IMG/VR virus record: IMGVR_UViG_3300042874_000443
Location: 1 to 64,000 of that record
Length of the DNA: 64,000 nucleotides
Source: a virus
Reading direction: 5' to 3' (one strand)
The translations under genes and the position numbers were made by a program. A model generated the notes under the pieces. That model worked only from the letters and a program-made list of their open reading frames with translations, was not told the origin of the DNA and did not search any database. Positions 1 to 64,000 of the stretch are shown here, one piece after another (the stretch's first letter is position 1; the number at the start of each line of letters is the position of its first letter).

Positions 1-202
1 CCGATCCAACAGTGCCGCCTGTGACTGCCCCGCCGATCGACATCCCACCACCGCCCGCACCCAGCTGCAGGATCGTTCCGTCGCTCTTGCGTGCGAACAG
101 CTCCGAGACCCCAAGGACGAGCTTGGAGTACTGGACGATGGCATTCGCTACGGCCGGAGGGTCCGCCGTCGAGATCGCAACGATGTTCTTGTTTACGCCC
201 AT
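1..202 (-). CDS. Partial virion/tail-fibre-like protein (N-terminus; runs off window)
   Basis: Open frame MGVNKNIVAISTADPPAV...SELFARKSDGTILQLGAGGGG. Resembles the LFAYDSDNFLYQI segment of 14220..15632. TAAAAT lies 5 nt before the ATG. Confidence 0.55.
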   Translation of the reverse strand, partial: MGVNKNIVAISTADPPAVANAIVQYSKLVLGVSELFARKSDGTILQLGAGGGGMSIGGAVTGGTVGS

Positions 203-225
203 ACACAATTTTAGTGGAGAACCCT

Positions 226-438
226 GTGAAAGACCTCATTGAAGCCCTGACCATCCTCCTCAAGTACGGCAACCCGAGGAACCCGACGCACTGCGAGCAC
301 GACGTGTTGACCGTCTGTGGTATCGACCCCGAGAAGGTCGAAGCGGCGGACAAGAAGCGCCTCGACAAGCTCGGGTTCTTCGTGAGCGATGCAGACGGCG
401 ACCCGTGCTTTCAGTCGTTCCGTTTCGGGAGCGCGTGA
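226..438 (+). CDS. Hypothetical phage protein
   Basis: GGAGA RBS then GTG; MKDLIEALTILLKYGN...THCEHD. Confidence 0.7.
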   Translation: MKDLIEALTILLKYGNPRNPTHCEHDVLTVCGIDPEKVEAADKKRLDKLGFFVSDADGDPCFQSFRFGSA

Positions 439-758
439 TGGAACGCGAACCCAACATCTGGAAGGTCGTCCACAAGAAGGACGACGTCGAGACCGTCTAT
501 CTCGTGAGCGCGTTGTCGCAGCGTGATGCCGTCACGCAGGTGCTCGACGTGTTGTACGAGCGCAATTTCTTCCGCAAGGAAGACCCTGAGCGGCTCGCCA
601 ACGACCCGTTCGGCCTACTCGCCGCGGGTCAACATGGTTCGTGGACGAACACGAAGCTGATGAAGGACCACGGCATCTCGATGGGAGCTACGCTCTTCCA
701 GCCCGACCCGCCGTACAAGCTCTACACCCTCAACATGAAGACAGGAGCGATGACCTGA
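438..758 (+). CDS. Hypothetical protein
   Basis: TGATG coupling with the upstream gene. Confidence 0.65.
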   Translation: MEREPNIWKVVHKKDDVETVYLVSALSQRDAVTQVLDVLYERNFFRKEDPERLANDPFGLLAAGQHGSWTNTKLMKDHGISMGATLFQPDPPYKLYTLNMKTGAMT

Positions 759-1037
759 ATGAGGGTCGACCGTGTTGTGATGCACTCGTCGACGAGTGCA
801 ACGGTGTACTTGCAGCCCTCTTGGTGGGAGCGTTTGTTCGGTGCCAAGGTTCTCGTATGTGACATCGAACGGAAACGTGATGTCGACGAGGAGGGCGCGC
901 TCACGGGGCGCAGCAAACACACAGGGGAGAAGTTGGGTTGGATGCATTGGGGCTCGTTGATTCATCGAGCCCTGGAGTTTCAACCCGAGGCGTCTGAAGC
1001 CACGTCGTTGCCGGTGGCGAGGTCGTTGAAGCCATGA
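759..1037 (+). CDS. Hypothetical protein
   Basis: Operon-like spacing, AGGAG upstream. Confidence 0.65.
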   Translation: MRVDRVVMHSSTSATVYLQPSWWERLFGAKVLVCDIERKRDVDEEGALTGRSKHTGEKLGWMHWGSLIHRALEFQPEASEATSLPVARSLKP

Positions 1038-1363
1038 CGAAGCTCCTGCCCAAGCGAAACATCTGGGCAGTTCGTGACGATGCTGGCCTCGTGCACACTG
1101 CGTCGGTCACCCGCTTCGTCGACGGGAAAGACAACATCACCGCGTTGCACGTGTCGACGGGTTGTGTGGTTCGCGTCGCTCAGATGCGAAATTCGAATGG
1201 TGAGCCGTGGACACGTTTTCAGTTGCCCAGGGTACTCATCTACGCAGCATCTGAGAGCACCAACTACGAAGATGTCGCCGTTCCTCGCTTCACGATCGTC
1301 GAGTGGGATGTTCGCGCGACGCCGACGTGCTTCGGCTGCGTGATGGCGGAGCCGTTGTCATGA
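1034..1363 (+). CDS. H-C-CxxC Zn-finger family paralogue 1
   Basis: GLVH...GC...PTCFGC. Confidence 0.7.
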   Translation: MTKLLPKRNIWAVRDDAGLVHTASVTRFVDGKDNITALHVSTGCVVRVAQMRNSNGEPWTRFQLPRVLIYAASESTNYEDVAVPRFTIVEWDVRATPTCFGCVMAEPLS

Positions 1364-1845
1364 CGCAGCGCGTGTACGTCATCTATTACGAGCATCGGCA
1401 CGGAACGGACGTTTCGGCGTACGCAACACAACAGGCCGCAAACCGCGCACGCGCTGACCTCGTGATGGACAACCTCGTCAACGAAGTCACCGACGAGAAC
1501 ATCATCACCATCATCAAGCAGTGCTACATCGAGGGCGAGTTTGACCGTTGCTACGATCTCTACAAGGAGTGCGTGGAAGACGAGAACATTACCATCGAGG
1601 AGTGCCGGCTCAATGATGCTTCCGTCGAAGGACGGTTCGTCGTCGTTGATGTTGACAGCGAGCTTGCGCACGTGGTGGCTCTATGGCCATATGCAGGCGA
1701 ACATGGTCTCACGCTCTGCCAGAAACACTTCTGTTGGTGGCGGGAGGGGATGGAGCGCTTCGGCATTTGCCCGGCGTACCTACCACATGACGTCCGCACC
1801 GTGACGTGTCTGGAGTGCATCGCCGGTGAACAAGCGCCAACGTAA
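1360..1845 (+). CDS. H-C-CxxC family paralogue 2 (acidic N-terminal domain)
   Basis: ELAH...TLC...VTCLEC; ATGA overlap. Confidence 0.7.
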   Translation: MTQRVYVIYYEHRHGTDVSAYATQQAANRARADLVMDNLVNEVTDENIITIIKQCYIEGEFDRCYDLYKECVEDENITIEECRLNDASVEGRFVVVDVDSELAHVVALWPYAGEHGLTLCQKHFCWWREGMERFGICPAYLPHDVRTVTCLECIAGEQAPT

Positions 1846-2254
1846 GAAGCGGCTCAAGAAGATCACGAACTACATGTCCGGGTTCCTCCGGGACGCGCTG
1901 AAGCACAAGATCGGTGAACAGTTGAACGCCGCGCGAATGCTCGAAGTTCAGACCATCATCGGCGACACCATCAAGGCGAAGCTCGCGCAGCCGTCGTTCG
2001 TTCATCAGATCTTGGAACCTATGCCGACGTACACGGCGCCCTTTCGTATGTGGCGCGAGCTTGGCGCAGGTCAGCTCACCCATCACGTAGGTGTGTACCC
2101 GTACATCCGTGGCGATGGTTCCACCATCTGGAAGCGCCTCTGTGATGATGCGACCGTCGACGAAACCTTCATCTTGTCCAACGACGAAGCGGTCAACTGC
2201 TTCGGATGTCTCGCCAAGGAGGACATCATCTATGCCTCCAAGACTGATCTCTGA
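1826..2254 (+). CDS. H-C-CxxC family paralogue 3
   Basis: QLTH...RLC...VNCFGC; basic MNKRQRKK N-terminus. Confidence 0.7.
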   Translation: MNKRQRKKRLKKITNYMSGFLRDALKHKIGEQLNAARMLEVQTIIGDTIKAKLAQPSFVHQILEPMPTYTAPFRMWRELGAGQLTHHVGVYPYIRGDGSTIWKRLCDDATVDETFILSNDEAVNCFGCLAKEDIIYASKTDL

Positions 2255-2447
2255 TCGCTTCCTCGACCGGCGCACGGGCATCGTGCACCTCGGCGAGAAG
2301 AACGAACGCGACATGCGTTCGGAATGGCCGTGGTTCAAGTGCGGCCTGATGACGGGCTTCACCGAAGCGACCGAGCTACCGCTCACGTGTATGGGTTGTG
2401 CGGCCGACGTGTCGATGCACGACTGGATGAAGGGTCCCCACGAGTGA
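2232..2447 (+). CDS. H-C-CxxC family paralogue 4
   Basis: GIVH...KCG...LTCMGC. Confidence 0.7.
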   Translation: MPPRLISDRFLDRRTGIVHLGEKNERDMRSEWPWFKCGLMTGFTEATELPLTCMGCAADVSMHDWMKGPHE

Positions 2448-2647
2448 GTGAACAACACGTCGACTGGGCCGAGGTCAAGCTAGCCCGATACGGATATGTC
2501 ACTGGACACGATGGGTTACTCCATCGCGCCAAGCATGACGGTACCACTGCATGTGGTATGGGCCGGTCCCAGAATCCGACGTATCACGACGCGGGCCCTG
2601 CCACATGTCTCCGTTGCCTGGCAAGCAGACCGTGGGGTGATTTCTAG
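2444..2647 (+). CDS. H-C-CxxC family paralogue 5
   Basis: GLLH...ACG...ATCLRC. Confidence 0.7.
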   Translation: MSEQHVDWAEVKLARYGYVTGHDGLLHRAKHDGTTACGMGRSQNPTYHDAGPATCLRCLASRPWGDF

Positions 2648-2674
2648 GGCTCTGTTTATCGTATCAACGTAGCC

Positions 2675-2690
2675 CTTGACGGAGGTCAAG
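2675..2690. promoter_or_regulatory. Palindrome CTTGAC-ggag-GTCAAG upstream of HTH gene (possible operator)
   Basis: Perfect 6-bp inverted repeat containing TTGAC in an intergenic gap. Confidence 0.35.
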
Positions 2691-2710
2691 CACTATGACA
2701 AAAAAAGCGC

Positions 2711-2968
2711 ATGTCCAAGAACAACGGAAAGACTGCGAAGGCTCCGTACCCGTACGAGTCGTTCGTGAAGAACTGGCAGAAGAGCGCGAACATCGCGGAG
2801 GTCGTCGCTGCAACGGGCCTGTCGCGCAACACGGTGTCGGCGATGTCGACCCGCCTCCGCAAGGAGGGCGTCAAGCTCAAGATGATGCCGCGTCGTACAG
2901 CACGTCCGATCGACGTGAACGTGCTGAACAAGATCGCGAAGGACGCGGCTCCGTCGAAGAGCGCGTAG
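2711..2968 (+). CDS. Small basic HTH DNA-binding protein
   Basis: NIAEVVAATGLSRNTVSAMSTRLRKEG helix-turn-helix pattern. Confidence 0.65.
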   Translation: MSKNNGKTAKAPYPYESFVKNWQKSANIAEVVAATGLSRNTVSAMSTRLRKEGVKLKMMPRRTARPIDVNVLNKIAKDAAPSKSA

Positions 2969-2991
2969 AGCGCCTAGGGCACGTCAGCTAC

Positions 2992-3180
2992 GTGGGCGAC
3001 CACGTGTGCTTCGTACGAGATGAAGGCGGGGTCGTTCACATCGAACGGCCCCGTCATCATTTGCCCATCTGCCACGAGAACCGGCTCACCACAGGCTGGG
3101 ACGTCGTGTATCCCTGGCGCGACGCGTTCCCCACGTGCATGGAGTGCATCGTGATGGCGCCGGAGTACTACAACCTGTGA
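2992..3180 (+). CDS. H-C-CxxC family paralogue 6
   Basis: GVVH...PIC...PTCMEC. Confidence 0.65.
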   Translation: MGDHVCFVRDEGGVVHIERPRHHLPICHENRLTTGWDVVYPWRDAFPTCMECIVMAPEYYNL

Positions 3181-3359
3181 TCGTCGACTTCGACACCTAC
3201 CGTGTTGACGCGCGCGGGCTGGTTCACGGCGCGCATTACGGCAAAGGCTTCGACAGCAACATCTACCTGTGGTGCGGCCTCGAAGGCGGCAACGAGATGG
3301 ACCCCGCAGACGAGGACATGCTCACATGTTTGCTGTGCATCGGAAAGCGAGGTGAGTGA
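3177..3359 (+). CDS. H-C-CxxC family paralogue 7
   Basis: GLVH...WCG...LTCLLC. Confidence 0.7.
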   Translation: MIVDFDTYRVDARGLVHGAHYGKGFDSNIYLWCGLEGGNEMDPADEDMLTCLLCIGKRGE

Positions 3360-3928
3360 TGGGTGACATTGTTTGCTGTCCGCTTCAAGGCAACGACGGC
3401 GAGGGTCCCTCGTGCCACGCGCAGACGGTTCGCACTGCCCGTAAGGAGCACGTGTGCAGTGAGTGCGGTGAGACCATCACCAAAGGCACGAAGTACGATT
3501 ACTCGAGCGGTATCTGGGACGGTCGTGCCGAGTCGTACAAGACGTGCCTCCTGTGCGTCGAGATTCGCGATCACTTTGCGTGTGAGGGCTGGATCTACGA
3601 ACAGCTCTGGGGCGACCTGCAGGAGAACTTCTTCCCGGATATGAAGTGCGGCGGCCAATGCATGACCGGGCTGTCCCCCGATGCGAAGAGAAAGCTGATC
3701 GACGCTCGGATGGAATGGTATTTCGATCAGGACGAGATCAACGACGATGCGTGGGAGGACTGGCCCAAGAACAAGGACGTTCAACGCCCACGTTACGAGA
3801 AGCCTGTCGTCGAGGAGAAGGACGACTACTACAGCCTGCCCGAGGTCTACTGGCCGGAGCGCCTGAAGCAGGAAGAGATGATGCGGAAGTACTACGAGGA
3901 AGAGGAGAAGAAGAACAATGGCCGTTGA
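3359..3928 (+). CDS. Zn-binding phage protein (ARKEHxCxEC...YKTCxxC family)
   Basis: TARKEHVCSECGETI..GTKY..SGIWDG...KTCLLC, a widespread phage motif. Confidence 0.7.
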   Translation: MGDIVCCPLQGNDGEGPSCHAQTVRTARKEHVCSECGETITKGTKYDYSSGIWDGRAESYKTCLLCVEIRDHFACEGWIYEQLWGDLQENFFPDMKCGGQCMTGLSPDAKRKLIDARMEWYFDQDEINDDAWEDWPKNKDVQRPRYEKPVVEEKDDYYSLPEVYWPERLKQEEMMRKYYEEEEKKNNGR

Positions 3929-4196
3929 TCCAAACCATCAAGTCGTCGCCGTGCGTCCTGAGTACTGCAACGGCGCAGGTCCCGCACGCAAGCACACCGT
4001 GTTCGTGCGGCTCGGTGATGGCAGCGACGTGACGGCGGAAGACCTCATCGCGCTCATTGAGGCGGGCGCGGCCTACCACATGATTCCGCCCGAGGGCGCA
4101 CCGGCTTACGAGGCGCACCTTGCGTCTGGCGGACTCCCTCTTATCTTGCAGGTACGCGTGTGCGACCTGTGCTTCAAGAAGGTTCTGTTCGCATGA
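3918..4196 (+). CDS. Hypothetical protein
   Basis: Coupled ORF with C-terminal CxxC. Confidence 0.6.
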   Translation: MAVDPNHQVVAVRPEYCNGAGPARKHTVFVRLGDGSDVTAEDLIALIEAGAAYHMIPPEGAPAYEAHLASGGLPLILQVRVCDLCFKKVLFA

Positions 4197-4465
4197 AGAG
4201 CGTCGACTACGTCTTCGACCCGCCGCTGTTCCTCATCATCCTGGGTTCAGCTCTCACGTATCTCTGCATCGGCGGGTTCACGTGGGGACTGACACCAGAA
4301 CGCTGGAACAACCCCTACAACTTCCCGGCGAAGCACGTCACCAGCATTTTCTGGCCGGCGACGCTCGCGGGCTACATCATCTATCGCATCGCGACGTTCG
4401 GTCCTCGTCTCATCAAGACGCTGCGTGAACGCAACAAGATCCCTCGAGCGGAGATCCACCAATGA
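4193..4465 (+). CDS. Small membrane protein
   Basis: Two hydrophobic segments, FWP motif. Confidence 0.65.
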   Translation: MKSVDYVFDPPLFLIILGSALTYLCIGGFTWGLTPERWNNPYNFPAKHVTSIFWPATLAGYIIYRIATFGPRLIKTLRERNKIPRAEIHQ

Positions 4466-4809
4466 GCGATGACGTCGACGAGTACATCAAGAAGAACCGC
4501 CGACGCAACGCTCGTTGGAAGACGGTCGGCTCTGTCGCTTCCACGACGGGCATTCTCCTCTGCGTCGCCGCGTTCCTCTTCGTGCAGTGCAACGGTTGCA
4601 AGGTCGGCGACGACCGCGCGATCGAAGCCGTCGAAGCCGCGGGCATGAAGAACGTCAAGCTCGGCGGCATGGACGCGTGGGCGTGTGGTGAGAGCGAGGG
4701 CTCGCGTCACTTCACCGCAACGAACCCACTTGGTGCCCAGGTCGAGGGCACGGTGTGTTGCGGCCTTACCGGCTGCGGTAAGGGCTGCACGATCCGCTGG
4801 GGTCGATGA
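4462..4809 (+). CDS. Membrane-anchored Cys-rich phage protein
   Basis: TM helix then ACG..FTATNP.G..V.GTVCCG...KGCTIRW. Confidence 0.65.
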   Translation: MSDDVDEYIKKNRRRNARWKTVGSVASTTGILLCVAAFLFVQCNGCKVGDDRAIEAVEAAGMKNVKLGGMDAWACGESEGSRHFTATNPLGAQVEGTVCCGLTGCGKGCTIRWGR

Positions 4810-5336
4810 CCTGGTGGCTCGTACCTGCGGGCCTCCTCGCGGGCGGATTCCTCTGGTTGTTGTTGCGGCGGATGCTCTTCGAAGACGACATCGCGACGAA
4901 GCACGTCAAGGAAGCGCATGCCCGCGCAGCGTTCTCGATCACCTGTGCCGAGCGAGAGATTCTCGAGGAGGATCTCAAGCGACAGCCCTATCCGCCGCCC
5001 CCGATGAAACCCGGCGAGTCGCCGTGGGATTGGACGCGCCGAGCCGCGGACGCGGGCTACATCAAGCTCAAGCCCTGGGAGCCGCCGTGGGGGTACCTTC
5101 GTATGCGTGAAGAAACTAAGAACGGCGTCGACATCACAATCAGCGTCAAGCTCTGGACCACGAACATCGAAGGCGTCCTCCATCGCGTGGGGCGTCTCCC
5201 TGTCGTGAGTGGTTCGTCGACGCCGGTGCTGCTCTGCGATACAACCACACGCGTGACGACACCGATCGTCGAGTACGATCGGGAGCGTTGCCCTCTCATC
5301 ACGTGCCTTCGTTGCATCGTGAACATAAAGGACTAG
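4806..5336 (+). CDS. H-C-CxxC family paralogue 8 (N-terminal TM anchor)
   Basis: TM helix; GVLH...LLC...ITCLRC. Confidence 0.7.
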   Translation: MTWWLVPAGLLAGGFLWLLLRRMLFEDDIATKHVKEAHARAAFSITCAEREILEEDLKRQPYPPPPMKPGESPWDWTRRAADAGYIKLKPWEPPWGYLRMREETKNGVDITISVKLWTTNIEGVLHRVGRLPVVSGSSTPVLLCDTTTRVTTPIVEYDRERCPLITCLRCIVNIKD

Positions 5337-5630
5337 ATGACCGACGAGCAGAAAGGCGTCCAAGCGTGCATCGACATCGTCAAGCGACGTCAGCAGTACT
5401 ACGAAAGCTACCGCTGCAACTGCAATCGTATCGCCCAGCTCGATGGTCATGCCGTCGGTTGTCGCGCTGAGATGATGGAGACGAAGCCTGCGACGTTCGC
5501 CACGCTCGACGACATCCTCGTTCATCTCGAGGCGCACCTTGGGCGACTGCAGAATCCTGCGCCACCGCCACGCACGTCGGCGTGCGGCTGCATCAACGGC
5601 TGCAAGGCTTGGGACTGCCAGAACCTGTGA
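5337..5630 (+). CDS. Cys-rich hypothetical protein
   Basis: CNC...H..GC and CGC..GC..WDC. Confidence 0.6.
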   Translation: MTDEQKGVQACIDIVKRRQQYYESYRCNCNRIAQLDGHAVGCRAEMMETKPATFATLDDILVHLEAHLGRLQNPAPPPRTSACGCINGCKAWDCQNL

Positions 5631-5818
5631 ATTCGTCGCCTCGACGTGGTGACTGGACCGTCGTTGACGGCGCCGGCGTCGTTCACATCGTGAACTTTCC
5701 TGGACGCAGCGCCATGGCGTACAAGACTTGGTGCGGTCGTTCCTTCGGGAGCGACGAGATCCAGGCCGGCACTCGCATTCCTACGTGTCTCGAATGCATC
5801 TCCTGGGAGAACCGATGA
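5627..5818 (+). CDS. H-C-CxxC family paralogue 9
   Basis: GVVH...WCG...PTCLEC. Confidence 0.7.
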   Translation: MNSSPRRGDWTVVDGAGVVHIVNFPGRSAMAYKTWCGRSFGSDEIQAGTRIPTCLECISWENR

Positions 5819-6066
5819 GCGCAATCGAAGACAAGGCTGCCCAGTGGCAGCCACCACTTCTCCTGCCCTCCGCCTTCCGGTGGAGGGATATCGCCACGCA
5901 GCTCGTACATCACGGCGCCGTGGTTCAACGCAGTGACGGGCGTGTGCTGGGCTACACCATCCTCTGTACCGAAACACTCGGCTTCCAGTGGAAGGAGCCT
6001 CCCCCCGATGAGGACGCGATGATCAACTGCCTTCAGTGCTTGGGTGCACGGGAGCAAGACGAATGA
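5815..6066 (+). CDS. H-C-CxxC family paralogue 10
   Basis: QLVH...ILC...INCLQC. Confidence 0.7.
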   Translation: MSAIEDKAAQWQPPLLLPSAFRWRDIATQLVHHGAVVQRSDGRVLGYTILCTETLGFQWKEPPPDEDAMINCLQCLGAREQDE

Positions 6067-6593
6067 CTCGTCCCCTTGGACGTGATCGTTGGAGCTTCTT
6101 GCACAATGCTGACCATGGTGACCAGCTCATTCACAGTGTGCTTGCGATGTACGACCCAACGTACAAGCAGCGTGGCGAGATGATCGTGCCTGTTCTTGGC
6201 ATCACTGAGTGTGGCATCTACGTCAAGCTTTTGAATGACACCACAGCGGTTGCTGAGCAGGGCGTCTACCTGGACGACAAACACACGGTGACGTGTATGC
6301 GTTGTGCGTCTGGCGTCTGCCACGACGGTATCAGCTTTCGGCAGGCTCAGAAGGAAGCGTTGTTCGGCGAACGCTACGGGCGCAAGTCGTACAATCATCC
6401 TGTGCAATCGAGTGCCGCAATGATACGCGGACACCAAGCTCATCGTACGTTGATCGACGAGGTTCAGAACATCGACTACGCCACGCTCGAGAAGCAGTGC
6501 GCGGAAGTCTACAAGAGGCTCATGGAATCGTACAAGATCCCATCAGAGTGGTGGATGGCTGCAGCGCTGGCCAAGCTGCCCGACCCGGTATGA
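6063..6593 (+). CDS. H-C-CxxC family paralogue 11 (C-terminal extension)
   Basis: QLIH...ECG...VTCMRC. Confidence 0.7.
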   Translation: MTRPLGRDRWSFLHNADHGDQLIHSVLAMYDPTYKQRGEMIVPVLGITECGIYVKLLNDTTAVAEQGVYLDDKHTVTCMRCASGVCHDGISFRQAQKEALFGERYGRKSYNHPVQSSAAMIRGHQAHRTLIDEVQNIDYATLEKQCAEVYKRLMESYKIPSEWWMAAALAKLPDPV

Positions 6594-6838
6594 CGTTGTA
6601 CAGCCGTGAGAACATGTTGTGGCTCTGGCTCGATCCGCTACGAAAACTCAAGCACCATGTCGTCAAGATGGTCTATGGAACGCCGCAAGGCGTTGACGTC
6701 GTTGAGTACGAGACGTACTGCAAGCACGCCGTGACTGTCGACGATGTCAACCCCCAGACCAAGGTGACGGGAGAGCCAACGTGCCTGCGTTGTATCGTTG
6801 CTGTGCCTCTTGATGACGTGTTACCTACCGAGGAGTGA
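6590..6838 (+). CDS. H-C-CxxC family paralogue 12
   Basis: KLKH...TYC...PTCLRC. Confidence 0.7.
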   Translation: MTLYSRENMLWLWLDPLRKLKHHVVKMVYGTPQGVDVVEYETYCKHAVTVDDVNPQTKVTGEPTCLRCIVAVPLDDVLPTEE

Positions 6839-7047
6839 ACGCATGGAACAACGGCAAGCCCCTTGGCGTGCCCTTCTTCGGCAACAAGGGCAGCGCGCGG
6901 GAATTCGCCAAGAAGGGCGACAAGGCCAAGCGGCTCGCCATGATCAAACGGCGCCATCGCGTTTGGTTGCGTCAGCAGGCGGAGGACACCGTGCCGCTCG
7001 AGGACGAAAGCGCGGGTGGCGGTTCCGACGAGGTGTGGTTCGACTAG
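6835..7047 (+). CDS. Small basic hypothetical protein
   Basis: GTGA overlap, GAGGA RBS. Confidence 0.55.
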   Translation: MNAWNNGKPLGVPFFGNKGSAREFAKKGDKAKRLAMIKRRHRVWLRQQAEDTVPLEDESAGGGSDEVWFD

Positions 7048-7412
7048 AGCCCGCCGTCGAGGGCGCACACGGGGACCTCAACTACTGGGACGAGGTCTAC
7101 GACGACAGCCTGCATGACGAGGGAGCACACCACGCGGACTGTGAATACTGCGGCACGACGGGCGAATGGTGGGCGCCGACAATGCCGCCTCGTGCGTTTC
7201 TGCAAAACGGACTCGTCCACATGACGACGCTTTGGGATGGAACGCAGGCGTACTGTGGTGCACCCGCGGTGCCTTACGGCGTGACGCTCCACTCGACGGA
7301 CGCCGTGCACGCCTACGCGCGGCAACTTTCAGCGGAGGCGGGCGAGGTCACGTGCTTCGAGTGCATCGTGCGTGACTTTGATCTCGAGCCACGCGGGCGC
7401 TGGCGACGCTAA
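7035..7412 (+). CDS. H-C-CxxC family paralogue 13
   Basis: Extra CEYC; GLVH...YCG...VTCFEC. Confidence 0.7.
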   Translation: MVRLEPAVEGAHGDLNYWDEVYDDSLHDEGAHHADCEYCGTTGEWWAPTMPPRAFLQNGLVHMTTLWDGTQAYCGAPAVPYGVTLHSTDAVHAYARQLSAEAGEVTCFECIVRDFDLEPRGRWRR

Positions 7413-7427
7413 CAACAAGGAGGACCG

Positions 7428-7685
7428 ATGGCGGAAGAAGACGACCGCTGGGCTCTCGAGCATCTGAAGGATTGTGACGAACGAGAGAGTTCGTTCGGCG
7501 TCGGCACGTTTCGCTGGAAAGGCGAAGACGGGCTCGTGCACCGTGTGACGTGGTCACGCGGGACGCGTGGATGGTCGCGAGTGTGTGATGGTGTTGCGGT
7601 GGACCGCAAGGCGCTCAATGCGAAGGACCCGCACGACGACCCTGGCGCGGTGACGTGCTTCGCGTGCCTCGGCAATGGCGCCTGA
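7428..7685 (+). CDS. H-C-CxxC family paralogue 14
   Basis: AAGGAGG RBS; DGLVH...RVC...VTCFAC. Confidence 0.75.
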   Translation: MAEEDDRWALEHLKDCDERESSFGVGTFRWKGEDGLVHRVTWSRGTRGWSRVCDGVAVDRKALNAKDPHDDPGAVTCFACLGNGA

Positions 7686-7959
7686 AGCGTACACGCCTGG
7701 TTGGAAGGGTCCTGATGGGCTCGTCCACATCGCAGGCACGCACATTCGTTCGTGCGTGTTCGCCGAGTGCGGCATCGTCATCGCGACGGGTGCCAAGGAC
7801 GGACGGGACTGGCCGGAGTACGAGGTTTCGACCGATGTTCCGACGTGCTTGATGTGCATCGGAAGCGCGGTCGACTACTTGCCGTGGACCGCACATCAAG
7901 AGGTGGGCATCGGTGTCATCAACGTCAACGCGTTGTCGAAGCTCAACCTCAAGCTTTGA
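7675..7959 (+). CDS. H-C-CxxC family paralogue 15
   Basis: WKGPDGLVH...ECG...PTCLMC. Confidence 0.75.
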   Translation: MAPEAYTPGWKGPDGLVHIAGTHIRSCVFAECGIVIATGAKDGRDWPEYEVSTDVPTCLMCIGSAVDYLPWTAHQEVGIGVINVNALSKLNLKL

Positions 7960-8168
7960 TGTGGTATGTACCAGACATGCCTGCACCGATTGTCCCGGCC
8001 ACGATGGCAACCAGTCAGATCGTTCAGCTTCTCGACTGGTCCAAGTTGAAGAACTATATGTACCCTCCGTCGGCGGAGCCGTACCCAACAGACCTGCGGA
8101 TGATCGTCGACGCGATGATGGCGCAGCTTTGTACCGAGCTGGACCGTCGCGTTCCGATTCCGGCCTAG
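7959..8168 (+). CDS. Hypothetical protein
   Basis: TGATG coupling; last gene of the array. Confidence 0.55.
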   Translation: MWYVPDMPAPIVPATMATSQIVQLLDWSKLKNYMYPPSAEPYPTDLRMIVDAMMAQLCTELDRRVPIPA

Positions 8169-8692
8169 CTCTGGCTGCGCTTCGCTCGTTCTTTTTTGAT
8201 CCAACGAGCGCGGTGCAAGCGGACTTCGGGGATCGTGCAGATGTCGACATCGCGGCTACCGCGCACGCGCATGACAGGACCTTCGGCGCAGGCGTTGATC
8301 AACGTGTAGCCGCCGCCGTAGCCGAGTAGGGCGCAGCGCTCATCGCCTCGGCACGCGCGATACCAGTCCTGCAGGTGCTTGGCACCGATGAGGTAGCCCT
8401 CGAACAACGTCTGCGGCACGCACTTCGTTTCCATGATCGGCTGCATTACGCCGCATGCGGTCTTGCCCCTGACCACTGGGCCCACCACGTCGGTCTTGTA
8501 GCGGCTCTCGAAGAACGCAGTGCTGAGCAGTAGATCGGCATCGACTTCGTAGATGGCTGCCGACACGCGTGCGGCCATCAGGTTCTCCATCGCAGTCTCC
8601 GCGGTCAGGTATCGAGGCGCTGTTCGTTGCAGTGCCTCGGCCTCGTCCGATGTTGTGAACAGCGACAGGAACACCGTGATGATGTACGACAT
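8165..8692 (-). CDS. Lytic transglycosylase (SLT domain) with N-terminal signal/anchor
   Basis: LLSTAFFESRY catalytic Glu, CGVMQ, GAKHL and ALLGY motifs. Confidence 0.75.
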   Translation of the reverse strand: MSYIITVFLSLFTTSDEAEALQRTAPRYLTAETAMENLMAARVSAAIYEVDADLLLSTAFFESRYKTDVVGPVVRGKTACGVMQPIMETKCVPQTLFEGYLIGAKHLQDWYRACRGDERCALLGYGGGYTLINACAEGPVMRVRGSRDVDICTIPEVRLHRARWIKKERAKRSQS

Positions 8693-8711
8693 GCGGCGGA
8701 CCCTAACATGA

Positions 8712-9020
8712 TCACGTACTGGATGGCGGATGTGATGGTCCGGGCCGATCCCAGTCATCAAGCACGATGAACTGGTGAAATGCGCACGGTGGAAAAGGAC
8801 ATACATCGCTAGGTGTTACGATGCCGCCTTTGACCACGGTGTGATTGCTACCGAGTAGAGCAACCTTGCCGCATGTTGGGCAACACAGCTCTGCCCAGTA
8901 GGTGTTTGGGCGTCCGTTGCTGGCGCAGTGCGTAGCCCAGAATTCCAAGACACGTCGATAGGTTCCTGGGAGATGTGGATAGACCTGCTCGTTCGCGATC
9001 CGCTTGAAGCGGTACGTCAT
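8712..9020 (-). CDS. DUF6527-like Zn-binding protein
   Basis: CPTC...VTPSDVC...CAFHQFI. Confidence 0.5.
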   Translation of the reverse strand: MTYRFKRIANEQVYPHLPGTYRRVLEFWATHCASNGRPNTYWAELCCPTCGKVALLGSNHTVVKGGIVTPSDVCPFPPCAFHQFIVLDDWDRPGPSHPPSST

Positions 9021-9460
9021 CGCTTGGGGGCGTACTGCATCGCCGCATCAGGGAGATCGTGCGGCAGCTCTTTGAACTTGGGACCTACAGGCGGTTTGAG
9101 CAGCGCGGGTTTGTCGCCCGTCGCGACCACAGGCAGTCGTGCTCCGCCTCCGACAGGCCGCGATGCGATGCGGTTGAGCGCGTCGAGCGTGTACTTGTCC
9201 ATCGCAGCGAGATTCGCTTCGAGCTTGATGATGAACTCGTGTTGCGCCACGACCTGCGTTTGCAGCTCTTTCACGGATACGGCGAGTGCGGCGTAGCCTG
9301 CGGTCGCGTCGTCCTGGCTCTTCTGGTACTTTGCTTTGATCTGGTCTCGGTTCTCGAGATACGTGAACAACGCGGGCATGATGGCGACGATGACGCCGGC
9401 CACAACCGCTGCGAGGGTCTTGGTCTTCGGTCGTGACTTCTTTTCAGTGGTCTCCGTCAT
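9017..9460 (-). CDS. Membrane-anchored coiled-coil protein (possible lysis accessory)
   Basis: One TM helix plus heptad region, co-transcribed with the SLT gene. Confidence 0.55.
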   Translation of the reverse strand: MTETTEKKSRPKTKTLAAVVAGVIVAIMPALFTYLENRDQIKAKYQKSQDDATAGYAALAVSVKELQTQVVAQHEFIIKLEANLAAMDKYTLDALNRIASRPVGGGARLPVVATGDKPALLKPPVGPKFKELPHDLPDAAMQYAPKR

Positions 9461-9479
9461 GGTGTAATGATAGGCGGAT

Positions 9480-9518
9480 TTTTTTGGCCCCGACGCAAGT
9501 TACCGAACCGACTATAAT
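9480..9518. promoter_or_regulatory. Divergent promoter region with TTTTTGGCCCC motif and TATAAT
   Basis: TATAAT at 9513-9518 is 6 nt before GTG 9525; minus-strand TATCAT (9467-9472) is 6 nt before ATG 9460. Confidence 0.6.
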
Positions 9519-9524
9519 TTCCCC

Positions 9525-11039
9525 GTGAAGCCCCTCTCGTTCGCGCAGGTGTTGGATGGTCTCCTCCTGAGGGAGAAGACCGCCGAAATCTCGACGAGCC
9601 CACGCACGTTTTTCGTGCACGTACGGGTCCCGGACCATGTCGTGGAGGACCTTCGCGCGGTCCAGAAGCGGGTCATCCCGGACGAGTCGAAACACCAGGA
9701 CATCGACCACGTTACGTTGGTCTACACGAAGAAGCCCCTCGAAGACCATCCACCGGACAAGGTCTACGCTGCGCTCGAAGCACTGCGTCAGGTCGGCGAG
9801 AAGACCGAGCCCATCAACGCCAAGATCCAAGGCTGGGGCTACTTCGATGGCGCGTCGAAGGACGGCAAGACGACGACCGCGCTGGTCGCGCTGCTCGATG
9901 CACCTGGTCTCGAGCACCTGCACGTCGACATGTCCCGCGCGCTCAAGGACCTCGGCGTCACGCCGAGCGACAACCACGTGTTCACGCCGCACATCACGCT
10001 CGGCTACCTCGGCGAACACGGACGCGTGGACACGCTGCCGAAGCTCAGCGGCAACTTCACGATCGACAAGGCGCACGTCGCGTCGCGCGATCATCACGAG
10101 GTTCCGTTGAAGGGCACGGCATCGTCGATGGGGCAGAAGGCTGCCTCGTTCGCCGTCAAGGGCGCAGCGCGCGCGGGCATGCGCCAGATCCAGCAACACA
10201 TCGGTGCAGGCAACCTCGGTGCAGCGAATCGGCTCGCGACGACACCAGGCGTGCTCAAGCCTTCGGCCGCGGGCAGTCAGTTGCGCCACCTTGGGAGCGG
10301 GTCGGAAGGTACGGCAACGCTCGTCGCGCATCCCGAACACGGCGTCGCTGTGCGAAAAGTGTTCGACCCCCAAGGGTCAGCCGGACCTCTGATGGTCGCG
10401 AACAAGGCGCACATGGGACGTGCGTTGCAAGATCATCCGAACGTTGCACGTTTTTTGGGCGAGACGCCGACGCAGATTGGGCCCGCGCACTTCAGTGAGT
10501 ACGTGCACGGCACGCCAACGGCGAAAGCGCCGTCACCACTAACGAGCCTTGGCGGCGAGCCTCCCCTAGGAAAGGATACCGCGTCCGCAGCCGCCTCCGT
10601 CCGTGCAGCAGGTCCTCCGCACGGGATGGACCTGATTGATGTCGGTGAGCACAACATGATCACGACGCCGGGCAGCCAGCACAAGGTCATCGACTACATG
10701 CCCATTCCGAAGAAAGGCCCACACGGGGGACGGATGGATGTGGTTGACCGCGGCGCTGCTGCCGAAGCGGCGAATCGTCTTGGCGTCAATCACGCGCTCA
10801 CGAACTACCTCAAGGACCCAGCACGTCCAGGCAATCTGATGGCGCAGGCGTTCCGCGGGGCGCAGCCGCTCGTGCAGGAGCACAGTCCTCCGGCGAACCC
10901 GAAGTGGGCCTCGCTCGGCGAGGAAGCTGCTGCCTTCGCGATGAATCCGCGTGACGTGCAAGAGCAGCATCGCGGTTCTCCCGGCAAAGGCACGACGACG
11001 CCATCGATCGGTGGCGTTCCGCTTCAAGGGAGTCGTTGA
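9525..11039 (+). CDS. 2H phosphoesterase (Acb1/2'-5' RNA ligase-like) fused to a protein-kinase-like domain
   Basis: HVTLVY and HITLGY 2H motifs; LGSGSEG, VAVRK, HPNV, EY, DVGEHN, KVIDY kinase motifs. Confidence 0.75.
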   Translation: MKPLSFAQVLDGLLLREKTAEISTSPRTFFVHVRVPDHVVEDLRAVQKRVIPDESKHQDIDHVTLVYTKKPLEDHPPDKVYAALEALRQVGEKTEPINAKIQGWGYFDGASKDGKTTTALVALLDAPGLEHLHVDMSRALKDLGVTPSDNHVFTPHITLGYLGEHGRVDTLPKLSGNFTIDKAHVASRDHHEVPLKGTASSMGQKAASFAVKGAARAGMRQIQQHIGAGNLGAANRLATTPGVLKPSAAGSQLRHLGSGSEGTATLVAHPEHGVAVRKVFDPQGSAGPLMVANKAHMGRALQDHPNVARFLGETPTQIGPAHFSEYVHGTPTAKAPSPLTSLGGEPPLGKDTASAAASVRAAGPPHGMDLIDVGEHNMITTPGSQHKVIDYMPIPKKGPHGGRMDVVDRGAAAEAANRLGVNHALTNYLKDPARPGNLMAQAFRGAQPLVQEHSPPANPKWASLGEEAAAFAMNPRDVQEQHRGSPGKGTTTPSIGGVPLQGSR

Positions 11040-11536
11040 TGTTCGAGCGCCCTGTCTACGTGGGCGTGGGCGAATGCGACTGCAAGCGGGTCGACGCCAA
11101 GCTCTACCACGTGCTTGGAACGGACCTCGCGCATCGTCCGGTGTGCGAGATGTGTCTTGCTGTGCGCGGGTACGAAGTTCCTGTGCCGCGAACGGCGGAT
11201 GACCTCGAAGAGATCGACGGACGTCCGACGTGGAAGCCTCCGTTCACAACCCCCGAGCCGCCCGTCCATGCGGGACAGATGCGTCTTGGGCACGGCCATT
11301 TCTTTGAAGCTGTGCTCGGTAACGACGAGCAACTCGTCGGCTGGTTGCACACGCACCCCGATGCGCGCGATTCTTCGGGCATGCTCTGCCAGTCGTTCTG
11401 CGCGGTGCGTCCGCTCAACGGTACGCCTGTCCATCAGATCATCTGTGTGGACCCGCTGACGCTGCAGCCGAGTTTGCTTTGTCGAACGTGCGGCGCACAC
11501 GGGCACGTAACCAACGGACAATGGGAGCCTTGTTGA
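11036..11536 (+). CDS. DUF6527-like Zn-binding protein
   Basis: TLQPSLLCRTCGAHGHVTNGQW. Confidence 0.55.
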   Translation: MMFERPVYVGVGECDCKRVDAKLYHVLGTDLAHRPVCEMCLAVRGYEVPVPRTADDLEEIDGRPTWKPPFTTPEPPVHAGQMRLGHGHFFEAVLGNDEQLVGWLHTHPDARDSSGMLCQSFCAVRPLNGTPVHQIICVDPLTLQPSLLCRTCGAHGHVTNGQWEPC

Positions 11537-11537
11537 T

Positions 11538-13493
11538 ATGGGCGATTTGCTTTCAGTTGGATATGGCAGTGCTGGCGTCAGTACATTCCCAGAGCAGTGG
11601 TCGCGGCTCGCGTTGATCCCGTCGTTGGACGAAGACCTCGAGCAGTTAGTTTCTCAGATTGCTTTCAATACCATCCCTTCACACGGTGGTCATATTGTTG
11701 GGTTGTCGGTACGTATCACCGGCGCCTTTGTTGTTGGTTCGGTGACTGTGGTTGTCACCGTCAACGGAATACCTGGAACGCTGCAGGCGGTCCTGGCACC
11801 AGGTCCGACGGAGATCACAGTCTCTCAGCTCGGAGGTATCGACACCTACGCACCTGATGACACCATCGGTCTTCATCTCCTCACGAGCGCTGATTACGAC
11901 GACGGTGGATCACCGGTAGACCTCGAAGCATGGATTCAGGTTTCGTCAGCGACGACGGGTGGCGGCGGTGGCGGCGGTGCGTGGTTGACAGTGGAACCGA
12001 CGATACAGACGGGCTCGTTCACAGCATCGGCTGGAACGTTGTACCTCATGGGCAACCCGGGCAAGTTTGGAAACGCTACGCTTCCGCCAGCGTCGTCGAT
12101 GCCTCTCGATCAAGCCATCGCGTTCAAGTTGGTCGTGGACACGTCCGCATGGTCCATCCTCCCCGATGGCGGCGACACGATCGATGGGTTGAACGACCCG
12201 CTCAACTTCGTGCTCAACGAGACGATGAACGGTTTCGGCAATAGCTGGATCGTTCTCGTTTCCGATGGAAGTGGCAATTGGGAGGTCGTGTCGACCAATC
12301 GCACGCTTCGGTTGCTGCACAACTCCGCGCAGGTGGATACATCGTTCGGACGGCCGTTTGGCACCATTGACTTCCTGGGCAACATCATTGCCTCAGGTGT
12401 TGGTGGGGGACATGCGCAGGTCTATCTCGACACCGATCAGATGGCGCAGCCGTCGAGTGACTACACACTGACGTACAAGCCTGGTTCTGGTCTGCCGGGC
12501 CCATACATCTTCGAGTCCTTTTCGACGTTGTGTTCAACGATCGAAACGCTGCGTGATAACAACCGAGGCGCTACGTTCACGATCCTCTTCGACGATTCGA
12601 TCACAAGTCCCGCTGTAGTGCCGTCCGGCATCTACAACATGACCAACGTGACGTGGAAGGGCTACAACAAGCGAACGAGCGTGACCCCGCTTGGTGCTCA
12701 AGTTGAAGTACAGCAGGGCGTTCAGTTCTACGACCTCAGTAGTACCCCCAACTTCGGACAGCTCAAGCGGATCGAGGACAACATCCACATCACGTTCACC
12801 GGCACGACGCCGCCGAACGTGTGGACGAACGCCTTCGTGTCGAACATCCCAGGCCTCTTTCTTGACATCAGCCGCAACGCATCTATTCGCTGCACGGGGG
12901 CGGGCCCCTTCTACGACTTCACGACGGTCGCGTTCGTTCCGATGTACCTGCGCATGGATGGCGGTTCGTTCTTGAACGGAACGTATGAGGTGGTCCGGAT
13001 GACCGGCTCGTTCGGCCTTCAGATCTACATGGATAGCCATGTATGGGACTCCTCCGACGTCTCAAGCAACCTTGGTGACGATACACTTCGAGGCGATGCA
13101 AGTGCGGTGGTGACGGTTCGTGCGTCGCCACAGGTGAACCTGTCCGAGACGCAGACCAACCTCGTCAACCCGTTCATCGCGCTCTGGACGCCGCACAAGC
13201 GGTTCATCTATCCGCTGTCGTTCGTCAATGCGGGCACTGTACTTGTTCAGGGCGAGGTCAGTGTTTGGAGCGCGAGTGGCGCTGCGAACGTTCGGCTGCC
13301 TGCGGCGTACAACGCACGCGGACAGGTCTATACCATCAAGTCACACTACACGAGCACGTTCCCGCTCACGGTGACGTGTGATGGTGCGGATACCGTCGAC
13401 GGGGTTGCAACCTATCCGCTCGCGACAGCCAACAAGTCGGTGACCGTCATCTCTGACGGCATCAGTAACTGGGAAGTCATCGCGGCAACCTGA
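11538..13493 (+). CDS. Tail fibre / receptor-binding-like virion protein
   Basis: G/T/S-rich, poly-Gly linker, two LPxA...GxDTI/VDG...SDGxxNWEV modules. Confidence 0.6.
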   Translation: MGDLLSVGYGSAGVSTFPEQWSRLALIPSLDEDLEQLVSQIAFNTIPSHGGHIVGLSVRITGAFVVGSVTVVVTVNGIPGTLQAVLAPGPTEITVSQLGGIDTYAPDDTIGLHLLTSADYDDGGSPVDLEAWIQVSSATTGGGGGGGAWLTVEPTIQTGSFTASAGTLYLMGNPGKFGNATLPPASSMPLDQAIAFKLVVDTSAWSILPDGGDTIDGLNDPLNFVLNETMNGFGNSWIVLVSDGSGNWEVVSTNRTLRLLHNSAQVDTSFGRPFGTIDFLGNIIASGVGGGHAQVYLDTDQMAQPSSDYTLTYKPGSGLPGPYIFESFSTLCSTIETLRDNNRGATFTILFDDSITSPAVVPSGIYNMTNVTWKGYNKRTSVTPLGAQVEVQQGVQFYDLSSTPNFGQLKRIEDNIHITFTGTTPPNVWTNAFVSNIPGLFLDISRNASIRCTGAGPFYDFTTVAFVPMYLRMDGGSFLNGTYEVVRMTGSFGLQIYMDSHVWDSSDVSSNLGDDTLRGDASAVVTVRASPQVNLSETQTNLVNPFIALWTPHKRFIYPLSFVNAGTVLVQGEVSVWSASGAANVRLPAAYNARGQVYTIKSHYTSTFPLTVTCDGADTVDGVATYPLATANKSVTVISDGISNWEVIAAT

Positions 13494-13506
13494 TCAGGAG
13501 CACCCT

Positions 13507-14223
13507 ATGGAGACCGACCTCATCAAGTTGCACAGGGCCGCAGAAGAGACAGCCCCGGATGCTCGTCTCGAGGAACGAGACGCTGCACTCGCGCGCCTTC
13601 AGCTCACGGACAAGCACGTTGTGTGCGATGTGCCCGCGTGGGGTGGGTACTTTTCGCGCGGTGTTGTGAACCCAGCGCGCGTGATCTGTTTGGACCCGAC
13701 CCCCGCGATCGTCAACTGTCCTGGTGCCAAGGTCATCGGGTCGGGCCCGCTGGAACATTCGCTCCGCACTGCAAGCGTCGACCGTCTTGTGAGCCTGGTC
13801 GGGCTTCATCACCACCCGAGACCCCAGATGTACGTCAAGGAGTCGTTCCGTGTGTTGCGGTCGACCGGTGTTGCAGTGTTCTCTGAGGTGCTCGCGGCGT
13901 CTCCTGTCGCCGTCTTCTTGAACGAAGACGTCGATCGCTACGCCCAGCGAGGACACAAAGGCATCTTCTTGCCCGTTGGAGGTCTTGCCTCACTGCTGAC
14001 AACCGCGGGGTTTCAGTCCGTGGTCGAAGAAGTGGTGAATCTGAAGTGGCGGTTCGATAACACTCTCCAGATGACACGCTTCGTTATGCGTCTCTTCGCG
14101 ATGGTGAAGGCCACCGATATGCAGGTCCAGACGGCCCTCGAGAAGTGTTTCACGATCACCAACGAAGGCGGGAAAGTCTGTTTGCCGTGGCCCTTGGTCT
14201 ACGGTGTTGGAGTGAAACCATGA
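13507..14223 (+). CDS. Class I SAM-dependent methyltransferase
   Basis: VCDVPAWGGY motif I, SVDRLVSLVGLHH, RVLRSTG. Confidence 0.65.
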   Translation: METDLIKLHRAAEETAPDARLEERDAALARLQLTDKHVVCDVPAWGGYFSRGVVNPARVICLDPTPAIVNCPGAKVIGSGPLEHSLRTASVDRLVSLVGLHHHPRPQMYVKESFRVLRSTGVAVFSEVLAASPVAVFLNEDVDRYAQRGHKGIFLPVGGLASLLTTAGFQSVVEEVVNLKWRFDNTLQMTRFVMRLFAMVKATDMQVQTALEKCFTITNEGGKVCLPWPLVYGVGVKP

Positions 14224-15632
14224 GCACTACTCGGCGTCCAGGAAGCCACCTTCAGCGTTTCCGCACCACAGGACTCCTTTCGGCTGGTGGACCCGGCGGC
14301 GAAGCCGAGCACGTGAACTTGTGTGCCCTTGACGTCAACGGCGTCACGCAGCTGTTCGCGTACGACAGCGACAATTTTCTGTACCAGATTTCGCCGTCCA
14401 CAGGCGGCACCTCGGTCGTGATGACGTTCTCGCCGGAGGGCGGATCCGCTACTGGACCGCTGGTCTTCGATGACTGGAACCAGCTCTACAACCAGCTCGT
14501 GGCGATGCGGCTCGCTGCCGATTCATCGAACAGCAGCGTTCAGAGCAGGGGCATCTTCTACATCGTCATCGAGCCCTCGGAGGGCGACACCTTCATCCCC
14601 AATGGCAGCTACGATCTCGATCGTGTCGTGTTGATGGGAAGTTCTTGGCACAGCCAAGTCGATGTCACCTTCGAGGTCGACAACACCACGATCACGAACC
14701 TCCGCACCATCATTGGTCTGAACATCAAGGGAGGCGTCAACAGCGTCTTCACACCTCTCGGGATCGTGGTGACAGGTGCTTTGGAGGCGTACCGCACCAT
14801 CTTCCGTCGCCAGTTCACGGGGCTCCCTCCGCTCACCGTGCCTGGCAGTGCCGCGATCTACCTTCGAGATGGAAGCCAGTTCCTGGACACGGATCCGGTG
14901 ATCGATGTCAGTGGAGACGTGAACATCTACCTCGATGGGCCGGGTACCTTCGTGTTCTCGGGCTCGCTCGGCGGCACCGGACAAGCCTTTACACACATCC
15001 GCGATGCCAACGCGCGGTACCAACCCACGCAGCCGAACATCACGAGCGTGTTCGTGGCGCAGGAAGTTCCGGTGTGGGTGTCGGTCGACATGACCAACCC
15101 GGACGGGGTACTTCGCGGCGAGTACGGGATGTTGATGTCCTTCGCCAGCTCGTCACCAGGCGAGGGACCGAACGACGTCAACGGCAATGTGTTCATGAAC
15201 GTCGGAGGCTCGTCGGGCAACGCTGACTGGTGTCCGATGGGAACGACGACAGTCCTCCGCGCGACAACGCCTGGCGTTGGCGCAGGTGAATCCGTCGAAG
15301 TGATCATGTGGCACGGCAACTCCAGCGCGGTCACGTTCACCAACGGCACAGGGCATATCGTCCAGGTGACAGCCGTCGCCCGCGGTGACATCCTCGGCTC
15401 ACCAGCCGTCCAGATGTTCTCGCAGAAGTTCTGCGTGCGGACGGACGGGTTCATCACGACGATCGCAGGCCTCGGGACGATGGAGCAAGTCGGCGACGCC
15501 GCAGCAGCGAGCTGGACGCTCGTCCCATCTATCGGCGTAGGACCGGATCATCTTGTTCTGACATTCAACACAGGAACGACTACATCCTTGGCGACTATTT
15601 ACGCCAAGGTGATCATCGATAAGGTTCCCTGA
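14220..15632 (+). CDS. Tail fibre-like virion protein
   Basis: Beta-rich; shares a module with 11538..13493. Confidence 0.55.
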   Translation: MSTTRRPGSHLQRFRTTGLLSAGGPGGEAEHVNLCALDVNGVTQLFAYDSDNFLYQISPSTGGTSVVMTFSPEGGSATGPLVFDDWNQLYNQLVAMRLAADSSNSSVQSRGIFYIVIEPSEGDTFIPNGSYDLDRVVLMGSSWHSQVDVTFEVDNTTITNLRTIIGLNIKGGVNSVFTPLGIVVTGALEAYRTIFRRQFTGLPPLTVPGSAAIYLRDGSQFLDTDPVIDVSGDVNIYLDGPGTFVFSGSLGGTGQAFTHIRDANARYQPTQPNITSVFVAQEVPVWVSVDMTNPDGVLRGEYGMLMSFASSSPGEGPNDVNGNVFMNVGGSSGNADWCPMGTTTVLRATTPGVGAGESVEVIMWHGNSSAVTFTNGTGHIVQVTAVARGDILGSPAVQMFSQKFCVRTDGFITTIAGLGTMEQVGDAAAASWTLVPSIGVGPDHLVLTFNTGTTTSLATIYAKVIIDKVP

Positions 15633-15635
15633 ACC

Positions 15636-16289
15636 ATGCGCATCGATTACAACACACCGAACCAGCACGTCCCCGTCTATCTCTACGACGCGGCACGGCA
15701 GCCGGTCACTGGGTTTGTTCCTGCGGTGGGACAGGTACAGCTCAGTCTCGACGGTGCTGCATGGACGGACTATATCGGAACGTGGTCTGAAGACGCAGAT
15801 GGCGTCTATGACCTCGAGTTCGATCAGTCCGAGACTGCCGCATTCAGTTTCGTGTGGGTGAAAGTTGATGCCCCCGGTGCTGAGCGTGTGATGTTCTCCG
15901 TGGACATTGGTGACCGTGTCATCGTCAATACGGCAACAGCTGTCGCCCGACGTTTCCCTATCTACCTCACCGACATCACTAACACGCCGTTGCCTGGCCT
16001 CAACCTTGTTGGCGCTTCACAAGTACAGATCGGCAAGAACGGTGGTGGTATGGTTGACGTTGCAGGCGCACTTGCTGAAGTGGGCGGCGCCAACAATGGC
16101 CAGGGCGGGTATTACTACGAAGCGACGATCCCAGAGATCAATACAGTCGGTTACGACATTCTCAAGGTGTTCCCAACAGGGCTTCCCCAGACACGTTACG
16201 TGTATGTGTGGAACGTCATTCCCGTGCCTTCTAGCGGCGGCGGCGGCGGCGTCTTGATCGGCTCGAACATCCTACGCGGAGGCGCCTGA
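15636..16289 (+). CDS. Virion protein with two Ig-like repeats
   Basis: Internal duplication VPVYLYD...GVYDLE / FPIYLTD...GGYYYE. Confidence 0.55.
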   Translation: MRIDYNTPNQHVPVYLYDAARQPVTGFVPAVGQVQLSLDGAAWTDYIGTWSEDADGVYDLEFDQSETAAFSFVWVKVDAPGAERVMFSVDIGDRVIVNTATAVARRFPIYLTDITNTPLPGLNLVGASQVQIGKNGGGMVDVAGALAEVGGANNGQGGYYYEATIPEINTVGYDILKVFPTGLPQTRYVYVWNVIPVPSSGGGGGVLIGSNILRGGA

Positions 16290-16924
16290 TGTACGTCAAA
16301 CTTGGAGACACCATTCGCGGGACGTTCGGTACGTCGGACTTCTCGACGGGCGCATCTATCAACGCCGATGTCTTGCCGACATGTGTCGTGCTCGATCAAG
16401 GTGTCCTCATGGGATATGCCCCTGTGGTCGTCAATCAAGCCATTGGCCTCTATGAAGTTCCCGTCGATGTGACCCTCGGGAACCTGTTCGCAGTTGGGCG
16501 TGCGTACAGCTTGTACGCCGTGGCTATCGTGGGGGGCATCACCGCGCGCGCTCCTGTTGCAGGCATCTCGTCATTCAACGTGACGATGCGAGGCCCGGAT
16601 GACGCCGTCAGCGTGTCCAACCTCAGTTCCATCGTGAACGCGATCCTCGACGAGCTTCTGACAGGCCACGCGATCGTCGGGTCGGTTGGCGACGCTATCG
16701 CGATCGCTGCTGGGTTGCTCCAAGGCAACTTCTTCATGGACCAGACTAACAACTCGGACCCGAACGGACAGACCGCGGCACGGCTTCGCGTCTTCCGCAC
16801 AGGCGCCGCTACTGCCCTCGCAACGAACGGCGGGTCTGGCGAAGGTGAGTTTGCTACCTTCCTGGTGACCACGACGTACGCGGGCGTCAACAAGATCGCG
16901 ACTCACCGGGTGGTCCGCGTATGA
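16289..16924 (+). CDS. Virion structural protein
   Basis: TGASINAD..P, GLYEV, ILDELLTGH..GSVG motifs typical of tail-associated proteins. Confidence 0.5.
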   Translation: MYVKLGDTIRGTFGTSDFSTGASINADVLPTCVVLDQGVLMGYAPVVVNQAIGLYEVPVDVTLGNLFAVGRAYSLYAVAIVGGITARAPVAGISSFNVTMRGPDDAVSVSNLSSIVNAILDELLTGHAIVGSVGDAIAIAAGLLQGNFFMDQTNNSDPNGQTAARLRVFRTGAATALATNGGSGEGEFATFLVTTTYAGVNKIATHRVVRV

Positions 16925-17241
16925 GCAGCGGTGGTCCCCTCGCAACCAAAGGCGTTCATACCGGCAAAGGCGTCACGGTCGCGACCAAGGGCATGGTCTC
17001 CTCTTCGGAGGCCGCTGACGGCGCCGGAGGGTTGCAAGGCGAACCGTTGGTTCTGCCGATCCCACGTCTTCCGATTCGGATCATCATCCCTACGGCTGCC
17101 AACTCTGCACTCATGGTCGTCGAGAACATCTTCGACAATCTTCGTGTTCAGCAGGCGTCCAACATCGCGGTGCCCAGCATGTACAAGCGGGCCTATCTTG
17201 TTGCCTACGAGACCGACGAGACCGCCGTCGTGACTCCGTGA
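16921..17241 (+). CDS. Hypothetical protein
   Basis: ATGA coupling; repeated ATKG. Confidence 0.55.
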   Translation: MSSGGPLATKGVHTGKGVTVATKGMVSSSEAADGAGGLQGEPLVLPIPRLPIRIIIPTAANSALMVVENIFDNLRVQQASNIAVPSMYKRAYLVAYETDETAVVTP

Positions 17242-17245
17242 CGGC

Positions 17246-17518
17246 ATGTCCCGAACTTCACCGACCGATCAAGAACGCCTGCTGAAAGGGCTCGCCAACC
17301 TGGAACTCCAGGTCAGCGCGCTTCAGACATCCACGAAGGACGGCACATTGCCCGGGATGTTGAAGCAGACCCGCCGCACGATTCTGGGGTCTGCCGTCGT
17401 CGTCGCGGTCGCGTTGATCGTTTCGTCCCTCATCAAGTTCTGGGGCGACGAGCGTGTCCGATCCCTGGAAAAGCGGATTGAACTGCTCGAACAGGTCCGT
17501 GATATGAGGCAACCATGA
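17246..17518 (+). CDS. Small membrane protein
   Basis: Single TM flanked by coiled coils. Confidence 0.6.
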   Translation: MSRTSPTDQERLLKGLANLELQVSALQTSTKDGTLPGMLKQTRRTILGSAVVVAVALIVSSLIKFWGDERVRSLEKRIELLEQVRDMRQP

Positions 17519-17853
17519 AGCGCGCCATCGAGATCATTCCTGCGAAGCCTGACTACGTACCGTTCACGCTCGACGTCAAGGCGCCGGGTATCGTGCGCAA
17601 TGTGGTGACGGGGTTCGAACCGCCCAGCACCATCATCCCTGCGTCGATGGGGAAACCCCCTCAGGCAGAGTTGAAGCCGCTCGCTGCCATCGTGTTCGAG
17701 GTCGACCCCGACGGTGAGGAGAAGAAGCGCGACTTCGTCTGGTTGCCTGCCGGCAAAGCGCTCGAGTATCCCGGCACGCTCGAGTGGCGCGCCAACTACG
17801 TCGACGAGGTCACAGGCACGCCGCTGTTCTTGTACGAGGCCACGCCTGCGTGA
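17515..17853 (+). CDS. Hypothetical protein
   Basis: Coupled ORF with RBS. Confidence 0.6.
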   Translation: MKRAIEIIPAKPDYVPFTLDVKAPGIVRNVVTGFEPPSTIIPASMGKPPQAELKPLAAIVFEVDPDGEEKKRDFVWLPAGKALEYPGTLEWRANYVDEVTGTPLFLYEATPA

Positions 17854-18119
17854 TCGGGTTCTACGAATCTAGACGGGAGACGTTCACGTACTCGGACAAC
17901 GTCACGACGAGCACAGCGACCACAGGCGGTCAGTGGATAACAGTTACGTCGACATCCTGCGCATCGAACGTTGCCGTCGCGTACGAACCGCCGCCGTATC
18001 GTCGTCCTAAGCCACCGTTCATACCCTTCGAGCCTGTTCGCATCCCGCGATATATGGCGCCACCTCTGTCGATTCCGTGGCCGGCGGCGCTGCGCAGGTT
18101 TCGTGGAGACCTCGTGTGA
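17850..18119 (+). CDS. Hypothetical protein
   Basis: GTGA coupling. Confidence 0.45.
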   Translation: MIGFYESRRETFTYSDNVTTSTATTGGQWITVTSTSCASNVAVAYEPPPYRRPKPPFIPFEPVRIPRYMAPPLSIPWPAALRRFRGDLV

Positions 18120-18298
18120 CGTGGGGTCCCATTCTGCGAAAGCGCCGTGAGTGGGACGAACGTTTCATCAAGGCCCTGGCTCGCCTCGAAGAAGAACGTC
18201 AGAAACAAGAACAATGTGGTGGGTGTGGGCGTACGTTCGCCGAGCACCCCTTCGAAGATTACGAGGAGTGTGTGCGCAAGTTGTTGAACGACGTCTAA
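18116..18298 (+). CDS. Small Zn-binding hypothetical protein
   Basis: CGGC...EH...C. Confidence 0.55.
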   Translation: MTWGPILRKRREWDERFIKALARLEEERQKQEQCGGCGRTFAEHPFEDYEECVRKLLNDV

Positions 18299-18319
18299 GA
18301 GACGTGCTACGGACGGTGG

Positions 18320-18643
18320 ATGTCGACCAAAGAACAAGCGCTGTGGATGCTGGATGCATCCGAAGTGCGTGCAGGCCAAACATGGCAGCACGCGAAGAGT
18401 GGGCGGCGGTATACGGTGATCGCTACCGGCGTCGACGAAGCGACGCTTGCGCCGGTCGTCATCTACGCCGGTTCCGATGGAGTGGTGTGGGTGCGCGCTC
18501 TCGAGGTCTTCGTCGGCAACACCGACGAAGGCAAGGCACGCTTCCAGTTGATCGAGGACCTCGATCACACGGAGCAGACCATTCCTTTCCAGCGCACGGG
18601 CGGATGGCGCCCCACCGACGGTTTCGAGGAGCGTCCGTCGTGA
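18320..18643 (+). CDS. DUF1653-like protein
   Basis: WQHAKSGRRYTVI...VVIY...VWVRALEVF. Confidence 0.65.
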   Translation: MSTKEQALWMLDASEVRAGQTWQHAKSGRRYTVIATGVDEATLAPVVIYAGSDGVVWVRALEVFVGNTDEGKARFQLIEDLDHTEQTIPFQRTGGWRPTDGFEERPS

Positions 18644-25372: not shown

Positions 25373-26998
25373 ATGTCAGCAGCACGCTCGAAGCGGCAGT
25401 CCATCCCGAAGATGGACACCCAGGTGGAGGTTCCCACCGACGACACCAACAAGCCGTCCATCTGGGCGCGCATCAAGACTGCGGCGCAGAAGACCATGAC
25501 GGTCGTTGCGAACGCGTCGAAGAAGACGGCGGCCGTCATCGCCAAGCCTTTCAAGGCCGCTGCGAAGAAGGTCGCCCCGCCGATCAAGTCGGCTGCGAAG
25601 AAGATGGCGTGTTGGGCGCGCCTCGTGGCGTATCGCGTGAAGCACGCGGTTCGTCCCGTTACTAACTTCCTCGAGAAGCTCTGGCACCGTGCGCTCAAGC
25701 CGATGTGTCAGTTCGTGCTGCTGACCACCGCCGTCACGGTGGGGTTCATCTGTGCGTACCTTGCGCCCTTGGCCACGGTGCTCACGCTCATTGTTGCCGC
25801 GGGCGTGTTCTTCCTGCTCGCGTCGGCTGTCTCGTCTACCGATGAGATTCGTCAGGCGCTTCCGTTGATTCCTCGTGAGCGTTGGTTCGTGCGAGCTGTC
25901 GCGCGCGCCTCGCTCGCGTTTGTGTGGGGTATCGAAGCACTGGCGCGACTTCTCCGTGTTGCGGCGTACGCGGGCTCGCTCCTGTTGCTCGGCCTCATGT
26001 GCGCGACCTCGGCGTCGTTCGCATTCTTCATGCTGACGTTCGTCGTGCTGTCGTACCTCCAGGTGAAGGGCGCATCGACCATCGCGTTCTACGCGTGGTG
26101 CGTCGTTACCGGAAACTGGGGCACGCTGCTCGTCTTCGCGCTGTTCGACACGACGGTTCTCATGACGCGCGCAACGCGCGTGACACGCACGGCGACGCCG
26201 ACTGCGACCGTTCCCGAGCGTACCGAGGCTTCAGCCTCGCGCGAGTCGTCTCGTTCGATCGTTCTCGACGCCGAAATCGTCGTCGAGGATGCGGTTCGCG
26301 TCGTCACTCCGTCCGACGCTCCTGGCCAGCCGCATCTCTGGACGCGCGGGAACTTCCTGCGTGCGAAGGGAACCGAAGAGCTGTGGGGCACTGTGCACGA
26401 TGTAGCGCCTGTGAGCGCGCCTGACTGGGCGGAGCAGTGGGACGCGAGCACGCCGTGCAACGCGTGTGATGAGCCGAAGGGTGGTCTGCGTGTGACCACG
26501 GACGGCCCCATCGACACCCACGGGCTCTGCGGAGCGTGCTTCGATCTGCAGTGCGAAGAGGATGCGCTCCGGTTCACCGGAGTGTCCCTCAAGGCACGCA
26601 GCCTCCAGGTGCAGCTCAACGCGACGGGGATCGCCTCGACGCCGGAGTACTCGGCGAGCAAGTTCAACAACAACGCGTTGCACTGGCTCACCACCGCGTG
26701 GTGGCGCGACCGCTCGGGGAAGTCTTTCGAGCGGGAGTGGAGCTGTCTCCACGACGGTAACGTTGTGGCGGCCGTTCGACACAACTACAAGAGGAACGTC
26801 TATCTGGTGACGGTCCTCGGAAAGACTGTGTCGTCTACGAAGACGACGCTGGGCGCTGCGAAGCGTCTCGCGTCGGATACCATCAACGACGAGGGCAATG
26901 CCGTGTCCCGGATGGTGGAGACGCTTGGCGACTTGGCCGATAACATCGGCGAGAAGTTGGTGCCTCCATTGTTGTTCCCAGGCACCAAGAAAGGTTGA
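25373..26998 (+). CDS. Multi-pass membrane protein with C-terminal Zn-binding domain
   Basis: Lys/Ala-rich N-terminus, several TM helices, CNAC...CGAC. Confidence 0.65.
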   Translation: MSAARSKRQSIPKMDTQVEVPTDDTNKPSIWARIKTAAQKTMTVVANASKKTAAVIAKPFKAAAKKVAPPIKSAAKKMACWARLVAYRVKHAVRPVTNFLEKLWHRALKPMCQFVLLTTAVTVGFICAYLAPLATVLTLIVAAGVFFLLASAVSSTDEIRQALPLIPRERWFVRAVARASLAFVWGIEALARLLRVAAYAGSLLLLGLMCATSASFAFFMLTFVVLSYLQVKGASTIAFYAWCVVTGNWGTLLVFALFDTTVLMTRATRVTRTATPTATVPERTEASASRESSRSIVLDAEIVVEDAVRVVTPSDAPGQPHLWTRGNFLRAKGTEELWGTVHDVAPVSAPDWAEQWDASTPCNACDEPKGGLRVTTDGPIDTHGLCGACFDLQCEEDALRFTGVSLKARSLQVQLNATGIASTPEYSASKFNNNALHWLTTAWWRDRSGKSFEREWSCLHDGNVVAAVRHNYKRNVYLVTVLGKTVSSTKTTLGAAKRLASDTINDEGNAVSRMVETLGDLADNIGEKLVPPLLFPGTKKG

Positions 26999-27001
26999 GC
27001 C

Positions 27002-27280
27002 ATGAAGATCGACTTCGGAGCGATGAAGATTGTCACCGAAACGACGAAAAATCGCGTCTATATGACCGCGGTAGACCCCAGCAATGATCGCGAGATCGTG
27101 ACAGGGTCAGGCGCCTCGGTGCACGAAGCCGCGGAGTGGCTCATCAAGAACGCTAACCGACTCGCACGGAGCGTCAGAGCATCGATCCTGGAGATGAAGT
27201 TCCTCACGAAGGAAGAGATCGATGAAGCTGTTTTTCACGATGAACAGCGTAGTACGGCTGCGGCGAACGCCAACGGCTGA
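27002..27280 (+). CDS. Hypothetical protein
   Basis: ORF in operon. Confidence 0.6.
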   Translation: MKIDFGAMKIVTETTKNRVYMTAVDPSNDREIVTGSGASVHEAAEWLIKNANRLARSVRASILEMKFLTKEEIDEAVFHDEQRSTAAANANG

Positions 27281-27300
27281 CCTACACTTCTGGTGCTTCC

Positions 27301-27627
27301 ATGAGCAACAACGAGTTCAACTGTCTGTCCAATGCCCTGCTTCAAGCGGGGCTTCGTTGCGCGTTGCCTGTTGCGTTCGCAGTACCGGAACGCGTTCGCG
27401 AGATGATGGAAGGTGTCGACGTGCGCAACGTGCGCGCGGTGACGCTTCACCAGTGTCCGCGTCCGAAGGGCACCATCGTGAACTACGAGGTCGAGGTTCA
27501 CCTGAAGGGCGGGGCGTGCAAGTCGAGCGAGTTCCAGGCCTCCGGGTCGGACCTCGATCATGACACGTACGTTCTGTACGACAGGAATCGCGATGGGTTG
27601 ATGAAACACCTGCACCTACTGCACTAG
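27301..27627 (+). CDS. Hypothetical protein
   Basis: ORF in operon. Confidence 0.55.
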   Translation: MSNNEFNCLSNALLQAGLRCALPVAFAVPERVREMMEGVDVRNVRAVTLHQCPRPKGTIVNYEVEVHLKGGACKSSEFQASGSDLDHDTYVLYDRNRDGLMKHLHLLH

Positions 27628-27642
27628 CAGTAGAATGTAGGC

Positions 27643-27867
27643 ATGCGACATCGACGCGTGCTGCTTTGCCTGCCGGATCAACCGTCAGAAGAAGTTCTGG
27701 CGGTTGCTCGGATAGTTAAAGCGGCTTTAGCCGCACAGTTTCAAGTACATCTACGTCTAGACGATGAGGACGACGACGAGCTTACGCCTGTCGACAATCC
27801 TCTGCACGACCAACCTATCGTCCTTCAAATCACTGAAGGCGGTATCACCCCACCTGCCGGTGGATAA
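27643..27867 (+). CDS. Hypothetical protein
   Basis: TAGAAT 6 nt before ATG. Confidence 0.5.
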   Translation: MRHRRVLLCLPDQPSEEVLAVARIVKAALAAQFQVHLRLDDEDDDELTPVDNPLHDQPIVLQITEGGITPPAGG

Positions 27868-27877
27868 AGGATCAACC

Positions 27878-28228
27878 ATGCCCGCGAAGATCATTCTGAC
27901 TGTGGAAGACGATATCTCGGAAGAAGAACAGAAGGACCTGCAATACCTGCTCAGCGACGCGTTGATGGAGTTCGCCACGCGCCGCCACCCCGCCAAGGAC
28001 TACGTGGCCAATCGCTACCCGGACAAGGACACGTTGTTCAACAGGCTCGACAAGGTCGCGCAGGTCGAGCGGCGCTCTGACCTCGCGCGCAAGTTGCATA
28101 ACGCTGCGTTGAGCCCGGAGGTCCTCCGTCTCGAGACGCCCGTTGCAACACAGGCACGGACGTGCGAAACGTGCGGCTACGATGTTCCGACGGAGTGCGA
28201 CGGTCTCAAGTGCAGGGGGCTCGCGTGA
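27878..28228 (+). CDS. Hypothetical protein
   Basis: AAGGA RBS; C-terminal CxxC. Confidence 0.6.
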   Translation: MPAKIILTVEDDISEEEQKDLQYLLSDALMEFATRRHPAKDYVANRYPDKDTLFNRLDKVAQVERRSDLARKLHNAALSPEVLRLETPVATQARTCETCGYDVPTECDGLKCRGLA

Positions 28229-28527
28229 GCGTCGCTGACAAGATGAAGGGTTCCTGGTTCGCGCAGTGGGGGAACTGGGGCATTCGTATCTCTTGGCAGA
28301 ACGGCGCTTGGGAGGCGAAGGTGTGGCAGTGGCGGCGTGGTCGTGCCCTCGAGCGACAGTACGTGCTCGCGACGCAGACAGGCTTCGCAACGTCGAACAC
28401 CGCTGTCGAGTGGGCGTGGAGTGAGATGCAGAAGGATGGCGCTAAGATCTTCGTTCTGAGCGCGCCCGAGGGTTTCTCGCCCATCGGAATGCTGCCGTTT
28501 CGCCCCATGCTTGAAGCGGTGGCGTGA
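28225..28527 (+). CDS. Trp-rich hypothetical protein
   Basis: GTGA coupling. Confidence 0.6.
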   Translation: MSVADKMKGSWFAQWGNWGIRISWQNGAWEAKVWQWRRGRALERQYVLATQTGFATSNTAVEWAWSEMQKDGAKIFVLSAPEGFSPIGMLPFRPMLEAVA

Positions 28528-28835
28528 TGCCGAACGACGCTGACAGCCAGACCGTCGTACAGATGTTCAACAGGGCGTGCTCGGACCAGGGTGAGGATGT
28601 TGCGGCGTTGGCGGAGGTGATCGCCGCATTGTCACCACGTGGGTATCTCGAGTTCGCCATGCAGGTTGTGGCGGAGGCGAGGGCACGTGAACAGTTACGC
28701 GTTCACATGTGGACCATGAATCGAGAGCTGGCCAAGCTCCGCTTGTTCATCGACGCCGTGCGCGTCTTCTGGAAGACCCCACAGGACGTGCGCGTGGGTT
28801 GGATACGCGAGATCCAGACACATGCCTGTGCGTGA
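28524..28835 (+). CDS. Hypothetical protein
   Basis: Coupled ORF. Confidence 0.55.
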   Translation: MMPNDADSQTVVQMFNRACSDQGEDVAALAEVIAALSPRGYLEFAMQVVAEARAREQLRVHMWTMNRELAKLRLFIDAVRVFWKTPQDVRVGWIREIQTHACA

Positions 28836-28910
28836 TCGCAGTGTGATCTCGCGCCGTTGTTTTTTGGCCCCTTAGTTTACAAGATAAACCTTCCAGTGTA
28901 GGGTTCTTCG

Positions 28911-29741
28911 GTGTCGGCCGCGCCAATCATTAAGTGGGTTGGAGGAAAGTCGAAGCTCCTCCCTGAACTGCGTGCGCGTCTACCCAAGACGTACAAGCGT
29001 TACTTCGAACCGTTCCTGGGCGGCGGCGCTTTGTTCTTCGCGTTGACGCCCAAGGACTCTGTTCTTGGCGACATGAACGGGGCCTTGATCGAGATGTACA
29101 AGGCGGTTGCCTTGGACGTCGATAACATCATCGAAACGCTCGACATGCATCGCCGTGCGCATGCGCGCGAGGCTTACTACTACGAGATTCGTACGATGTG
29201 GAACGAGGGGTGCTGGGCGGATGTCCCGGCGGCACGTGCTGCCGCGTTCATCTACCTGAACAAGACGTGCTTCAATGGCCTGTGGCGCGTGAACCGAAGC
29301 GGCGAGTTCAACGTCCCCCGCGGCGACTACGCGAACCCCACGGTTTTTGACCCTGCTGCGCTTCGTGCCGCTAGCGACGTGTTGCGCAAAGCCAGTCTTC
29401 GAAAGACAGGATACGAACAGACGACCGCTTCTGCGACGGCAGGCGACTTCGTGTACTTCGACCCGCCTTATGACCCGGTGTCCAAGACGTCCAACTTCAC
29501 GTCGTACACGAAGGACGCATTCGGCAAAGACCAGCAGAAACAGCTCGCGAACCATGCACGTGAGCTACACAAGCGCGGTGTCTACGTGATGGTGTCCAAC
29601 AACGACACTGAATACGTGCGGTCGTTGTATGAAGACTTCTGCATCGATACTGTTCAGTGCGGGCGCTCCGTCAACAGTAAGGGTGACAAGCGCGGCAAGG
29701 TCAACGAAGTGATCGTCACATCTTATGGAGCCACCTCGTGA
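28911..29741 (+). CDS. dam: Dam-family DNA adenine methyltransferase
   Basis: IKWVGGK, YFEPFLGGGA, LNKTCFNGLWRVN, YFDPPY. Confidence 0.92.
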   Translation: MSAAPIIKWVGGKSKLLPELRARLPKTYKRYFEPFLGGGALFFALTPKDSVLGDMNGALIEMYKAVALDVDNIIETLDMHRRAHAREAYYYEIRTMWNEGCWADVPAARAAAFIYLNKTCFNGLWRVNRSGEFNVPRGDYANPTVFDPAALRAASDVLRKASLRKTGYEQTTASATAGDFVYFDPPYDPVSKTSNFTSYTKDAFGKDQQKQLANHARELHKRGVYVMVSNNDTEYVRSLYEDFCIDTVQCGRSVNSKGDKRGKVNEVIVTSYGATS

Positions 29742-30361
29742 AGCCAGTCATTCTGCTCGACATCGATGGCGTCGCTGCCAACTTCATCGAAGGTTGCAAA
29801 GTTCCGGTGAAGAAGATCACAGGCCGTGACTTCCATCATGACGACATCGACCAGTTCATGATCGAGCGCGCACTGAATCTCGACGAGGAGCAGACCAAAC
29901 AACTCTACGATCACGTCATGGCGCCGGGCTGGTGTCGCAGTCTTCCCGTGTATGAAGGCGCCAAGGAGAGCGTCGCCGAGCTGCAGACGTTCGCCGAGGT
30001 CGTGCCTGTGACCTCACACTTCTGGTCGAGCAAGCACTGGGTCTTCGAGCGCGACGAGTGGATCCTCGAACACTTCGGCATCCACCAGAAAGAGGTTGTG
30101 CACACGCACTCGAAGTTCCGTGTCGACGGCGACATGCTCATCGACGACAAGACGTCACACCTCGTGGCGTGGAAGAAGAAGCACCCCTACGGTTGTGCGG
30201 TGCGGTTCCTGCGTGCATACAACGCCAAGGAAGATTGGCGGAAGCCAGACGGCACGTCGGAGTTTCCGAACAGCGACTGGGGTGTTGTTGCGTTGGACTG
30301 GCCTCATCTCGCCCGTTTCGCGAAGATGCACTTCGGCGTCGAAGGAGGCAGCTCGCGATGA
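29738..30361 (+). CDS. 5'(3')-deoxyribonucleotidase (HAD family)
   Basis: LLDIDGVAANF, LIDDK, AYN. Confidence 0.85.
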   Translation: MKPVILLDIDGVAANFIEGCKVPVKKITGRDFHHDDIDQFMIERALNLDEEQTKQLYDHVMAPGWCRSLPVYEGAKESVAELQTFAEVVPVTSHFWSSKHWVFERDEWILEHFGIHQKEVVHTHSKFRVDGDMLIDDKTSHLVAWKKKHPYGCAVRFLRAYNAKEDWRKPDGTSEFPNSDWGVVALDWPHLARFAKMHFGVEGGSSR

Positions 30362-30660
30362 AGAAGGCTCTCGTCGTGAACCTGCGGAACACTGCGTACG
30401 ACGTGGACATCACGCGCGCCACGAAGTGGGGCAATCCGTACACGCACGAGAAGGACAAGCGGACGCTCGCCAAACACGTCGTCGCCACGCGTGCCGAAGC
30501 CATCGCGAAGTACGAGGAGTGGGTGAAGCAGCAGCCACATTTGATGGCCGCGCTCCCTTCCTTGAAGGGCAAGGTGCTCGGCTGCTGGTGCAAGCCCCTC
30601 GCGTGCCACGGCGACGTGCTCGCGCGCCTTGCCAATGGAGACGACTATGAAGAAGCGTAA
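30358..30660 (+). CDS. DUF4326 domain protein
   Basis: KWGNPY, LKGKVLGCWCKPLACHGDVL. Confidence 0.85.
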   Translation: MKKALVVNLRNTAYDVDITRATKWGNPYTHEKDKRTLAKHVVATRAEAIAKYEEWVKQQPHLMAALPSLKGKVLGCWCKPLACHGDVLARLANGDDYEEA

Positions 30661-30805
30661 GAAACGGTTCGTACGCGTCTTAGACGTCGCCACCATCGAC
30701 ACATATTTAGCGCGTGCGGCGGAGACCGCCCGCGAAGTACGTGAACAATTGGCACCTTGTTTTACCGTTCCGGCATCTCTTCACGGTGTTAAAATTCGCG
30801 GGTAA
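30647..30805 (+). CDS. Small hypothetical protein (52 aa)
   Basis: MKKRKKRFVRVLDVAT..., fills the gap. Confidence 0.4.
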   Translation: MKKRKKRFVRVLDVATIDTYLARAAETAREVREQLAPCFTVPASLHGVKIRG

Positions 30806-30836
30806 TCATTGGTATACGACTGCGAAGGGAGAATGC

Positions 30837-31058
30837 ATGCCACGCGATAACAGCGGTGATGACGCTCACAGCATGGGCGAAGGGAAAGTTCTGCGTGAGA
30901 CCGAGAAAGCAATCTTGGTTTCGCTAGAAGGAGCCGGCGAGAAGTGGATTCCGAAGTCCGTCGTGCACGATGACTCGGAGATCTGGAAGAAGGACGACAC
31001 CGGCAAACTCGTCGTGAAGATGTGGTGGGCTGAAAAGAACGTGCTCAACGATGCCTGA
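30837..31058 (+). CDS. Conserved small phage protein (ETEKAILV...WIPKS)
   Basis: Recognisable phage motif; GGGAG RBS. Confidence 0.65.
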   Translation: MPRDNSGDDAHSMGEGKVLRETEKAILVSLEGAGEKWIPKSVVHDDSEIWKKDDTGKLVVKMWWAEKNVLNDA

Positions 31059-31266
31059 TGAAAACCGTGTCGTTGCTGCAATCATGGATCTGACGAAACA
31101 GGTTTCACGCGCGGCATGGGCGCTCGAGGCCGTCGCCATCAGTAAGAGCGACGGTGAAGACTTCGAAGACGACCCATGTCGTTGCTGCAGTTCACAGCTA
31201 GTGCCTGTGTTGGCCGATGTGTGTCCTGCGTGCCTCGAACCCAAGAAGGAGAAGACCGATGGCTGA
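31051..31266 (+). CDS. Small Zn-ribbon protein
   Basis: CRCC...CPAC. Confidence 0.55.
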   Translation: MPDENRVVAAIMDLTKQVSRAAWALEAVAISKSDGEDFEDDPCRCCSSQLVPVLADVCPACLEPKKEKTDG

Positions 31267-31555
31267 CATCGAAGACAAGCTGAGTGACTTGCAGCTGCAG
31301 GTCTACAACATGATCAAGACGGCGGGATGGGATGGGTGTACAACCGACGAGATCGAAGCGAAGCTTGGACGGACGCACCAGAGCATCTCGGCACGCGTGA
31401 ACGAGCTGGCGAACTGGAAGCCCAAGCCGCTCATCGAAGCGCGTGCCGCCAATCGCAAGACGCGCGCGGGCAAGGGCGCAGCGATCTACATTCTCGCGGG
31501 TCTGCGTCGCGCGAACCCTGACCGTGACGCCGCCGACGAGGCCGCGAAGGTGTAG
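31259..31555 (+). CDS. Winged-helix DNA-binding protein
   Basis: GCTTDEIEAKLGRTHQSISARVNEL...RKTRAG. Confidence 0.75.
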   Translation: MADIEDKLSDLQLQVYNMIKTAGWDGCTTDEIEAKLGRTHQSISARVNELANWKPKPLIEARAANRKTRAGKGAAIYILAGLRRANPDRDAADEAAKV

Positions 31556-31558
31556 AAC

Positions 31559-31591
31559 AAGGGCCGGACCGTCGGGTCCGGTCCTTTTTTT
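31559..31591 (+). terminator. Rho-independent terminator
   Basis: GGGCCGGACC-GTCG-GGTCCGGTCC followed by a T-run. Confidence 0.8.
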
Positions 31592-31635
31592 GGCCCCGAT
31601 CTCCTATAATTCCGGCACACCCCAAGAGGTCTGAG

Positions 31636-32154
31636 ATGCCCCTTCTGACGATCACGAACCTGCTCACGAGCCCTCTCGCCATTCAGGACCCAACGGGCCT
31701 CTATGGGACGTCGTTGTCCGTTCCCGCCAGCGGATCGCTCTCCAACGTGGTGATTTCGTTGCCGGCGCTCGGTGCGATCGAGCCACAGCTCGTTGCGCAG
31801 GCAGCGGCGTCTCACATCACGTGGACAATCGCTGACGACCCGGCGTCGACGGCGGACTCGCCGCCCGAGTCCATCACGACGGTCCTCGTCACGCCGCACA
31901 ACGCGGCCGCAGGCGCGCAGAACATCCGGACCAACCTGACGATTGCTGGCGCCGTCTCGGTCGTGCTGTCCGCGGGTGCCAAGATCGGTCAGCAGGTCAC
32001 CGTGCTCGACGGCAAGGGTGACGCAGGTGCGAACAACGTGACCGTGACCGTTGCTGGCGGTGGCACGATCAACGGCACGGCGGTGATCAGCGCCAACTAC
32101 GGCGCTGCGACGTTCCTCAAGACCGCAGCCACGGTCTGGCAGCGCATCGCCTGA
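31636..32154 (+). CDS. Virion structural / decoration-like protein
   Basis: TATAAT promoter at 31605; C-terminal module like the tail-fibre repeat (GGTING...W). Confidence 0.55.
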   Translation: MPLLTITNLLTSPLAIQDPTGLYGTSLSVPASGSLSNVVISLPALGAIEPQLVAQAAASHITWTIADDPASTADSPPESITTVLVTPHNAAAGAQNIRTNLTIAGAVSVVLSAGAKIGQQVTVLDGKGDAGANNVTVTVAGGGTINGTAVISANYGAATFLKTAATVWQRIA

Positions 32155-32160
32155 TAGGCG

Positions 32161-32481
32161 ATGGCCGCGCATCACGCTGACGCCGGCCAGGTGATGCCGG
32201 CTGAGCGGGTCGCGCGCGCGGCGATCCGCTACCACAAGTTCCCGACCGCAACTCGGCAGGTGTCGATTCGGAACACGGGAACGAACACGTTGTGGGTCAG
32301 CTTTGACCGGCAGGCGTGGTTTGATATCGCGGCGGGCACGTCGTTTGATGACCGAATCTCGACGCCGGGATTCTGGTTCTGCACGCAGCTCGGTAAGACG
32401 TTGTTCGTCGTGAACGGGCTGTCATTGAACTTGCTCAGCCTCGAGAGACCGGCGCCCACCAACGAAGAGCTTGAAGGATAG
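32161..32481 (+). CDS. Hypothetical beta-rich protein
   Basis: IRNTGTNTLWVSFD. Confidence 0.55.
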   Translation: MAAHHADAGQVMPAERVARAAIRYHKFPTATRQVSIRNTGTNTLWVSFDRQAWFDIAAGTSFDDRISTPGFWFCTQLGKTLFVVNGLSLNLLSLERPAPTNEELEG

Positions 32482-32504
32482 CCCTTTACGTGTTATCCAA
32501 CAAC

Positions 32505-33278
32505 ATGCGTGAACGCTCGCCTCGTCGTGTGCAGGTTCTACGGATGCACGACGAAGGGTTAAGCGCCGCGCAGATCGCACGTGTGCTTGGCATCAGCCGT
32601 GTCGCCGTTGGACACCATCTCCACGAAGAGGGAAGATCCGGTAAACAATACGGCTATGTCAAAGAGATTACTCCCTGGCAAGAAGCCGTGCTCATTGGGA
32701 CGATGATGGGCGACGCAAGGCTCTGTCGGGGCGCTGATCATCACAACGCACAACTCAAACTTGGGCACAGCACCAAGCAGCTCGCGTACATGTTGTGGAA
32801 GAAAGAGCAGCTCTCTTCTTTCTTCATGGATGAGGTTGAGCCGTACGTTCGTACGACCAAAGAAGGGTATGAGACATGCGAAATACGGTCCCGCTCCCAC
32901 CCCATCCTGACGTCATACCTGGAGTTATTTTATCCTGAAGGTGAGAAGCGCGTCTCGCGTCCTCTCCTCCAGAGGATTGAGGATCATGATCACTTTGCAG
33001 TGATCATGGCACTTTGGTACATGGATGATGGGCACCTCGCTCAAGATTCTGCGAGCATAGTCGTTGGAAACATGGACGACTCTCAGTATGAGATGTTGTT
33101 TACTTGGTTTGACGACCAAGGCTGGAAGGGCACCCCGCGTAAGCAACGTTCCAATTGTTGGACGTACTTTATAACCAGCTCAGCAAGTTTGCGTTTTGCT
33201 GAGGTAATCGCACCGTATATACATCCATCGATGTTGTACAAACTGCCCAGTGCGAAACAACGACGCAAGATTGAGTAG
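32505..33278 (+). CDS. LAGLIDADG homing endonuclease with N-terminal HTH
   Basis: LIGTMMGDA and ALWYMDDG motifs, PSMLYKL; AT-richer than flanks. Confidence 0.85.
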   Translation: MRERSPRRVQVLRMHDEGLSAAQIARVLGISRVAVGHHLHEEGRSGKQYGYVKEITPWQEAVLIGTMMGDARLCRGADHHNAQLKLGHSTKQLAYMLWKKEQLSSFFMDEVEPYVRTTKEGYETCEIRSRSHPILTSYLELFYPEGEKRVSRPLLQRIEDHDHFAVIMALWYMDDGHLAQDSASIVVGNMDDSQYEMLFTWFDDQGWKGTPRKQRSNCWTYFITSSASLRFAEVIAPYIHPSMLYKLPSAKQRRKIE

Positions 33279-33285
33279 GTGAAGC

Positions 33286-33752
33286 GTGCCCTTCACGCAC
33301 TATAGTATCCAAAAAACGCGTTCAATCTGATCTTCGCGTGGGTGCAGCCGCCTCCGCCGGACGGGAAGACGTTCTTCGGGCAGCCGAAGTTCTCGTCGCT
33401 GAACCTCTTCGACAAGCCCATCGAACCTGGACAGGTCGTTGTTGCGTATCACGACGCGCAGCCGTTCACACGGTTCTACGGCTCGGTGGCGTCGGACCAA
33501 CCGCTCGAGATGAACCTCTCGTTTTCGAACGAAGAGACGGACGTCAAAGGCGACTACATCACCGACGAGAACATCTCGACGTTGAATTTCGACGCCGAGG
33601 CGCTCAAGCAGATGTACGAGCCTGCCAAACAAGGGCCCACTGGGAAGTACTTCTGCACCATCTTCGGGCGCTACTTCCGTGTGCAGGTCAAGAACGTCGG
33701 CACCGAGCCCACGAAAGTGTTGCGTGTCTTCGTCCGCGGCTCGGTCTTCTAG
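33286..33752 (+). CDS. Hypothetical protein with an apparent -1 frameshift at an A6 run (33311-33316)
   Basis: GTG 33286 with AGGT RBS reads MPFTHYSIQK; the other frame continues NAFNLIFAWVQPPPP. Confidence 0.5.
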
Positions 33753-33766
33753 TTTATACAGTAAAC

Positions 33767-34006
33767 ATGGCCAAGCACTCGATTCGGTCGCCTGTAGGCG
33801 GCAGCGTGTGGACGCACTCGGTTGGCGTAGGTCAACGCGTCGTCGCAGGCACCACGCTCCTCATCTGCGAGGTCATGAAGACCGAGTTCCCGATCGAGAC
33901 GCCTGTTGACGGAGAAGTGACGTGGCTCGCCGCGTGCGGGCAGACACTCGAGGCCGACGACCTCGTTGCTACAGTGGACGACTCGCCAGCGCCTTTGCGG
34001 CCATGA
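33767..34006 (+). CDS. Biotin/lipoyl carrier domain protein
   Basis: IRSPVGGSVW...VGQRV..G.TL.I.EVMKTEFPIETPVDGEV (MK biotinylation motif). Confidence 0.8.
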   Translation: MAKHSIRSPVGGSVWTHSVGVGQRVVAGTTLLICEVMKTEFPIETPVDGEVTWLAACGQTLEADDLVATVDDSPAPLRP

Positions 34007-35456
34007 CGCCGAGCGGGATCGATGCGCCAATCGCAGCCGTCTCACCACCCGTGAACGGACTCTTCATGTACGGCGTCCAGCCCGCACCCGAATCCGTACG
34101 TTGACCGCTGTGCAGCGAGAGTAGCTTCTGGTGGCGCGTCAGACCTGACGGGTCGATGCCGCGTTGCGCGAGTTGCTGGTCGAGCATGTTGCCCCAGCCC
34201 TCTTGCGGGCGGACCTTCATCATCACGCCGCCACCGAGGTCGATGGTGTCGCCTCCGAGCGTCTCGAAGGCCTTGCGGCCGACGCCGATCGATTTCTCGT
34301 AGTCGAGAAGGTCGTGCGTACGTGCGCCACGTCCACGCTTGAGCACCTGTTGCTTGATCGTCGCCGGGTCCTTGTGGATGTGAATGGCGACGTCGAACAG
34401 CTCGGGGTCGTAGCTGCGCAGGAGCTGCTGGTGCTCGAGGATCTCGCCGGCGTGTGGCGCGTATGGCGTCTTCTCGATGTCGCCGCCTCCCATGAGCTGG
34501 TGGAAGCGAAGGTTCGGACGCCAATCGAGCCCGTGATGGCGTAGGCCCATCTGCGACGCGAGTGCCTTCGAGAGCACGGTCTTGCCTGCGCCCGATGGAG
34601 CGTCGACTGCGATGCGGAGGCCTGTGGGGTTGATGCCGCGTTCCATCAGTGCTTGGTGCGCGCGTGCGGCCTGGCCCTGCACTTCTTGTGGAATCTCCTG
34701 TGCGACGTCTTTCTGGTGGATGTCGCCGGGTGCGTTGAGGCGGTCTGCGATGTCTGCCCGAATGCCGGGCTTGGACGCAAGGATGCTTCCGCCGACAGCA
34801 AGCGGAATCCCGATGCCTGCGGCCGTCGCGAGCGGCCCCGCGATCTTGAACACGTCCGCGCCCACCTTGCGGAGCACCGCGGTGGCTGCTGTTGATTCTG
34901 GAGTATGCGGACGGCGCATCGGTGTTGGAGCGGCGCCCGTGCTTGGACCGTGCAGCCCTGCGAGCACACGGTCCATGTGGTCCGCGTGTGCGCCCGGATC
35001 CATTTGTTTGGGTGGACCCTTCCAACCAGGCGCGGGACCCACCTGTGTGGATTCACGTGTACGAGGTGCTGTCGGAAGATTCGTCAACACCTGTTGTTGA
35101 AATCCAGCGGCACCGCCCGGCGTCGTCGACGACAGACCGCGTTGATCGAGCACGCGGTTCGCGCGCGCGAGCCCGAGCGATCCTTGTGTGTGGTCACTGC
35201 CCGCCCACGGCAAGCTGTGCGCGAGGTCTCGCATCTGTGTGCGCTGCGGGGTCATCGGCAATTCGCCGCCGGTGGCATGTTCACGGAACATCTGCCCCAG
35301 GCCTGGCTGCGCCTTTGCGAGCGGCTGCGCGCGCATTTGCGTGAGCTTGTTTTCCATCGCGGGCGCGAGGGCACGTCCACCACGCGTTGCAGCGTTCTCG
35401 AGCGCACGCGCGTACGTGCTGCCTTGGATGGCGAACTTCAACCAGCCGATGCCCAT
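33969..35456 (-). CDS. Putative internal virion protein with P-loop nucleotide-kinase-like domain
   Basis: IAVDAPSGAGKT Walker A; low-complexity N-terminus; KFA/KIA sites; hydrophobic helices. Confidence 0.65.
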   Translation of the reverse strand: MGIGWLKFAIQGSTYARALENAATRGGRALAPAMENKLTQMRAQPLAKAQPGLGQMFREHATGGELPMTPQRTQMRDLAHSLPWAGSDHTQGSLGLARANRVLDQRGLSSTTPGGAAGFQQQVLTNLPTAPRTRESTQVGPAPGWKGPPKQMDPGAHADHMDRVLAGLHGPSTGAAPTPMRRPHTPESTAATAVLRKVGADVFKIAGPLATAAGIGIPLAVGGSILASKPGIRADIADRLNAPGDIHQKDVAQEIPQEVQGQAARAHQALMERGINPTGLRIAVDAPSGAGKTVLSKALASQMGLRHHGLDWRPNLRFHQLMGGGDIEKTPYAPHAGEILEHQQLLRSYDPELFDVAIHIHKDPATIKQQVLKRGRGARTHDLLDYEKSIGVGRKAFETLGGDTIDLGGGVMMKVRPQEGWGNMLDQQLAQRGIDPSGLTRHQKLLSLHSGQRTDSGAGWTPYMKSPFTGGETAAIGASIPLGVMAAKALASRPL

Positions 35457-35459
35457 AGG

Positions 35460-35771
35460 CTACGACCTCAGCGCGCCCATAGAGGGCGGCGGCTGTGCCG
35501 ACGGATCGCCGGCAAGTTCTGGCGGCATGCCGACAGTCGAGCCCATACCGGGCGGCGTTGGTGGCGACGTCGAAGGCATCTGCAGTGGAACGGTTCCGTC
35601 GAGCGCTGGAAGCGTTTCGCCTGGCACGTGTGACATCGGCGGCGTGTCCGTCGGCGGGATGTCCTTGCCGTGTTCGACGTCAGCCATGAACTGGTCAACC
35701 TGTGTTGGTGGGCCGAGTGCGAACTTCACGAGCGCGGCCTTGAGTCCGTTCATGTACGCCTGTTTCAACAT
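35460..35771 (-). CDS. Putative internal head protein (targeting-motif family)
   Basis: MLKQAYMNGLKAALVKFAL plus Pro-rich tail. Confidence 0.6.
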   Translation of the reverse strand: MLKQAYMNGLKAALVKFALGPPTQVDQFMADVEHGKDIPPTDTPPMSHVPGETLPALDGTVPLQMPSTSPPTPPGMGSTVGMPPELAGDPSAQPPPSMGALRS

Positions 35772-36289
35772 TAGAAGGTTCCTGACGTTGGTGCGTACAC
35801 GAGGTCGCGTCCTTCGCGGTCTCGTTTGTTCTGCTCGTGCATGCCGTACGCGAGAGCACCACCGGCGGCGAGCGCGCCGTAGCCAAGGCCCTTCCCGAGC
35901 ATCTTGCCGACGGGGCGCATGAAACGTCCTGGACCGCCGCCGCCACTACCACCGCCGCCGCTCATGCCGCCGCTGCCGCCACCGGCAGCCGCGGACCCGT
36001 GACCCTCGAACGCACGCGCAGGTGGAAGCTGCACAGGTTGCGTGTTGATGTTCGCGGCTTGCTGTTGCGCGACGCCTTTGTGCATGTCCGCCCAGGACGC
36101 GCCTTGCGGTGCAGCCGGTGCAGCGGGCGCAGCGGGGGCCTTCGGTATCGAATGAAGATCCGCATGTAGCCCCGCGATCGCAGGATGCATGGGCTTGCCC
36201 GCAGGCATGCCGATAGCCCCGCGCGCGATCTTCACGCCGAAACGTGTGAGGGCGTTGTCACGACCGCGTTGGAACGCCGCGATCAACAT
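35771..36289 (-). CDS. Putative internal head protein (targeting-motif family)
   Basis: MLIAAFQRGRDNALTRFGVKIA; Gly-zipper helix. Confidence 0.6.
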   Translation of the reverse strand: MLIAAFQRGRDNALTRFGVKIARGAIGMPAGKPMHPAIAGLHADLHSIPKAPAAPAAPAAPQGASWADMHKGVAQQQAANINTQPVQLPPARAFEGHGSAAAGGGSGGMSGGGGSGGGGPGRFMRPVGKMLGKGLGYGALAAGGALAYGMHEQNKRDREGRDLVYAPTSGTF

Positions 36290-36292
36290 CGG

Positions 36293-36658
36293 TCATCCGA
36301 CCGCGAGGAAGACGACGGACGCAGGCCCCGTCGTCGTGATGAGCGCCGAGATCGGAAACGGCGTGCTCGGATTGCACCACTGGAAGTGTCCGCCCGGTGC
36401 GAGCGGCCACGCGTCGAGGCCGCCGTTGAACTTGATCGTCGCCGAACCCGAGAGACACACGACGGTGACGCCCTTGGCACCTGCAGCTGCGAGCGTGTCC
36501 AGATGGACGATGTCGTCCACGACCGCCACCGTGTACGCGCGCTGGAAGTCTGCGCGGTTGACGTACGGGATGGTCGCCGCGAGGCTGATGGGGGAAGGGG
36601 AGCCGCCGTCGACGAAGGCAGCGGACACCGCACCCGCGACCGAGTAGTTCTGCGCCAT
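36293..36658 (-). CDS. Virion structural protein
   Basis: Leaderless TATAAT; beta-rich. Confidence 0.55.
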   Translation of the reverse strand: MAQNYSVAGAVSAAFVDGGSPSPISLAATIPYVNRADFQRAYTVAVVDDIVHLDTLAAAGAKGVTVVCLSGSATIKFNGGLDAWPLAPGGHFQWCNPSTPFPISALITTTGPASVVFLAVG

Positions 36659-36686
36659 GCACTAATTATAGTGGACGGGCGCGGGA

Positions 36687-37679
36687 TTACATCTCGAAGG
36701 CGATGGACGCGATCGGCCTGTTTTGGTCGCCGTACGAGCCGTCCTTCGTGCCCACACCGTACGGGCGGTAGGCGGCATTCGCGAGCTGGCCGATGTTGTC
36801 TGGGGTGATCTCGACCCACTGCATCGGGCGTGCGGAGTAGCCGCTTGAACCACGCGTTCCGTCCGCTGCGATCCGGTACATCTTGTGGTCGCGGAAGCAG
36901 AACAGCACGGTGTGGTGGTCCTTGTTCCAGCCGGTCGAGAGCTTGGTCGACTGGCTGCACAGCACGAACGTCGGCAGCGTGTCGCGACGGTCGTACAGCT
37001 CGCGCGCGTCCACGATACCCGCGAGGCCGAGACGCTTCGCACCTGAACCGTCCGGCGGAACACGAAAGCACACGTCGCCGAAGCCGCGGTACGGGCCCGC
37101 ACCAGGGTTCTGGTGAACGTCAGGCGACGCTTCGAGCAGCGTCATGAGCGAAGGAATGTTCCCCGCGTGCGTGAAGTCTTCGTTGCGACGCATGAGCCAC
37201 GACATGAAGAAGTTCGTCCACGATGTGCAGTGGAACGCGGGATACGTCTTGTTGAGGACGTTCGGCCACTCTCTCACAGTGCCGCCCATCTTCCCTGCGC
37301 CGTAGGTGATGACGAACTTGCCATCGACCCACAGTCCGCGTCCCGGACCGTAGCGAACCGGCTTGCCTGTGATCGCTGTGACGAGCGCCTGGAACGCGAG
37401 CCATGTTTGATCGTTGCACGGCACGATGTTCGAGGGTGTGCCAGCAACATCGCTGGCAGCCTTGCGCAGCACGATTGCCGCGTCCAGCGCCCCCAACGTG
37501 TGCGGTCCTGCGATGCCGTCGTCGTCGATGTCAGGACGATCGACCTGGAATGCAAGCACGGCGGCCGTGGTTCGCTTGCCGTAGTCACCGTCGATGTCGC
37601 CGGGGTCGTAGCCCGCAGCCTTCAGCTTGAGTTGGAGCAGCTCGACGGGCGGACCCTTGTCACCTGGCCGGAGGATCAT
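36687..37679 (-). CDS. Endolysin: peptidoglycan-binding domain plus Cys/His catalytic domain
   Basis: LRPGDKG..V..LQ..L...GYDPGDIDGDYG..T..AV..FQ...DGIAGPHT; FHCTSW...HHT. Confidence 0.75.
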   Translation of the reverse strand: MILRPGDKGPPVELLQLKLKAAGYDPGDIDGDYGKRTTAAVLAFQVDRPDIDDDGIAGPHTLGALDAAIVLRKAASDVAGTPSNIVPCNDQTWLAFQALVTAITGKPVRYGPGRGLWVDGKFVITYGAGKMGGTVREWPNVLNKTYPAFHCTSWTNFFMSWLMRRNEDFTHAGNIPSLMTLLEASPDVHQNPGAGPYRGFGDVCFRVPPDGSGAKRLGLAGIVDARELYDRRDTLPTFVLCSQSTKLSTGWNKDHHTVLFCFRDHKMYRIAADGTRGSSGYSARPMQWVEITPDNIGQLANAAYRPYGVGTKDGSYGDQNRPIASIAFEM

Positions 37680-38437
37680 GCGGTCTCCTTGATCGCTGCG
37701 AGCTGGGCGTACATGACACCGAGCAAGAGCTGGTCTGTCTCCTGGCTGTCGACGAACACCCAGTTCTCCTCGCGGTAGTAGTCCGTCCAGGCGATCTCTT
37801 CGATGACTTCCTGGTCCCACGGCACGGGAAACTCCTCACCGTTCTGGAAACCGAAGACGGGATACGCGTGCCCGCCGAGAGAGCGTGGCTCGTCGTTCGC
37901 TGTGCGCTTCTCCTTCGGCGTCAGTTCCCACCGCAGATCACGATCATCGTCGAGCTTCGCGGGGAGGCCTGCTGCGACGTAGAGCGACCCGAACGTGGAG
38001 AGCGCGCTCTGGCGTTCGTTGAGGTCACGGTCGCTCACGCGCGCGAACGCCACGACCTTCACCGTGCTGCCGTCGTCGAGCTTGAAGCCGATGTTGCGGC
38101 AGTAGTTCAGGGCGTTGATCGGCATCTGTCCGACGTCGGCCCCGTCCGTACTGTCGAGGTACGCCTTGATGACGTGCTGGCCGGTGATGTTGAGCACGCG
38201 GCCCTTTCGAGCCGCGTTGTTCATCATGATGCGCGCGATGCCGGCGAATGTGCAGCAGCCATACTGGTCGTTGCCGAGAATGTTCCAACGCGCGTTTCGT
38301 GGACGCGTGTCGACGTAGTACGGCGGCGTGCGAAGCGGGTCTGCGCGGAGGAGCGCCTTGTGGACGCTCTTGTACAACACGGTCTTCGGGTCGTGTTTCG
38401 ACGAGACCGAGCCGAGCTTGCCGCGCGTCAGCGTCAC
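37676..38437 (-). CDS. Papain-like cysteine peptidase
   Basis: GNDQYGCCTFAG and GGHA motifs. Confidence 0.65.
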   Translation of the reverse strand: MTLTRGKLGSVSSKHDPKTVLYKSVHKALLRADPLRTPPYYVDTRPRNARWNILGNDQYGCCTFAGIARIMMNNAARKGRVLNITGQHVIKAYLDSTDGADVGQMPINALNYCRNIGFKLDDGSTVKVVAFARVSDRDLNERQSALSTFGSLYVAAGLPAKLDDDRDLRWELTPKEKRTANDEPRSLGGHAYPVFGFQNGEEFPVPWDQEVIEEIAWTDYYREENWVFVDSQETDQLLLGVMYAQLAAIKETA

Positions 38438-38844
38438 AGCTTACACGCCGACTTGGTGCCGTCTTCGCGCACGCAGGTGGTGGAGTACACGGCACCCTCA
38501 CCGACTTCCTTGCGGAATGCGTCTGCCGTGTCACGAGCGGTCTTCGCCTGATCCGGCGTCGCGCGCGTACCACTGAGGAACCACTGCGTCAGCTCCATGA
38601 TGAAGCAGCCGCCGACGTCCTTGCCGGCCTGCGTAGCGCGAAGCTTCACGTCTGGCCACGAGATGGACCCACCACCGAGGATCGGTCCCTTGAACTCGTT
38701 GATGAGGTTGTCGATCTGCGGGCGGTTCGCGCCGAGGCAGTCGACGACCGCGTTGATCACTGGGCCGACAGGTCCCGGACCGTTGGGGCATGCGGTGGTG
38801 CTGGCGAGACCGACGACGAGAGCGAGGATGAGGAAGAAGCGCAT
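38434..38844 (-). CDS. Lipoprotein (possible spanin component)
   Basis: Signal peptide ending in a lipobox-like TTAC. Confidence 0.6.
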   Translation of the reverse strand: MRFFLILALVVGLASTTACPNGPGPVGPVINAVVDCLGANRPQIDNLINEFKGPILGGGSISWPDVKLRATQAGKDVGGCFIMELTQWFLSGTRATPDQAKTARDTADAFRKEVGEGAVYSTTCVREDGTKSACKL

Positions 38845-38855
38845 GGTGAGGCCTT

Positions 38856-39353
38856 TCAGGTCGACGCGGTGGTGGTGACGGGGGTGGTGACGGGCTCGGT
38901 CGCTGTCTCGGGTGTGGTTGTTGTCTTCGTCTCGAGCAGCGCGCCTGCCATCAGCGTCTTCGGAAGGTTGTGCACCGCTGACTCGATGAACGTGATGAGC
39001 AGCTTGGTGACGGCTGCATCGTCTGCGAGACCCAAGACTGTCATCAACTCCTTCAGGCCCTTCGTACCGAGATGGGATTTGAGGTTTGCGATTGCGAGGT
39101 CGCGGGCCTTCAGTAGTTCTTCAGACGTGGCTTTGTCTCCGAGCCCCGAGACAATCGTCTGCTGGATCTCCGTCACGACGGAGAATGCGAGCTGGGAGAG
39201 GCGCTCGAGAACGCCCGCGACGCTCTCGTTCTTCACCTTCGCCTTGATCCACGCGGGCAACATCATGGATGCCCACGCGACGAAGAGGCCCACGAGCGGC
39301 AGTACGACGCCCTTCACGATCAACATGCCGATGGTCTCGATCTGGTCTTGCAT
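38856..39353 (-). CDS. Holin-like protein
   Basis: N-terminal TM, VTEIQQT..., FIESAVHNL resembling the LL-H holin family. Confidence 0.55.
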   Translation of the reverse strand: MQDQIETIGMLIVKGVVLPLVGLFVAWASMMLPAWIKAKVKNESVAGVLERLSQLAFSVVTEIQQTIVSGLGDKATSEELLKARDLAIANLKSHLGTKGLKELMTVLGLADDAAVTKLLITFIESAVHNLPKTLMAGALLETKTTTTPETATEPVTTPVTTTAST

Positions 39354-39613
39354 CAGAAGTCTCCCTTGCTCGGCACGCTGACCGAGCCTTTTTCCGCCGG
39401 CTTGTCGCCGTGCGAGTGAACGTAGCCCGCCTTGTTTTTCAACGAGGTGCGCGACATCGGAACGATCGTCGTACACGAATGTCCGCCGAGCATTTCGTCT
39501 TTGCTCGAGACCGGCTGGTCGCACGCAGCGCACACGGCGATTTCATCCTCCGTCATGTGCATGTGTTCGAAGCGATTCCCGCAGTCGCAGACGTACTCCC
39601 GGATCTTGGGCAC
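39353..39613 (-). CDS. FmdB-family Zn-ribbon protein
   Basis: MP.IREYVCDCGNRFE...CAAC. Confidence 0.7.
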   Translation of the reverse strand: MPKIREYVCDCGNRFEHMHMTEDEIAVCAACDQPVSSKDEMLGGHSCTTIVPMSRTSLKNKAGYVHSHGDKPAEKGSVSVPSKGDF

Positions 39614-39648
39614 GCGGAATGATAGGCGCCGCTTACCTGATAAACAAG

Positions 39649-41388
39649 TCAGCAGAGGTCTGACGTTGGCACGACATTCGTGAAGCCTGCATTGGGGTTA
39701 GCTGCACTGTCCGTCGCCGTCGCTGTTCCGTCTTCTGCGATGACCGGCGTACTCGCGACAGGAGGCTCTCCTGTCAGTGGATCGATGTTCGGTGTACCGG
39801 GCGGGTACGGCGTCATGTCCGGTTGGAAGACCACCGTCTCTGCCTGTGTGACGGCGGTATCGATCGCAGCGAGAAGACCCATCAACGGATTTGCCGCATT
39901 CGCGGGACCGAACAGCGCGTCGAAGAATGCGAGGATGTTCGCCAGGTCCGCAAGACGAGGCGCCCCGGCGACAAAGCAGATACCGCAGACATACTCGCCG
40001 TTGTCGAAGGGCGGGCGTGAGCCGTCCGACGTGTCTTCTAGACGACGCGCCAGCTCTGACAAGAGGAACGCGTTGCCCCCTGTGCCGCTCGACATCTGGG
40101 TGACGTAGAGGCTTGGAATAGGTCTCGACAGTGAGGTCTGCAGACTTTGTACATCATGGAGAAGCTCTGTTGCTCGTGCAGAGAGACGCGCTGCTGAACC
40201 TTGTGCAAGCTTCAGGGCGTTGCCCAAGCGGTCCTTTGACCCTTTCGACGGTGAAAGCACCGACTTCGTTTGAGCAATCAAACTCTCGGCCGCTTTTGCA
40301 AGAACTGGAAACGCCGCTAAAGCGTTGGGTGTTGCGACCCAGTCGGGTGACTTGCCTGTCTGCGGTGGAGTGGGCGCTGACGCTACAACTTTTGCCACAT
40401 TGGAAACACGGTCATAAGCAAGGGTAAAGGTTGCGTCCACTTCTGTGCCCGTGCATTGCCATGCCACACAGTAGTAGACCGGCACTTTGGGATCGAGAGT
40501 GACGTCGGTATCTAGGTATGACGACGTTTTTCCGTCGCCTATCGAGATGACGGTGGCGTTACCTGACGTCATACCTTCCGTCAGGTTCTGTGTGGAGAAG
40601 AAGTTCAAAACCGAACGGGCAGATGCCGCACCACCATCAGTGGATCGAATGATGGCGTACTTGGTGACGGTTGCGGTTACTCCAGGAAAGTATGGAGAGG
40701 TGAATGGACCTGTCGGTGCGTCCCAGTTTATCTGGACAGCAATGCCCGGCGTTCCTGTAGATGTAACAATCTTGGCCGTTACGTTTTGAGGAATAGGTAC
40801 AGTGCGTGCGGCCAGTCCGTTGCCCCCTTTGGGGCGTGTTAGCTGGTCCAGTGTAGAGGCCGCAGATGTGATTGCGGCGTATCGAGAAGCACCTACCAAT
40901 AGCACCGCCATCGCTACCGCATCTGTAGAGCTGTCGTACTGCGGTCGATTCGGGTCTAGGGGGTCCATTAGCGACGTGGCGAACGCGTTGTAGAAACCCG
41001 CGTTACCCCCGCTCTTCGTGACGAGGGTTGCGTATGCATCTGCTGTAATCGTATTTGTTGGACCAAGCGCGATGTCTAGCGCGTCTTGTAAATCATCTAA
41101 CGTTGGCGGTAATGCAGCCGGTTCTGGTACCGGAAACGTTTTGGTGATTGGAACGGTGAGCATGTGAATACGTGCGCCACTCAACATGCTCTTCAACGTA
41201 TTGAGAATTGCCTTGATGACCGCTTCTGTTGGATTGGGCCGCGACGGCAATGAGAATGTAGATATCAGCGTGAGGTCACTTGCCAGGCTGCTGAGCAGGC
41301 CTGTTAACGCGCCTGACGCTGCTTCCACCGCAGACATGAGCGCGCTGGGCAGTAATTGGTTCGGATTGATTGTGTTCCAGTCGCTCAT
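39649..41388 (-). CDS. Virion structural (baseplate/tail) protein
   Basis: 579 aa downstream of spike gene; internal repeat GGNAGF / GGNAFL...DxxRPxxD; Fn3-like centre. Confidence 0.5.
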   Translation of the reverse strand: MSDWNTINPNQLLPSALMSAVEAASGALTGLLSSLASDLTLISTFSLPSRPNPTEAVIKAILNTLKSMLSGARIHMLTVPITKTFPVPEPAALPPTLDDLQDALDIALGPTNTITADAYATLVTKSGGNAGFYNAFATSLMDPLDPNRPQYDSSTDAVAMAVLLVGASRYAAITSAASTLDQLTRPKGGNGLAARTVPIPQNVTAKIVTSTGTPGIAVQINWDAPTGPFTSPYFPGVTATVTKYAIIRSTDGGAASARSVLNFFSTQNLTEGMTSGNATVISIGDGKTSSYLDTDVTLDPKVPVYYCVAWQCTGTEVDATFTLAYDRVSNVAKVVASAPTPPQTGKSPDWVATPNALAAFPVLAKAAESLIAQTKSVLSPSKGSKDRLGNALKLAQGSAARLSARATELLHDVQSLQTSLSRPIPSLYVTQMSSGTGGNAFLLSELARRLEDTSDGSRPPFDNGEYVCGICFVAGAPRLADLANILAFFDALFGPANAANPLMGLLAAIDTAVTQAETVVFQPDMTPYPPGTPNIDPLTGEPPVASTPVIAEDGTATATDSAANPNAGFTNVVPTSDLC

Positions 41389-41531
41389 TTACGCACCAGC
41401 TTAGCCATGCGTTCCATGCTCTGCCGACGACGTTCGATGTCTACACGTAATGCACGCGTGTACAACTCGATCATACGTGCAAGGACAGACCCTATTGCGG
41501 GTGTCGTAGTCCACTGCGGGTCGTCAGGCAT
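41385..41531 (-). CDS. Small hypothetical protein (48 aa)
   Basis: MPDDPQWTTT...; ATGA-coupled to the next gene. Confidence 0.5.
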   Translation of the reverse strand: MPDDPQWTTTPAIGSVLARMIELYTRALRVDIERRRQSMERMAKLVRK

Positions 41532-41533
41532 GG

Positions 41534-42955
41534 CTACTCGGTTTTGACCTTGGTGGAGAGCGTTCCAGGGTACGCGCTGATGGCTGAGATCACCGCGGAT
41601 CCGAACGCAGAGACTGCGGCTGAGAGTGCCGCCAGTGCGATGGGCGTTGTTACGGGCGGTCCTGGAAACGCAGCACCGGCAGCGCTGGATGCTGCGGCGC
41701 CTGCGACCAGGGCGGCAGCGGCGGCACTGATGGGCGCAAAAACCTGGCTACCCACGTCAAGACCGCGCGCGACCGGCTGCACGGCGCTCTTGCCAAGCTT
41801 CACCTGAAGGCCTTCAACCGTGTTTGTACGTACCGCTGACGTCGTTGAGTCGCCGTCGACATCGGTTTTGTCGTTGCCGCCCACTTTGGTAGAGCGGTCG
41901 CCGGCGATCGCATTCGTCTGATCACCGCTGACGCCGACCTCGTGTCCGCCGCCGATAAACGTTGTTGCGTTGCCGGCGACCGAGCGCATCTCATCACCGC
42001 CCACCGACTCCGTGAAGTTCTGGTCGATCGTCGCGGCCCAATCACCGTGGATCAGTGCGACGTCGTTGCCGTCGATCGCGGCTGCGCGGTCGCCCGCTAT
42101 GTCGTGGCGAACTTGTGCGGTGCCGCTGGGACCCGACGAGATGTCGACGCCGCCTTCGCCGAAGAGTTGCACCTTGCCGTCGGACCCTGCGCGTAGACAG
42201 AACAGTAGCTTTCCTTCGGGCTCGAGGATCCGGAAGTCGAGTACGTCACCCGTCGCACCCAGGTCCAAACGGATCGTCCAGTGTTGTTCGTCGAGCCCTG
42301 TTTGTGCCGCTTGGTTGGAACCTGCTCGAAGAATGAGCGACGTCTTGCCGCGGTCGTTCTCGATGCGGAGCTGCCCGAAGTCCGTGAACTGCTGCAACCG
42401 ACGCGCGATCAAACGCAGCGTCCCTGACGGTCCGATCGACTGCACGTGCGCCGACGGGCTTCCCAGGAGTGCAACACCTCCCTCGAGCACGGCGACGTGT
42501 TGTCCCATCGAACCGACTTGCGCCCAGTCGCCCGAGCCCATGTCCGTCGGTGCGCCCGGCGGCTTGTAGTTGTTGTTGCCTTGTGTCGGTTGTGTGGGGT
42601 CGCTGTCGCCGACGCCTTCGACGCCGGTCAACGTGGGTGCGGGGATCGCCGACTGCGTCTGCCCCGGTAAGTCGATGCACCCCATGATCGTGGGAAAGCC
42701 GAGGCCCCAGAAGATGACGACCGAGGTTCCGATGGGGAGGTGGTCATATCCGGTGGCGGTCCCTTTGATCTGTGGGACGTCTTGAAGAGGACGTCCGCTG
42801 TGGGTTCGAACAACAGACGTGTGCGTCGCGGAGTTGTACGCGAGGACTTCGCCTAGTTCGTAGAGGCCGACTGCGCCTTGGGGTTCGCCCGTACGCGCCA
42901 GCCCGGCTGAGCCCATGTTGGCGGCACCTCGTGGTGGGCTGAGCGGGTCCTTCAC
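41534..42955 (-). CDS. Baseplate central spike (gp5/VgrG-like)
   Basis: N-terminal OB-fold-like region and 8-residue VxGxxxxx beta-helix repeats. Confidence 0.75.
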   Translation of the reverse strand: MKDPLSPPRGAANMGSAGLARTGEPQGAVGLYELGEVLAYNSATHTSVVRTHSGRPLQDVPQIKGTATGYDHLPIGTSVVIFWGLGFPTIMGCIDLPGQTQSAIPAPTLTGVEGVGDSDPTQPTQGNNNYKPPGAPTDMGSGDWAQVGSMGQHVAVLEGGVALLGSPSAHVQSIGPSGTLRLIARRLQQFTDFGQLRIENDRGKTSLILRAGSNQAAQTGLDEQHWTIRLDLGATGDVLDFRILEPEGKLLFCLRAGSDGKVQLFGEGGVDISSGPSGTAQVRHDIAGDRAAAIDGNDVALIHGDWAATIDQNFTESVGGDEMRSVAGNATTFIGGGHEVGVSGDQTNAIAGDRSTKVGGNDKTDVDGDSTTSAVRTNTVEGLQVKLGKSAVQPVARGLDVGSQVFAPISAAAAALVAGAAASSAAGAAFPGPPVTTPIALAALSAAVSAFGSAVISAISAYPGTLSTKVKTE

Positions 42956-42967
42956 GTCCCGACCGTA

Positions 42968-43321
42968 TCACGGCTTCTGAGAGGGAGTCGGCGCGTTCGT
43001 CGGCGGGACGGAGTACTCGTTTGACCGAGACCGATGACGTTGGTCAGGGAAACGACGTTCGGACCATTTGAACGCTACGTAGAAGTTGACGATGACGATC
43101 AGGTGAAAGGCGTGCGTTGCGAGTACGAAGAACTGCTCCGAAGCACCGTCGACCAACACGATGCCGAGCATGACGTTCGTGTACATGAACAAACACAACG
43201 CAGCGCAGATGGCGAGGCTGACCGGATTCTTCCGGTTCCTCCACCCACGTAGGAAACGTAGAGCGAGGGGCACCCATGCGATCGCGAGGGCGACCGACAC
43301 TGCTGCGAGGACGTACGTCAT
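42968..43321 (-). CDS. Membrane protein
   Basis: Three TM helices. Confidence 0.65.
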   Translation of the reverse strand: MTYVLAAVSVALAIAWVPLALRFLRGWRNRKNPVSLAICAALCLFMYTNVMLGIVLVDGASEQFFVLATHAFHLIVIVNFYVAFKWSERRFPDQRHRSRSNEYSVPPTNAPTPSQKP

Positions 43322-43551
43322 GCTTTTTTGGCGGTCGTTCGGTGGCCGTTGTGGGCTTCCACGAGCGGGAATTCGGCCGTCGGGTCTTTGCCGAAACGCT
43401 CACGGTACTTGGTGACGACGCTGTTCTTGAGCGCGTCGACCTCCGGGTCGAGGCGTTGATGGAAGACCTTGTTGCGTCGTCCACAGCGGATCTCGGTCCA
43501 AATGACCAACCCCACAACCAACGCCAAAACGCCCGTTACGATCCAGGACAT
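43318..43551 (-). CDS. Small membrane protein
   Basis: N-terminal TM; GGAG RBS. Confidence 0.6.
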   Translation of the reverse strand: MSWIVTGVLALVVGLVIWTEIRCGRRNKVFHQRLDPEVDALKNSVVTKYRERFGKDPTAEFPLVEAHNGHRTTAKKA

Positions 43552-43560
43552 GGTGCTCCT

Positions 43561-43833
43561 TCAGGCGTGAGGGGGATTTATCGGCGGGCGCATGGCCGGC
43601 AAACCGTCGACGGTCTTCGCCATGACCGTGACGGTCGTGAGCAGATTCTGAATGGTGTCGGTGAAGCGGTCCATCCGCTTCTCGACGCGCCACATGAACC
43701 AGAGGCTGACGAAGATCGGAAATCCGAACTCACGTAGTAGAGCAGCTGCATCCGCAGTGCCCCTGCCGGTTCCATCTGCTCCGAGGCAGAAGAACGCGAC
43801 TGCGAGAACCACCCATTCACGTGCGAAGCGCAT
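43561..43833 (-). CDS. YvrJ/BhlA-like small holin-type membrane protein
   Basis: EFGFPIFVSLWFMWRVEKRMDRFTDTI. Confidence 0.55.
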   Translation of the reverse strand: MRFAREWVVLAVAFFCLGADGTGRGTADAAALLREFGFPIFVSLWFMWRVEKRMDRFTDTIQNLLTTVTVMAKTVDGLPAMRPPINPPHA

Positions 43834-43835
43834 CT

Positions 43836-44597
43836 TCAGACGTCGGTGGGCTGGAGGCTCTTGTTGTCGTTCGCCTCGATGGACGCTTGGTCGTTGTCGA
43901 TGAAGCCGAGGATGGCGTCGATCGACGTTGCCGTGATGCCGCCACCGCCCTGTGCATTCGGGCGCAGGCCGGGCTTCGTCAGGCTGCCGAACGGTAGGAG
44001 ACGATCCGACATACCCGAGACGTTCTCGAGCACGAGGTTCTGTCCGGCGTTCCAGCCGATGGCGTACGACGTGATCATCGACAGTTCGGCGTAGAAGCCG
44101 CCGCAGAAGCCGTGCGTCTTGTCGCGGAACACGCAGCCCATCCCGAACGGGATCAGGAACAGCTCGGAGTCGAGGTTGATGAAGTACTTCTTGCTGCCCG
44201 GGTCGGCGTCCGTCGCTTGATCGTCGAACTGCGCGGGGTCGATGCCGCCGGAGACCGCGTTGTGATAGAGGACGCGGAGCAGGTTGCGTCCGTTCACGAA
44301 CAGACGTCCCATCGTCCACTGCGTCTGCGCCTTGCCGCTGACGTAGAACGAGCGGCCCGAGCCGATCGCCATCATCGGCTGCGTCGGCTTGGTCTGTGTG
44401 AAGTTGACCGCCTGCAGCATCCCGATGGGAAGCAGGTTCGCTGCACCCTGCGAGAGGTTCTGGCGACGTGCGGGGCCGGCGAGCACGAGCGTGTCGTCCG
44501 GATGCGCTGCGGTGTACGCAGCGTTGTCCATCACGCGCTCGACGTAGCTCTGCTGGAACGCCCAGGTATCGAATCCTTGAACTACGCCGAGTGCCAT
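43836..44597 (-). CDS. Tail tube protein
   Basis: PIGMLQ..NFTQ.K..QPMMAIGSGRSFYV; position downstream of the sheath gene. Confidence 0.6.
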   Translation of the reverse strand: MALGVVQGFDTWAFQQSYVERVMDNAAYTAAHPDDTLVLAGPARRQNLSQGAANLLPIGMLQAVNFTQTKPTQPMMAIGSGRSFYVSGKAQTQWTMGRLFVNGRNLLRVLYHNAVSGGIDPAQFDDQATDADPGSKKYFINLDSELFLIPFGMGCVFRDKTHGFCGGFYAELSMITSYAIGWNAGQNLVLENVSGMSDRLLPFGSLTKPGLRPNAQGGGGITATSIDAILGFIDNDQASIEANDNKSLQPTDV

Positions 44598-44608
44598 AAC
44601 GTTCTCCT

Positions 44609-45538
44609 TCAGGCTTTCATATAGCGCAGGCCTTTGGTGGCTCCAATTGTGCCACCAACGGACGCGAGAAGATCGGGGAGTGACATGCCGACGCCCGGCA
44701 CGGTGATGTGACGGCCGAGAAGCTTTTCGAGGCCCATGCCTCCGAGCGCACCGAGGCCGCCGCCGAGAAGGCCGCCGCCGGCCATACCGCCGAACGTGCG
44801 CGCGGCAGCGCCGGGACCGTGCTTGACGCCCTGTTCTACGACGCTGTAGCCGGGGATCTCTCCCTTCAGGATGTCGCTCACAGGCTCACGTTCGACGTGC
44901 TCGCTCTGTTTCAGCGTCGGCTGCAGCATCTGTGCGCCTTGCAGTGCCCAGGGTGGGATGTCTTGGGACGTTGCGTCAAGCGCGTACGGCGCTCCTGGTG
45001 GCACAGAGGGCGCCGCCGTTTCTTCCGCTTTTTCGCCGAGAAGCTTGCCGGCCGTGCCCATCGTGAGAGTGCCGAGGAGGGCGCCTAGCTCGGGGTTGTT
45101 GAGGTAGCGGCGCCCCAGGTTGAATCCGGCGTAGCCGCCGATCGCGGGACCCGCTACCGCGGGAAAAACGGACGAGAGGCTGCCGCCCTTGAAGATGCTC
45201 GTCAAACGCGACAGGCGGTCCATCACACCCGGCGAAGAAGGTGCCGGTGCGGAGGGCGCGGCTTGGCGCGCAGCCATTGCGCGTTCGATGTCGCTCATAC
45301 GTTGCGTCAGCTCGCCGCCTTGCTGTTCGATGAGATTGGCGCGTTGTCCGAGACGCCCGTGGAGGGCACCTGCACCAGCGCCCATTGCGACGTCGCGTAG
45401 TGGGTGATCGTCACCGCTGACGAGACTCGTGAGTCCACCGAGCGCTCCACCCGCAAGCGCTCCGCCCAGTGGAGAGTTCGTCAGCAACTTGCTGACGTCC
45501 ACAGGCAGCGCAGCGATCTTGAAGCGTTCGACGGTCAT
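44609..45538 (-). CDS. Glycine-zipper internal/ejection-like protein
   Basis: Multiple GxxxGxxxG helices; MTVERFKIA. Confidence 0.55.
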   Translation of the reverse strand: MTVERFKIAALPVDVSKLLTNSPLGGALAGGALGGLTSLVSGDDHPLRDVAMGAGAGALHGRLGQRANLIEQQGGELTQRMSDIERAMAARQAAPSAPAPSSPGVMDRLSRLTSIFKGGSLSSVFPAVAGPAIGGYAGFNLGRRYLNNPELGALLGTLTMGTAGKLLGEKAEETAAPSVPPGAPYALDATSQDIPPWALQGAQMLQPTLKQSEHVEREPVSDILKGEIPGYSVVEQGVKHGPGAAARTFGGMAGGGLLGGGLGALGGMGLEKLLGRHITVPGVGMSLPDLLASVGGTIGATKGLRYMKA

Positions 45539-46548
45539 CAGTTCATCATCTGCTGCTGCTGCGGCTGTTGCTGTTGCGGCATCATCTTCTGACCCAGCGC
45601 ACCGCCGGCCATCGAGCCGACCATGTCAGTGGCGGCGCCGCCGATGCCGCCGGTCATCTTCGGAAGCGCCTTGCCCGCCACCCCTTGCAGCATCTTGCCG
45701 CCAGCGCCGCGTGCGAGCGCGCCCGCGCCTGCGCGAAGGGCGGTTCCACCGAGTAGTGCGCCTACGAGTGGAAGGATCGCCTCTTTGATCTGGAACGCAG
45801 CCGCAGCCGCCTTGATGCCGAGGTTGTAGTTCTCCTCGAGTCCTGCTGCCTTTGCAGCGAACGGCGACGTCGCGTGCATGCGATCGAGCGCCGCTTGTGG
45901 AAGCGGCGGCGGACCCTTCGGCCCCTTTGCGGCCGCCGGGATCGGTGGCGGCTTTGTCGGACGACCGCCGCCCATCACTGATGCAGCAGCAGCCGCGGGT
46001 GACATGGGGCCGCCGGCACCGCCGAAGATGGCGGCCTTCTCGCTGAGGCCGAATGCTGCGAGCGCTGCGTGCTTGCCGCGCAAACGATCGATCGTGCTGC
46101 GGTCGTCTTTGCCGCCGAGATGACCACCGATCGCAGCGCCGCCCACGCCACCGATCTGTTTGCCGAGATTCGCGCCCGCCTCTGGATTCATGTGAAGGGC
46201 CTGCGCGAGTAGGCTGCCGAGACCTCCCCCTGCGAAGCCGCCAACCGAGTGCCCGATGCCGGCGTCGATGGCTGCGTCGAGACCGCGCCCGGGATCGGCG
46301 CCAAGACCTGCACCGATCGCAGCGCCCGCCTGTCCGCTCAGCGGACCGAGCGCACCTGCTTGACCCATGCCGGACCCCAGACCGCCGATGAGCGCACCCA
46401 TCCCGCCCTGGTTCGCGAGCTTCTCCTCGTGCCCTCGGGGCTCACGTTCCACGATGATGTTGACGCCAGGACCGCCGTGCTCGCGCGTGTTCCTCTCGGC
46501 GCCCTTGACGAGATCCGCGATGAACTTGTCGAAGAAGCTATCGGACAC
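45538..46548 (-). CDS. Glycine-zipper polyprotein-like internal protein
   Basis: EKLA, EKAA, KEA sites; two internal AAxxxF targeting-like motifs. Confidence 0.55.
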   Translation of the reverse strand: MSDSFFDKFIADLVKGAERNTREHGGPGVNIIVEREPRGHEEKLANQGGMGALIGGLGSGMGQAGALGPLSGQAGAAIGAGLGADPGRGLDAAIDAGIGHSVGGFAGGGLGSLLAQALHMNPEAGANLGKQIGGVGGAAIGGHLGGKDDRSTIDRLRGKHAALAAFGLSEKAAIFGGAGGPMSPAAAAASVMGGGRPTKPPPIPAAAKGPKGPPPLPQAALDRMHATSPFAAKAAGLEENYNLGIKAAAAAFQIKEAILPLVGALLGGTALRAGAGALARGAGGKMLQGVAGKALPKMTGGIGGAATDMVGSMAGGALGQKMMPQQQQPQQQQMMN

Positions 46549-46558
46549 GCGGGACTCC

Positions 46559-48916
46559 TTACGCGACGAGGTGCAGTTCGATGACGTTGAGCGGCTTCGG
46601 CAGGCCGATCGCGCAGTAGATGAGCACGCGGTCGCCTGACGTCGGCGAGACGTCGAGGCTCGTGATCTCGAACGACGTCAGCGGCGCACCGATCTTGGCG
46701 ACCGTGCGCAGAAGCAGCAACTGCGACCCCGTGATAAGAGCACCGTGGAGCTGCGTCAGCGTGTCGACGGTGACGTTGTACTGGCCGAGGAAGTCTTCGA
46801 GGATGTCGACGAAGAACAGCGACACGAAGTCGAAGTTCTTGACGACCGAGAACTCCCCCGACTCGAGCGTCGACGGGTCGGTGGTGAGCTGGTGGATCGT
46901 GTACGGCAGCGACGTTGTCGTCTGCTGCGCGAACACGTACCAGCCACCGTTCGAGATGTCGGTGAGCTGGCTGTCGGTGAAGTACGTGTTCGAGTTGAAG
47001 ATCTGGCTGACACCGGCGATGCCGATGTTGGTGAACCCCTGCTGCGACGGAAGGCCCGCCGTCATGCCGCCGACCGCACACGCCAGGTAGAACCCAGGCT
47101 GGTTGTCGCCGTCGGTCACGCCCGCGACGTCGCAACGATCCGGCCACACGAGGATCGTGCGCTTGGAGTTGAACGACTGTGCGACCGCGACCAGGTCCGT
47201 CACCTGCTGGCTCTTCGAGAGCGTGCGAACGATCTGGAAGTTGATCGTAGTGAGGCCGACGAGAGCGCCGCCAATGCGCTTCACGCCGTGGGGCAGCTCG
47301 TTCATGACCGTCGAGCTGTCCTGGCCGTTGTTCACGATCTGCAGGCGCTGGTCACTGATGACGTTGTTCACGACAAGCGTCGTGAATACCGTCGCATCCG
47401 TGATCGTGGCGTTGGGGTCGACGGGGATCTGGATCAGGTCACCCGCAGCGACGCCGCTCGCGACGAACGTCCCGCTCGGGTCCTTCAGGATGAGGTAGAG
47501 GTCGTCGCCCGCGGCTGTCGTCGTACCGACGAGAGGTGCCGATGCGATGCGCACGGTGACACCATCCGCCTCGAGAATCGCGCAGGTGATGTCAACGGCG
47601 CCTGCGCTCGCGAACGGCGTCGCCGTGTCGACTTCGAGAATCGCAGCCGTGGCCACCGACGCGATCGGATAGTCGCCGAGCGCGACCACACCCGCTGCAC
47701 TGGTCACGGTGACACGCAAGATGTCACTCGGGATCACGCCGTTGGTGATGAGGCTCGCGATGCCCGTGAGCGTGATGCGGACGATCGCGGTTGGCGCAGT
47801 GCCGGCAACCTGGATTGATTCACCCGTTGCCGATGGTTCGATGATCGTCTTGGTGATGGGCAGCGTGCCGTTGCCGATGACGACACGGAAGCGCTGCGGA
47901 CGGCCGTGCACGTCGTCAGGCAGTGCAAGCCCGACGCAGTCCGAGTTCCACATCGCGAAGATCGGGATGTCGGTCGTCAGCGGGATGATGGCGTAGATGT
48001 CCGGGCGCGCGGAGATGAGGTCACGCACTTGCGTGTGCCCCACCAGGTCATCTGACAGCACGCCGATGAACTGCACGACTGAGGTCGTGTTTTGGAGCGC
48101 CACGAACGCACCCGCGGCGAGCGGGTTGCGCGCGTCGATGCGCCCGATCTTCGAGAGGATCTCGTCCGTGGATTCGATCGTGTCGAGATCCACGAGGTCC
48201 TGACGGAGCGAGATGTACTGCTCGTAGACCACCGCGTACGACACCACGTGGGTGCCCTGGTTGGTGACCGGCAACGTCACACCGCCCGAGATTCGGGTGA
48301 TGTTTCCGTTGGTGGTGACGAACGACGAATCGATCTGGACGTCGTTGATCTGACGCTCGATGCGGAACACCTGCGCGATGCCCGGAACGAACAGGCCGCC
48401 GGTGACGTCCGAGGTCACCGTGAGCTGTGTGTCCGACACGACGGAGGCGACCGTGCGCGAGATGAAGTTCACGCCGTCCGAGATCGTGATGCGGTCGCCT
48501 GGCAGCACGCGCGTGTTGCCGGTGTTCCACAGCGCGGTTGCCGAATCGATCACGTTCGGCGTGGCGACGGTGGTGACGCCGTCTGCGCCGCTTGCGATGA
48601 TCACGCGCGCGTTGTCGAAGAAGATCGCGACACTGTCACCGTCGAGCAGGGCTCCCACCTCGTTGTTGGGGGGCTCCGCCACGACGATGTAGTTCGGCCC
48701 CACGGGAGTTGCCGTTGCCGGGTTCCCTTCGAGCACGCCGTAGGGCGTCGCCACCAGGATGTCGGCCTTGTCGGCGTAGTCCGTGGTTCCAGGTTCGAAG
48801 TAGTCCTGGATGTGGAAGGCCGGGCCCACCACGAGGCAGTTGAGATCCGGGGACGTCGGCGTAACCGTCGGCGTGGCCAGGTCCTGGTAAACAAGTACGA
48901 CCGGTCGAATGGCCAT
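46559..48916 (-). CDS. Tail sheath protein
   Basis: 785 aa; MAIRP.V.VYQ start; YLACAVGG, FTDSQL..I..GG, HQLTTD, EFSVVKNFDF, PLNVIELHL C-terminus. Confidence 0.8.
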   Translation of the reverse strand: MAIRPVVLVYQDLATPTVTPTSPDLNCLVVGPAFHIQDYFEPGTTDYADKADILVATPYGVLEGNPATATPVGPNYIVVAEPPNNEVGALLDGDSVAIFFDNARVIIASGADGVTTVATPNVIDSATALWNTGNTRVLPGDRITISDGVNFISRTVASVVSDTQLTVTSDVTGGLFVPGIAQVFRIERQINDVQIDSSFVTTNGNITRISGGVTLPVTNQGTHVVSYAVVYEQYISLRQDLVDLDTIESTDEILSKIGRIDARNPLAAGAFVALQNTTSVVQFIGVLSDDLVGHTQVRDLISARPDIYAIIPLTTDIPIFAMWNSDCVGLALPDDVHGRPQRFRVVIGNGTLPITKTIIEPSATGESIQVAGTAPTAIVRITLTGIASLITNGVIPSDILRVTVTSAAGVVALGDYPIASVATAAILEVDTATPFASAGAVDITCAILEADGVTVRIASAPLVGTTTAAGDDLYLILKDPSGTFVASGVAAGDLIQIPVDPNATITDATVFTTLVVNNVISDQRLQIVNNGQDSSTVMNELPHGVKRIGGALVGLTTINFQIVRTLSKSQQVTDLVAVAQSFNSKRTILVWPDRCDVAGVTDGDNQPGFYLACAVGGMTAGLPSQQGFTNIGIAGVSQIFNSNTYFTDSQLTDISNGGWYVFAQQTTTSLPYTIHQLTTDPSTLESGEFSVVKNFDFVSLFFVDILEDFLGQYNVTVDTLTQLHGALITGSQLLLLRTVAKIGAPLTSFEITSLDVSPTSGDRVLIYCAIGLPKPLNVIELHLVA

Positions 48917-48987
48917 GGGTCAGTTCTCCGAGTCCATAGGGTTGCGGAAATTATAGGGTGTTGGGCCAAGTTTCGCGACGAGAGCTG

Positions 48988-49695
48988 TCACTTCGGTTGG
49001 TCCTGCCAAGACAGGGCAACGCTCTCGAAGAACTCGGTGGCCGACTCGACCCCCGAGCGTACGATGTCCAGCTCCAGCTCGCGGAGCAGTGGTGCCGTCG
49101 GTGCGTTGGTCCAGCGGAGCGGAACTTGTACGACGAAGGTCACCGACGTCGTCCACTGGTCCTTGTCGCGCTGCGACGGCTGCGTGCGACTCACGGTGAT
49201 CGGCGTCATGTCGTGAAAGCCGAACTTGGCCTGGATGAGGTCGCTCGAGGCCTGCAGAAAAACGCCCACGATGTCACCGAGCGATGCGCTCTCTGCACGC
49301 TTGCCCGTCACACACTCGATGAGGATCGGGATGGACTGCAGGTTCCAGAAGCCTTCGAGCCCCGTCTTGAGGTTCAAGCCTGCACGGTCTCCCAGCACGA
49401 CACGACCCATGGTTTGGTCATCACAGTCCACGTAGACGGCGGGACGGAAATTCCGGTGGGTCTTGTCTTCGTTGAAAGCACTCTCGACTGCCAGCTTTGT
49501 CTTCTTGATGTCCGAATTCCATCGCCACTGGAAATCCTCAGGGACGATACGATTCCCAAACCTGCGTCTGATGATCTCAACGAACACCCCAAGCACCGCC
49601 AGCTTCGACCCTGGTCGGATGCTGTCGGGTTGCGTTTCTTCCGGCGAAGGTTGGTTCTTCGGGTCCGGAACGTATGAGGGATAGTTGTCCGCCAT
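48988..49695 (-). CDS. Tail completion/terminator-like protein
   Basis: Position before sheath; FRPAVYV motif. Confidence 0.5.
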   Translation of the reverse strand: MADNYPSYVPDPKNQPSPEETQPDSIRPGSKLAVLGVFVEIIRRRFGNRIVPEDFQWRWNSDIKKTKLAVESAFNEDKTHRNFRPAVYVDCDDQTMGRVVLGDRAGLNLKTGLEGFWNLQSIPILIECVTGKRAESASLGDIVGVFLQASSDLIQAKFGFHDMTPITVSRTQPSQRDKDQWTTSVTFVVQVPLRWTNAPTAPLLRELELDIVRSGVESATEFFESVALSWQDQPK

Positions 49696-49698
49696 GAC

Positions 49699-50541
49699 TC
49701 AGTACAGTTGCGGCGTTGTAGCAGGGTCCACGAGAAGCTTGTATTCGACAGAGTTACGGCCTAGCAACGAAGTAGATAGTTTCTGATGTACGGTGACGCT
49801 CTTCAGCTCCGTGTGATGAACACGTTGAACCTGATAGCGGTCATTACGTACCAGGTCGACCACGATGTCCTTGTACTCGACAAGTGGGTAGTCCAGGATG
49901 TTGAAGTCCGCGAGTCGAACATCACTGTCGCCATGCGCCATGATGTTCGTTTCAACGGTTGCGGCTTCACGCCTTCCACGGATGAGTGTCGGCGTCCAAT
50001 ACCCGCCCACGAACGATGTGCCGAAGCAGACCAGACAATGCTCGAGAGTCGACTCCTTGTTCACAGGGTCGTAGCACTCGGGACAACGGTCGCCCCAACG
50101 GCGGCGCTTGAGCAAGATGAGCGGGATGCCGTTGAGGTTCTTGTAGCCGACCGCCTGGTCGTGAAGGATCTTGCGTTTGAACAGACGCGTCCGTCTGTCG
50201 AGGCCGGGCTCCACAGGTTCCGGATGACTGTGGAACTCGTTTGCGGAACCCGACGGGGGTGTGACCGTGACCTGGTAGTAGATCACGCGCGCGAGTGAGA
50301 ACAGGTTGACGCCTTCACGTCCCGCGTTGCGGGGGTCCGCGGGAGGCAAGTTGAATTGATCGTCGACGAAGTTGTATGCGTCACGTAGTCCTGTTGCGAT
50401 CGATTCCCAAGGACCGTCTGGACCTTGCGCACGTGCGATGTCGACGAAGAACGACCCGCTCTCCTCTGATTCAACGTCCCACTGCACGAACACGGCGGTC
50501 GGGAACAACGCGGTGGTCCGCGTGATGTGGACGTCAGCCAA
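49699..50541 (-). CDS. Neck / head-closure protein
   Basis: RCPECYD...CLVCFGTSFVGGY; position between head and tail genes. Confidence 0.5.
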   Translation of the reverse strand: MADVHITRTTALFPTAVFVQWDVESEESGSFFVDIARAQGPDGPWESIATGLRDAYNFVDDQFNLPPADPRNAGREGVNLFSLARVIYYQVTVTPPSGSANEFHSHPEPVEPGLDRRTRLFKRKILHDQAVGYKNLNGIPLILLKRRRWGDRCPECYDPVNKESTLEHCLVCFGTSFVGGYWTPTLIRGRREAATVETNIMAHGDSDVRLADFNILDYPLVEYKDIVVDLVRNDRYQVQRVHHTELKSVTVHQKLSTSLLGRNSVEYKLLVDPATTPQLY

Positions 50542-51325
50542 GAGCCGCCGGCCCCGGCTCAGGATCGCCGAAACCGCCCCCGATGTTGGTTGTGTCGACG
50601 GGGTTATCGAACTCGCGGAACATGCGATCGATGCGTTGCTCGCCTTCAGCGCCCCAGCCGACAGGGGGCGACAGGCGCGTGCGGCGTTCTTCGTACGGGT
50701 TCACTGTCGGACCGCGCTGCTCGTGCATCGAGTGGCCTTCGGAACCGGGGAGCATGAAGTCGGCGAGCTTGCGCGCGACCTTGTGTAGTCCGCCCGTCAT
50801 CCGCCCCGGCTCATCAGCGCTGTTGCGAATGCCTTGGTGGCGGAACAGATCCGCGAACGCGGACCCCGCTTGTTCGTCTGCAGGGCGTCCATCACGCGTG
50901 CGTGCGAGCGCGGAGTCCGCCGTCGTTGCCGAGTGGTAGTGCGGGCTCGTCGACGGGTTGTTCTGTTGCGACGGATCGCCGCCCAGCATGCCCATGTTGA
51001 AGTCCGCGGCCTTCACGGGAATCGTGCGCGGCTTGTCGCACGGACCGTAGTGCTTCGTCTTGCGACACGTCGTGCACATGTCTTCGGCCGACAGCTTTCG
51101 GATGGGTTCCGAACGCGACTGTCCCTGCTCGTGCGCACTGAAGATCTGCGCGACCTGCTGTGGATCGGTCGGCGCCGACAGGTTCTGCTGCGCGGTTTGC
51201 GACAGCGTGGGCGATGTCGGCTGCGTGATGGTCGCGACGTTCGGATTCGTGGGCGCGGGAAACCCCAGCTTGTAGCGCGCGAGCGCCGCGAGCTGTCCGT
51301 CTGCGTATGACAACTCGAGGGTCAT
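50534..51325 (-). CDS. Putative internal head protein (targeting-motif family)
   Basis: LELSYADGQLAALARYKL; KAADF, KLADF, IDRMF. Confidence 0.6.
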   Translation of the reverse strand: MTLELSYADGQLAALARYKLGFPAPTNPNVATITQPTSPTLSQTAQQNLSAPTDPQQVAQIFSAHEQGQSRSEPIRKLSAEDMCTTCRKTKHYGPCDKPRTIPVKAADFNMGMLGGDPSQQNNPSTSPHYHSATTADSALARTRDGRPADEQAGSAFADLFRHQGIRNSADEPGRMTGGLHKVARKLADFMLPGSEGHSMHEQRGPTVNPYEERRTRLSPPVGWGAEGEQRIDRMFREFDNPVDTTNIGGGFGDPEPGPAALG

Positions 51326-51726
51326 GGCGCGACAACATCCCCTGGGAGCGGCATGCTGCTCGTCGCGTAGTCGTCGTCGTTTCGTTGAAACGCTCGGTCG
51401 ATCACGCTGCGTTGCCGACGTCCTGTGTCTTCAGGTTCCCCAGCTTGCGCGCCTGCTCCGTCGGTGGAGGTCGAAGCACCCATCCCAACGTTGGACGCCT
51501 TCTTGAGCTTGGGAACGAAGTCGTAGTCGCTCTCGACCTTGTTCGCACCGAGCGGCGACGGCACACTGGGCGGCGGGATTGGAGGCAAGTCGCTCGCCTT
51601 CGGCAACTGAATCCCAACGGACTTGAAGCCCGGCTGCTTGAAGCCGCCCTCCGCTGTTTTCACCACGCCGAAGGCCGCGAGCGCTGCGCGCCCGCCCTCG
51701 ACAGCTCTCTGGCGCAACAGCGACAT
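51322..51726 (-). CDS. Putative internal head protein (targeting-motif family)
   Basis: RAVEGGRAALAAFGVVKTA; IDRAF. Confidence 0.6.
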   Translation of the reverse strand: MSLLRQRAVEGGRAALAAFGVVKTAEGGFKQPGFKSVGIQLPKASDLPPIPPPSVPSPLGANKVESDYDFVPKLKKASNVGMGASTSTDGAGAQAGEPEDTGRRQRSVIDRAFQRNDDDYATSSMPLPGDVVAP

Positions 51727-51736
51727 GGGGTGGTTG

Positions 51737-51913
51737 TTACTTCTGCGGCGTGCGGAACAGGCTGTTGAGCGGGTTCGCGGCGACCTTCGGTGCTTCGATG
51801 AGGCCGAGCGCTTCGGCTTCCTTGCGGACTTCTTCGGCGGTCTTGTAGCCAGCGCGCGCGAGGGCCTGCTGGACGCCGTACTCGTGCGCGGTCTTCAGGT
51901 GGGTGTTCGACAT
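51737..51913 (-). CDS. Small internal head protein (58 aa; not in ORF track)
   Basis: MSNTHLKTAHEYGVQQALARAGYKTAEEVRKEA; leaderless TATAAT. Confidence 0.65.
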   Translation of the reverse strand: MSNTHLKTAHEYGVQQALARAGYKTAEEVRKEAEALGLIEAPKVAANPLNSLFRTPQK

Positions 51914-51934
51914 GGTTGAATTATAGGGCGAATT

Positions 51935-52222
51935 TCACCCAATGACTTCTTGTCCGAACGTTCCATCTGCACGACCGGGCGCGATCTGGTCGTACGTCGT
52001 GAAGTGGTCCCACAACCAGTCCGGCATGTTGGCGCGCGCTGCGCCCGCTGATGCCGCCGAGGCGCCATCCCCCGGTGTTTCACGACGGGCGTATGGAATA
52101 CGGTCGGTTCCGTGGCTGACCTCGTCGCCCTTGGGTGCAACGCCGGCGTCCGCGCCCATCGCGTTGGCGAACTTCGCGAAGGCCGCACGCGTACCGCGCG
52201 CGTATGCGGCGCGTAACGTCAT
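51935..52222 (-). CDS. Putative internal head protein (targeting-motif family)
   Basis: MTLRAAYARGTRAAFAKFAN. Confidence 0.6.
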   Translation of the reverse strand: MTLRAAYARGTRAAFAKFANAMGADAGVAPKGDEVSHGTDRIPYARRETPGDGASAASAGAARANMPDWLWDHFTTYDQIAPGRADGTFGQEVIG

Positions 52223-52698
52223 GAGTGATTGAACCTCGAGACGTTCCGGTAGCCGGAGCTGAGCGTTGCGTACGCAGCTTCCATGTTGTTCTGTGTCTTC
52301 ACACCACGCGTCAGCTCATCCCATTCGGCCTTGAGCTGTTGTGCGAGCTGCGAATAGAGCTGCGCCTTGTCCGAGATTCCGATGGGCGCGATGTCGCCGT
52401 CTTGAACGGTTGCTTGATTGCGCGCTTGCATGAACGATTCGCTCATGAGCAGGAAGCGCGTGGTGCCGATCAGCAACAGATACCGTAGCTGTGGCGGGAA
52501 GTTTGACGGCGTGAAGTTCGTCTGTGGCGTCACCGTATTGAACGCACTCGCAGCCATTTCGAGCGCCAGGTTCAATTCGACATCCGTGAACTGCACGTCA
52601 TCCAGCAGGATGTTGTTGTTCGCGTAATCACGCATGAACATGCGGACCTGGTCTTTGGAGACCACCGTCGGTGTTGTTGGTGTACCGACGATCGGCAT
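52219..52698 (-). CDS. Head-tail adaptor
   Basis: VRMFMRD...FTDVELNLAL; position after capsid genes. Confidence 0.55.
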   Translation of the reverse strand: MPIVGTPTTPTVVSKDQVRMFMRDYANNNILLDDVQFTDVELNLALEMAASAFNTVTPQTNFTPSNFPPQLRYLLLIGTTRFLLMSESFMQARNQATVQDGDIAPIGISDKAQLYSQLAQQLKAEWDELTRGVKTQNNMEAAYATLSSGYRNVSRFNHS

Positions 52699-53204
52699 CA
52701 GCGCACGTACGTCTTCTCGAGGCTCGCGACGACCTGCGCGATCTGCGCGGCACCCGAAGCGGTGGTGACGATACGGATCGCTTGATACGGCAGGAGGATG
52801 GTCTTGAACCGTGCTTCGTCGAGCGCGATGAAGCGGACGCCGGTGGCTTGTTCGATGATGATCGCTTCCCCTGCTAGGATTGCAGGTAGGTCATCGTTGA
52901 TCGTCGCCGGGTTGAGGTTCACGAGCGATACAGTGATGTCGCCGGCTGCTCCCAGGTCGACATGGATCTGACTACAGACCAGCGACTCGACGTTGTTCCA
53001 GAAGAACAGTCCGCCGCCACTCGCTGCGAGAGACGCGTACTTGTAGCAACTGTTGCCGGGCTGCAGCGGACTGTCCGCACGCACGGCGCCCAGCTGCGGC
53101 AGCGCGCCCGTGAACGTCTGTCCGGCCGCGACCTGCTGCTGGATCGCCGTCGAGATGGACTGCGCAACACGCGACGTGACCGGAGTGATCGACGGGGAAG
53201 CCAT
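52698..53204 (-). CDS. Virion structural protein
   Basis: TACAAT promoter upstream; in head cluster. Confidence 0.5.
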   Translation of the reverse strand: MASPSITPVTSRVAQSISTAIQQQVAAGQTFTGALPQLGAVRADSPLQPGNSCYKYASLAASGGGLFFWNNVESLVCSQIHVDLGAAGDITVSLVNLNPATINDDLPAILAGEAIIIEQATGVRFIALDEARFKTILLPYQAIRIVTTASGAAQIAQVVASLEKTYVR

Positions 53205-53232
53205 GGGATGCCTCTATTGTAGGGGTGGGCGC

Positions 53233-53637
53233 TTACTTGCGCGAGCGCTTGACCGGCGGCTCGGGCATCGGAGGAGGCTCCGACGCTGCTTCGGGCTCGG
53301 GCTCCTTGGTGCGCTCGACGAGCGTTTCGACCTCGGCAGGCGGCATCACCTGCGTGGCCTCGGGCGTGACCGCAACAGGCGCGGGCGGTGCGGGCGGCGG
53401 CGGGGGTGCAACGACCGCAGCCTTGGGCGCTGCGACGGCGCCAACCGCGGTCACGCTGACCCAGTTCGCCTTCTTCACGCGTTCGACGATCTCGTGCTCC
53501 GCGGTCTCGGCGGAGATCGTCTTGCTGGCGCCTTGGCTTCCTGCAGGATGCAGAACGAGCGCTACGCCGTTCTCGTCTTGCAGGGGTGACAGCGAAAGGA
53601 TGCTGCCCTGCTTGTTCGTGATCGTGAAGTTCGACAT
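53233..53637 (-). CDS. Head-associated protein with Pro/Glu-rich tail
   Basis: AGGAG RBS; follows MCP. Confidence 0.6.
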   Translation of the reverse strand: MSNFTITNKQGSILSLSPLQDENGVALVLHPAGSQGASKTISAETAEHEIVERVKKANWVSVTAVGAVAAPKAAVVAPPPPPAPPAPVAVTPEATQVMPPAEVETLVERTKEPEPEAASEPPPMPEPPVKRSRK

Positions 53638-53664
53638 GGGTGTCTCCTGTTGCTGAAACGACGA

Positions 53665-53707
53665 AGGCCTTCTTCCTGTGTCCCCAAGCAAGGGAGGAAG
53701 AAGGCCT
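53665..53707 (-). terminator. Stem-loop after the major capsid gene
   Basis: 13-bp stem AGGCCTTCTTCCT/AGGAAGAAGGCCT with a weak T-tail. Confidence 0.55.
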
Positions 53708-53734
53708 CAGCCTACCCTGGGGCAGGGGCGAAGA

Positions 53735-54670
53735 TCAGACGAACGGCAGGTCGATGCGCTGCGTCGCCAGCGTGTTGCCGATACCGATGCCCGGAGCTGC
53801 GTAGCTCCAGAACTCGATGATGTCGGCTTCCTGCTTGATGTACAGGGTTGCGTCCTGCAGCAGGAAGAACACGCCGAGGTAGTTCTGCGGCGCGAACACG
53901 TAGACCGAGCGGCGCGTGCCGCCGGCGACGTCGTCGACGATCTCGCGCTTGATGGTCGAGACCACCGGGATGCCCCACAGCTTCTCCTCGGCCTCGATGC
54001 CGAGGTCGTAGTGGCGCGACGCGACGTCGTTGCCGACGCTGGTCGCCGGCAGGTCGAGCGCCTCGTAGTACGTCGACTTGCTCATCAGCAGCTTGCCGAT
54101 GGGCTGGCGACGGTTGACGAGGCCCTGGAAGCCGAGCTTGAACGCGCTCGAGTTGAACGCACCCGCCGCCGTGATCTGCGCCGGCGCCAACGCGAGGATC
54201 GCGTTGATGGTGTCGGTGAACTTCGTGTCCTCCTGGTCGGCCATGTCCTTGACCGAGTTGTCGGACAGGATCTTGCGGATGTCGTTCTGGTACGTCATCA
54301 GCTCGAACTTGTTCTTGGTGAAGCGCTGCGACTCCGTCTTGCCGAAGTAGACGGAGAAGCGGCGACCACGGAACCACGTACGCTGCGCGGTGCCGTTGAA
54401 CGGCACGAACGTGGCGACGGAGTCGGGCTCCTTCTCGACGATCTTCTTGGGCTGGTCGGTGTTCTCGTCGCGATCGATCTCGTCGTCCGCCAGCATGACT
54501 GGCTCGATGATCTCGCGCGCGAAGGACTCCTGACGGAGCTTCTGGCGGATGAAGGCGGTGCCTTCGGCTTCGGCTTCTTTCGTCCGTCCATCCTCGACCT
54601 TGCGGACGAAGTTGGAGTTGATGAACTGAGCCGAGACCTGCTGGGTCTGTGTCTTGTACGCTGCCGACAT
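53735..54670 (-). CDS. Major capsid protein
   Basis: 311 aa, strongly biased codons, FIRQKLRQESFAREII, DMADQEDTKF, VYVFAPQNYLG, GIGIGN; downstream stem-loop. Confidence 0.75.
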   Translation of the reverse strand: MSAAYKTQTQQVSAQFINSNFVRKVEDGRTKEAEAEGTAFIRQKLRQESFAREIIEPVMLADDEIDRDENTDQPKKIVEKEPDSVATFVPFNGTAQRTWFRGRRFSVYFGKTESQRFTKNKFELMTYQNDIRKILSDNSVKDMADQEDTKFTDTINAILALAPAQITAAGAFNSSAFKLGFQGLVNRRQPIGKLLMSKSTYYEALDLPATSVGNDVASRHYDLGIEAEEKLWGIPVVSTIKREIVDDVAGGTRRSVYVFAPQNYLGVFFLLQDATLYIKQEADIIEFWSYAAPGIGIGNTLATQRIDLPFV

Positions 54671-54698
54671 GGTGTGTGGTTCTCCTTAGTCCGGGGGC

Positions 54699-55163
54699 TC
54701 AGAGGGCTGCGGTATCGCCGCCGGTGTAGAACACGACGATCGTGCCGTCGGTCGCGGTGTTGTCCTGGAGGACCTCACCGATGATCTGGTTGGTGGCGAC
54801 AGCGACCTGCCACTTGCCGGCGCTGAACGTCAGCTTGGTGCCCGGTGTGTAGACGCCCGCGTTGAAGTTCGACGGGTCGAGCTTGAACTCCGCGTTCATG
54901 CGGAGGCCGACGACCTTGTGGACGAACTGCGAGGAGAAGTCGTCGTTGCCGGCGACCACGATCCACGTTGAGACCGGGTTGGTCGTCGCGCGGTTCGGGG
55001 TCGTCGCTGCGACGGCCTTGCCCGTGGCATTGACCGTGACGACCGTGCCCATGGGCAGGAGGTCATCCACGTTGGGTACGGTCTGGTTGATGATGAAGGA
55101 TTCGTCGATTGCGCCTTCACGTGGCCAACCGCGCAGAACGTCGAACTTGCTGTTCAGGATCAT
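54699..55163 (-). CDS. Capsid decoration/cement protein
   Basis: Directly upstream of MCP; YTPGTKLT...IIGEV pattern. Confidence 0.55.
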   Translation of the reverse strand: MILNSKFDVLRGWPREGAIDESFIINQTVPNVDDLLPMGTVVTVNATGKAVAATTPNRATTNPVSTWIVVAGNDDFSSQFVHKVVGLRMNAEFKLDPSNFNAGVYTPGTKLTFSAGKWQVAVATNQIIGEVLQDNTATDGTIVVFYTGGDTAAL

Positions 55164-55187
55164 GTGAGTCTGCCTCCGGGAAGTGCG

Positions 55188-55541
55188 CTACGAGATGATG
55201 AACTTGAGAAACCGCTCGTCTGCAGCGTCCGCTGCTTCCTTCACGGTCTGAGGTTGGTGGTCTGCTTCCGTCGTCGCACCTGCGCCGAGCGGAGTCACGA
55301 TACCGGCTTGCTTGGACAGCAGGTCTTCGACCACATCGAGGGATGCGTCGTCGGCCTTGGCCAGCTTCTGACGGACGATGTCCGGCAGTTCTTCGCCGTG
55401 CGTCGCGACGTGCACCGCCGCGATCTTGTCGAGACGCACCTGGCGTGCGGCTGCGACGGACGAAGTCTTCTCGCTTTCGACCTGGTCGACATAGTCGGCC
55501 ATGGCGTCGAATACAGCGGCGAGCTTGGCGTGTTCAACCAC
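55188..55541 (-). CDS. Scaffold-like head protein
   Basis: Helical; EKTS, KIA, KLA, KQA, KEA; ADERFLKFIIS C-terminus. Confidence 0.55.
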   Translation of the reverse strand: MVEHAKLAAVFDAMADYVDQVESEKTSSVAAARQVRLDKIAAVHVATHGEELPDIVRQKLAKADDASLDVVEDLLSKQAGIVTPLGAGATTEADHQPQTVKEAADAADERFLKFIIS

Positions 55542-55689
55542 GAATGCCTCCGAGCTTGGAGCGGAGTGTTCCGAAGCCGGCCGCCGCGACGAGTACGGCT
55601 GCCGCCTTCTCCTTGCGGATCTCGGCGTGCTTCGCGCCCTGCGTACGCAGGTCGCTGGCGATCGAGCGGAGCATCTCGGAGTCCTTCAT
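55534..55689 (-). CDS. Small head protein (51 aa; not in ORF track)
   Basis: MKDSEMLRSIASDLR...EKAAAVLVAAAG. Confidence 0.55.
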   Translation of the reverse strand: MKDSEMLRSIASDLRTQGAKHAEIRKEKAAAVLVAAAGFGTLRSKLGGIRG

Positions 55690-55901
55690 GGCGTCCCCAT
55701 GAGATCATCGTACGACACATCGTTCGACGCCGTGCGAATCTCGTTGGCGAGTGCGCGCAGGCCGCGCGCCATCTCGGTCTTGGGTTGTGCGGCCGCGACC
55801 TTGATCGCCGTCGCTTCGGCGGTCTTGCGATGTGTTGCTTCGTTCGCTGCGGCGAGAACCTCGTCCACGACCAGCGACAGGTGTTGCTGCGCGCGGCTCA
55901 C
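55686..55901 (-). CDS. Small head protein
   Basis: KTA, KVA; coupled. Confidence 0.6.
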   Translation of the reverse strand: MSRAQQHLSLVVDEVLAAANEATHRKTAEATAIKVAAAQPKTEMARGLRALANEIRTASNDVSYDDLMGTP

Positions 55902-56173
55902 GGCATGCCTCGATGCGTGTACGAGTGGAGCGCATCAATGATCTGCGGTCCGGCCATGCCGGTCGCCATGCCCGCGCCGAAGGAGGTGTTGCGCGCGCGC
56001 TCGCGCTCTTTTTCGTCGTGCGCATGCGTGAGCAGCGCACCGAGACCGGCGCCGCCAAGCGCACCGGCTCCACCCGCGAGCAGCGCTTTGACGAGCGCTG
56101 GGTTCTCGGCGGTCTTCGTCTCGGCCGCCTGCTTGAGGCGACCGACGACGTCGATGTGGACGAGGTTGGACAT
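55898..56173 (-). CDS. Glycine-zipper head protein
   Basis: KQA, KTA; AGGAGALGGAGLG. Confidence 0.6.
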   Translation of the reverse strand: MSNLVHIDVVGRLKQAAETKTAENPALVKALLAGGAGALGGAGLGALLTHAHDEKERERARNTSFGAGMATGMAGPQIIDALHSYTHRGMP

Positions 56174-56178
56174 GTGGT

Positions 56179-56763
56179 TCAGCGCGCGCTCTCGATGATC
56201 GCGAGCGTGTCCTTGAAGCCGCTGACGAAGGACTCGCTCGCGGCCTTGTGGATCTGCTCGACGGTGTCGTTCCAGCCCTTGGCGTATGCCGCCTCGGCGA
56301 GCTTCTCGAGCTGCTGCGTGGTGGCAGAGAAGCCCAGCTCCGCGGCCTCCTTGACCAGTTCGGGGTTCTCGGCAGCGAACTTCTCGAAGTCCGATGTCCC
56401 CCCTGCAACTGCGGCGGTCTTGGTGGGCTGCGTGGCGGCGACCTTTGCGGCTGCCTCCTGGTACTGCGCACCGCGCGCCATGAAGCCGTCCATCACAGCG
56501 GCGCCGTAGAGCTGCGCCTCCTTGACGAGTGCTTCGTGCTCGGCCTTGCTCAGGTCGGCGGCGATCTTGGTGAGGTCCTCGACCGGCGAGGCTTGGCTCG
56601 CGGTCTTGGCTTGTGGCGCCGTGGCTTCCTTGAGCGCCTGCTTGAGGCGTTCGCCGGCGTCGCTCGATGGAGACGACGATCCCGACGGCGTGGCTGCGGG
56701 CGCCGCAGCGCTCGCGGTCTTTTCGCCGCCTTTGATCATCCCGAGTGCGTCTGAGAGCTTCAT
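56179..56763 (-). CDS. Scaffolding-like protein
   Basis: Ala/Glu helical with about 10 K-x-A sites; own promoter (TATCAT). Confidence 0.6.
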   Translation of the reverse strand: MKLSDALGMIKGGEKTASAAAPAATPSGSSSPSSDAGERLKQALKEATAPQAKTASQASPVEDLTKIAADLSKAEHEALVKEAQLYGAAVMDGFMARGAQYQEAAAKVAATQPTKTAAVAGGTSDFEKFAAENPELVKEAAELGFSATTQQLEKLAEAAYAKGWNDTVEQIHKAASESFVSGFKDTLAIIESAR

Positions 56764-56821
56764 GGGTTGCCGTCTCCAGTTACGGTGAAAATGATAGGGG
56801 GCTGTTCACTGAAAAACAAAC

Positions 56822-58564
56822 TCAAGTCAACACGATGGCTCCGAGCGCTTCGGCGACCCCATCCAGGCTCGCTGCTGACGCCACCTTGATACTCGAAAAG
56901 TCACACGAGTGCGTCGTCGGTAACGCGCATTCGATGAGATGCACGATCGACGCTTGGGACGCCGATTTGGCCACCATCTCCGTGATGTCGGGGATGTCGT
57001 AGCCCTCGTCCGTACGCATCGTTCCACCCGGGCGCTTGCCGAGTGTGGCCATACCGAGCGCTCCTGCACCGATTGCAAGAGGTGTCTTGAATCGACGCAT
57101 CCAAGGGAATGCGGTGAGCGCTTTGTATCCGCCCAATAGTAGACCAGTACCACCGAGCACCTTGCCGATATGCGCACGTGTCACGGCGTCTTGCGCATCG
57201 ATCGCTGCACCGCGTGTCGTTTCGTATGGCCCCATGTGTAGCACGTCTGTCGTGGGCGCTGCATCAGGACGGAGCCCAGCACCTTCGGGAACGAGACGGC
57301 GGTAGAGCATCTCGCCGACGTACGCACGCTTCTCGTTGACGCGCCCGAAGTAGCCGTGCAGCTCTTTGGCGATCTTCGAAGACTCGAGCGCGCCCCCGTC
57401 GATCACTTCGTCGAGAAGCTCTGGACGTTCCGCGAAAAGTCCTAGCGACCAACGTGCGGCGGCCGCCACCTTCGCGACCATCACAGTGGTTGGCGCGAGC
57501 GCGACACCCGCGAGCTTGCTCATCGCGAGCGGAACAAACTCCGCGTCTTTGAGCACGACGCCGTACGCGGCTGCCGCACTGAGCACCTCACCCAGAGGCC
57601 ATGCGCGCAATGCGTTGACGTCGATGCTCGCGGCCTTCGCGAGGCTTGGGCCGGCGTGGTCACGGAACTTCACGATGAACGACTTCTCGTCCGGTGTGAG
57701 CGTGCTCGACGCCAGAGGCTCCGCACGGATCACCTTGTCGATGTCCGAGAGCTTCTGCGTGGCTCCGCTCTTGAGCGTGAGGCGCTCGGTGACTTCACCG
57801 AGATCGGCCGACAGGCGAACCGTTGCAACATCCGCGACCTTCTTGAGTGTGTAGCCGGTGCGGTCCGCGGGACGGAACACACGGCTGATGTCGAAGAAGT
57901 CGGGCGACGGGTTGTGGACGTAGTCCTTGAACCCGTGCTCGTCGACAACGTTCATCGCGAACTTCACGTGGTCGCAGTAGTCCGCACGGGTCGGCGCTTC
58001 GTTGCCACAGCGTGCGCACACGTCGCGCTTGATGCGGCAGCCCATGCTGACAGGTACGAACTCGCCATCGCTCGCACGCTTGACCCACTCGGGGTCCTTG
58101 TCGTTGTCGACCGAGACGAGAAGCTCCACGCGGTGCATGCGCGGGTTCCAGAACGCCTTCTTCACCACACCCGATGCTTTCGACGGGTCGCGGTTCGCGT
58201 GGTGCTTGAACGCGTGGGCGGGGTTCTTCTCGAACGAGGCGTAGTGCTCGGTCAGCTCTTCGCCGGGCGGTACGAACCACCGGCGATTGATCGACGCGAT
58301 CTTGCCTCGTGCGGGAACCGGGAATTCAGGGAAGCCGTCGCCGTTGCGGTTCGGGCCGTACGTCTCTTCGGCGCCGAGTGCGTTGAGCAGCATCGCCGTC
58401 TTGCCGGGCTCGGGCGCGACGTGCTTGATGTAGTCGAGAGCCTCGGAGGCGTACTTCGAGACGCGGCTCGTGTCGACGCTGCGGCCGCTGTTCCACGGCA
58501 GGATGATCTGGACCGTGGGTTCTCCGGTCGCGAAGTAGTCGTCCAGCTCGATGATCTTCTTCAC
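56822..58564 (-). CDS. Putative prohead maturation protease / head assembly protein
   Basis: GPNRNGDGF, FKHH, VSMGC..DVCARCGN..YCDH, FFDISRV.RPAD; position before scaffold and MCP. Confidence 0.6.
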   Translation of the reverse strand: MKKIIELDDYFATGEPTVQIILPWNSGRSVDTSRVSKYASEALDYIKHVAPEPGKTAMLLNALGAEETYGPNRNGDGFPEFPVPARGKIASINRRWFVPPGEELTEHYASFEKNPAHAFKHHANRDPSKASGVVKKAFWNPRMHRVELLVSVDNDKDPEWVKRASDGEFVPVSMGCRIKRDVCARCGNEAPTRADYCDHVKFAMNVVDEHGFKDYVHNPSPDFFDISRVFRPADRTGYTLKKVADVATVRLSADLGEVTERLTLKSGATQKLSDIDKVIRAEPLASSTLTPDEKSFIVKFRDHAGPSLAKAASIDVNALRAWPLGEVLSAAAAYGVVLKDAEFVPLAMSKLAGVALAPTTVMVAKVAAAARWSLGLFAERPELLDEVIDGGALESSKIAKELHGYFGRVNEKRAYVGEMLYRRLVPEGAGLRPDAAPTTDVLHMGPYETTRGAAIDAQDAVTRAHIGKVLGGTGLLLGGYKALTAFPWMRRFKTPLAIGAGALGMATLGKRPGGTMRTDEGYDIPDITEMVAKSASQASIVHLIECALPTTHSCDFSSIKVASAASLDGVAEALGAIVLT

Positions 58565-59121
58565 GGTAGAAGGCCTCGCAACAGGCGCGAAGCTTCACCG
58601 CGGTGGATGATGAGACGAACGAGCGCCGCGTGTTTGGCGTCCGGGTCCGTCAGCTCGTGACACGCAGCCTCGAGTACGTCGTCAACCAGGATCGCAGCTG
58701 CGATCTTGTCGGGCGTCATCTCTTCTGGGGCCGGAGGCAGCGTCGTCGGGGCGCTCGAAGCGATCGGATGCGGTGCACGTTTGAACGCGTTTCCGAGCGC
58801 TTCCATACCGCCGACACCCGCAGCTGTCAGAAGTGCCTGGTTGCGCGCGTCGCGCAAGACGTCCGCGCTGTGTCGCTGCGCGTCTCCCAAGAACATGTGG
58901 CCTGCGGCGAGAGCGGGAACGCCGAGACCGACGCCCCAGCCGAGACCGCGTTGCAGTGCGCTGATGGCCGCGGGGTCGATCGCGGCTTGCTTGAACAAGC
59001 CGAACGCAGCGAAGTCGGCCATCGCGAGCTTCTCGCGCAGCGCCTGCGACGCAGGACGTGCCGACGCCACCTTCTCGGCGAGAAGGACGGACGTGGCGAG
59101 AGTCTTGGCGAGGGTCGACAT
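58561..59121 (-). CDS. Head protein with hydrophobic helices
   Basis: EKVA, EKLA, FKQA, DKIA, KHA. Confidence 0.55.
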   Translation of the reverse strand: MSTLAKTLATSVLLAEKVASARPASQALREKLAMADFAAFGLFKQAAIDPAAISALQRGLGWGVGLGVPALAAGHMFLGDAQRHSADVLRDARNQALLTAAGVGGMEALGNAFKRAPHPIASSAPTTLPPAPEEMTPDKIAAAILVDDVLEAACHELTDPDAKHAALVRLIIHRGEASRLLRGLLP

Positions 59122-59123
59122 GA

Positions 59124-59570
59124 TCAGCGAAGTGCTTGCGCAACTCCCTGGCTCAGTTCAGGCGGCAGACCATGGAGACTGGTGCCGACGCCTGTTAGGC
59201 CGCCGAGCAACGCGCCCAGTACGCCCGCAGGAAGCGCGCTTTGCTGTTGCTGGTAGGGGTCGTTCGACATGAGCTTGGGTGCCATTCCGATGCCCGCACC
59301 GACGGCGGCAGGCATTGCAGCCCGACGCAAGAGTGCCATGAGCGCAGGGCTCTCGGCGATCTTCTCGTTGGTCAGCGTGGCGTAGGCCGCGATGCCGTCA
59401 GCGATCGAGCGTGCTTCCTTGCGACGCATGAAAGCCTTCATGGCGATCGTTCCGACGGCTTCTTTGATCGTCAGCTCGGGAAGTCCGAGCATTGCGCCGG
59501 CGATCTTGTGGAGACCTTGTGCGGCGACAGCGGCTGTGACGTGCGAGGGGATGAGGTCGTCGAGGTTCAT
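59124..59570 (-). CDS. Head protein with glycine zipper
   Basis: HKIA, IKEA, EKIA; GVLGALLGGLTG. Confidence 0.55.
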   Translation of the reverse strand: MNLDDLIPSHVTAAVAAQGLHKIAGAMLGLPELTIKEAVGTIAMKAFMRRKEARSIADGIAAYATLTNEKIAESPALMALLRRAAMPAAVGAGIGMAPKLMSNDPYQQQQSALPAGVLGALLGGLTGVGTSLHGLPPELSQGVAQALR

Positions 59571-59572
59571 GG

Positions 59573-60670
59573 CTATCCTTCGGCACGTGTCCAACGCGCC
59601 CAACCCGGGCCAGCTTCCACCGTACCGCCATCACTGGGATAGCGATAAGTGGGTTCATATGGATTGATGGGTCCGGCGGAAGCGGATGGTGTCGCCAAGC
59701 GTTGATGCAGGGCACCACCAAGCCCTCCGACCGCAGCACCGCCAAGCGCCCCGCGCATGGCACCGTGCATCCGGTCGTCAGGGTTGGCCAGCGCTCCGCT
59801 GACTGCACCCACGCCCCCGCCCATCAAAGCTCCGCGTCCGAGCGCCGGCAGTAGTTCTTCGATACCTGCACGCTTGTCTCCACCGCCTGTGACGGCGCGC
59901 TCGGAGTCGGCGAGCAGCTTGATCGACATGTAGTCCGGGCCCGAGCCGGACATGACAGCCTGGCGAAGGAACGAGCGTACCGCGTTCTTGTCGGTGGAGA
60001 GCACCGGCGCGAAGCGGGTCATCGTGTGATAGGCCTCCATCAACGTCGCGTCGTCGGCGCTCGCGAGGACCGAGTCGGTCTTCTTGAGGTCGCCGATGAT
60101 CGCTTCGCGCGCGGACGCATCGCCGGCGTGTCCTGCGGCCTCCATCGCTTTGTTCGCGATGTCGCGCAGGAGACCGACGCTGGATTTGCCGATCTCCGTG
60201 CCTGCTGCCTCGATCGCCTTTCGGCCGCCGAGGCTGAACGGGTCCTGGCGCTGTCCGAACTCTTGGCCGAACAGTTTCTTCTCGACGAGTTTGGAGAGCC
60301 CCGAAGCGACACCGCCTGCAGGGGCGCCGCCGATGGCGCCGAGGCCGCCCATCACACCACTGCCGAACGACTTGGCGGGCCCTGACTGCCCCGCGCTTTG
60401 TGCGCCCGAGCGCGCGCGGCTGAACAGCGCGTAGAGTGGATTGTATGGCGTCATCGCGCCCGAGGGCGGCTGCGGCGCTGCCCCCGTCTTGAACGTTCGG
60501 TCTCCCTGGTTGAGCGCATGCTCGGTCGAACGCGACCGCTCCAACGCCTTGTGGACGATTCCGGGGATCATCATGCCGACCGCGAGGGGCAGCATGACGC
60601 CCGCGCGCTTCTCGACATGTCGACGCATGCCTTCGCGCGCGACCAGTTCGAGGACATCGCTCAGCTGCAC
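59573..60670 (-). CDS. Head/ejection-like protein with glycine zippers
   Basis: GAGGA RBS plus GTG; MQLSDVLELV...EKRA; AYHTMTRFAPVLSTDKNAVRSFLRQ. Confidence 0.6.
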   Translation of the reverse strand: MQLSDVLELVAREGMRRHVEKRAGVMLPLAVGMMIPGIVHKALERSRSTEHALNQGDRTFKTGAAPQPPSGAMTPYNPLYALFSRARSGAQSAGQSGPAKSFGSGVMGGLGAIGGAPAGGVASGLSKLVEKKLFGQEFGQRQDPFSLGGRKAIEAAGTEIGKSSVGLLRDIANKAMEAAGHAGDASAREAIIGDLKKTDSVLASADDATLMEAYHTMTRFAPVLSTDKNAVRSFLRQAVMSGSGPDYMSIKLLADSERAVTGGGDKRAGIEELLPALGRGALMGGGVGAVSGALANPDDRMHGAMRGALGGAAVGGLGGALHQRLATPSASAGPINPYEPTYRYPSDGGTVEAGPGWARWTRAEG

Positions 60671-61605
60671 TGCGTCCTCGCGTAGGCGGCGCCGTTCTTG
60701 AGACGCATCGCTTCCTTCGCGATCTTCACCATCGTGGCGAAGACACGGTTGGTCTCGGTGTCGTCTACGAGGTGTCGGTCGGCGAGTGTGGCCGTCTTGG
60801 TTGCAGCGTCGTCGAACGAGAGCTGTGGGAGGTTTCGCGCAGCCTTGACCATGTTCAGCACGACGATGCCGACCTGGTCGTTGTGTAGCGCGAGCGCGTC
60901 TTTCTCGAACGCGTCGGGCGACGGTGCGCCGTGCGCGCGGTTGAGGTGCTGCTGCAGGTTGGCGAAGGCGTCTTCGAACGCCCACTCGGCCTGCTTGTAC
61001 TGGTCCTCGAGCACGTCGGCGAGCTTGTTCATGCGGCGCGAGCGGAACGCAGCTTCCTTGGGCTCGTCCTTTTCAGGAGGCTTCGGCGGCGCCTTCTTCT
61101 TCGGCTTGTCCGCGTCGTCCTTGGCCTTCTGTTTCTCGCCCTTGGGGAACGGCCCGTCGTTGTCGTCATCGTCATCGTGGACGTGGACTTCGGGATCGTC
61201 ACCGTGGACGTGAACGTTCTGGTCTGCGCCGCCGTGCATCTCGTCGGGCAGGGGACCTTCATCACCGTCGGGCTCGGTGTGCGGCATTCCGCCAGGCATC
61301 GCGCCCGCTCCTGCGTCCATGTGCGGGACGTCGGTCTGTCCGACGATCTGCTGCATGATCTGGCGCGGGTCGATCGGGTCGAACTCGTGCGTCATGTCGG
61401 CGCCGCCCTGCGCCTTCTGTTGATCCATCAGACGCAGGAACGCCATCGTGTTGGCGGACTGCACGAGGCGCGCGATCTGGTCGGGGTTCAGCTCGCCGCC
61501 CATGGCTTCGGCCGTCGCCGCGTCTGCGAGCTTGTCACCGTGCATGAAGCGATCGACGACGCGTTCCGCCATCTGATCGAAGTCTTGCTCTCGAAATGCG
61601 CGCAT
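60661..61605 (-). CDS. Head assembly protein
   Basis: LNPDQIARLVQSANT; acidic/Pro low-complexity centre; KEA, KLA, KTA. Confidence 0.6.
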   Translation of the reverse strand: MRAFREQDFDQMAERVVDRFMHGDKLADAATAEAMGGELNPDQIARLVQSANTMAFLRLMDQQKAQGGADMTHEFDPIDPRQIMQQIVGQTDVPHMDAGAGAMPGGMPHTEPDGDEGPLPDEMHGGADQNVHVHGDDPEVHVHDDDDDNDGPFPKGEKQKAKDDADKPKKKAPPKPPEKDEPKEAAFRSRRMNKLADVLEDQYKQAEWAFEDAFANLQQHLNRAHGAPSPDAFEKDALALHNDQVGIVVLNMVKAARNLPQLSFDDAATKTATLADRHLVDDTETNRVFATMVKIAKEAMRLKNGAAYARTQCS

Positions 61606-62276
61606 CAGTGAAGAATCTCCCCATGGGGCACGACGTCTTCTGCGTGCCACGTCATCTCACGGTGCTTCAACTTGAGCAACGTTTCGGCCACGCTGGGGAT
61701 GGTCCGCTTGGCGGCTGCACCGGCCGCGCTCGTTGCAGTCTTCATCAGCTGGTGCGCGGCGACAGCGTCGGCGCTCGCGATGTTCGATGCGCGCAGCGTA
61801 CTCAGGCCACGGAAGTACGTCTCACGCATGACCTGCTGGTTGACGTGGTCAGGCTCGAGCTTGGAGGGCAGGCCGCACAGGTGCGCGATTGCTTCGACGC
61901 CGTCGAAGTGCAGCGCGCGTTCGAGCAAGAGCTTGCCCGCGTGCGTGCCTTTGTACTGGTGCACCCAGCGCATCATCTCCAGCTTGTCACGGAACATGAA
62001 GAGGTTGCAGCAGAGATGACGGTAGGGCGCGAGGACTTCGAGCGGGAAGCCCAGACGCTCGCTGATAGCGTTGTCCGATGCGCCCGCGATGATCCACGCC
62101 TGAAGCAGCTCGCGCTCGAAGGTGTCTTCGTACGCGTCGACCACACGGATGATCGTATCGCCTCCGATGTTGGCGTGCCGGAGCTGCCACAGCGCGGCCT
62201 CGAATGACTGCGCGGGCGCATCGGCTGCAAGCAGCGCTGCGCGATAGCGGTCGTCTGGCTGGCGCTCACGTCGCAT
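61605..62276 (-). CDS. Hypothetical protein in head cluster
   Basis: Coupled ORF with HTH-like segment. Confidence 0.6.
   Translation of the reverse strand: MRRERQPDDRYRAALLAADAPAQSFEAALWQLRHANIGGDTIIRVVDAYEDTFERELLQAWIIAGASDNAISERLGFPLEVLAPYRHLCCNLFMFRDKLEMMRWVHQYKGTHAGKLLLERALHFDGVEAIAHLCGLPSKLEPDHVNQQVMRETYFRGLSTLRASNIASADAVAAHQLMKTATSAAGAAAKRTIPSVAETLLKLKHREMTWHAEDVVPHGEILH

Positions 62277-64000: not shown

Follow-up and report, generated by a model that had tools for sequence, protein, structure and literature searches.

Large lytic phages carry blocks of small genes for host takeover, such as the terminal-redundancy module of SPO1 and the early small genes of T4, and, as far as we are aware, these blocks hold mostly unrelated proteins. 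Poxviruses and giant viruses encode multigene families of another kind, of the ankyrin, BTB, F-box, and Bcl-2-like types. A zinc subdomain with one His and three Cys ligands (His64, Cys77, Cys87, and Cys90) is found in T4 gp32, where it lies within a large OB-fold protein. We know of no described tailed phage in which one domain has expanded to 30 to 55 copies and a quarter of the genome. Our literature search turned up a single paper that mentions the Pfam zinc-finger family zf-HC3 (PF16827); it assigns no function to this family, and an archaeal remote homologue is all that it lists (bioRxiv 10.64898/2026.04.01.715805).

The His-Cys3 module and its genes

The window analyzed here (64,000 nucleotides) covers the first 64 kb of a phage contig that is 157 kb long and about 84% complete; the virus is an uncultured myovirus of about 185 kb. 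An initial reading of the window, made from the sequence only, had proposed a tandem set of 15 small paralogues between positions 1034 and 7959. All 15 genes were found there, on the plus strand, with a common module of about 50 residues consisting of GxVH, then C, then (T/N)CxxC. The four ligands named in that reading were the only invariant columns (H, C, C, C) in a MAFFT alignment of the 15 window copies; they were also invariant across 132 metagenomic homologues, and the set of one His and three Cys was constant in three alignments (A1, A3, and A4), ligand 2 being missing in one of 32 genome copies. In the window copies, 9 to 25 residues separate the His from the next Cys and 15 to 54 separate that Cys from the CxxC, with the His 27 to 77 residues ahead of the CxxC by ligand position. 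The short motif [TNI]C[LFMI]xC had 16 matches in the six-frame translation of the whole window, all on the plus strand from 1325 to 7843, and H..C..[TN]C[LFMI]xC in one open frame was observed 16 times, compared with a mean of 0.3 and a maximum of 2 in 100 codon shuffles. A profile (A3) made almost wholly from proteins of other genomes recovered 15/15 window copies. The family of His-Cys3 mini-proteins is confirmed as real, with the 15 window genes as true members. Judging by the invariance of the ligands and by a model calculated without metal, these four residues very probably coordinate a structural zinc ion.

The set is not contiguous as proposed, since nine nonmember genes, also on the plus strand, are interspersed among the 15 (encoding, for example, an HTH protein, a transmembrane [TM] protein, and a 190-aa protein rich in Cys), so that the module accounts for 15 of the 24 genes of the window block; the family also reaches far past these coordinates, with 33 copies on the contig. 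The suggested translational coupling fits the gene junctions from 438 to 8168, of which 13 of 24 are 4-nt ATGA or GTGA overlaps and a single one is a gap of more than 25 nt. Most of the copies consist of the bare module (50 to 75 aa on this contig). The module is almost always at the C terminus, and the tail after the CxxC has a median length of 8 residues. Reading of the translations bore out the differing N-terminal appendages, namely a TM anchor (gene at 4806), a basic domain (1826), and acidic ones (7035 and 7428).

The first member (1034..1363, 109 aa) has the longest loop, 54 residues from ligand 2 to the CxxC, and orthologues in L003 and L007. It is followed by a 161-aa protein (1360..1845; 71% orthologue P0049/L007), in which the C-terminal module is preceded by an N-terminal domain of about 100 aa resembling stand-alone 87- to 92-aa phage proteins, and by a 142-aa protein (1826..2254) with a basic, helical N terminus ahead of the module (NCFGC). 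The next two members, 2232..2447 (71 aa; 88% orthologue in L007) and 2444..2647 (67 aa), are module only. The sole sizeable intergenic gap, 2648..2710, is a candidate regulatory site; it contains GTTTATCG and then the palindrome CTTGAC-GGAG-GTCAAG, and it is conserved in related phages. No sigma-70-like promoter was found in 1-9600, and no phage promoter motif occurring elsewhere in the genome was found inside the window array. The gap precedes the HTH-like nonmember (2711..2968, 85 aa), which has weak Pfam HTH matches and 80% orthologues. A frameshift or homopolymer error linking an ATG at 2695 to the HTH frame was rejected, as relatives share the 16-nt offset with a different A-run.

Two members, 2992..3180 (62 aa, start uncertain) and 3177..3359 (60 aa, module only, with the near-identical homologue P0002), precede the Cys-rich protein (3356..3928, 190 aa, CxxC..CxxC), which matches the full-pattern regular expression and was rejected as a 16th member because the profile does not find it (HMM E value, 0.33). 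Three small nonmembers (3918-4196; 4193-4465, a predicted membrane protein; and 4462-4809) lead to a 176-aa member (4806..5336) with an N-terminal TM helix and a C-terminal module. After a 97-aa nonmember (5337..5630) come the module-only copy used for modeling (5627..5818, 63 aa), an 83-aa copy (5815..6066; NCLQC), a 176-aa copy with the module at its N terminus and a 95-aa C-terminal extension (6063..6593), and an 82-aa copy (6590..6838). A 70-aa nonmember (6835..7047) separates these from the last three members: 7035..7412 (125 aa, acidic N terminus, start uncertain), 7428..7685 (85 aa, acidic N terminus, orthologues P0028 and P0157), and 7675..7959 (94 aa, 30-aa C-terminal tail, orthologue P0076).

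Predicted fold, divergence, and spread of the family

With the paralogue alignment, AlphaFold2 gave a confident prediction (pLDDT, 87; pTM, 0.71) of a small beta-sheet domain with a C-terminal helix, in which the His is in the second beta strand, ligand 2 follows the third strand, and the CxxC caps the N terminus of the helix (helix, 46 to 51; ligands C45 and C48). A second model, made from the copies of another lineage alone (pLDDT, 73), had a broadly similar order of elements, with the His again lying within a beta strand, ligand 2 coming after the strand that follows, and the helix running from the CxxC (helix, 48 to 53; ligands C47 and C50); the profiles of the two lineages are homologous (hhalign, 97.4%; E value, 1e-11). 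Two independent alignments gave one predicted fold, in keeping with the common fold proposed earlier. The metal would tie a very small beta-sheet domain to the helix. Searches with Foldseek against PDB and BFVD and with VIA-align (wide) gave nothing significant, all structural matches being below any meaningful threshold, and the predicted fold has no clear match among solved structures.

An already characterized family with a mundane function, which the sequence-only reading had allowed for, was not matched in Pfam, PHROGs, NCBIfam, or PDB. Searches of the first three with the 15 and with the 132 members gave scattered chance-level matches only; phrog_15583, which one homologue matched, had no match in this genome; and the PDB sequence profile search returned nothing below an E value of 0.1. 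Longer fused forms of the module were sought in a weak test, and none scored. The literature search found nothing relevant to the family.

We compared the copies with one another and with their counterparts in related phages. The similarity among the window copies at the DNA level is limited to stretches of 23 to 28 nt (68 to 87%) over the VTCxECI codons, and apart from these the absence of a DNA-level repeat holds; no recent duplicates were seen. Of the 31 modules, 29 were nearer to an orthologue in a related phage than to any paralogue in their own genome, which supports the view of an old, diversified paralogous family. Syntenic orthologues were 37 to 88% identical, with identities of 71% in the scaffold, 48% in the loops, and 57% in the appendages. 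The corresponding pN/pS values (scaffold, 0.19/0.61; loops, 0.35/0.69; appendages, 0.28/0.63) are rough, since dS is saturated. The loops evolve about twice as fast as the scaffold, and their pN/pS is about 0.5, at saturated synonymous sites. Of the proposed scaffold with variable loops, the invariant core and the variation of loops between paralogues stood; on these comparisons the loops are not hypervariable and are conserved between orthologues. These comparisons show that the family is ancient and vertically inherited and that purifying selection acts on each copy; what the copies share is confined to the ligands and a few residues of the core. They look like a long-maintained set of mini-proteins, each with a specialization of its own.

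The contig carries 33 copies (34 profile matches), a second array being located at 150.8-154.5 kb. In a 185-kb relative (G406), which is complete and circularly assembled, there are 53 to 55 copies; a single run that starts at 149.7 kb and continues past the junction to 8.3 kb, a block of about 44 kb, holds all but 2 or 3. The two arrays of the contig are evidently the two ends of one large block, of which the sequence-only reading covered one end only. A true direct terminal repeat in G406 was rejected, the candidate being merely a 22-nt assembly overlap. Related contigs have 16 to 25 copies per 20 kb, and an unrelated-looking lineage (L012) has about 33 copies packed in 10.5 kb, nearly all of them module only. 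Copies are gained or lost between close relatives.

The family profile did not match Salmonella phage Arash or Vibrio phage D69, which by terminase (30% identity) are the nearest relatives in culture. Among the INPHARED phages, no match was obtained by blastn with 1000-8000 or by tblastn with a 579-aa structural protein, the 63-aa member, and P0001. No related gene was found by the profile in 401 bacterial (Actinomycetota) genomes sampled, and an actinobacterial origin, hinted at by the Atlas taxa, is unsupported by the Actinomycetota genome searches. About 179 homologous clusters were found in metagenomes; these are now merely "hypothetical," the module having no Pfam, PHROGs, or NCBIfam annotation and no cultured-phage homologue.

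Possible roles of the mini-proteins

Our best explanation, to which we give a probability of about 0.45, is that the 15 genes form one end of a single, large block of small nonstructural genes that are tightly packed and run in one direction, that most of these genes encode the 50-residue module, and that the block supplies a repertoire of more than 50 distinct target-binding mini-proteins on a zinc-stabilized scaffold. With the zinc site, a minimal scaffold would be able to accept nearly any sequence in its loops or on its surface, and the phage would therefore keep more than 50 different mini-proteins, each with its own target, most likely a host protein or a defense system. The block would be expressed from the nonstructural strand before or alongside the replication genes. 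Given the size, position, and turnover of the genes, binding of host or defense proteins, much as in the host-takeover or anti-defense role suggested by the sequence-only reading, is the likeliest role, and the coming and going of copies between close relatives, together with their absence from the sampled bacterial genomes, gives the family an accessory character. A bolder form of this explanation is possible, and we hold it more tentatively: the block would be a fixed, genome-encoded library of over 50 mini-binders stapled by zinc, with a fold lacking a solved structure, each tuned to a different host or defense target. It would be to phages what the immune-evasion multigene families are to poxviruses and giant viruses, as well as a minimal binder scaffold produced by natural evolution, and a second lineage would have expanded the module independently.

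Against the binder reading, nucleic acid binding is common among small zinc domains, and several copies are basic; for the proposed time of expression, the promoter searches described above gave no support. That the modules are nucleic-acid-binding zinc fingers, acting as small DNA- or RNA-binding regulators or as proteins coating or marking nucleic acids, is rather unlikely in our estimate: 9 of 32 cores have a pI above 8 and an HTH gene lies within the array, but about half of the cores are acidic (median pI, about 6), no basic patch is conserved among the copies, and the structural matches, as noted, were all below any meaningful threshold. The spread of pI, from 4.3 to 10.5 (median, 6 to 6.7), was counted in favor of binders over a uniform nucleic acid role.

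The sequence-only reading had also offered a common docking tag, in which the module would carry varied N-terminal cargo to a single machine of the phage or the host, with packaging, injection, or recruitment among the possible purposes. Its C-terminal position with a short tail, and the unrelated N-terminal parts of some copies (TM helix, basic helix, and the 100-aa domain also found solo in other phages), would suit such a tag; most copies, including nearly all of those in L012, have no cargo, and there is no shared docking surface, because the paralogues have no conserved surface position other than the ligands and a few residues of the core. The genes also lie on the nonstructural strand, and we consider the tag improbable. 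Least probable is an action through metal or thiols, as a zinc sink or a redox buffer in infection, in which copy number would outweigh sequence. The very high copy number and the four metal ligands as the sole invariant positions speak for it, but each copy is a distinct orthologue with conserved loops, whereas a dosage effect would predict homogenized or drifting copies, and recent duplicates at the DNA level are absent.

The expansion points to selection, strong and long-standing, that favors many versions of a single very small scaffold. If binding is what the copies do, they would amount to a catalogue of host vulnerabilities or defense targets, and the 50-residue metal-stabilized scaffold would be of practical interest. 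If it is not, the family would still define a putative zinc-binding domain that is new and would mark an uncultured clade of large myoviruses.

Comparison with described systems

The nearest named look-alike of the module, below threshold only, is zf-HC3, which has the same ligand set of one His and three Cys. The best structural neighbor in the ESM Atlas (TM score by query, 0.82; rmsd, 1.9; all 52 residues; predicted models on both sides) is a 78-aa cluster, 23% of whose members carry PF16827, and by language-model features, too, no Pfam-bearing cluster is nearer. One G406 copy reached 20.5 bits against zf-HC3 (model positions 9-62 of 67), below the curated Pfam gathering cutoff of 25 bits that defines membership, and 2 of the 132 homologues matched at an E value of 0.002. 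No copy reached 25 bits, the Pfam model finding 0/15 window copies and none of the 33 in the genome, and zf-HC3 was not found above the cutoff in 301 Actinomycetota genomes.

Among the classical zinc folds, the treble clef, as defined in bioRxiv 10.64898/2026.04.01.715805, resembles the module in that the last two ligands (CxxC) are at the N terminus of an alpha helix in both models. Its first two ligands form a CxxC knuckle in a beta hairpin, whereas the family has a His in strand 2 and then, 9 to 25 residues on and after another strand, a Cys. A zinc ribbon needs two CxxC knuckles, and the module has one CxxC. In the ZAS anti-sigma motif (HxxxCxxC), the His is three residues before the CxxC, much closer than in the family. 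T4 gp32 has ligands of the same kinds in the same order, H-x(n)-C-x(n)-C-x2-C, but its site is embedded in the large OB fold, and no sequence or fold match to gp32 was obtained (PDB profile search; Foldseek versus PDB and BFVD).

As a locus, the array resembles the takeover blocks of SPO1 and T4, which are likewise long same-direction runs of tightly packed, small nonstructural genes that vary between relatives; it differs in that one module makes up the majority of the window-block genes and more than 50 genes in the relative. In this respect it is closer to the poxvirus and giant-virus families, in which one scaffold has given rise to tens of diverged, clustered copies with gain and loss between relatives. 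Those families belong to viruses of eukaryotes and are built on larger repeat or helical domains, whereas the unit multiplied here is a bacteriophage domain of 50 residues, putatively stapled by a metal.

The module-bearing array in the window

On the plus strand of the window, 24 tightly packed genes were called between 438 and 8168, with 4-nt ATGA or GTGA overlaps at 13 of the 24 junctions and a single gap (2648-2710) longer than 25 nt. The sequence-only reading had assigned a common module to 15 of these genes (g1 to g15, numbered in order, 1034-7959), and this was confirmed: the module is a unit of about 50 residues with GxVH, C, and (T/N)CxxC, and in a MAFFT alignment of the 15 proteins the four columns H, C, C, and C were invariant at a mean column identity of 14%. 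In the six frames of the 64-kb window, [TNI]C[LFMI]xC gave 16 matches, all on the plus strand (1325-7843), and the full pattern occurred within a single open frame 16 times versus a mean of 0.3 in codon shuffles. The only repeats at the DNA level, 23-28 nt long, covered the VTCxECI codons, and the copies are therefore old.

The 16th pattern match, in the product of 3356-3928, was ruled out as a family member (profile E value, 0.33). It is a Cys-rich 190-aa protein inside the array, with CxxC-x28-CxxC and more cysteines, 79% identity in the related metagenomic locus L003, and only a weak match, to the TFIIB zinc ribbon. The N-terminal domain of g2 (98 aa, 1360-1650 of the gene at 1360-1845) resembles stand-alone phage proteins of 87-92 aa in the ESM Atlas (TM score, 0.68-0.75), so that here the module is fused to another small phage domain.

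No sigma-70-like promoter was found within 1-9600, and none of the promoter-like motifs proposed elsewhere in the genome lies inside the window array. The sole sizeable gap in the array (2640-2710), directly before an HTH gene, contains TTTCTAGGGCTCTGTTTATCG followed by the palindrome CTTGAC-GGAG-GTCAAG, and its conservation extends to L003 and to another related locus, L007; the element could serve as an operator or a promoter, or could form an RNA hairpin. A similar TTCTTTAGGGTTC...CTGTTATC is found at 141,395-141,430 of the genome (1395-1430 of L001, a locus cut from the same contig), ahead of the copy at 141.5 kb.

Copies on the contig and in uncultured relatives

The window covers the first 64 kb of a 157,408-bp IMG/VR virus contig (61% G+C, 84% complete according to CheckV). 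In profile searches the whole contig turned out to carry 33 copies: 15 in the window, single ones at 92.8, 99.7, 141.7, and 145.6 kb, and about 14 in a second array at 150.8-154.5 kb. The 99.7-kb copy (genome 99,674-99,844; 7677-7808 of L002, also cut from the contig) lacks the first Cys, ligand 2, retaining H...VTCLWC only, and may be decaying or use another ligand. In the related genome IMGVR_UViG_3300015607_004925 (184,915 bp), the terminase of which is 81% identical to that of the contig, the ends have only a 22-nt assembly overlap in common, so the assembly is closed and circular. It carries 53-55 copies, all but 2-3 of them in a single run of ~44 kb that starts at 149.7 kb, spans the junction, and stops at 8.3 kb. 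It follows that the two arrays of the contig are the two ends of a single block that the contig break has split, and about 28 kb is absent from the contig. At the contig end (157,371-157,408) lies TTGGTAGGATAAACATG, an instance of the GATAAACAT motif, a candidate middle promoter; a gene begins right where the contig ends.

The contig gave distant matches only (tail sheath, baseplate hub, and head protease). Its nearest cultured relatives are Salmonella phage Arash and some Vibrio phages, with 30% identity between the terminases. Just past the array, on the opposite strand (8165-8806), a 213-aa protein has the lytic-transglycosylase-like motif ES...GVMQ; this lysin type and the terminase relatives are a hint that the host is Gram-negative.

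When 1.84 billion representative proteins were searched exhaustively with the profile, 179 clusters were returned at an E value of ≤0.001. Among the 150 listed, the proteins were of 52-274 aa, and most had 52-100 aa and matched nearly the whole profile; H, C, C, and C were the sole invariant residues in an alignment of 132 metagenomic matches. The metagenomic copies always occurred in runs of tiny genes: 16 and 20 copies in the syntenic 20-kb loci L003 and L007, 25 in L011, on an NCBI metagenome-assembled contig, and about 33 within 10.5 kb in L012, a contig of a different lineage (Logan SRR22000234). The L012 genes, denser still, are consecutive, encode 58-75 aa, and nearly all have the variant xLxHR...W-T-x-C...VTCLECLA. 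They are homologous to the copies of our contig (hhalign probability 97.4%, E value 1e-11) and mostly most alike each other, and L012 therefore apparently represents an independent expansion of the same module. The profile had no match in 401 sampled Actinomycetota genomes, phage Arash, or Vibrio phage D69, and BLAST none among 50,697 phage records. The family is unannotated, unusually expanded, and so far restricted to uncultured large phages.

Conservation of individual copies and their possible role

In L003 and L007, orthologues of the window copies (37-88% identity) occupy corresponding positions, and some copies have been gained or lost: g7 and g8 are missing from L003, and g5, g6, g7, g10, and g13 from L007. 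Orthologue identity was 71% in the ligand-proximal scaffold, 48% in the loops, and 57% in the appendages, with pN and pS of 0.19 and 0.61, 0.35 and 0.69, and 0.28 and 0.63, respectively, figures that are rough because synonymous sites are saturated. All three parts are nonetheless under purifying selection, and the loops change at about twice the rate of the scaffold. For 29 of 31 modules the best match was in a related phage and not among the paralogues of the same genome. The copies form an old repertoire, each kept for itself, rather than a hypervariable cassette system.

Host-takeover or anti-defence binders and a common docking tag had been the two roles suggested from the sequence. Most copies are the module alone, and they have in common only the four ligands plus a small set of core residues (an aromatic, G/hydrophobic-hydrophobic-H, and the T before CxxC); their pI values span 4.3-10.5 (median, near 6), and their genes are tightly coupled, on the non-structural strand, and variable between relatives. 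These features favor one stabilised scaffold that would carry many different binding specificities; the targets would most plausibly be host or defence proteins. A docking tag, which would join a common surface to various cargoes, is disfavoured by the many copies without cargo and by the lack of a surface common to the copies. Of the earlier proposal, then, the old diversified family on a single scaffold is supported, the binder role is plausible, and the tag is unlikely. A uniform nucleic-acid-binding role fits poorly with the charge spread, and so does a role in dosage or as a metal sink with the copy-by-copy conservation.

Predicted fold and probable relation to zf-HC3

Sequence searches of Pfam, PHROGs, NCBIfam, and the PDB assigned no family. 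An AlphaFold2 model from a 32-paralogue alignment (pLDDT, 87; pTM, 0.71) has short strands at 2-4, 10-14 (containing the His), and 23-25 (directly before ligand 2), and a helix at 46-51 starting at CxxC. The model from the L012 copies alone (pLDDT, 73) has a similar order of key elements: its His lies within a strand, ligand 2 comes past the following strand, and the C-terminal helix begins from CxxC. Exactly one His and three Cys are invariant at a background column identity of 9-26%; this, together with where they sit in the model and with the helix cap formed by CxxC, makes it very likely that these residues form a structural metal site.

In the ESM Atlas, a 78-aa cluster was the best structural neighbour (TM score, 0.82; rmsd, 1.9 over 52 residues). 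Of its members, 23% bear the Pfam label zf-HC3, a family without known function, and language-model features led to the same cluster. All copies tested scored below the cut-off of the zf-HC3 model, the maximum being 20.5 bits for a copy in the complete relative. By Pfam's rule the family is not a member of zf-HC3; it is probably a distant branch of that superfamily.

Follow-up and report, generated by a model that had tools for sequence, protein, structure and literature searches.

The window analysed here is a stretch of 64,000 nucleotides, positions 1 to 64,000 of the virus record IMGVR_UViG_3300042874_000443, and it derives from uncultured high-GC myophages of about 160-190 kb. An open reading frame on its plus strand begins with a GTG that is the first start codon following a stop, and has a third-position GC of 0.76, as is usual for coding sequence in this genome. 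The frame had been singled out in an earlier reading of the letters alone (the sequence-only reading), and every motif listed there was found in the translation. The features of the locus are the following:

9466..9473, minus strand: mirror box CTATCATT, 6 nt before the start of a divergent membrane-protein gene (9017-9460)
9512..9519, plus strand: promoter box CTATAATT, -10 type, 6 nt 5' of the GTG start
9525..11039, plus strand: whole open reading frame, 504 amino acids, comprising a 2H phosphoesterase, a kinase devoid of C-lobe and a tail
9525..9605, plus strand: N-terminal extension (residues 1-27), a short helix and then coil, with a conserved E-K-T-A-x-I-S-T at its end
9606..10124, plus strand: LigT/ThpR-like 2H phosphoesterase domain (residues 28-200), as predicted by Pfam, AF2, Foldseek and VIA
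10125..10166, plus strand: junction SMGQKAASFAVKGA (residues 201-214), containing K205-A-A and K212-G-A
10167..10733, plus strand: kinase module (residues 215-403) with two N-terminal helices, N-lobe and catalytic core, ending after D390-Y-M
10734..10898, plus strand: small helical subdomain (residues 404-458) in place of the kinase C-lobe, with AF2 helices at model residues 196-236 (pLDDT 94-98)
10899..11036, plus strand: conserved tail (residues 459-504), consisting of P-K-W-A, SLGEEAAAFAMNPRD and a disordered end with PGKG...QGS
11039..11536, plus strand: partner gene for a Cys-rich protein of 165 amino acids, translationally coupled through a TGATG overlap

The head and tail genes of the phage lie 23-55 kb away on the opposite strand, and the neighbours of the 2H-kinase gene are non-structural. 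Its operon is followed by a variable stretch that includes a methyltransferase and resembles an island of accessory or anti-defence genes. No paralogue of the N-terminus, the 2H domain, the linker, the kinase or the tail was found elsewhere in the genome (searched as a contig of 157 kb, estimated to be 84% complete), and hence the tail is not a tag common to other proteins of the phage. Neither the kinase nor the complete protein had a relative in scans of bacterial and archaeal genomes, which therefore supply no prophage copy and no clue to the host. In a tblastn search against cultured phage records the sole homologue was in ValentiniPuff, with none in Arash. The virion proteome of Arash, the only one from a cultured relative, comprises 116 proteins including ribonucleotide reductase and is therefore uninformative on packaging.

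The partner gene (phrog_15183) keeps its position in L002-L005, L007, L009-L011 and partly in L008, and no homologue was found in L006. Its product obtained an atlas score of 0.90, with 194 features shared with BubE clusters, and 5 of 6 orthologues gave repeated sub-threshold matches to JAB, Prok-JAB and DUF6527, so that the signals for JAB/MPN and DUF6527 (BubE) are weak.

The promoter box has a TATAAT core at 9513-9518, and its distance of 6 nt from the GTG implies a leaderless mRNA. Allowing at most one mismatch, CTATAATT precedes 12 genes, among them those of the sheath (g46559) and of a scaffold-like protein (g56179), as well as g51737, g70131 and g36293; three of the 12 are leader-tagged genes of the virion block. 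Six related contigs (L002, L003/L009, L004, L005, L006 and L007) also have the box 5' of their orthologous genes, and in the present genome it flanks, together with its mirror CTATCATT, a run of T. A generic sigma-70 scan upstream of the gene gave no match because the -35 element is absent. The late-type TATAAT promoter of the sequence-only reading is thus confirmed as an extended box common to virion genes and conserved in relatives, and the 2H-kinase gene would be transcribed from the leaderless promoter type of the sheath and scaffold-like genes. A late promoter is equally compatible with a late function in the cytoplasm.

The N-terminal enzyme carries the two motifs of 2H phosphoesterases, HVTLVY (H62/T64) and HITLGY (H156/T158). 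H62, H156 and T158 are invariant among 68 relatives, at least 90% of which also have T64; with both H-x-T motifs retained, the phosphodiesterase is predicted to be catalytically intact. Residues 36-191 match Pfam 2_5_RNA_ligase2 (PF13563; E 3e-11, 44 bits against a cut-off of 27), and PF02834 is also found (29.1 bits, cut-off 23.3). The AF2 model, with a mean pLDDT of 90.8, adopts the bilobed α+β 2H fold, the fold match beginning at about residue 26. Its top Foldseek match is drCPDase (5h7e, 8e-10), and VIA gave a Z of 17.8 for drCPDase (5h7f; rmsd 2.9, 165 residues aligned), 16.5 for Escherichia coli LigT (4qak) and 16.1 for Pyrococcus horikoshii LigT. The profile A3 of the 2H family found in the PDB the same drCPDase as its sole match (E 4e-7). 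The LigT/ThpR enzymes (5h7e/5h7f; 4qak/5ldm) are consequently the best match by profile and by fold, at 21% identity, and share with the phage domain the 2H fold over about 165 residues, the two H-x-T motifs and a similar size. The domain differs from them in being encoded by a phage, in its fusion to a kinase and in its conserved N-terminal extension of 27 residues.

The second enzyme was detected with the family profile alone. Pfam Pkinase (PF00069) did not match the 2H-kinase protein even at E values up to 10, and among 117 kinase relatives a single one reaches E 4.9e-4; single-sequence searches with residues 200-504 against Pfam, PHROGs and the PDB returned nothing useful, and the armadillo-repeat matches that they produced were discarded as noise (E above 1). 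The profile of the 117 relatives matches PknA of Mycobacterium tuberculosis (E 1.7e-10). The motif set proposed by the sequence-only reading is complete and in register with PknA: GSGSEG (257-262), K278, HPNV (304-307), E325-Y, D372-x4-N377 and D390-Y. E261, D372, N377 and D390 are invariant in the relatives, of which at least 90% retain K278. The Hanks-type core spans residues 245-403, has an AF2 pLDDT above 95 and stops after the DFG-like Asp. Foldseek of the model retrieved PknA/PknB at 4e-7 and VIA retrieved PknE with a Z of 13.4 over model residues 40-183; in VIA none of the kinase chains aligned past model residue ~195 (protein residue ~403), and the viral structure library BFVD contributed generic kinases only. 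The kinase of T7 (gp0.7), which the sequence-only reading had invoked, was set aside as a model, for fold and profile favour Hanks kinases and no T7 kinase appears among the matches listed.

Compared with PknA, PknB and PknE, the phage kinase keeps the G-loop, the β3 Lys, the HPN-type αC-β4 segment, the hinge E-Y-V-x-G, the D-x4-N loop and the DFG-like D-Y, but in it some 55 residues forming a helical unit replace the activation segment, the APE motif and helices αF-αI. It is thus, by sequence and model, a Hanks-derived kinase that retains the residues for ATP binding and phosphotransfer and has lost the substrate-binding C-lobe. Its activity is uncertain, because the catalytic loop of this clade, unlike that of the mycobacterial enzymes, is devoid of Lys or Arg at D+2 and a His occupies the αC-Glu position in the 2H-kinase protein. 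The family has no Pfam model and forms 170 clusters at 50% identity; its members were found on phage or metagenome contigs only, and pattern searches in the genomes of bacteria and archaea yielded none.

Three segments, REKTA (16-20), GQKAASFAVKGA (203-214) and LGEEAAAFA (464-472, preceded by K460-W-A), had been likened to sites in head proteins. They are conserved and located exactly at the domain edges of the AlphaFold models, although the HMM of the virion-block leaders does not score them. In the N-terminal segment each of K18, A20 and I22 is retained by at least 90% of the 68 relatives, and the preceding AF2 helix (6-14, pLDDT 59-73) is outside the 2H fold match. The tail, with a pLDDT of 46-70, is also present on relatives that carry no kinase (P0010-P0019). 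When the inter-domain boundaries are taken from the folds, all four K-x-A of the protein fall among its 6 inter-domain lysines and none among the 22 lysines within folds (hypergeometric p ~7e-4); over the whole protein K-x-[AG] is not enriched (6 observed, 6.2 expected). In alignment A1, which has 9 sequences with the 2H-kinase protein included, 8-9 of them keep the sites, and 109 of 111 kinase relatives have K-x-[ASG] before A-A-R-x-G at the head of the kinase module. In the relative P0008 the junction reads LGVQAAKFA and then ARAGM. Where K-F-A has been lost, an extra (E)K-x-A stands ahead of A-R-A-G. On the scale of the phage, K-x-A accounts for 32% of the lysines in 18 head-block proteins and for 10% in the remaining proteome (Fisher p 2.6e-20), the controls K-x-S, K-x-L and R-x-A being flat between both sets. 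The longer motif SLGx[KE]AAxFA occurs elsewhere in the proteome at chance level, and neither the distant polyproteins that contain a protease nor ValentiniPuff gp7 has it.

The leader of this phage, AYxxGxxxALxK[FI]A, itself contains K-x-A. An HMM built solely from nine virion-block N-termini of the genome recognises stand-alone kinase relatives at their N-termini, with a best E of 6e-6, and the reverse HMM matches the virion-block proteins g35460 (E 1.3e-5) and g51935 (1.9e-4). On the N-terminus, the junction and the tail of the 2H-kinase protein these HMMs performed no better than on shuffled controls, and within the 2H family P0061 alone was significant, through an internal leader (E 8e-5). 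The leader link of our protein is therefore one of positional homology by way of P0008 and P0061, and the junction SMGQKAASFAVKGA reads as a degenerate version of the leader helix found at the start of the stand-alone kinases. In phage T4 the internal proteins and Alt carry a short N-terminal targeting helix ending at a site of the gp21 prohead protease, and these enzymes are later ejected into the host. By analogy, unrelated enzymes would here share one short helix ending at a putative protease site; the arrangement differs from that of T4 in that the motif ends in K-x-A, not L/I-x-E, and that the tags are internal and degenerate in the 2H-kinase protein. The prohead protease of the genome (56822-58564) is itself putative, PHROG 18299 being its sole identification, as it matched nothing in the PDB by sequence and no Pfam family. 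No report of a prohead protease with Lys-x-Ala specificity was found in the literature searched.

The comparison of syntenic phages is informative on the architecture. Between the conserved 2H domain and the tail, they have a cupin, GNAT-like or DUF5661 module instead of the kinase, so that by sequence the cassette in the middle is exchangeable. Further modules among the relatives are GNAT-like, cupin, Dam methylase, DNA ligase and LigD phosphoesterase domains. A literature search on DUF5661 found no paper, and PMC12287305 was set aside as it concerns a metallophosphoesterase. Related 2H domains are fused to an XkdF-type prohead protease (Peptidase_S78_2) in ValentiniPuff gp7 and in the polyproteins of L013, L015 and L017 (986-1766 amino acids), and in P0071 the 2H domain comes after a portal domain. 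The stand-alone kinase adjoins a homologue of g75382 in L023 and L021, and in L023 also the phage RNA-polymerase genes, which belong to the virion-strand block in the present genome.

An assortment of this kind was described in phages and conjugative elements by Iyer, Burroughs, Anand, de Souza and Aravind (2017, J Bacteriol, PMC5512222) under the name of polyvalent proteins. The authors predict that these proteins are packaged, processed and then injected, and their repertoire includes 2H phosphoesterases, kinases devoid of C-lobe that keep the active-site residues, and GNATs. The 2H-kinase protein combines two effector-type domains of that repertoire, and on domain content it belongs to this class as a variant; the virion link of the gene itself is its promoter type, and the links to portal, protease and RNA polymerase belong to relatives. 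It resembles the described proteins in having several effector enzymes in one phage polypeptide and in the kinase Glu just before strand 2, which is the invariant E261. A further resemblance is that 2H domains occur joined to portal or MuF and that the large forms have an assemblin-type protease at the C-terminus. The present protein itself has two enzymes only and no peptidase of its own. Compared by description, its kinase consensus shows neither the conserved Gln reported for the class nor the His...Asp insert. The protein differs also in its origin from high-GC uncultured myophages and not from Verrucomicrobia or Bacteroidetes prophages, and in the leader-like K-x-A helices between modules, the word 'linker' being absent from the text of PMC5512222.

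The reading that we prefer, tentatively and at somewhat less than even confidence, is that the gene encodes a small polyvalent effector of cargo-type modules that is loaded in the head, cut and injected. Packaging in the head is plausible given the leader on the stand-alone kinases, the fusions of 2H domains to portal and prohead protease, and the threefold enrichment of K-x-A in head-block proteins. The modules would derive from head-cargo proteins that were separately tagged by leaders. Once loaded into the prohead, the fusion would be cut at K-x-A by the prohead protease into a phosphodiesterase of ~190 amino acids, a kinase of ~250 amino acids and a short peptide, and the fragments would reach the next host together with the DNA. 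There, the 2H enzyme may destroy nucleotide-type immune signals or 2',3'-cyclic-phosphate or 2'-5' RNA ends, and the kinase may phosphorylate host proteins, both acting ahead of phage gene expression. We infer packaging, cleavage, injection and anti-defence activity alike, from two premises that are themselves hypothetical, namely that the leader is a packaging signal and that K-x-A is a cleavage site.

It is rather unlikely, though to be weighed seriously, that the protein is instead a late bifunctional enzyme of the cytoplasm, neither packaged nor cut, that protects late infection (for instance against abortive-infection systems that respond to proteins of the capsid, portal or tail) or remodels host metabolism, its K-x-A and Ala-rich segments being helical linkers inherited from module shuffling. 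The position of the gene outside the virion block would agree with this, as would the failure of the leader HMMs on the linkers, the expected overall frequency of K-x-[AG] and the methyltransferase-bearing region downstream. The operon points in the same direction, since proteins of the JAB/DUF6527 type, which the partner resembles, are tied to ubiquitin-like defence acting on late structural proteins. However, inherited linkers would leave unexplained four conserved K-x-A placed exactly at domain edges and the gain of (E)K-x-A before A-R-A-G where K-F-A is lost, and a purely cytoplasmic role fits poorly with the virion-block leader of the kinase family and with the joining of related 2H domains to head proteins.

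The packaged-effector reading can be extended, with less confidence, to the whole lineage, as a plug-and-play head cargo. Each enzyme module would own a targeting helix ending in Lys-x-Ala and travel either alone or strung with others (2H-kinase, 2H-cupin, 2H-GNAT-like-DUF5661-kinase), to be separated in the head by a Lys-x-Ala prohead protease, so that a LigT-like phosphodiesterase and a minimal kinase would be delivered besides RNA polymerase ahead of any gene expression.

The nature of the 2H substrate bears on a further alternative, namely that the domain is a true orthologue of Acb1 (T4 gp57B family; FBB1 7t26/7t27) that chiefly hydrolyses CBASS cyclic di- and trinucleotides. This appears improbable. 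The domain does obtain 25.0 bits (E 1.8e-5) with Pfam Acb1 (PF23474), and precomputed tables assign that family to the 2H-kinase protein and to some relatives, but the score is under the cut-off of 27. Acb1 structures also match the model, at 3.7e-5 in Foldseek (rank 20) and, for 7t27, with a Z of 10.8 over 132 residues in VIA (rank 15), where the LigT, Usb1, AKAP18 and ASCC1 groups are placed ahead; the TM-scores are 0.7 for LigT/ThpR-type enzymes against 0.56 for Acb1. Moreover, the PDB matches of profile A3 at E values up to 1 include no chain of Acb1, and Acb1 is a stand-alone protein of ~140-150 amino acids, whereas the phage domain has ~175 and is LigT-sized. Hence the 2H domain is, by sequence and predicted fold, nearer to the LigT/ThpR cyclic phosphodiesterases than to Acb1; a fold nearer to LigT RNA-repair enzymes, the outcome that the sequence-only reading had itself set against its 'Acb1-like' label, is what Foldseek and VIA returned. 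The label finds no support, while the 2H-kinase fusion, the promoter of virion-gene type and the K-x-A at the boundaries stand. Acb1 and the present domain are both phage-encoded members of the 2H superfamily, and degradation of immune nucleotides continues to be plausible. 2H enzymes with that activity are known in phages and eukaryotic viruses.

Trl1-type tRNA ligases have a healing half in which a CPDase is paired with a kinase. The nearest folds of the phage domain being RNA 2',3'-cyclic phosphodiesterases, the protein recalls this pairing (compare the jumbo-phage review PMC7824862), and it could be proposed that the 2H enzyme opens 2',3'-cyclic phosphates and the kinase phosphorylates 5'-OH ends left by anticodon or other RNA nucleases, for sealing by a host ligase. 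Such end-healing is highly improbable, for the kinase has a protein-kinase fold and not the P-loop fold of polynucleotide kinases, the contig (84% complete) contains neither an Rnl2-type ligase (PF09414) nor RtcB, these two being the families covered, and the replacement of the kinase by cupin, GNAT-like or DUF5661 modules in syntenic relatives means that both enzymes are not an obligate pair. The same argument was made by Iyer et al. (2017, PMC5512222) for 2H domains with no ligase partner.

If the protein were not packaged, it would still be a clear case of a bifunctional late phage enzyme, and the annotation Acb1 should be avoided for its 2H domain. The kinase family constitutes a natural minimal kinase, the catalytic half of a Hanks kinase, and is of interest for enzymology and for the study of phage kinases against defences; the T7 kinase, according to PMC13645617, disarms bacterial defences broadly. 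The conserved linkers around an exchangeable middle module suggest a route by which effector cassettes are shuffled. Should the packaged-effector reading be true, the 2H-kinase protein would be a compact example of counter-defence enzymes preloaded in the capsid, an idea that has been argued so far mostly from domain architectures.

The window takes in the opening 64 kb of one IMG/VR virus contig of 157,408 bp (61% GC, classed as linear, estimated to be 84% complete) whose source is a myovirus-like phage. On its plus strand, at a distance of 23-55 kb from the genes for head and tail, the ORF 9525-11039 encodes from a GTG start the 504-aa 2H-kinase protein, composed of a 2H phosphoesterase, a kinase lacking the C-lobe and a tail; with a GC3 of 0.76 it stands out as the coding frame. 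Eight metagenomic proteins, 64-74% identical, align with the greater part or the whole of it, and most of them share its start position. Each motif listed for the ORF in the sequence-only reading was found at the position given. The surrounding genes are:

11039-11536 (+), partner gene, 165 aa, Cys-rich, overlapping the 2H-kinase stop (TGATG)
within 11538-15632 (+), 651-aa protein with phrog_5596 as its only match
13507-14223 (+), class I methyltransferase, within the same segment
within 11538-15632 (+), 495-aa protein with no matches
41534-42955 (-), baseplate hub
46559-48916 (-), tail sheath
56822-58564 (-), putative head-maturation protease
67965-74975 of the contig, phage multisubunit RNA-polymerase genes

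BLAST of its matches back onto the query resolved three units in the 2H-kinase protein: the 2H unit (residues 1-210, 60-75% identical in about 65 clusters), the kinase unit (residues 212-450) and the tail unit (residues 450-503), the last also found in proteins without the kinase. In relatives the stretch between 2H and tail is a cupin, a weak GNAT-like region or DUF5661, or is missing altogether. Synteny with related contigs of 104-188 kb extends to both sides of the 2H gene, with an SLT-type lysin and a membrane protein on one side and a partner gene of 166 aa on the other, and the middle module varies. With constant flanks and an exchangeable middle, the locus behaves, judging from gene order, as a cassette site. 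The commonest filler is DUF5661 (metagenomic proteins P0009-P0011, P0063 and others; Pfam DUF5661 and DUF6321), with the motif E-x-E-H-T ... D-H-L-x-E-D-P-x-Y-Y-x-K-L; in P0005 and P0009 it lies immediately N-terminal to the K-x-A heading the kinase, and a literature search found no paper mentioning this domain.

Pfam 2_5_RNA_ligase2 matches residues 36-191 of the 2H-kinase protein (E 3e-11, 44 bits, cut-off 27) and LigT_PEase exceeds its own cut-off, whereas Acb1 scores 25.0, under its cut-off of 27. Both H-x-T motifs are preserved in an alignment of 68 relatives, H62, H156 and T158 being invariant and T64 present in at least 90%. The AlphaFold model of the domain is confident (mean pLDDT 90.8), and the closest solved structures (VIA) are RNA 2',3'-cyclic phosphodiesterases and LigT enzymes: the D. 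radiodurans CPDase (Z 17.8, rmsd 2.9, 165 residues), E. coli LigT (Z 16.5) and P. horikoshii LigT (Z 16.1), followed by Usb1 (Z 15.4), whereas Acb1 reaches Z 10.8 over 132 residues. Foldseek gives the same ranking, with the LigT and cyclic phosphodiesterase structures ahead of Acb1, and the 2H family profile run against the PDB found the D. radiodurans enzyme as sole match (E 4e-7) and no Acb1 chain. A fold closer to LigT was the refuting condition that the sequence-only reading had set itself, and by it the Acb1-like family label fails; the label was dropped for a LigT-like 2H enzyme on the grounds of fold, family profile and Pfam cut-off. The interpretation of that reading is supported in part, and its 2H-kinase fusion, motifs, K-x-A junctions and promoter box stand.

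Single-sequence searches with residues 200-504 found nothing. When 1.84 billion representatives were scanned in full, the kinase module turned up in 170 clusters, most of their proteins being about 280-380 aa long with the module N-terminal. Among 117 aligned kinase relatives E261, D372, N377 and D390 are invariant, and at least 90% retain K278, E325 and the glycines of the G-loop. The family profile matches M. tuberculosis PknA (E 1.7e-10) and also PknB, with the HPN segment, hinge, D-x4-N and DFG-like Asp in register, and the model (pLDDT 87, core >95) resembles Hanks kinases (Foldseek 4e-7; VIA Z 13.4 to PknE and 11.6 to Rio2). Kept motifs, profile match and Hanks-type fold agree with the kinase-like domain earlier recognized in fusion with 2H. 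All structural alignments end near residue 403, and in the model some 55 residues forming a helical unit take the place of the C-lobe. Pfam Pkinase is reached by only one of the 117 relatives, so this is a kinase family without any Pfam model. The catalytic-loop Lys/Arg at D+2 is absent in this clade, and the alphaC Glu of most close relatives is His in the 2H-kinase protein; catalytic activity is likely, not assured.

Four K-x-A sites (K18, K205, K212, K460) punctuate the protein, all in inter-domain segments as defined by the structural models, against none of the 22 in-fold lysines (p about 7e-4); each is kept in eight to nine of the nine sequences of an alignment including the 2H-kinase protein. 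In nearly all family members [SA]-L-G-x-[KE]-A-A-x-[FA]-A comes after 2H and again at the start of the tail. The K-F-A of the relative P0008 (LGVQAAKFA then ARAGM) is S-F-A elsewhere, an extra (E)K-x-A then preceding ARAGM, and K-x-[ASG] precedes the module of the kinase in 109 relatives out of 111. In the 18 head-block proteins (50534-64000 (-) of the window, on to 67410 of the contig) 32% of lysines belong to K-x-A versus 10% in the remaining proteome (Fisher p 2.6e-20), while K-x-S, K-x-L and R-x-A showed no such difference. The junctions proposed earlier are thus conserved, and of a kind enriched in head-block proteins. KTA as a tripeptide is found 38 times in the proteome where 16 would be expected, and the scaffold-like protein 56179-56763 has three of these. 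Another head-block protein (1021 aa; 62266-64000 (-), running on to 65331) contains a Pro/Gly/Met-rich low-complexity region of ~250 residues and two KKKSDSGD repeats.

At least nine small, otherwise unrelated virion-block proteins (35460-36289 and 50534-52222 of the window; 65732-70607 of the contig) share an N-terminal helix, AYxxGxxxALxK[FI]A; the true start of 65899-67410 is probably internal Met60, where this helix begins. An HMM built from nine of these leaders alone matches the N-termini of many stand-alone kinases of other phages (best E 6e-6) and an internal site just upstream of the kinase of the metagenomic protein P0061. Reciprocally, an HMM from kinase N-termini alone has its top matches in the phage genome in genes g35460 (E 1.3e-5) and g51935 (E 1.9e-4), which indicates that the kinase family and the virion-block proteins carry the same tag. 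The junction of the 2H-kinase protein is a degenerate version, two residues longer, that the leader HMM scores no better than shuffles; its link to the leader appears in position and intermediates, not in statistics.

The GTG of the 2H-kinase gene is preceded by no Shine-Dalgarno, and TATAAT lies 6 nt upstream of it (9513-9518). With at most one mismatch allowed, the extended box CTATAATT is found upstream of 12 genes at a distance of no more than 80 nt, among them the sheath gene, the scaffold-like gene 56179-56763, the divergent neighbour 9017-9460 and the leader-tagged genes 51737, 70131 and 36293; box and 6-nt spacing are kept in six related contigs. The promoter box noticed earlier is hence of the type used by sheath and scaffold-like genes, and its sharing and conservation support co-expression of the 2H-kinase gene with virion genes, putatively as a leaderless mRNA. 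In the 64-bp divergent control region 9461-9524 there are two CTAT[AC]ATT boxes as mirror images, 6 nt from their respective start codons, with a T-run then GGCCCCGA between them, an element that recurs ahead of the box at 31605. Both divergent genes would yield leaderless mRNAs, one with a GUG start.

Relatives are tied to head proteins. In the Microbacterium phage ValentiniPuff, gp7, located after the portal and MuF genes and annotated as capsid maturation protease, fuses a 2H domain to an XkdF-type protease. Four contigs of other uncultured phages encode 2H-containing giant polyvalent proteins of 986-1766 aa (L013:9371-14668, L015:9824-13126, L017:2-2959, L012:9143-12337), which join 2H to an ATP-dependent DNA ligase, or to a Dam methylase plus a weak LigD 3'-phosphoesterase match; those of L013, L015 and L017 end, as gp7 does, in an XkdF-type prohead protease. 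The metagenomic protein P0071 has a portal domain N-terminal to 2H. A stand-alone kinase adjoins a homologue of phage gene g75382 in contig L021, and in L023 another lies between a g75382 homologue and the RNA-polymerase genes. The metagenomic P0165 (1682 aa) contains the C-lobe-less kinase module at residues 1129-1248, a LigD 3'-phosphoesterase domain, a weak DNA-ligase OB match and an SNF2 helicase; by its domain matches it is a further polyvalent architecture.

The partner gene follows the 2H gene in contigs L002-L005, L007 and L009-L011, partly in L008, and was not found in L006. Among its orthologues, matches below threshold recur to JAB/MPN, with an HTHPD motif, and to a C-terminal DUF6527 (BubE in newer Pfam). 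The product could be a de-conjugating peptidase against ubiquitin-like defence, or an enzyme that processes the neighbouring protein. Between the partner gene and 16289 lies a variable segment, 11538-15632 (+), whose three genes have no homologue in the syntenic relatives and which therefore looks like an accessory island.

On this evidence the 2H-kinase protein is tentatively predicted to be packaged as head cargo and cut by the protease, at somewhat under an even chance. A serious rival is that it acts late in the cytoplasm. A role as RNA end-healing enzyme is weakened, since neither an Rnl2-type ligase nor RtcB was found in the contig (estimated 84% complete), the kinase fold is wrong for it and the kinase module is exchangeable. 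As packaged cargo the protein would conform to what Iyer et al. 2017 (PMC5512222) predicted for polyvalent proteins, the class that they defined, namely packaging, processing and injection. Their repertoire includes 2H, GNATs and C-terminal assemblin-type peptidases, and kinases that have a Glu before strand 2 and are missing the C-terminal subdomain. By domain composition the 2H-kinase protein fits this class, although it differs in its small size and kinase details, and is distinguished by its leader/K-x-A punctuation. According to a 2026 paper (PMC13645617), the T7 kinase broadly disarms bacterial defences, which offers a precedent for the kinase half; and, since a substrate does not follow from the 2H fold, the LigT-like half may still degrade immune signals.

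Follow-up and report, generated by a model that had tools for sequence, protein, structure and literature searches.

How an uncultured large phage might bring a set of unrelated small proteins into its head, and whether a head protease would cut them there, is the question raised by this locus. In the window (the whole 64-kb stretch of DNA analysed, part of a 157-kb contig), the consensus L-x-x-[AS]-[YFH]-x-x-G-x-x-A-A-[LF]-x-x-[FY] forms the start of six small minus-strand genes. Searching the six-frame translation of the window with [AS][YFH]..G..[AQN]A[LFA]..[FYA] returned five matches, all within the first 12 residues of minus-strand open reading frames. For statistics we scored G..[AQN]A[LF]..[FY] in the 32 proteins of the module against shuffles, and found six matches where 0.11 were expected, five of them with the G inside the first 15 residues (0.007 expected). 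No similarity was detectable among the cargo parts that follow this leader, and no Pfam family was found for them. The earlier note's claim that dissimilar proteins share an N-terminal motif is thereby borne out, and every peptide it quoted is present at the gene it named, on the minus strand. Genome-wide, four to five more copies lie beyond the window (at approximately 67.2, 67.5, 67.9, 70.1 and 70.5 kb of the contig), all in coding frames and on the same strand. Judging from sequence, the same N-terminal helix of about 20 residues is carried by at least eight otherwise unrelated small proteins of this phage, as the short peptide of a T4-type capsid-targeting sequence (CTS) is. Its conserved residues L, Y, G, A, A, L and F fall on one helix face, and in an AF2 model of the 95-residue protein 51935..52222 residues 3–18 form the only confident helix, the rest being disordered. 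The word amphipathic, used of the motif earlier, is unsupported because the helical hydrophobic moment is no higher than in shuffles.

The leader-bearing genes all lie on the minus strand. Two are adjacent, a 103-residue Pro-rich protein (35460..35771; leader residues 1–18, 35718..35771, ending K-F-A) and a 172-residue protein with a glycine-zipper-like segment at its C-terminus (35771..36289; residues 1–22, 36224..36289, ending K-I-A). Four more are clustered. The 263-residue protein 50534..51325 has a leader of residues 1–21 (51263..51325) ending K-L-G, and a cargo with a conserved Cys-knuckle, C-T-x-C-R-K-x-K-H-Y-G-x-C. The 134-residue protein 51322..51726 has a leader of residues 1–25 (51652..51726) ending K-T-A, but in this family the K-x-A that orthologues conserve is situated about 70 residues downstream, ahead of F/S-N-V-G-M-G-A. 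In the 58-residue protein 51737..51913 conserved K-T-A motifs stand on both sides of the leader (51836..51913) and four of the five lysines are in K-x-A; predicted cutting would leave four tiny pieces, an outcome that suggests a scaffold accessory rather than cargo. The leader of 51935..52222 comprises residues 1–19 (52166..52222) and ends K-F-A. Finally, the Gly-rich 336-residue protein 45538..46548 has two internal copies (45778..46095), the first ending E-K-A-A, the second preceded by K-A-A and ending K-E-A; its orthologues have only one copy. Polyprotein cargo, as proposed earlier, is weakly supported by this protein and by two public proteins with two leaders each. This gene and its neighbour 44609..45538, which encodes on the minus strand a glycine-zipper protein with the short, propeptide-like N-terminus M-T-V-E-R-F-K-I-A, form an insertion that separates the sheath and tube genes. 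Cargoes are mostly short, disordered sequences rich in Pro, Ala and Gly, or glycine-zipper segments, and such cargoes are not enzymes.

Orthologues in about 20 related phages from metagenomes keep the leader at their N-terminus, as do those among public gene calls. A profile of the leader scored 10 bits or more 51 times on the coding strand of 80 related loci and never on the opposite strand, mostly 0–8 residues from the start, and in complete relatives, with 10 and 11 copies, a single strand carries every copy. Among 1.84 billion public representatives there were 25 leader hits at E ≤ 1e-3, of which 21 begin at residues 1–5. Identical leader residues are encoded by different codons in 54% of cases, and selection therefore acts on the protein. 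The leader was undetectable in Salmonella phage Arash, in Vibrio phage D69 and in relatives with 69–74% capsid identity, so targeting in this lineage does not generally need it. The leader is thus, as far as sequence comparison reaches, limited to one sub-clade of the Arash-like lineage, and the K-x-A rule described below is lineage-wide. The leader-bearing phages also seem to encode an RNA polymerase of their own.

We then compared K-x-A counts with composition-preserving shuffles. The structural module holds 82 where 41.1 ± 5.3 are expected, a twofold excess, whereas the non-structural genes hold 128 against an expected 128.3, in line with the earlier note's picture of K-x-A punctuating the head cluster. 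The genes most enriched genome-wide are all in the head module, and the fuller context reads L-[E/V]-K-[T/I/V/E]-A, then S or A. Head proteins of Arash and D69 show this bias too, and their tail proteins do not. Ala/Lys composition, the explanation that was to refute the proposal, is ruled out because the shuffles preserve composition and the controls A-x-K, R-x-A, E-x-A and K-A show no enrichment in the structural module. K-x-A therefore behaves, in these counts, as a signal that is genuine, independent of composition and concentrated in proteins internal to the head. Marked by such strong sequence statistics, we infer it to be the cutting site of a T4-like head protease, and a previously undescribed cutting rule is the best reading. 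The Arash virion proteome (116 proteins) is a protein-level list and therefore cannot show cuts.

The leader is closely associated with this signal. Among 38 distinct leaders, K-x-A starts within about six residues of the leader's aromatic in 19 (3.4 expected) and K-x-[AGS] lies near the leader's end in 30 (4.1 expected); about a fifth have no K-x-[AGS] nearby. The motif is thus often followed by K-x-A, as first described, without this being universal. In one family an indel switches the sequence between K-F-A and F-K-L-A, and K-x-A is therefore kept at a shifted position. Here again the leader resembles a T4-type CTS, which ends in a prohead-protease cleavage motif, if K-x-A is indeed the motif of this protease.

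The candidate protease, of 580 residues, is encoded by the minus-strand gene 56822..58564. It matches the PHROG family of head maturation proteases weakly, and a PDB sequence search with it returned only chance hits. The AF2 model of its N-terminal domain (57833..58564; pLDDT 68) superposes on T4 gp21 (5jbl) with Z 10.2 and an rmsd of 3.3 over 138 residues (Foldseek probability 0.92), a Z well above that of the next matches, the herpesvirus proteases of VZV, PRV, HCMV and HSV (Z ~6). All of 23 orthologues have the same S173 (in S-M-G), H121/H122 and H107. On this model, the N-terminal domain has a T4 gp21-like prohead protease fold. The minus-strand gene order is protease, scaffold, small protein, decoration-like protein and capsid protein, as in Arash gp222–gp226. 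Both the modelled fold of the catalytic domain and the placement of the gene beside scaffold and capsid genes are those of a gp21/assemblin-fold protease. The domain ends at an invariant K-V-A (242–244), and the protein holds 15 K-x-A against 4.6 expected, its orthologues 431 against 165. The earlier note had made this gene the processing enzyme; the gp21-like domain is modelled, and from it we infer the processing itself.

The other head-module proteins, all on the minus strand, are consistent with such a role. The 194-residue scaffold-like protein (56179..56763) has 12 of its 17 lysines in K-x-A motifs whose positions its orthologues share; among 54 diverged orthologues 544 of 701 lysines (78%) belong to K-x-A, where 150 are expected. 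Cutting at every K-x-A would, by calculation, leave 13 pieces of 4–26 residues. Scaffold residues 154–175 weakly resemble the leader, but the occurrence of the motif in this protein (AAYAKG), as claimed earlier, could not be upheld, the similarity of that segment to the leader not being significant (hhalign E 0.12). The 311-residue major capsid protein (53735..54670) has a single K-E-A at residues 31–33 (54572..54580), present in 65 of 65 sequences; elsewhere these sequences hold 18 K-x-A against 96.9 ± 8.6 expected, a fivefold depletion. Two small proteins (58561..59121 and 59124..59603) have six of seven and four of six lysines in conserved K-x-A, and the former carries a half-leader, A-D-F-A-A-F-G-L-F-K-Q-A.

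We suggest, with a probability of about one half, a propeptide system analogous to the T4 CTS, having a different leader and a Lys-x-Ala protease site, in which proteins enter the head and are trimmed. In this scheme the gp21/assemblin-fold protease would recognise Lys-x-Ala and probably cut after the Ala, on the model of T4 and SPN3US, whose sites have the form P3-x-P1. Inside the prohead it would shred the scaffold into the short pieces calculated above, cut itself at K-V-A 242–244, take about 33 residues off the capsid protein at its invariant K-E-A and trim short propeptides off many small head proteins. In one Arash-like sub-clade at least eight accessory late genes, inserted at several places of the structural operon, would have acquired the same N-terminal helix of 16–20 residues, normally ending K-x-A, K-x-G or K-x-S. 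The helix may serve as a handle which, by way of a putative leader receptor, brings proteins into the assembling prohead core and is removed at maturation; judging from their sequences, leader proteins are thus probably packaged in the head and processed inside it. The released products, small, disordered or glycine-zipper peptides, might stay in the head or be ejected with the DNA. Of the proposal as it was first made, the shared leader, the K-x-A signal, the gp21-like protease and the T4 CTS analogy stand; amphipathicity and scaffold likeness do not.

Alternatively, the protease may remove the leader as a propeptide whose job is other than targeting, namely an exosite docking element or a safety catch by which membrane-active glycine-zipper peptides stay inert up to head maturation, with head entry by way of other features. 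The leader's end is tightly tied to K-x-small, several cargoes have glycine-zipper or TM-like segments, unrelated short propeptides of other head proteins also end K-x-A, and leaderless relatives still follow the K-x-A rule, all as this would predict. However, a conserved 16-residue helix face on many unrelated proteins exceeds the needs of a cleavage site, scaffold and capsid protein would be cut with no leader, and cargoes such as 51935..52222 and 35460..35771 lack a membrane-like segment, and we consider this reading unlikely. We think it quite unlikely that the leader is instead retained, as an uncut helix binding a common partner (portal, tail, DNA or a host factor) in the virion or infected cell and shared through duplication and module shuffling of accessory genes. 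The internal copies in 45538..46548 and the two public proteins, the leaders lacking a nearby K-x-small, and the location of leader genes not only among head genes but also among those of neck and tail speak for it; yet K-x-A borders the internal copies too, is 5–7 times commoner at the leader's end than elsewhere in the same proteins and is maintained there through the indel, and the leader proteins are themselves K-x-A-enriched, like protease substrates.

That there is no common function at all, the leader being a remnant of descent among fast-evolving paralogues and K-x-A a product of Ala/Lys-rich helices, is very improbable. The proteins are Ala-rich, and most cargo is of low complexity and quick to diverge, but the shuffles and flat controls exclude composition and the capsid body is depleted in K-x-A. 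Moreover, the leader is conserved across orthologues of 40–80% identity while its codons vary, and its invariant G and A and N-terminal position are retained in at least six cargo families.

The targeted propeptide can also be read jointly with its origin, as an undescribed Lys-x-Ala protease rule of the Arash-like lineage combined with a scaffold-mimicking capsid-targeting helix invented independently in one soil sub-clade, a tentative reading that we hold to be somewhat unlikely as a whole. The mimicked scaffold segment would be A-Y-x-x-G ... [I/F]-(H)-K-x-A, and any gene gaining the helix would yield a product that joins the scaffold during assembly and is delivered along with the DNA. The helix would then be a protein-packaging tag that is portable, has a predictable site of release and is the second to have arisen, by convergence. 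The Lys-x-Ala rule would perhaps extend to a whole protease subfamily, of which Bacillus phage G and Bxz1-type mycobacteriophages also have members. Should the K-x-A rule prove correct, the mature virion proteome could be predicted simply, and protease substrates told from shell proteins by sequence alone, across a large and nearly unannotated lineage that includes three kinds of cultured phage, namely Arash, the Vibrio D69 type and possibly the phage G/Bxz1 type. If the leader does act as a tag for targeting, capsid loading by address label and cut site would have evolved more than once with different chemistry, and the fast-turning-over small proteins delivered from the head would be candidates for early-infection or counter-defence functions. 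Use of the leader for engineered protein delivery, as raised in the earlier note, is speculation.

Mullaney and Black, in 1996, reportedly described the T4 CTS on the internal proteins IPI, IPII and IPIII and on Alt, removed by the gp21 prohead protease. The CTS propeptides direct proteins to the core and gp21 removes them, which makes the comparison drawn by the earlier note the right analogy (PMC9026906). In both systems a short N-terminal propeptide is common to unrelated, poorly conserved accessory proteins and ends in the motif of a gp21-fold protease (here the putative one), and the scaffold or core protein and the protease hold many copies of that motif. The T4 CTS has 10 residues (MKTYQEFIAE) and a site L/I-x-E, unlike the helix of about 16–20 residues with an L/Y/G/A/A/L/F face and the presumed K-x-A site here; this phage is Arash-like rather than T4-like, its cargo consists mostly of tiny, disordered or glycine-zipper peptides, and its targeting and cleavage are predicted. 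Since the leader consensus has no sequence resemblance to MKTYQEFIAE and E-x-A is not enriched, the leader is an analogue and not a homologue of the T4 CTS.

In SPN3US and phiKZ-like giant phages the prohead protease gp245/gp175 cuts many head and ejection proteins after A-x-E (S/A/G-x-E) (PMC10052503, PMC5694885), with V at P4 and S at P1' for SPN3US gp245 (PMC10052503). The P3-x-P1 architecture, the preference for V at P4 and S at P1', and N-terminal propeptides lost from many head proteins, with multiple sites per propeptide, have predicted counterparts here. P3 and P1 are Ala and Glu there but Lys and Ala here, no common leader motif has been described for the SPN3US propeptides, and its cleavages are measured where ours are predicted.

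The herpesvirus maturational protease assemblin, of the fold class that the structural matches point to, cuts at (V/L/I)-x-Ala/Ser. The likely P1 Ala and the Ser/Ala at P1' agree with it, but P3 is Lys here, and assemblin has two sites only, in its own scaffold precursor, with no cargo leader. An encapsulin cargo-loading peptide is short, usually C-terminal and uncleaved, and binds the inner face of an HK97-fold shell; we rejected this comparison since the motif here is N-terminal, tied to a protease site, and found in a tailed-phage head with portal, scaffold and protease.

The window lies at the start of an uncultured phage contig of 157,408 bp, taking up its first 64 kb; it has a G+C content of ~60–65% and carries the virion genes as a single minus-strand operon that runs from ~34 kb to past the window's end. 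Sequence identity of the major capsid protein (53735..54670, 311 aa) is 41.6% with gp226 of Salmonella phage Arash and 38.6% with a protein of Vibrio phages D69/D181/D148. The order of protease (56822..58564), scaffold-like protein (56179..56763), capsid protein, neck genes, sheath and tube is that of Arash gp218–gp238. PHROGs gave a weak protease match and a weak sheath match, the latter for 46559..48916, and were otherwise uninformative. Compared with Arash, four genes at 50.5–52.2 kb, whose products begin with a shared ~16–20-residue leader, are inserted between the gp233 and gp234 orthologues, and two Gly-rich genes at 44.6–46.5 kb between sheath and tube. By scanning IMG/VR with the capsid protein we identified 80 related loci (69–99% identity), several of them in complete 175–198-kb genomes.

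The earlier note had proposed Lys-x-Ala (K-x-A) as a maturation site concentrated in the head proteins, and counting against per-protein shuffles bears this out: the structural module contains 82 K-x-A where 41.1 ± 5.3 are expected, and a non-structural set of 100 genes contains 128 against 128.3. None of the control patterns A-x-K, R-x-A, E-x-A and K-A is in excess. The module excess is concentrated in a few minus-strand proteins, with 12/17 lysines lying in K-x-A in the scaffold (56179..56763), 15/36 in the protease (56822..58564), 6/7 in 58561..59121, 4/6 in 59124..59603, 4/5 in the 58-aa leader protein (51737..51913) and 7/17 in 45538..46548; K-x-A is missing from the sheath and occurs once in the capsid protein. 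Among scaffold orthologues (median identity ~43%) 544 of 701 lysines are in K-x-A (150 expected), rising to 598 when K-x-G and K-x-S are included, and the K-x-A sites occupy aligned positions; protease orthologues hold 431 K-x-A against 165 expected. In all 65 distinct capsid proteins there is one K-E-A at residues 31–33, in the context G-R-[T/V/I]-K-E-A, and the rest of these 65 sequences contains just 18 K-x-A where 96.9 ± 8.6 are expected. A motif that abounds in the proteins to be degraded or trimmed, is depleted from the shell protein and recurs there as one invariant N-terminal site behaves as a maturation-protease recognition motif would be expected to, and from these sequence statistics we would put the probability that K-x-A is the prohead-protease motif at roughly 0.8. 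Cutting the scaffold at every K-x-A would, by computation, leave 13 fragments of 4–26 residues. Presuming a cut after Ala, by analogy with the P3-x-P1 sites of SPN3US gp245, the sites favour L at P5, E/V at P4, T/I/V/E at P2 and S/A at P1'; gp245 itself cuts after A-x-E, with V at P4 and S at P1' (PMC10052503).

Just past the window, at 65899–67233 (−), the gene that ranks second in the genome for K-x-A enrichment encodes a 444-aa protein with 15 K-x-A, where 5.1 are expected. Its N-terminus, M-F-K-H-A-Y-V-R-G-I-Q-T-A-L, resembles the leader more weakly, and the protein may serve as an additional core or scaffold-like substrate.

The same bias is found in Arash, in gp220 (10 vs 3.1 expected), the scaffold gp223 (8 vs 3.1) and gp225 (7 vs 1.8), and in D69, and is absent from the tail proteins of both phages. 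Its presence in the head proteins of Arash and D69 thus makes the K-x-A rule lineage-wide. More distant homologues of the protease domain occur in Bacillus phage G (gp19) and in Bxz1-type mycobacteriophages. In phage G, K-x-A is the top over-represented i/i+2 pair in gp19 (8 vs 2.4) and gp21 (7 vs 2.8), and in gp94 of Mycobacterium phage Catera it ranks third (18 vs 8.2); Catera gp96 is another of the proteins concerned. As a lead, the cutting rule may predate the Arash-like lineage and reach beyond it. The phage G paper gives no cleavage sites, and the Arash paper reports proteomics at the protein level only. In the Bxz1-type phages the protease domain is fused within a 1369-aa protein; K-Q-A-K-L-A occupies residues 42–47 of the Catera capsid protein.

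The first 275 residues of the protease, modelled with 23 orthologues (pLDDT 68), match T4 gp21 (5jbl) with Z 10.2 and an rmsd of 3.3 over 138/164 residues, followed by herpesvirus proteases at Z ~6; the protease profile, run against PDB sequences, gave nothing beyond chance matches. S173 (in S-M-G), H121/H122 and H107 are invariant in the orthologues, which makes S173 and a His among these candidate catalytic residues. An invariant K-V-A at 242–244 closes the folded domain and is likely to be a self-cleavage point. Within the gp21-like domain, residues 183–199 (57968–58018, −) hold an invariant C-x-x-C ... C-D-H cluster (C183, C186, C197, H199), which suggests a zinc-binding insertion. In several relatives the protease ORF reaches ~980–1010 aa through an inserted block of ~360 aa, placed after residue 176 in loci L004 (4924–7863) and L008 and after residue 197 in L013, so that the insertion point coincides precisely with the invariant Cys176 or Cys197, beside the presumed catalytic Ser173. 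The blocks contain LAGLIDADG-like motifs and resemble inteins, lodged at two separate positions in the protease gene.

Every leader peptide quoted in the earlier note was found in the window sequence, and motif and profile searches of the contig, related loci and public proteins confirm that the leader is real. Its consensus is L-x-x-[AS]-[YH]-x-x-G-x-x-A-A-L-x-[RAK]-[FY]-[KG]-[LVI]-x, with the G and the second A invariant. A strict regular expression run over the six-frame translation of the window gave five matches, each within the first dozen residues of a minus-strand ORF; further copies lie in the contig at ~67.2, 67.5, 67.9, 70.1 and 70.5 kb, only in coding frames of the minus strand. 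In shuffles of 32 module proteins 0.11 matches are expected (6 observed), and 0.007 near the N-terminus (5 observed). At ≥10 bits the leader profile gave 51 matches on the coding strand of related loci and none on the opposite strand, and the matched stretches open the orthologous proteins; in two of the complete related genomes there are 10 and 11 copies, each set on one strand. Searching 1.84 billion public representatives with a profile of 35 leaders (E≤1e-3) returned 25 proteins, with the match beginning at residue 1–5 in 21 of them.

The leader and K-x-A are associated. As had been claimed, K-x-A often follows the leader: of 38 distinct leaders, 19 have a K-x-A that begins −1 to +6 residues from the leader aromatic, where 10-residue stretches drawn at random from these ORFs would give 3.4, and 30 have a K-x-[AGS] there (4.1 expected). 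In the family of the 95-aa protein 51935..52222, K-F-A and F-K-L-A interchange via a two-residue indel, so that the triplet is retained though the register shifts. The 58-aa protein family has a conserved K-T-A on either side of the leader. In the 51322..51726 family K-T-A comes right after the leader in close relatives only, and all members have a K-x-A ~70 residues in, ahead of a conserved N-V-G-M-G-A block. Both internal leader copies noted earlier in 45538..46548 are followed by K-x-A (E-K-A-A; K-E-A), the second being preceded by K-A-A as well. Two public proteins with two leaders apiece, K-x-A after each, resemble a pair of leader modules fused together. Other head proteins begin with different short N-terminal peptides that likewise end in K-x-A.

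The cargo of 50534–51325 (−) has a conserved Cys knuckle (C-T-[ST]-C-R-K-x-K-H-Y-G-x-C) and a highly variable length among public relatives (206–426 aa); tblastn against 50,697 phage records found no match to it. A probable cell-wall hydrolase with a PG_binding_1 domain (36687–37820 (−) / 37676–38437 (−)) adjoins the two leader genes at 35.4–36.3 kb; the two ORFs overlap by ~145 nt, so one start codon is probably wrong. At the operon end, 33969–35456 (−; 495 aa, no Pfam family) begins M-G-I-G-W-L-K-F-A, has F-K-I-A internally, ahead of a hydrophobic stretch, and carries a P-loop (G-A-G-K-T) in its C-terminal half. Glycine-zipper-like G-x-x-x-G runs occur in many head-module proteins (44609–46548, 55898–56173, 58561–60985; −), with sub-threshold Pfam Gly-zipper_YMGG matches, and these proteins may be membrane-active ejected peptides.

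The leader profile found nothing above 4 bits in the Arash and D69 head regions and no match in three complete relatives with 69–74% capsid identity. The inserted genes are absent from the neck regions of these relatives and K-x-A is still kept in their scaffold, which makes the leader a sub-clade innovation over an older protease rule.

Leaders for signal peptidase or of the Prp/L27 type are expected to show a hydrophobic core or an L-N-L-Q-F-F-A-like motif; the consensus has neither, and both were rejected. Paralogues use different codons for 54% of identical leader residues, so constraint acts on the peptide, and this synonymous variation rules out a DNA- or RNA-level element. Mere paralogy, by which the leaders would be alike through common descent, is one of the less likely readings, as the invariant G and A and the N-terminal position hold across at least six cargo families. 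We found no pairwise similarity among the cargo parts, and the public proteins with the leader fall into at least six unrelated cargo families of 65–426 residues; Pfam gave only sub-threshold glycine-zipper matches for ten leader or head proteins. Also less likely is a binding helix retained in the mature protein, given the K-x-A that follows so many leaders and is kept through the indel. In the AlphaFold2 model of the 95-aa protein, residues 3–18 form a helix (pLDDT 70–83) and disorder follows; on a helical wheel drawn from the consensus, the conserved residues L, Y, G, A and F come within an ~80-degree arc. The description of the motif as amphipathic was not upheld, the Kyte-Doolittle hydrophobic moment of six leaders being no higher than that of shuffles.

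We consider that the leader is probably removed at its terminal K-x-small; that its role is targeting is an even bet. The main rival is a propeptide with some other role. A scaffold segment, E-x-A-Y-x-x-G-[WY]-N-D-T-V-x-x-I-H-K-x-A, looks leader-like, non-significantly; the likeness suggested earlier was not sustained by hhalign profile-profile comparison (best match at scaffold residues 158–167, E 0.12, non-significant).

We found no literature on this leader or on a Lys-x-Ala prohead-protease rule. The interest lies chiefly in the proposed cutting rule, which is new, has unusually strong statistical support from sequence and is within reach of experiment in cultured relatives. The leader system is best read, by analogy, as a counterpart of the capsid-targeting sequence of T4, in which gp21 cuts off the propeptides that lend accessory proteins their affinity for the prohead core (PMC9026906).
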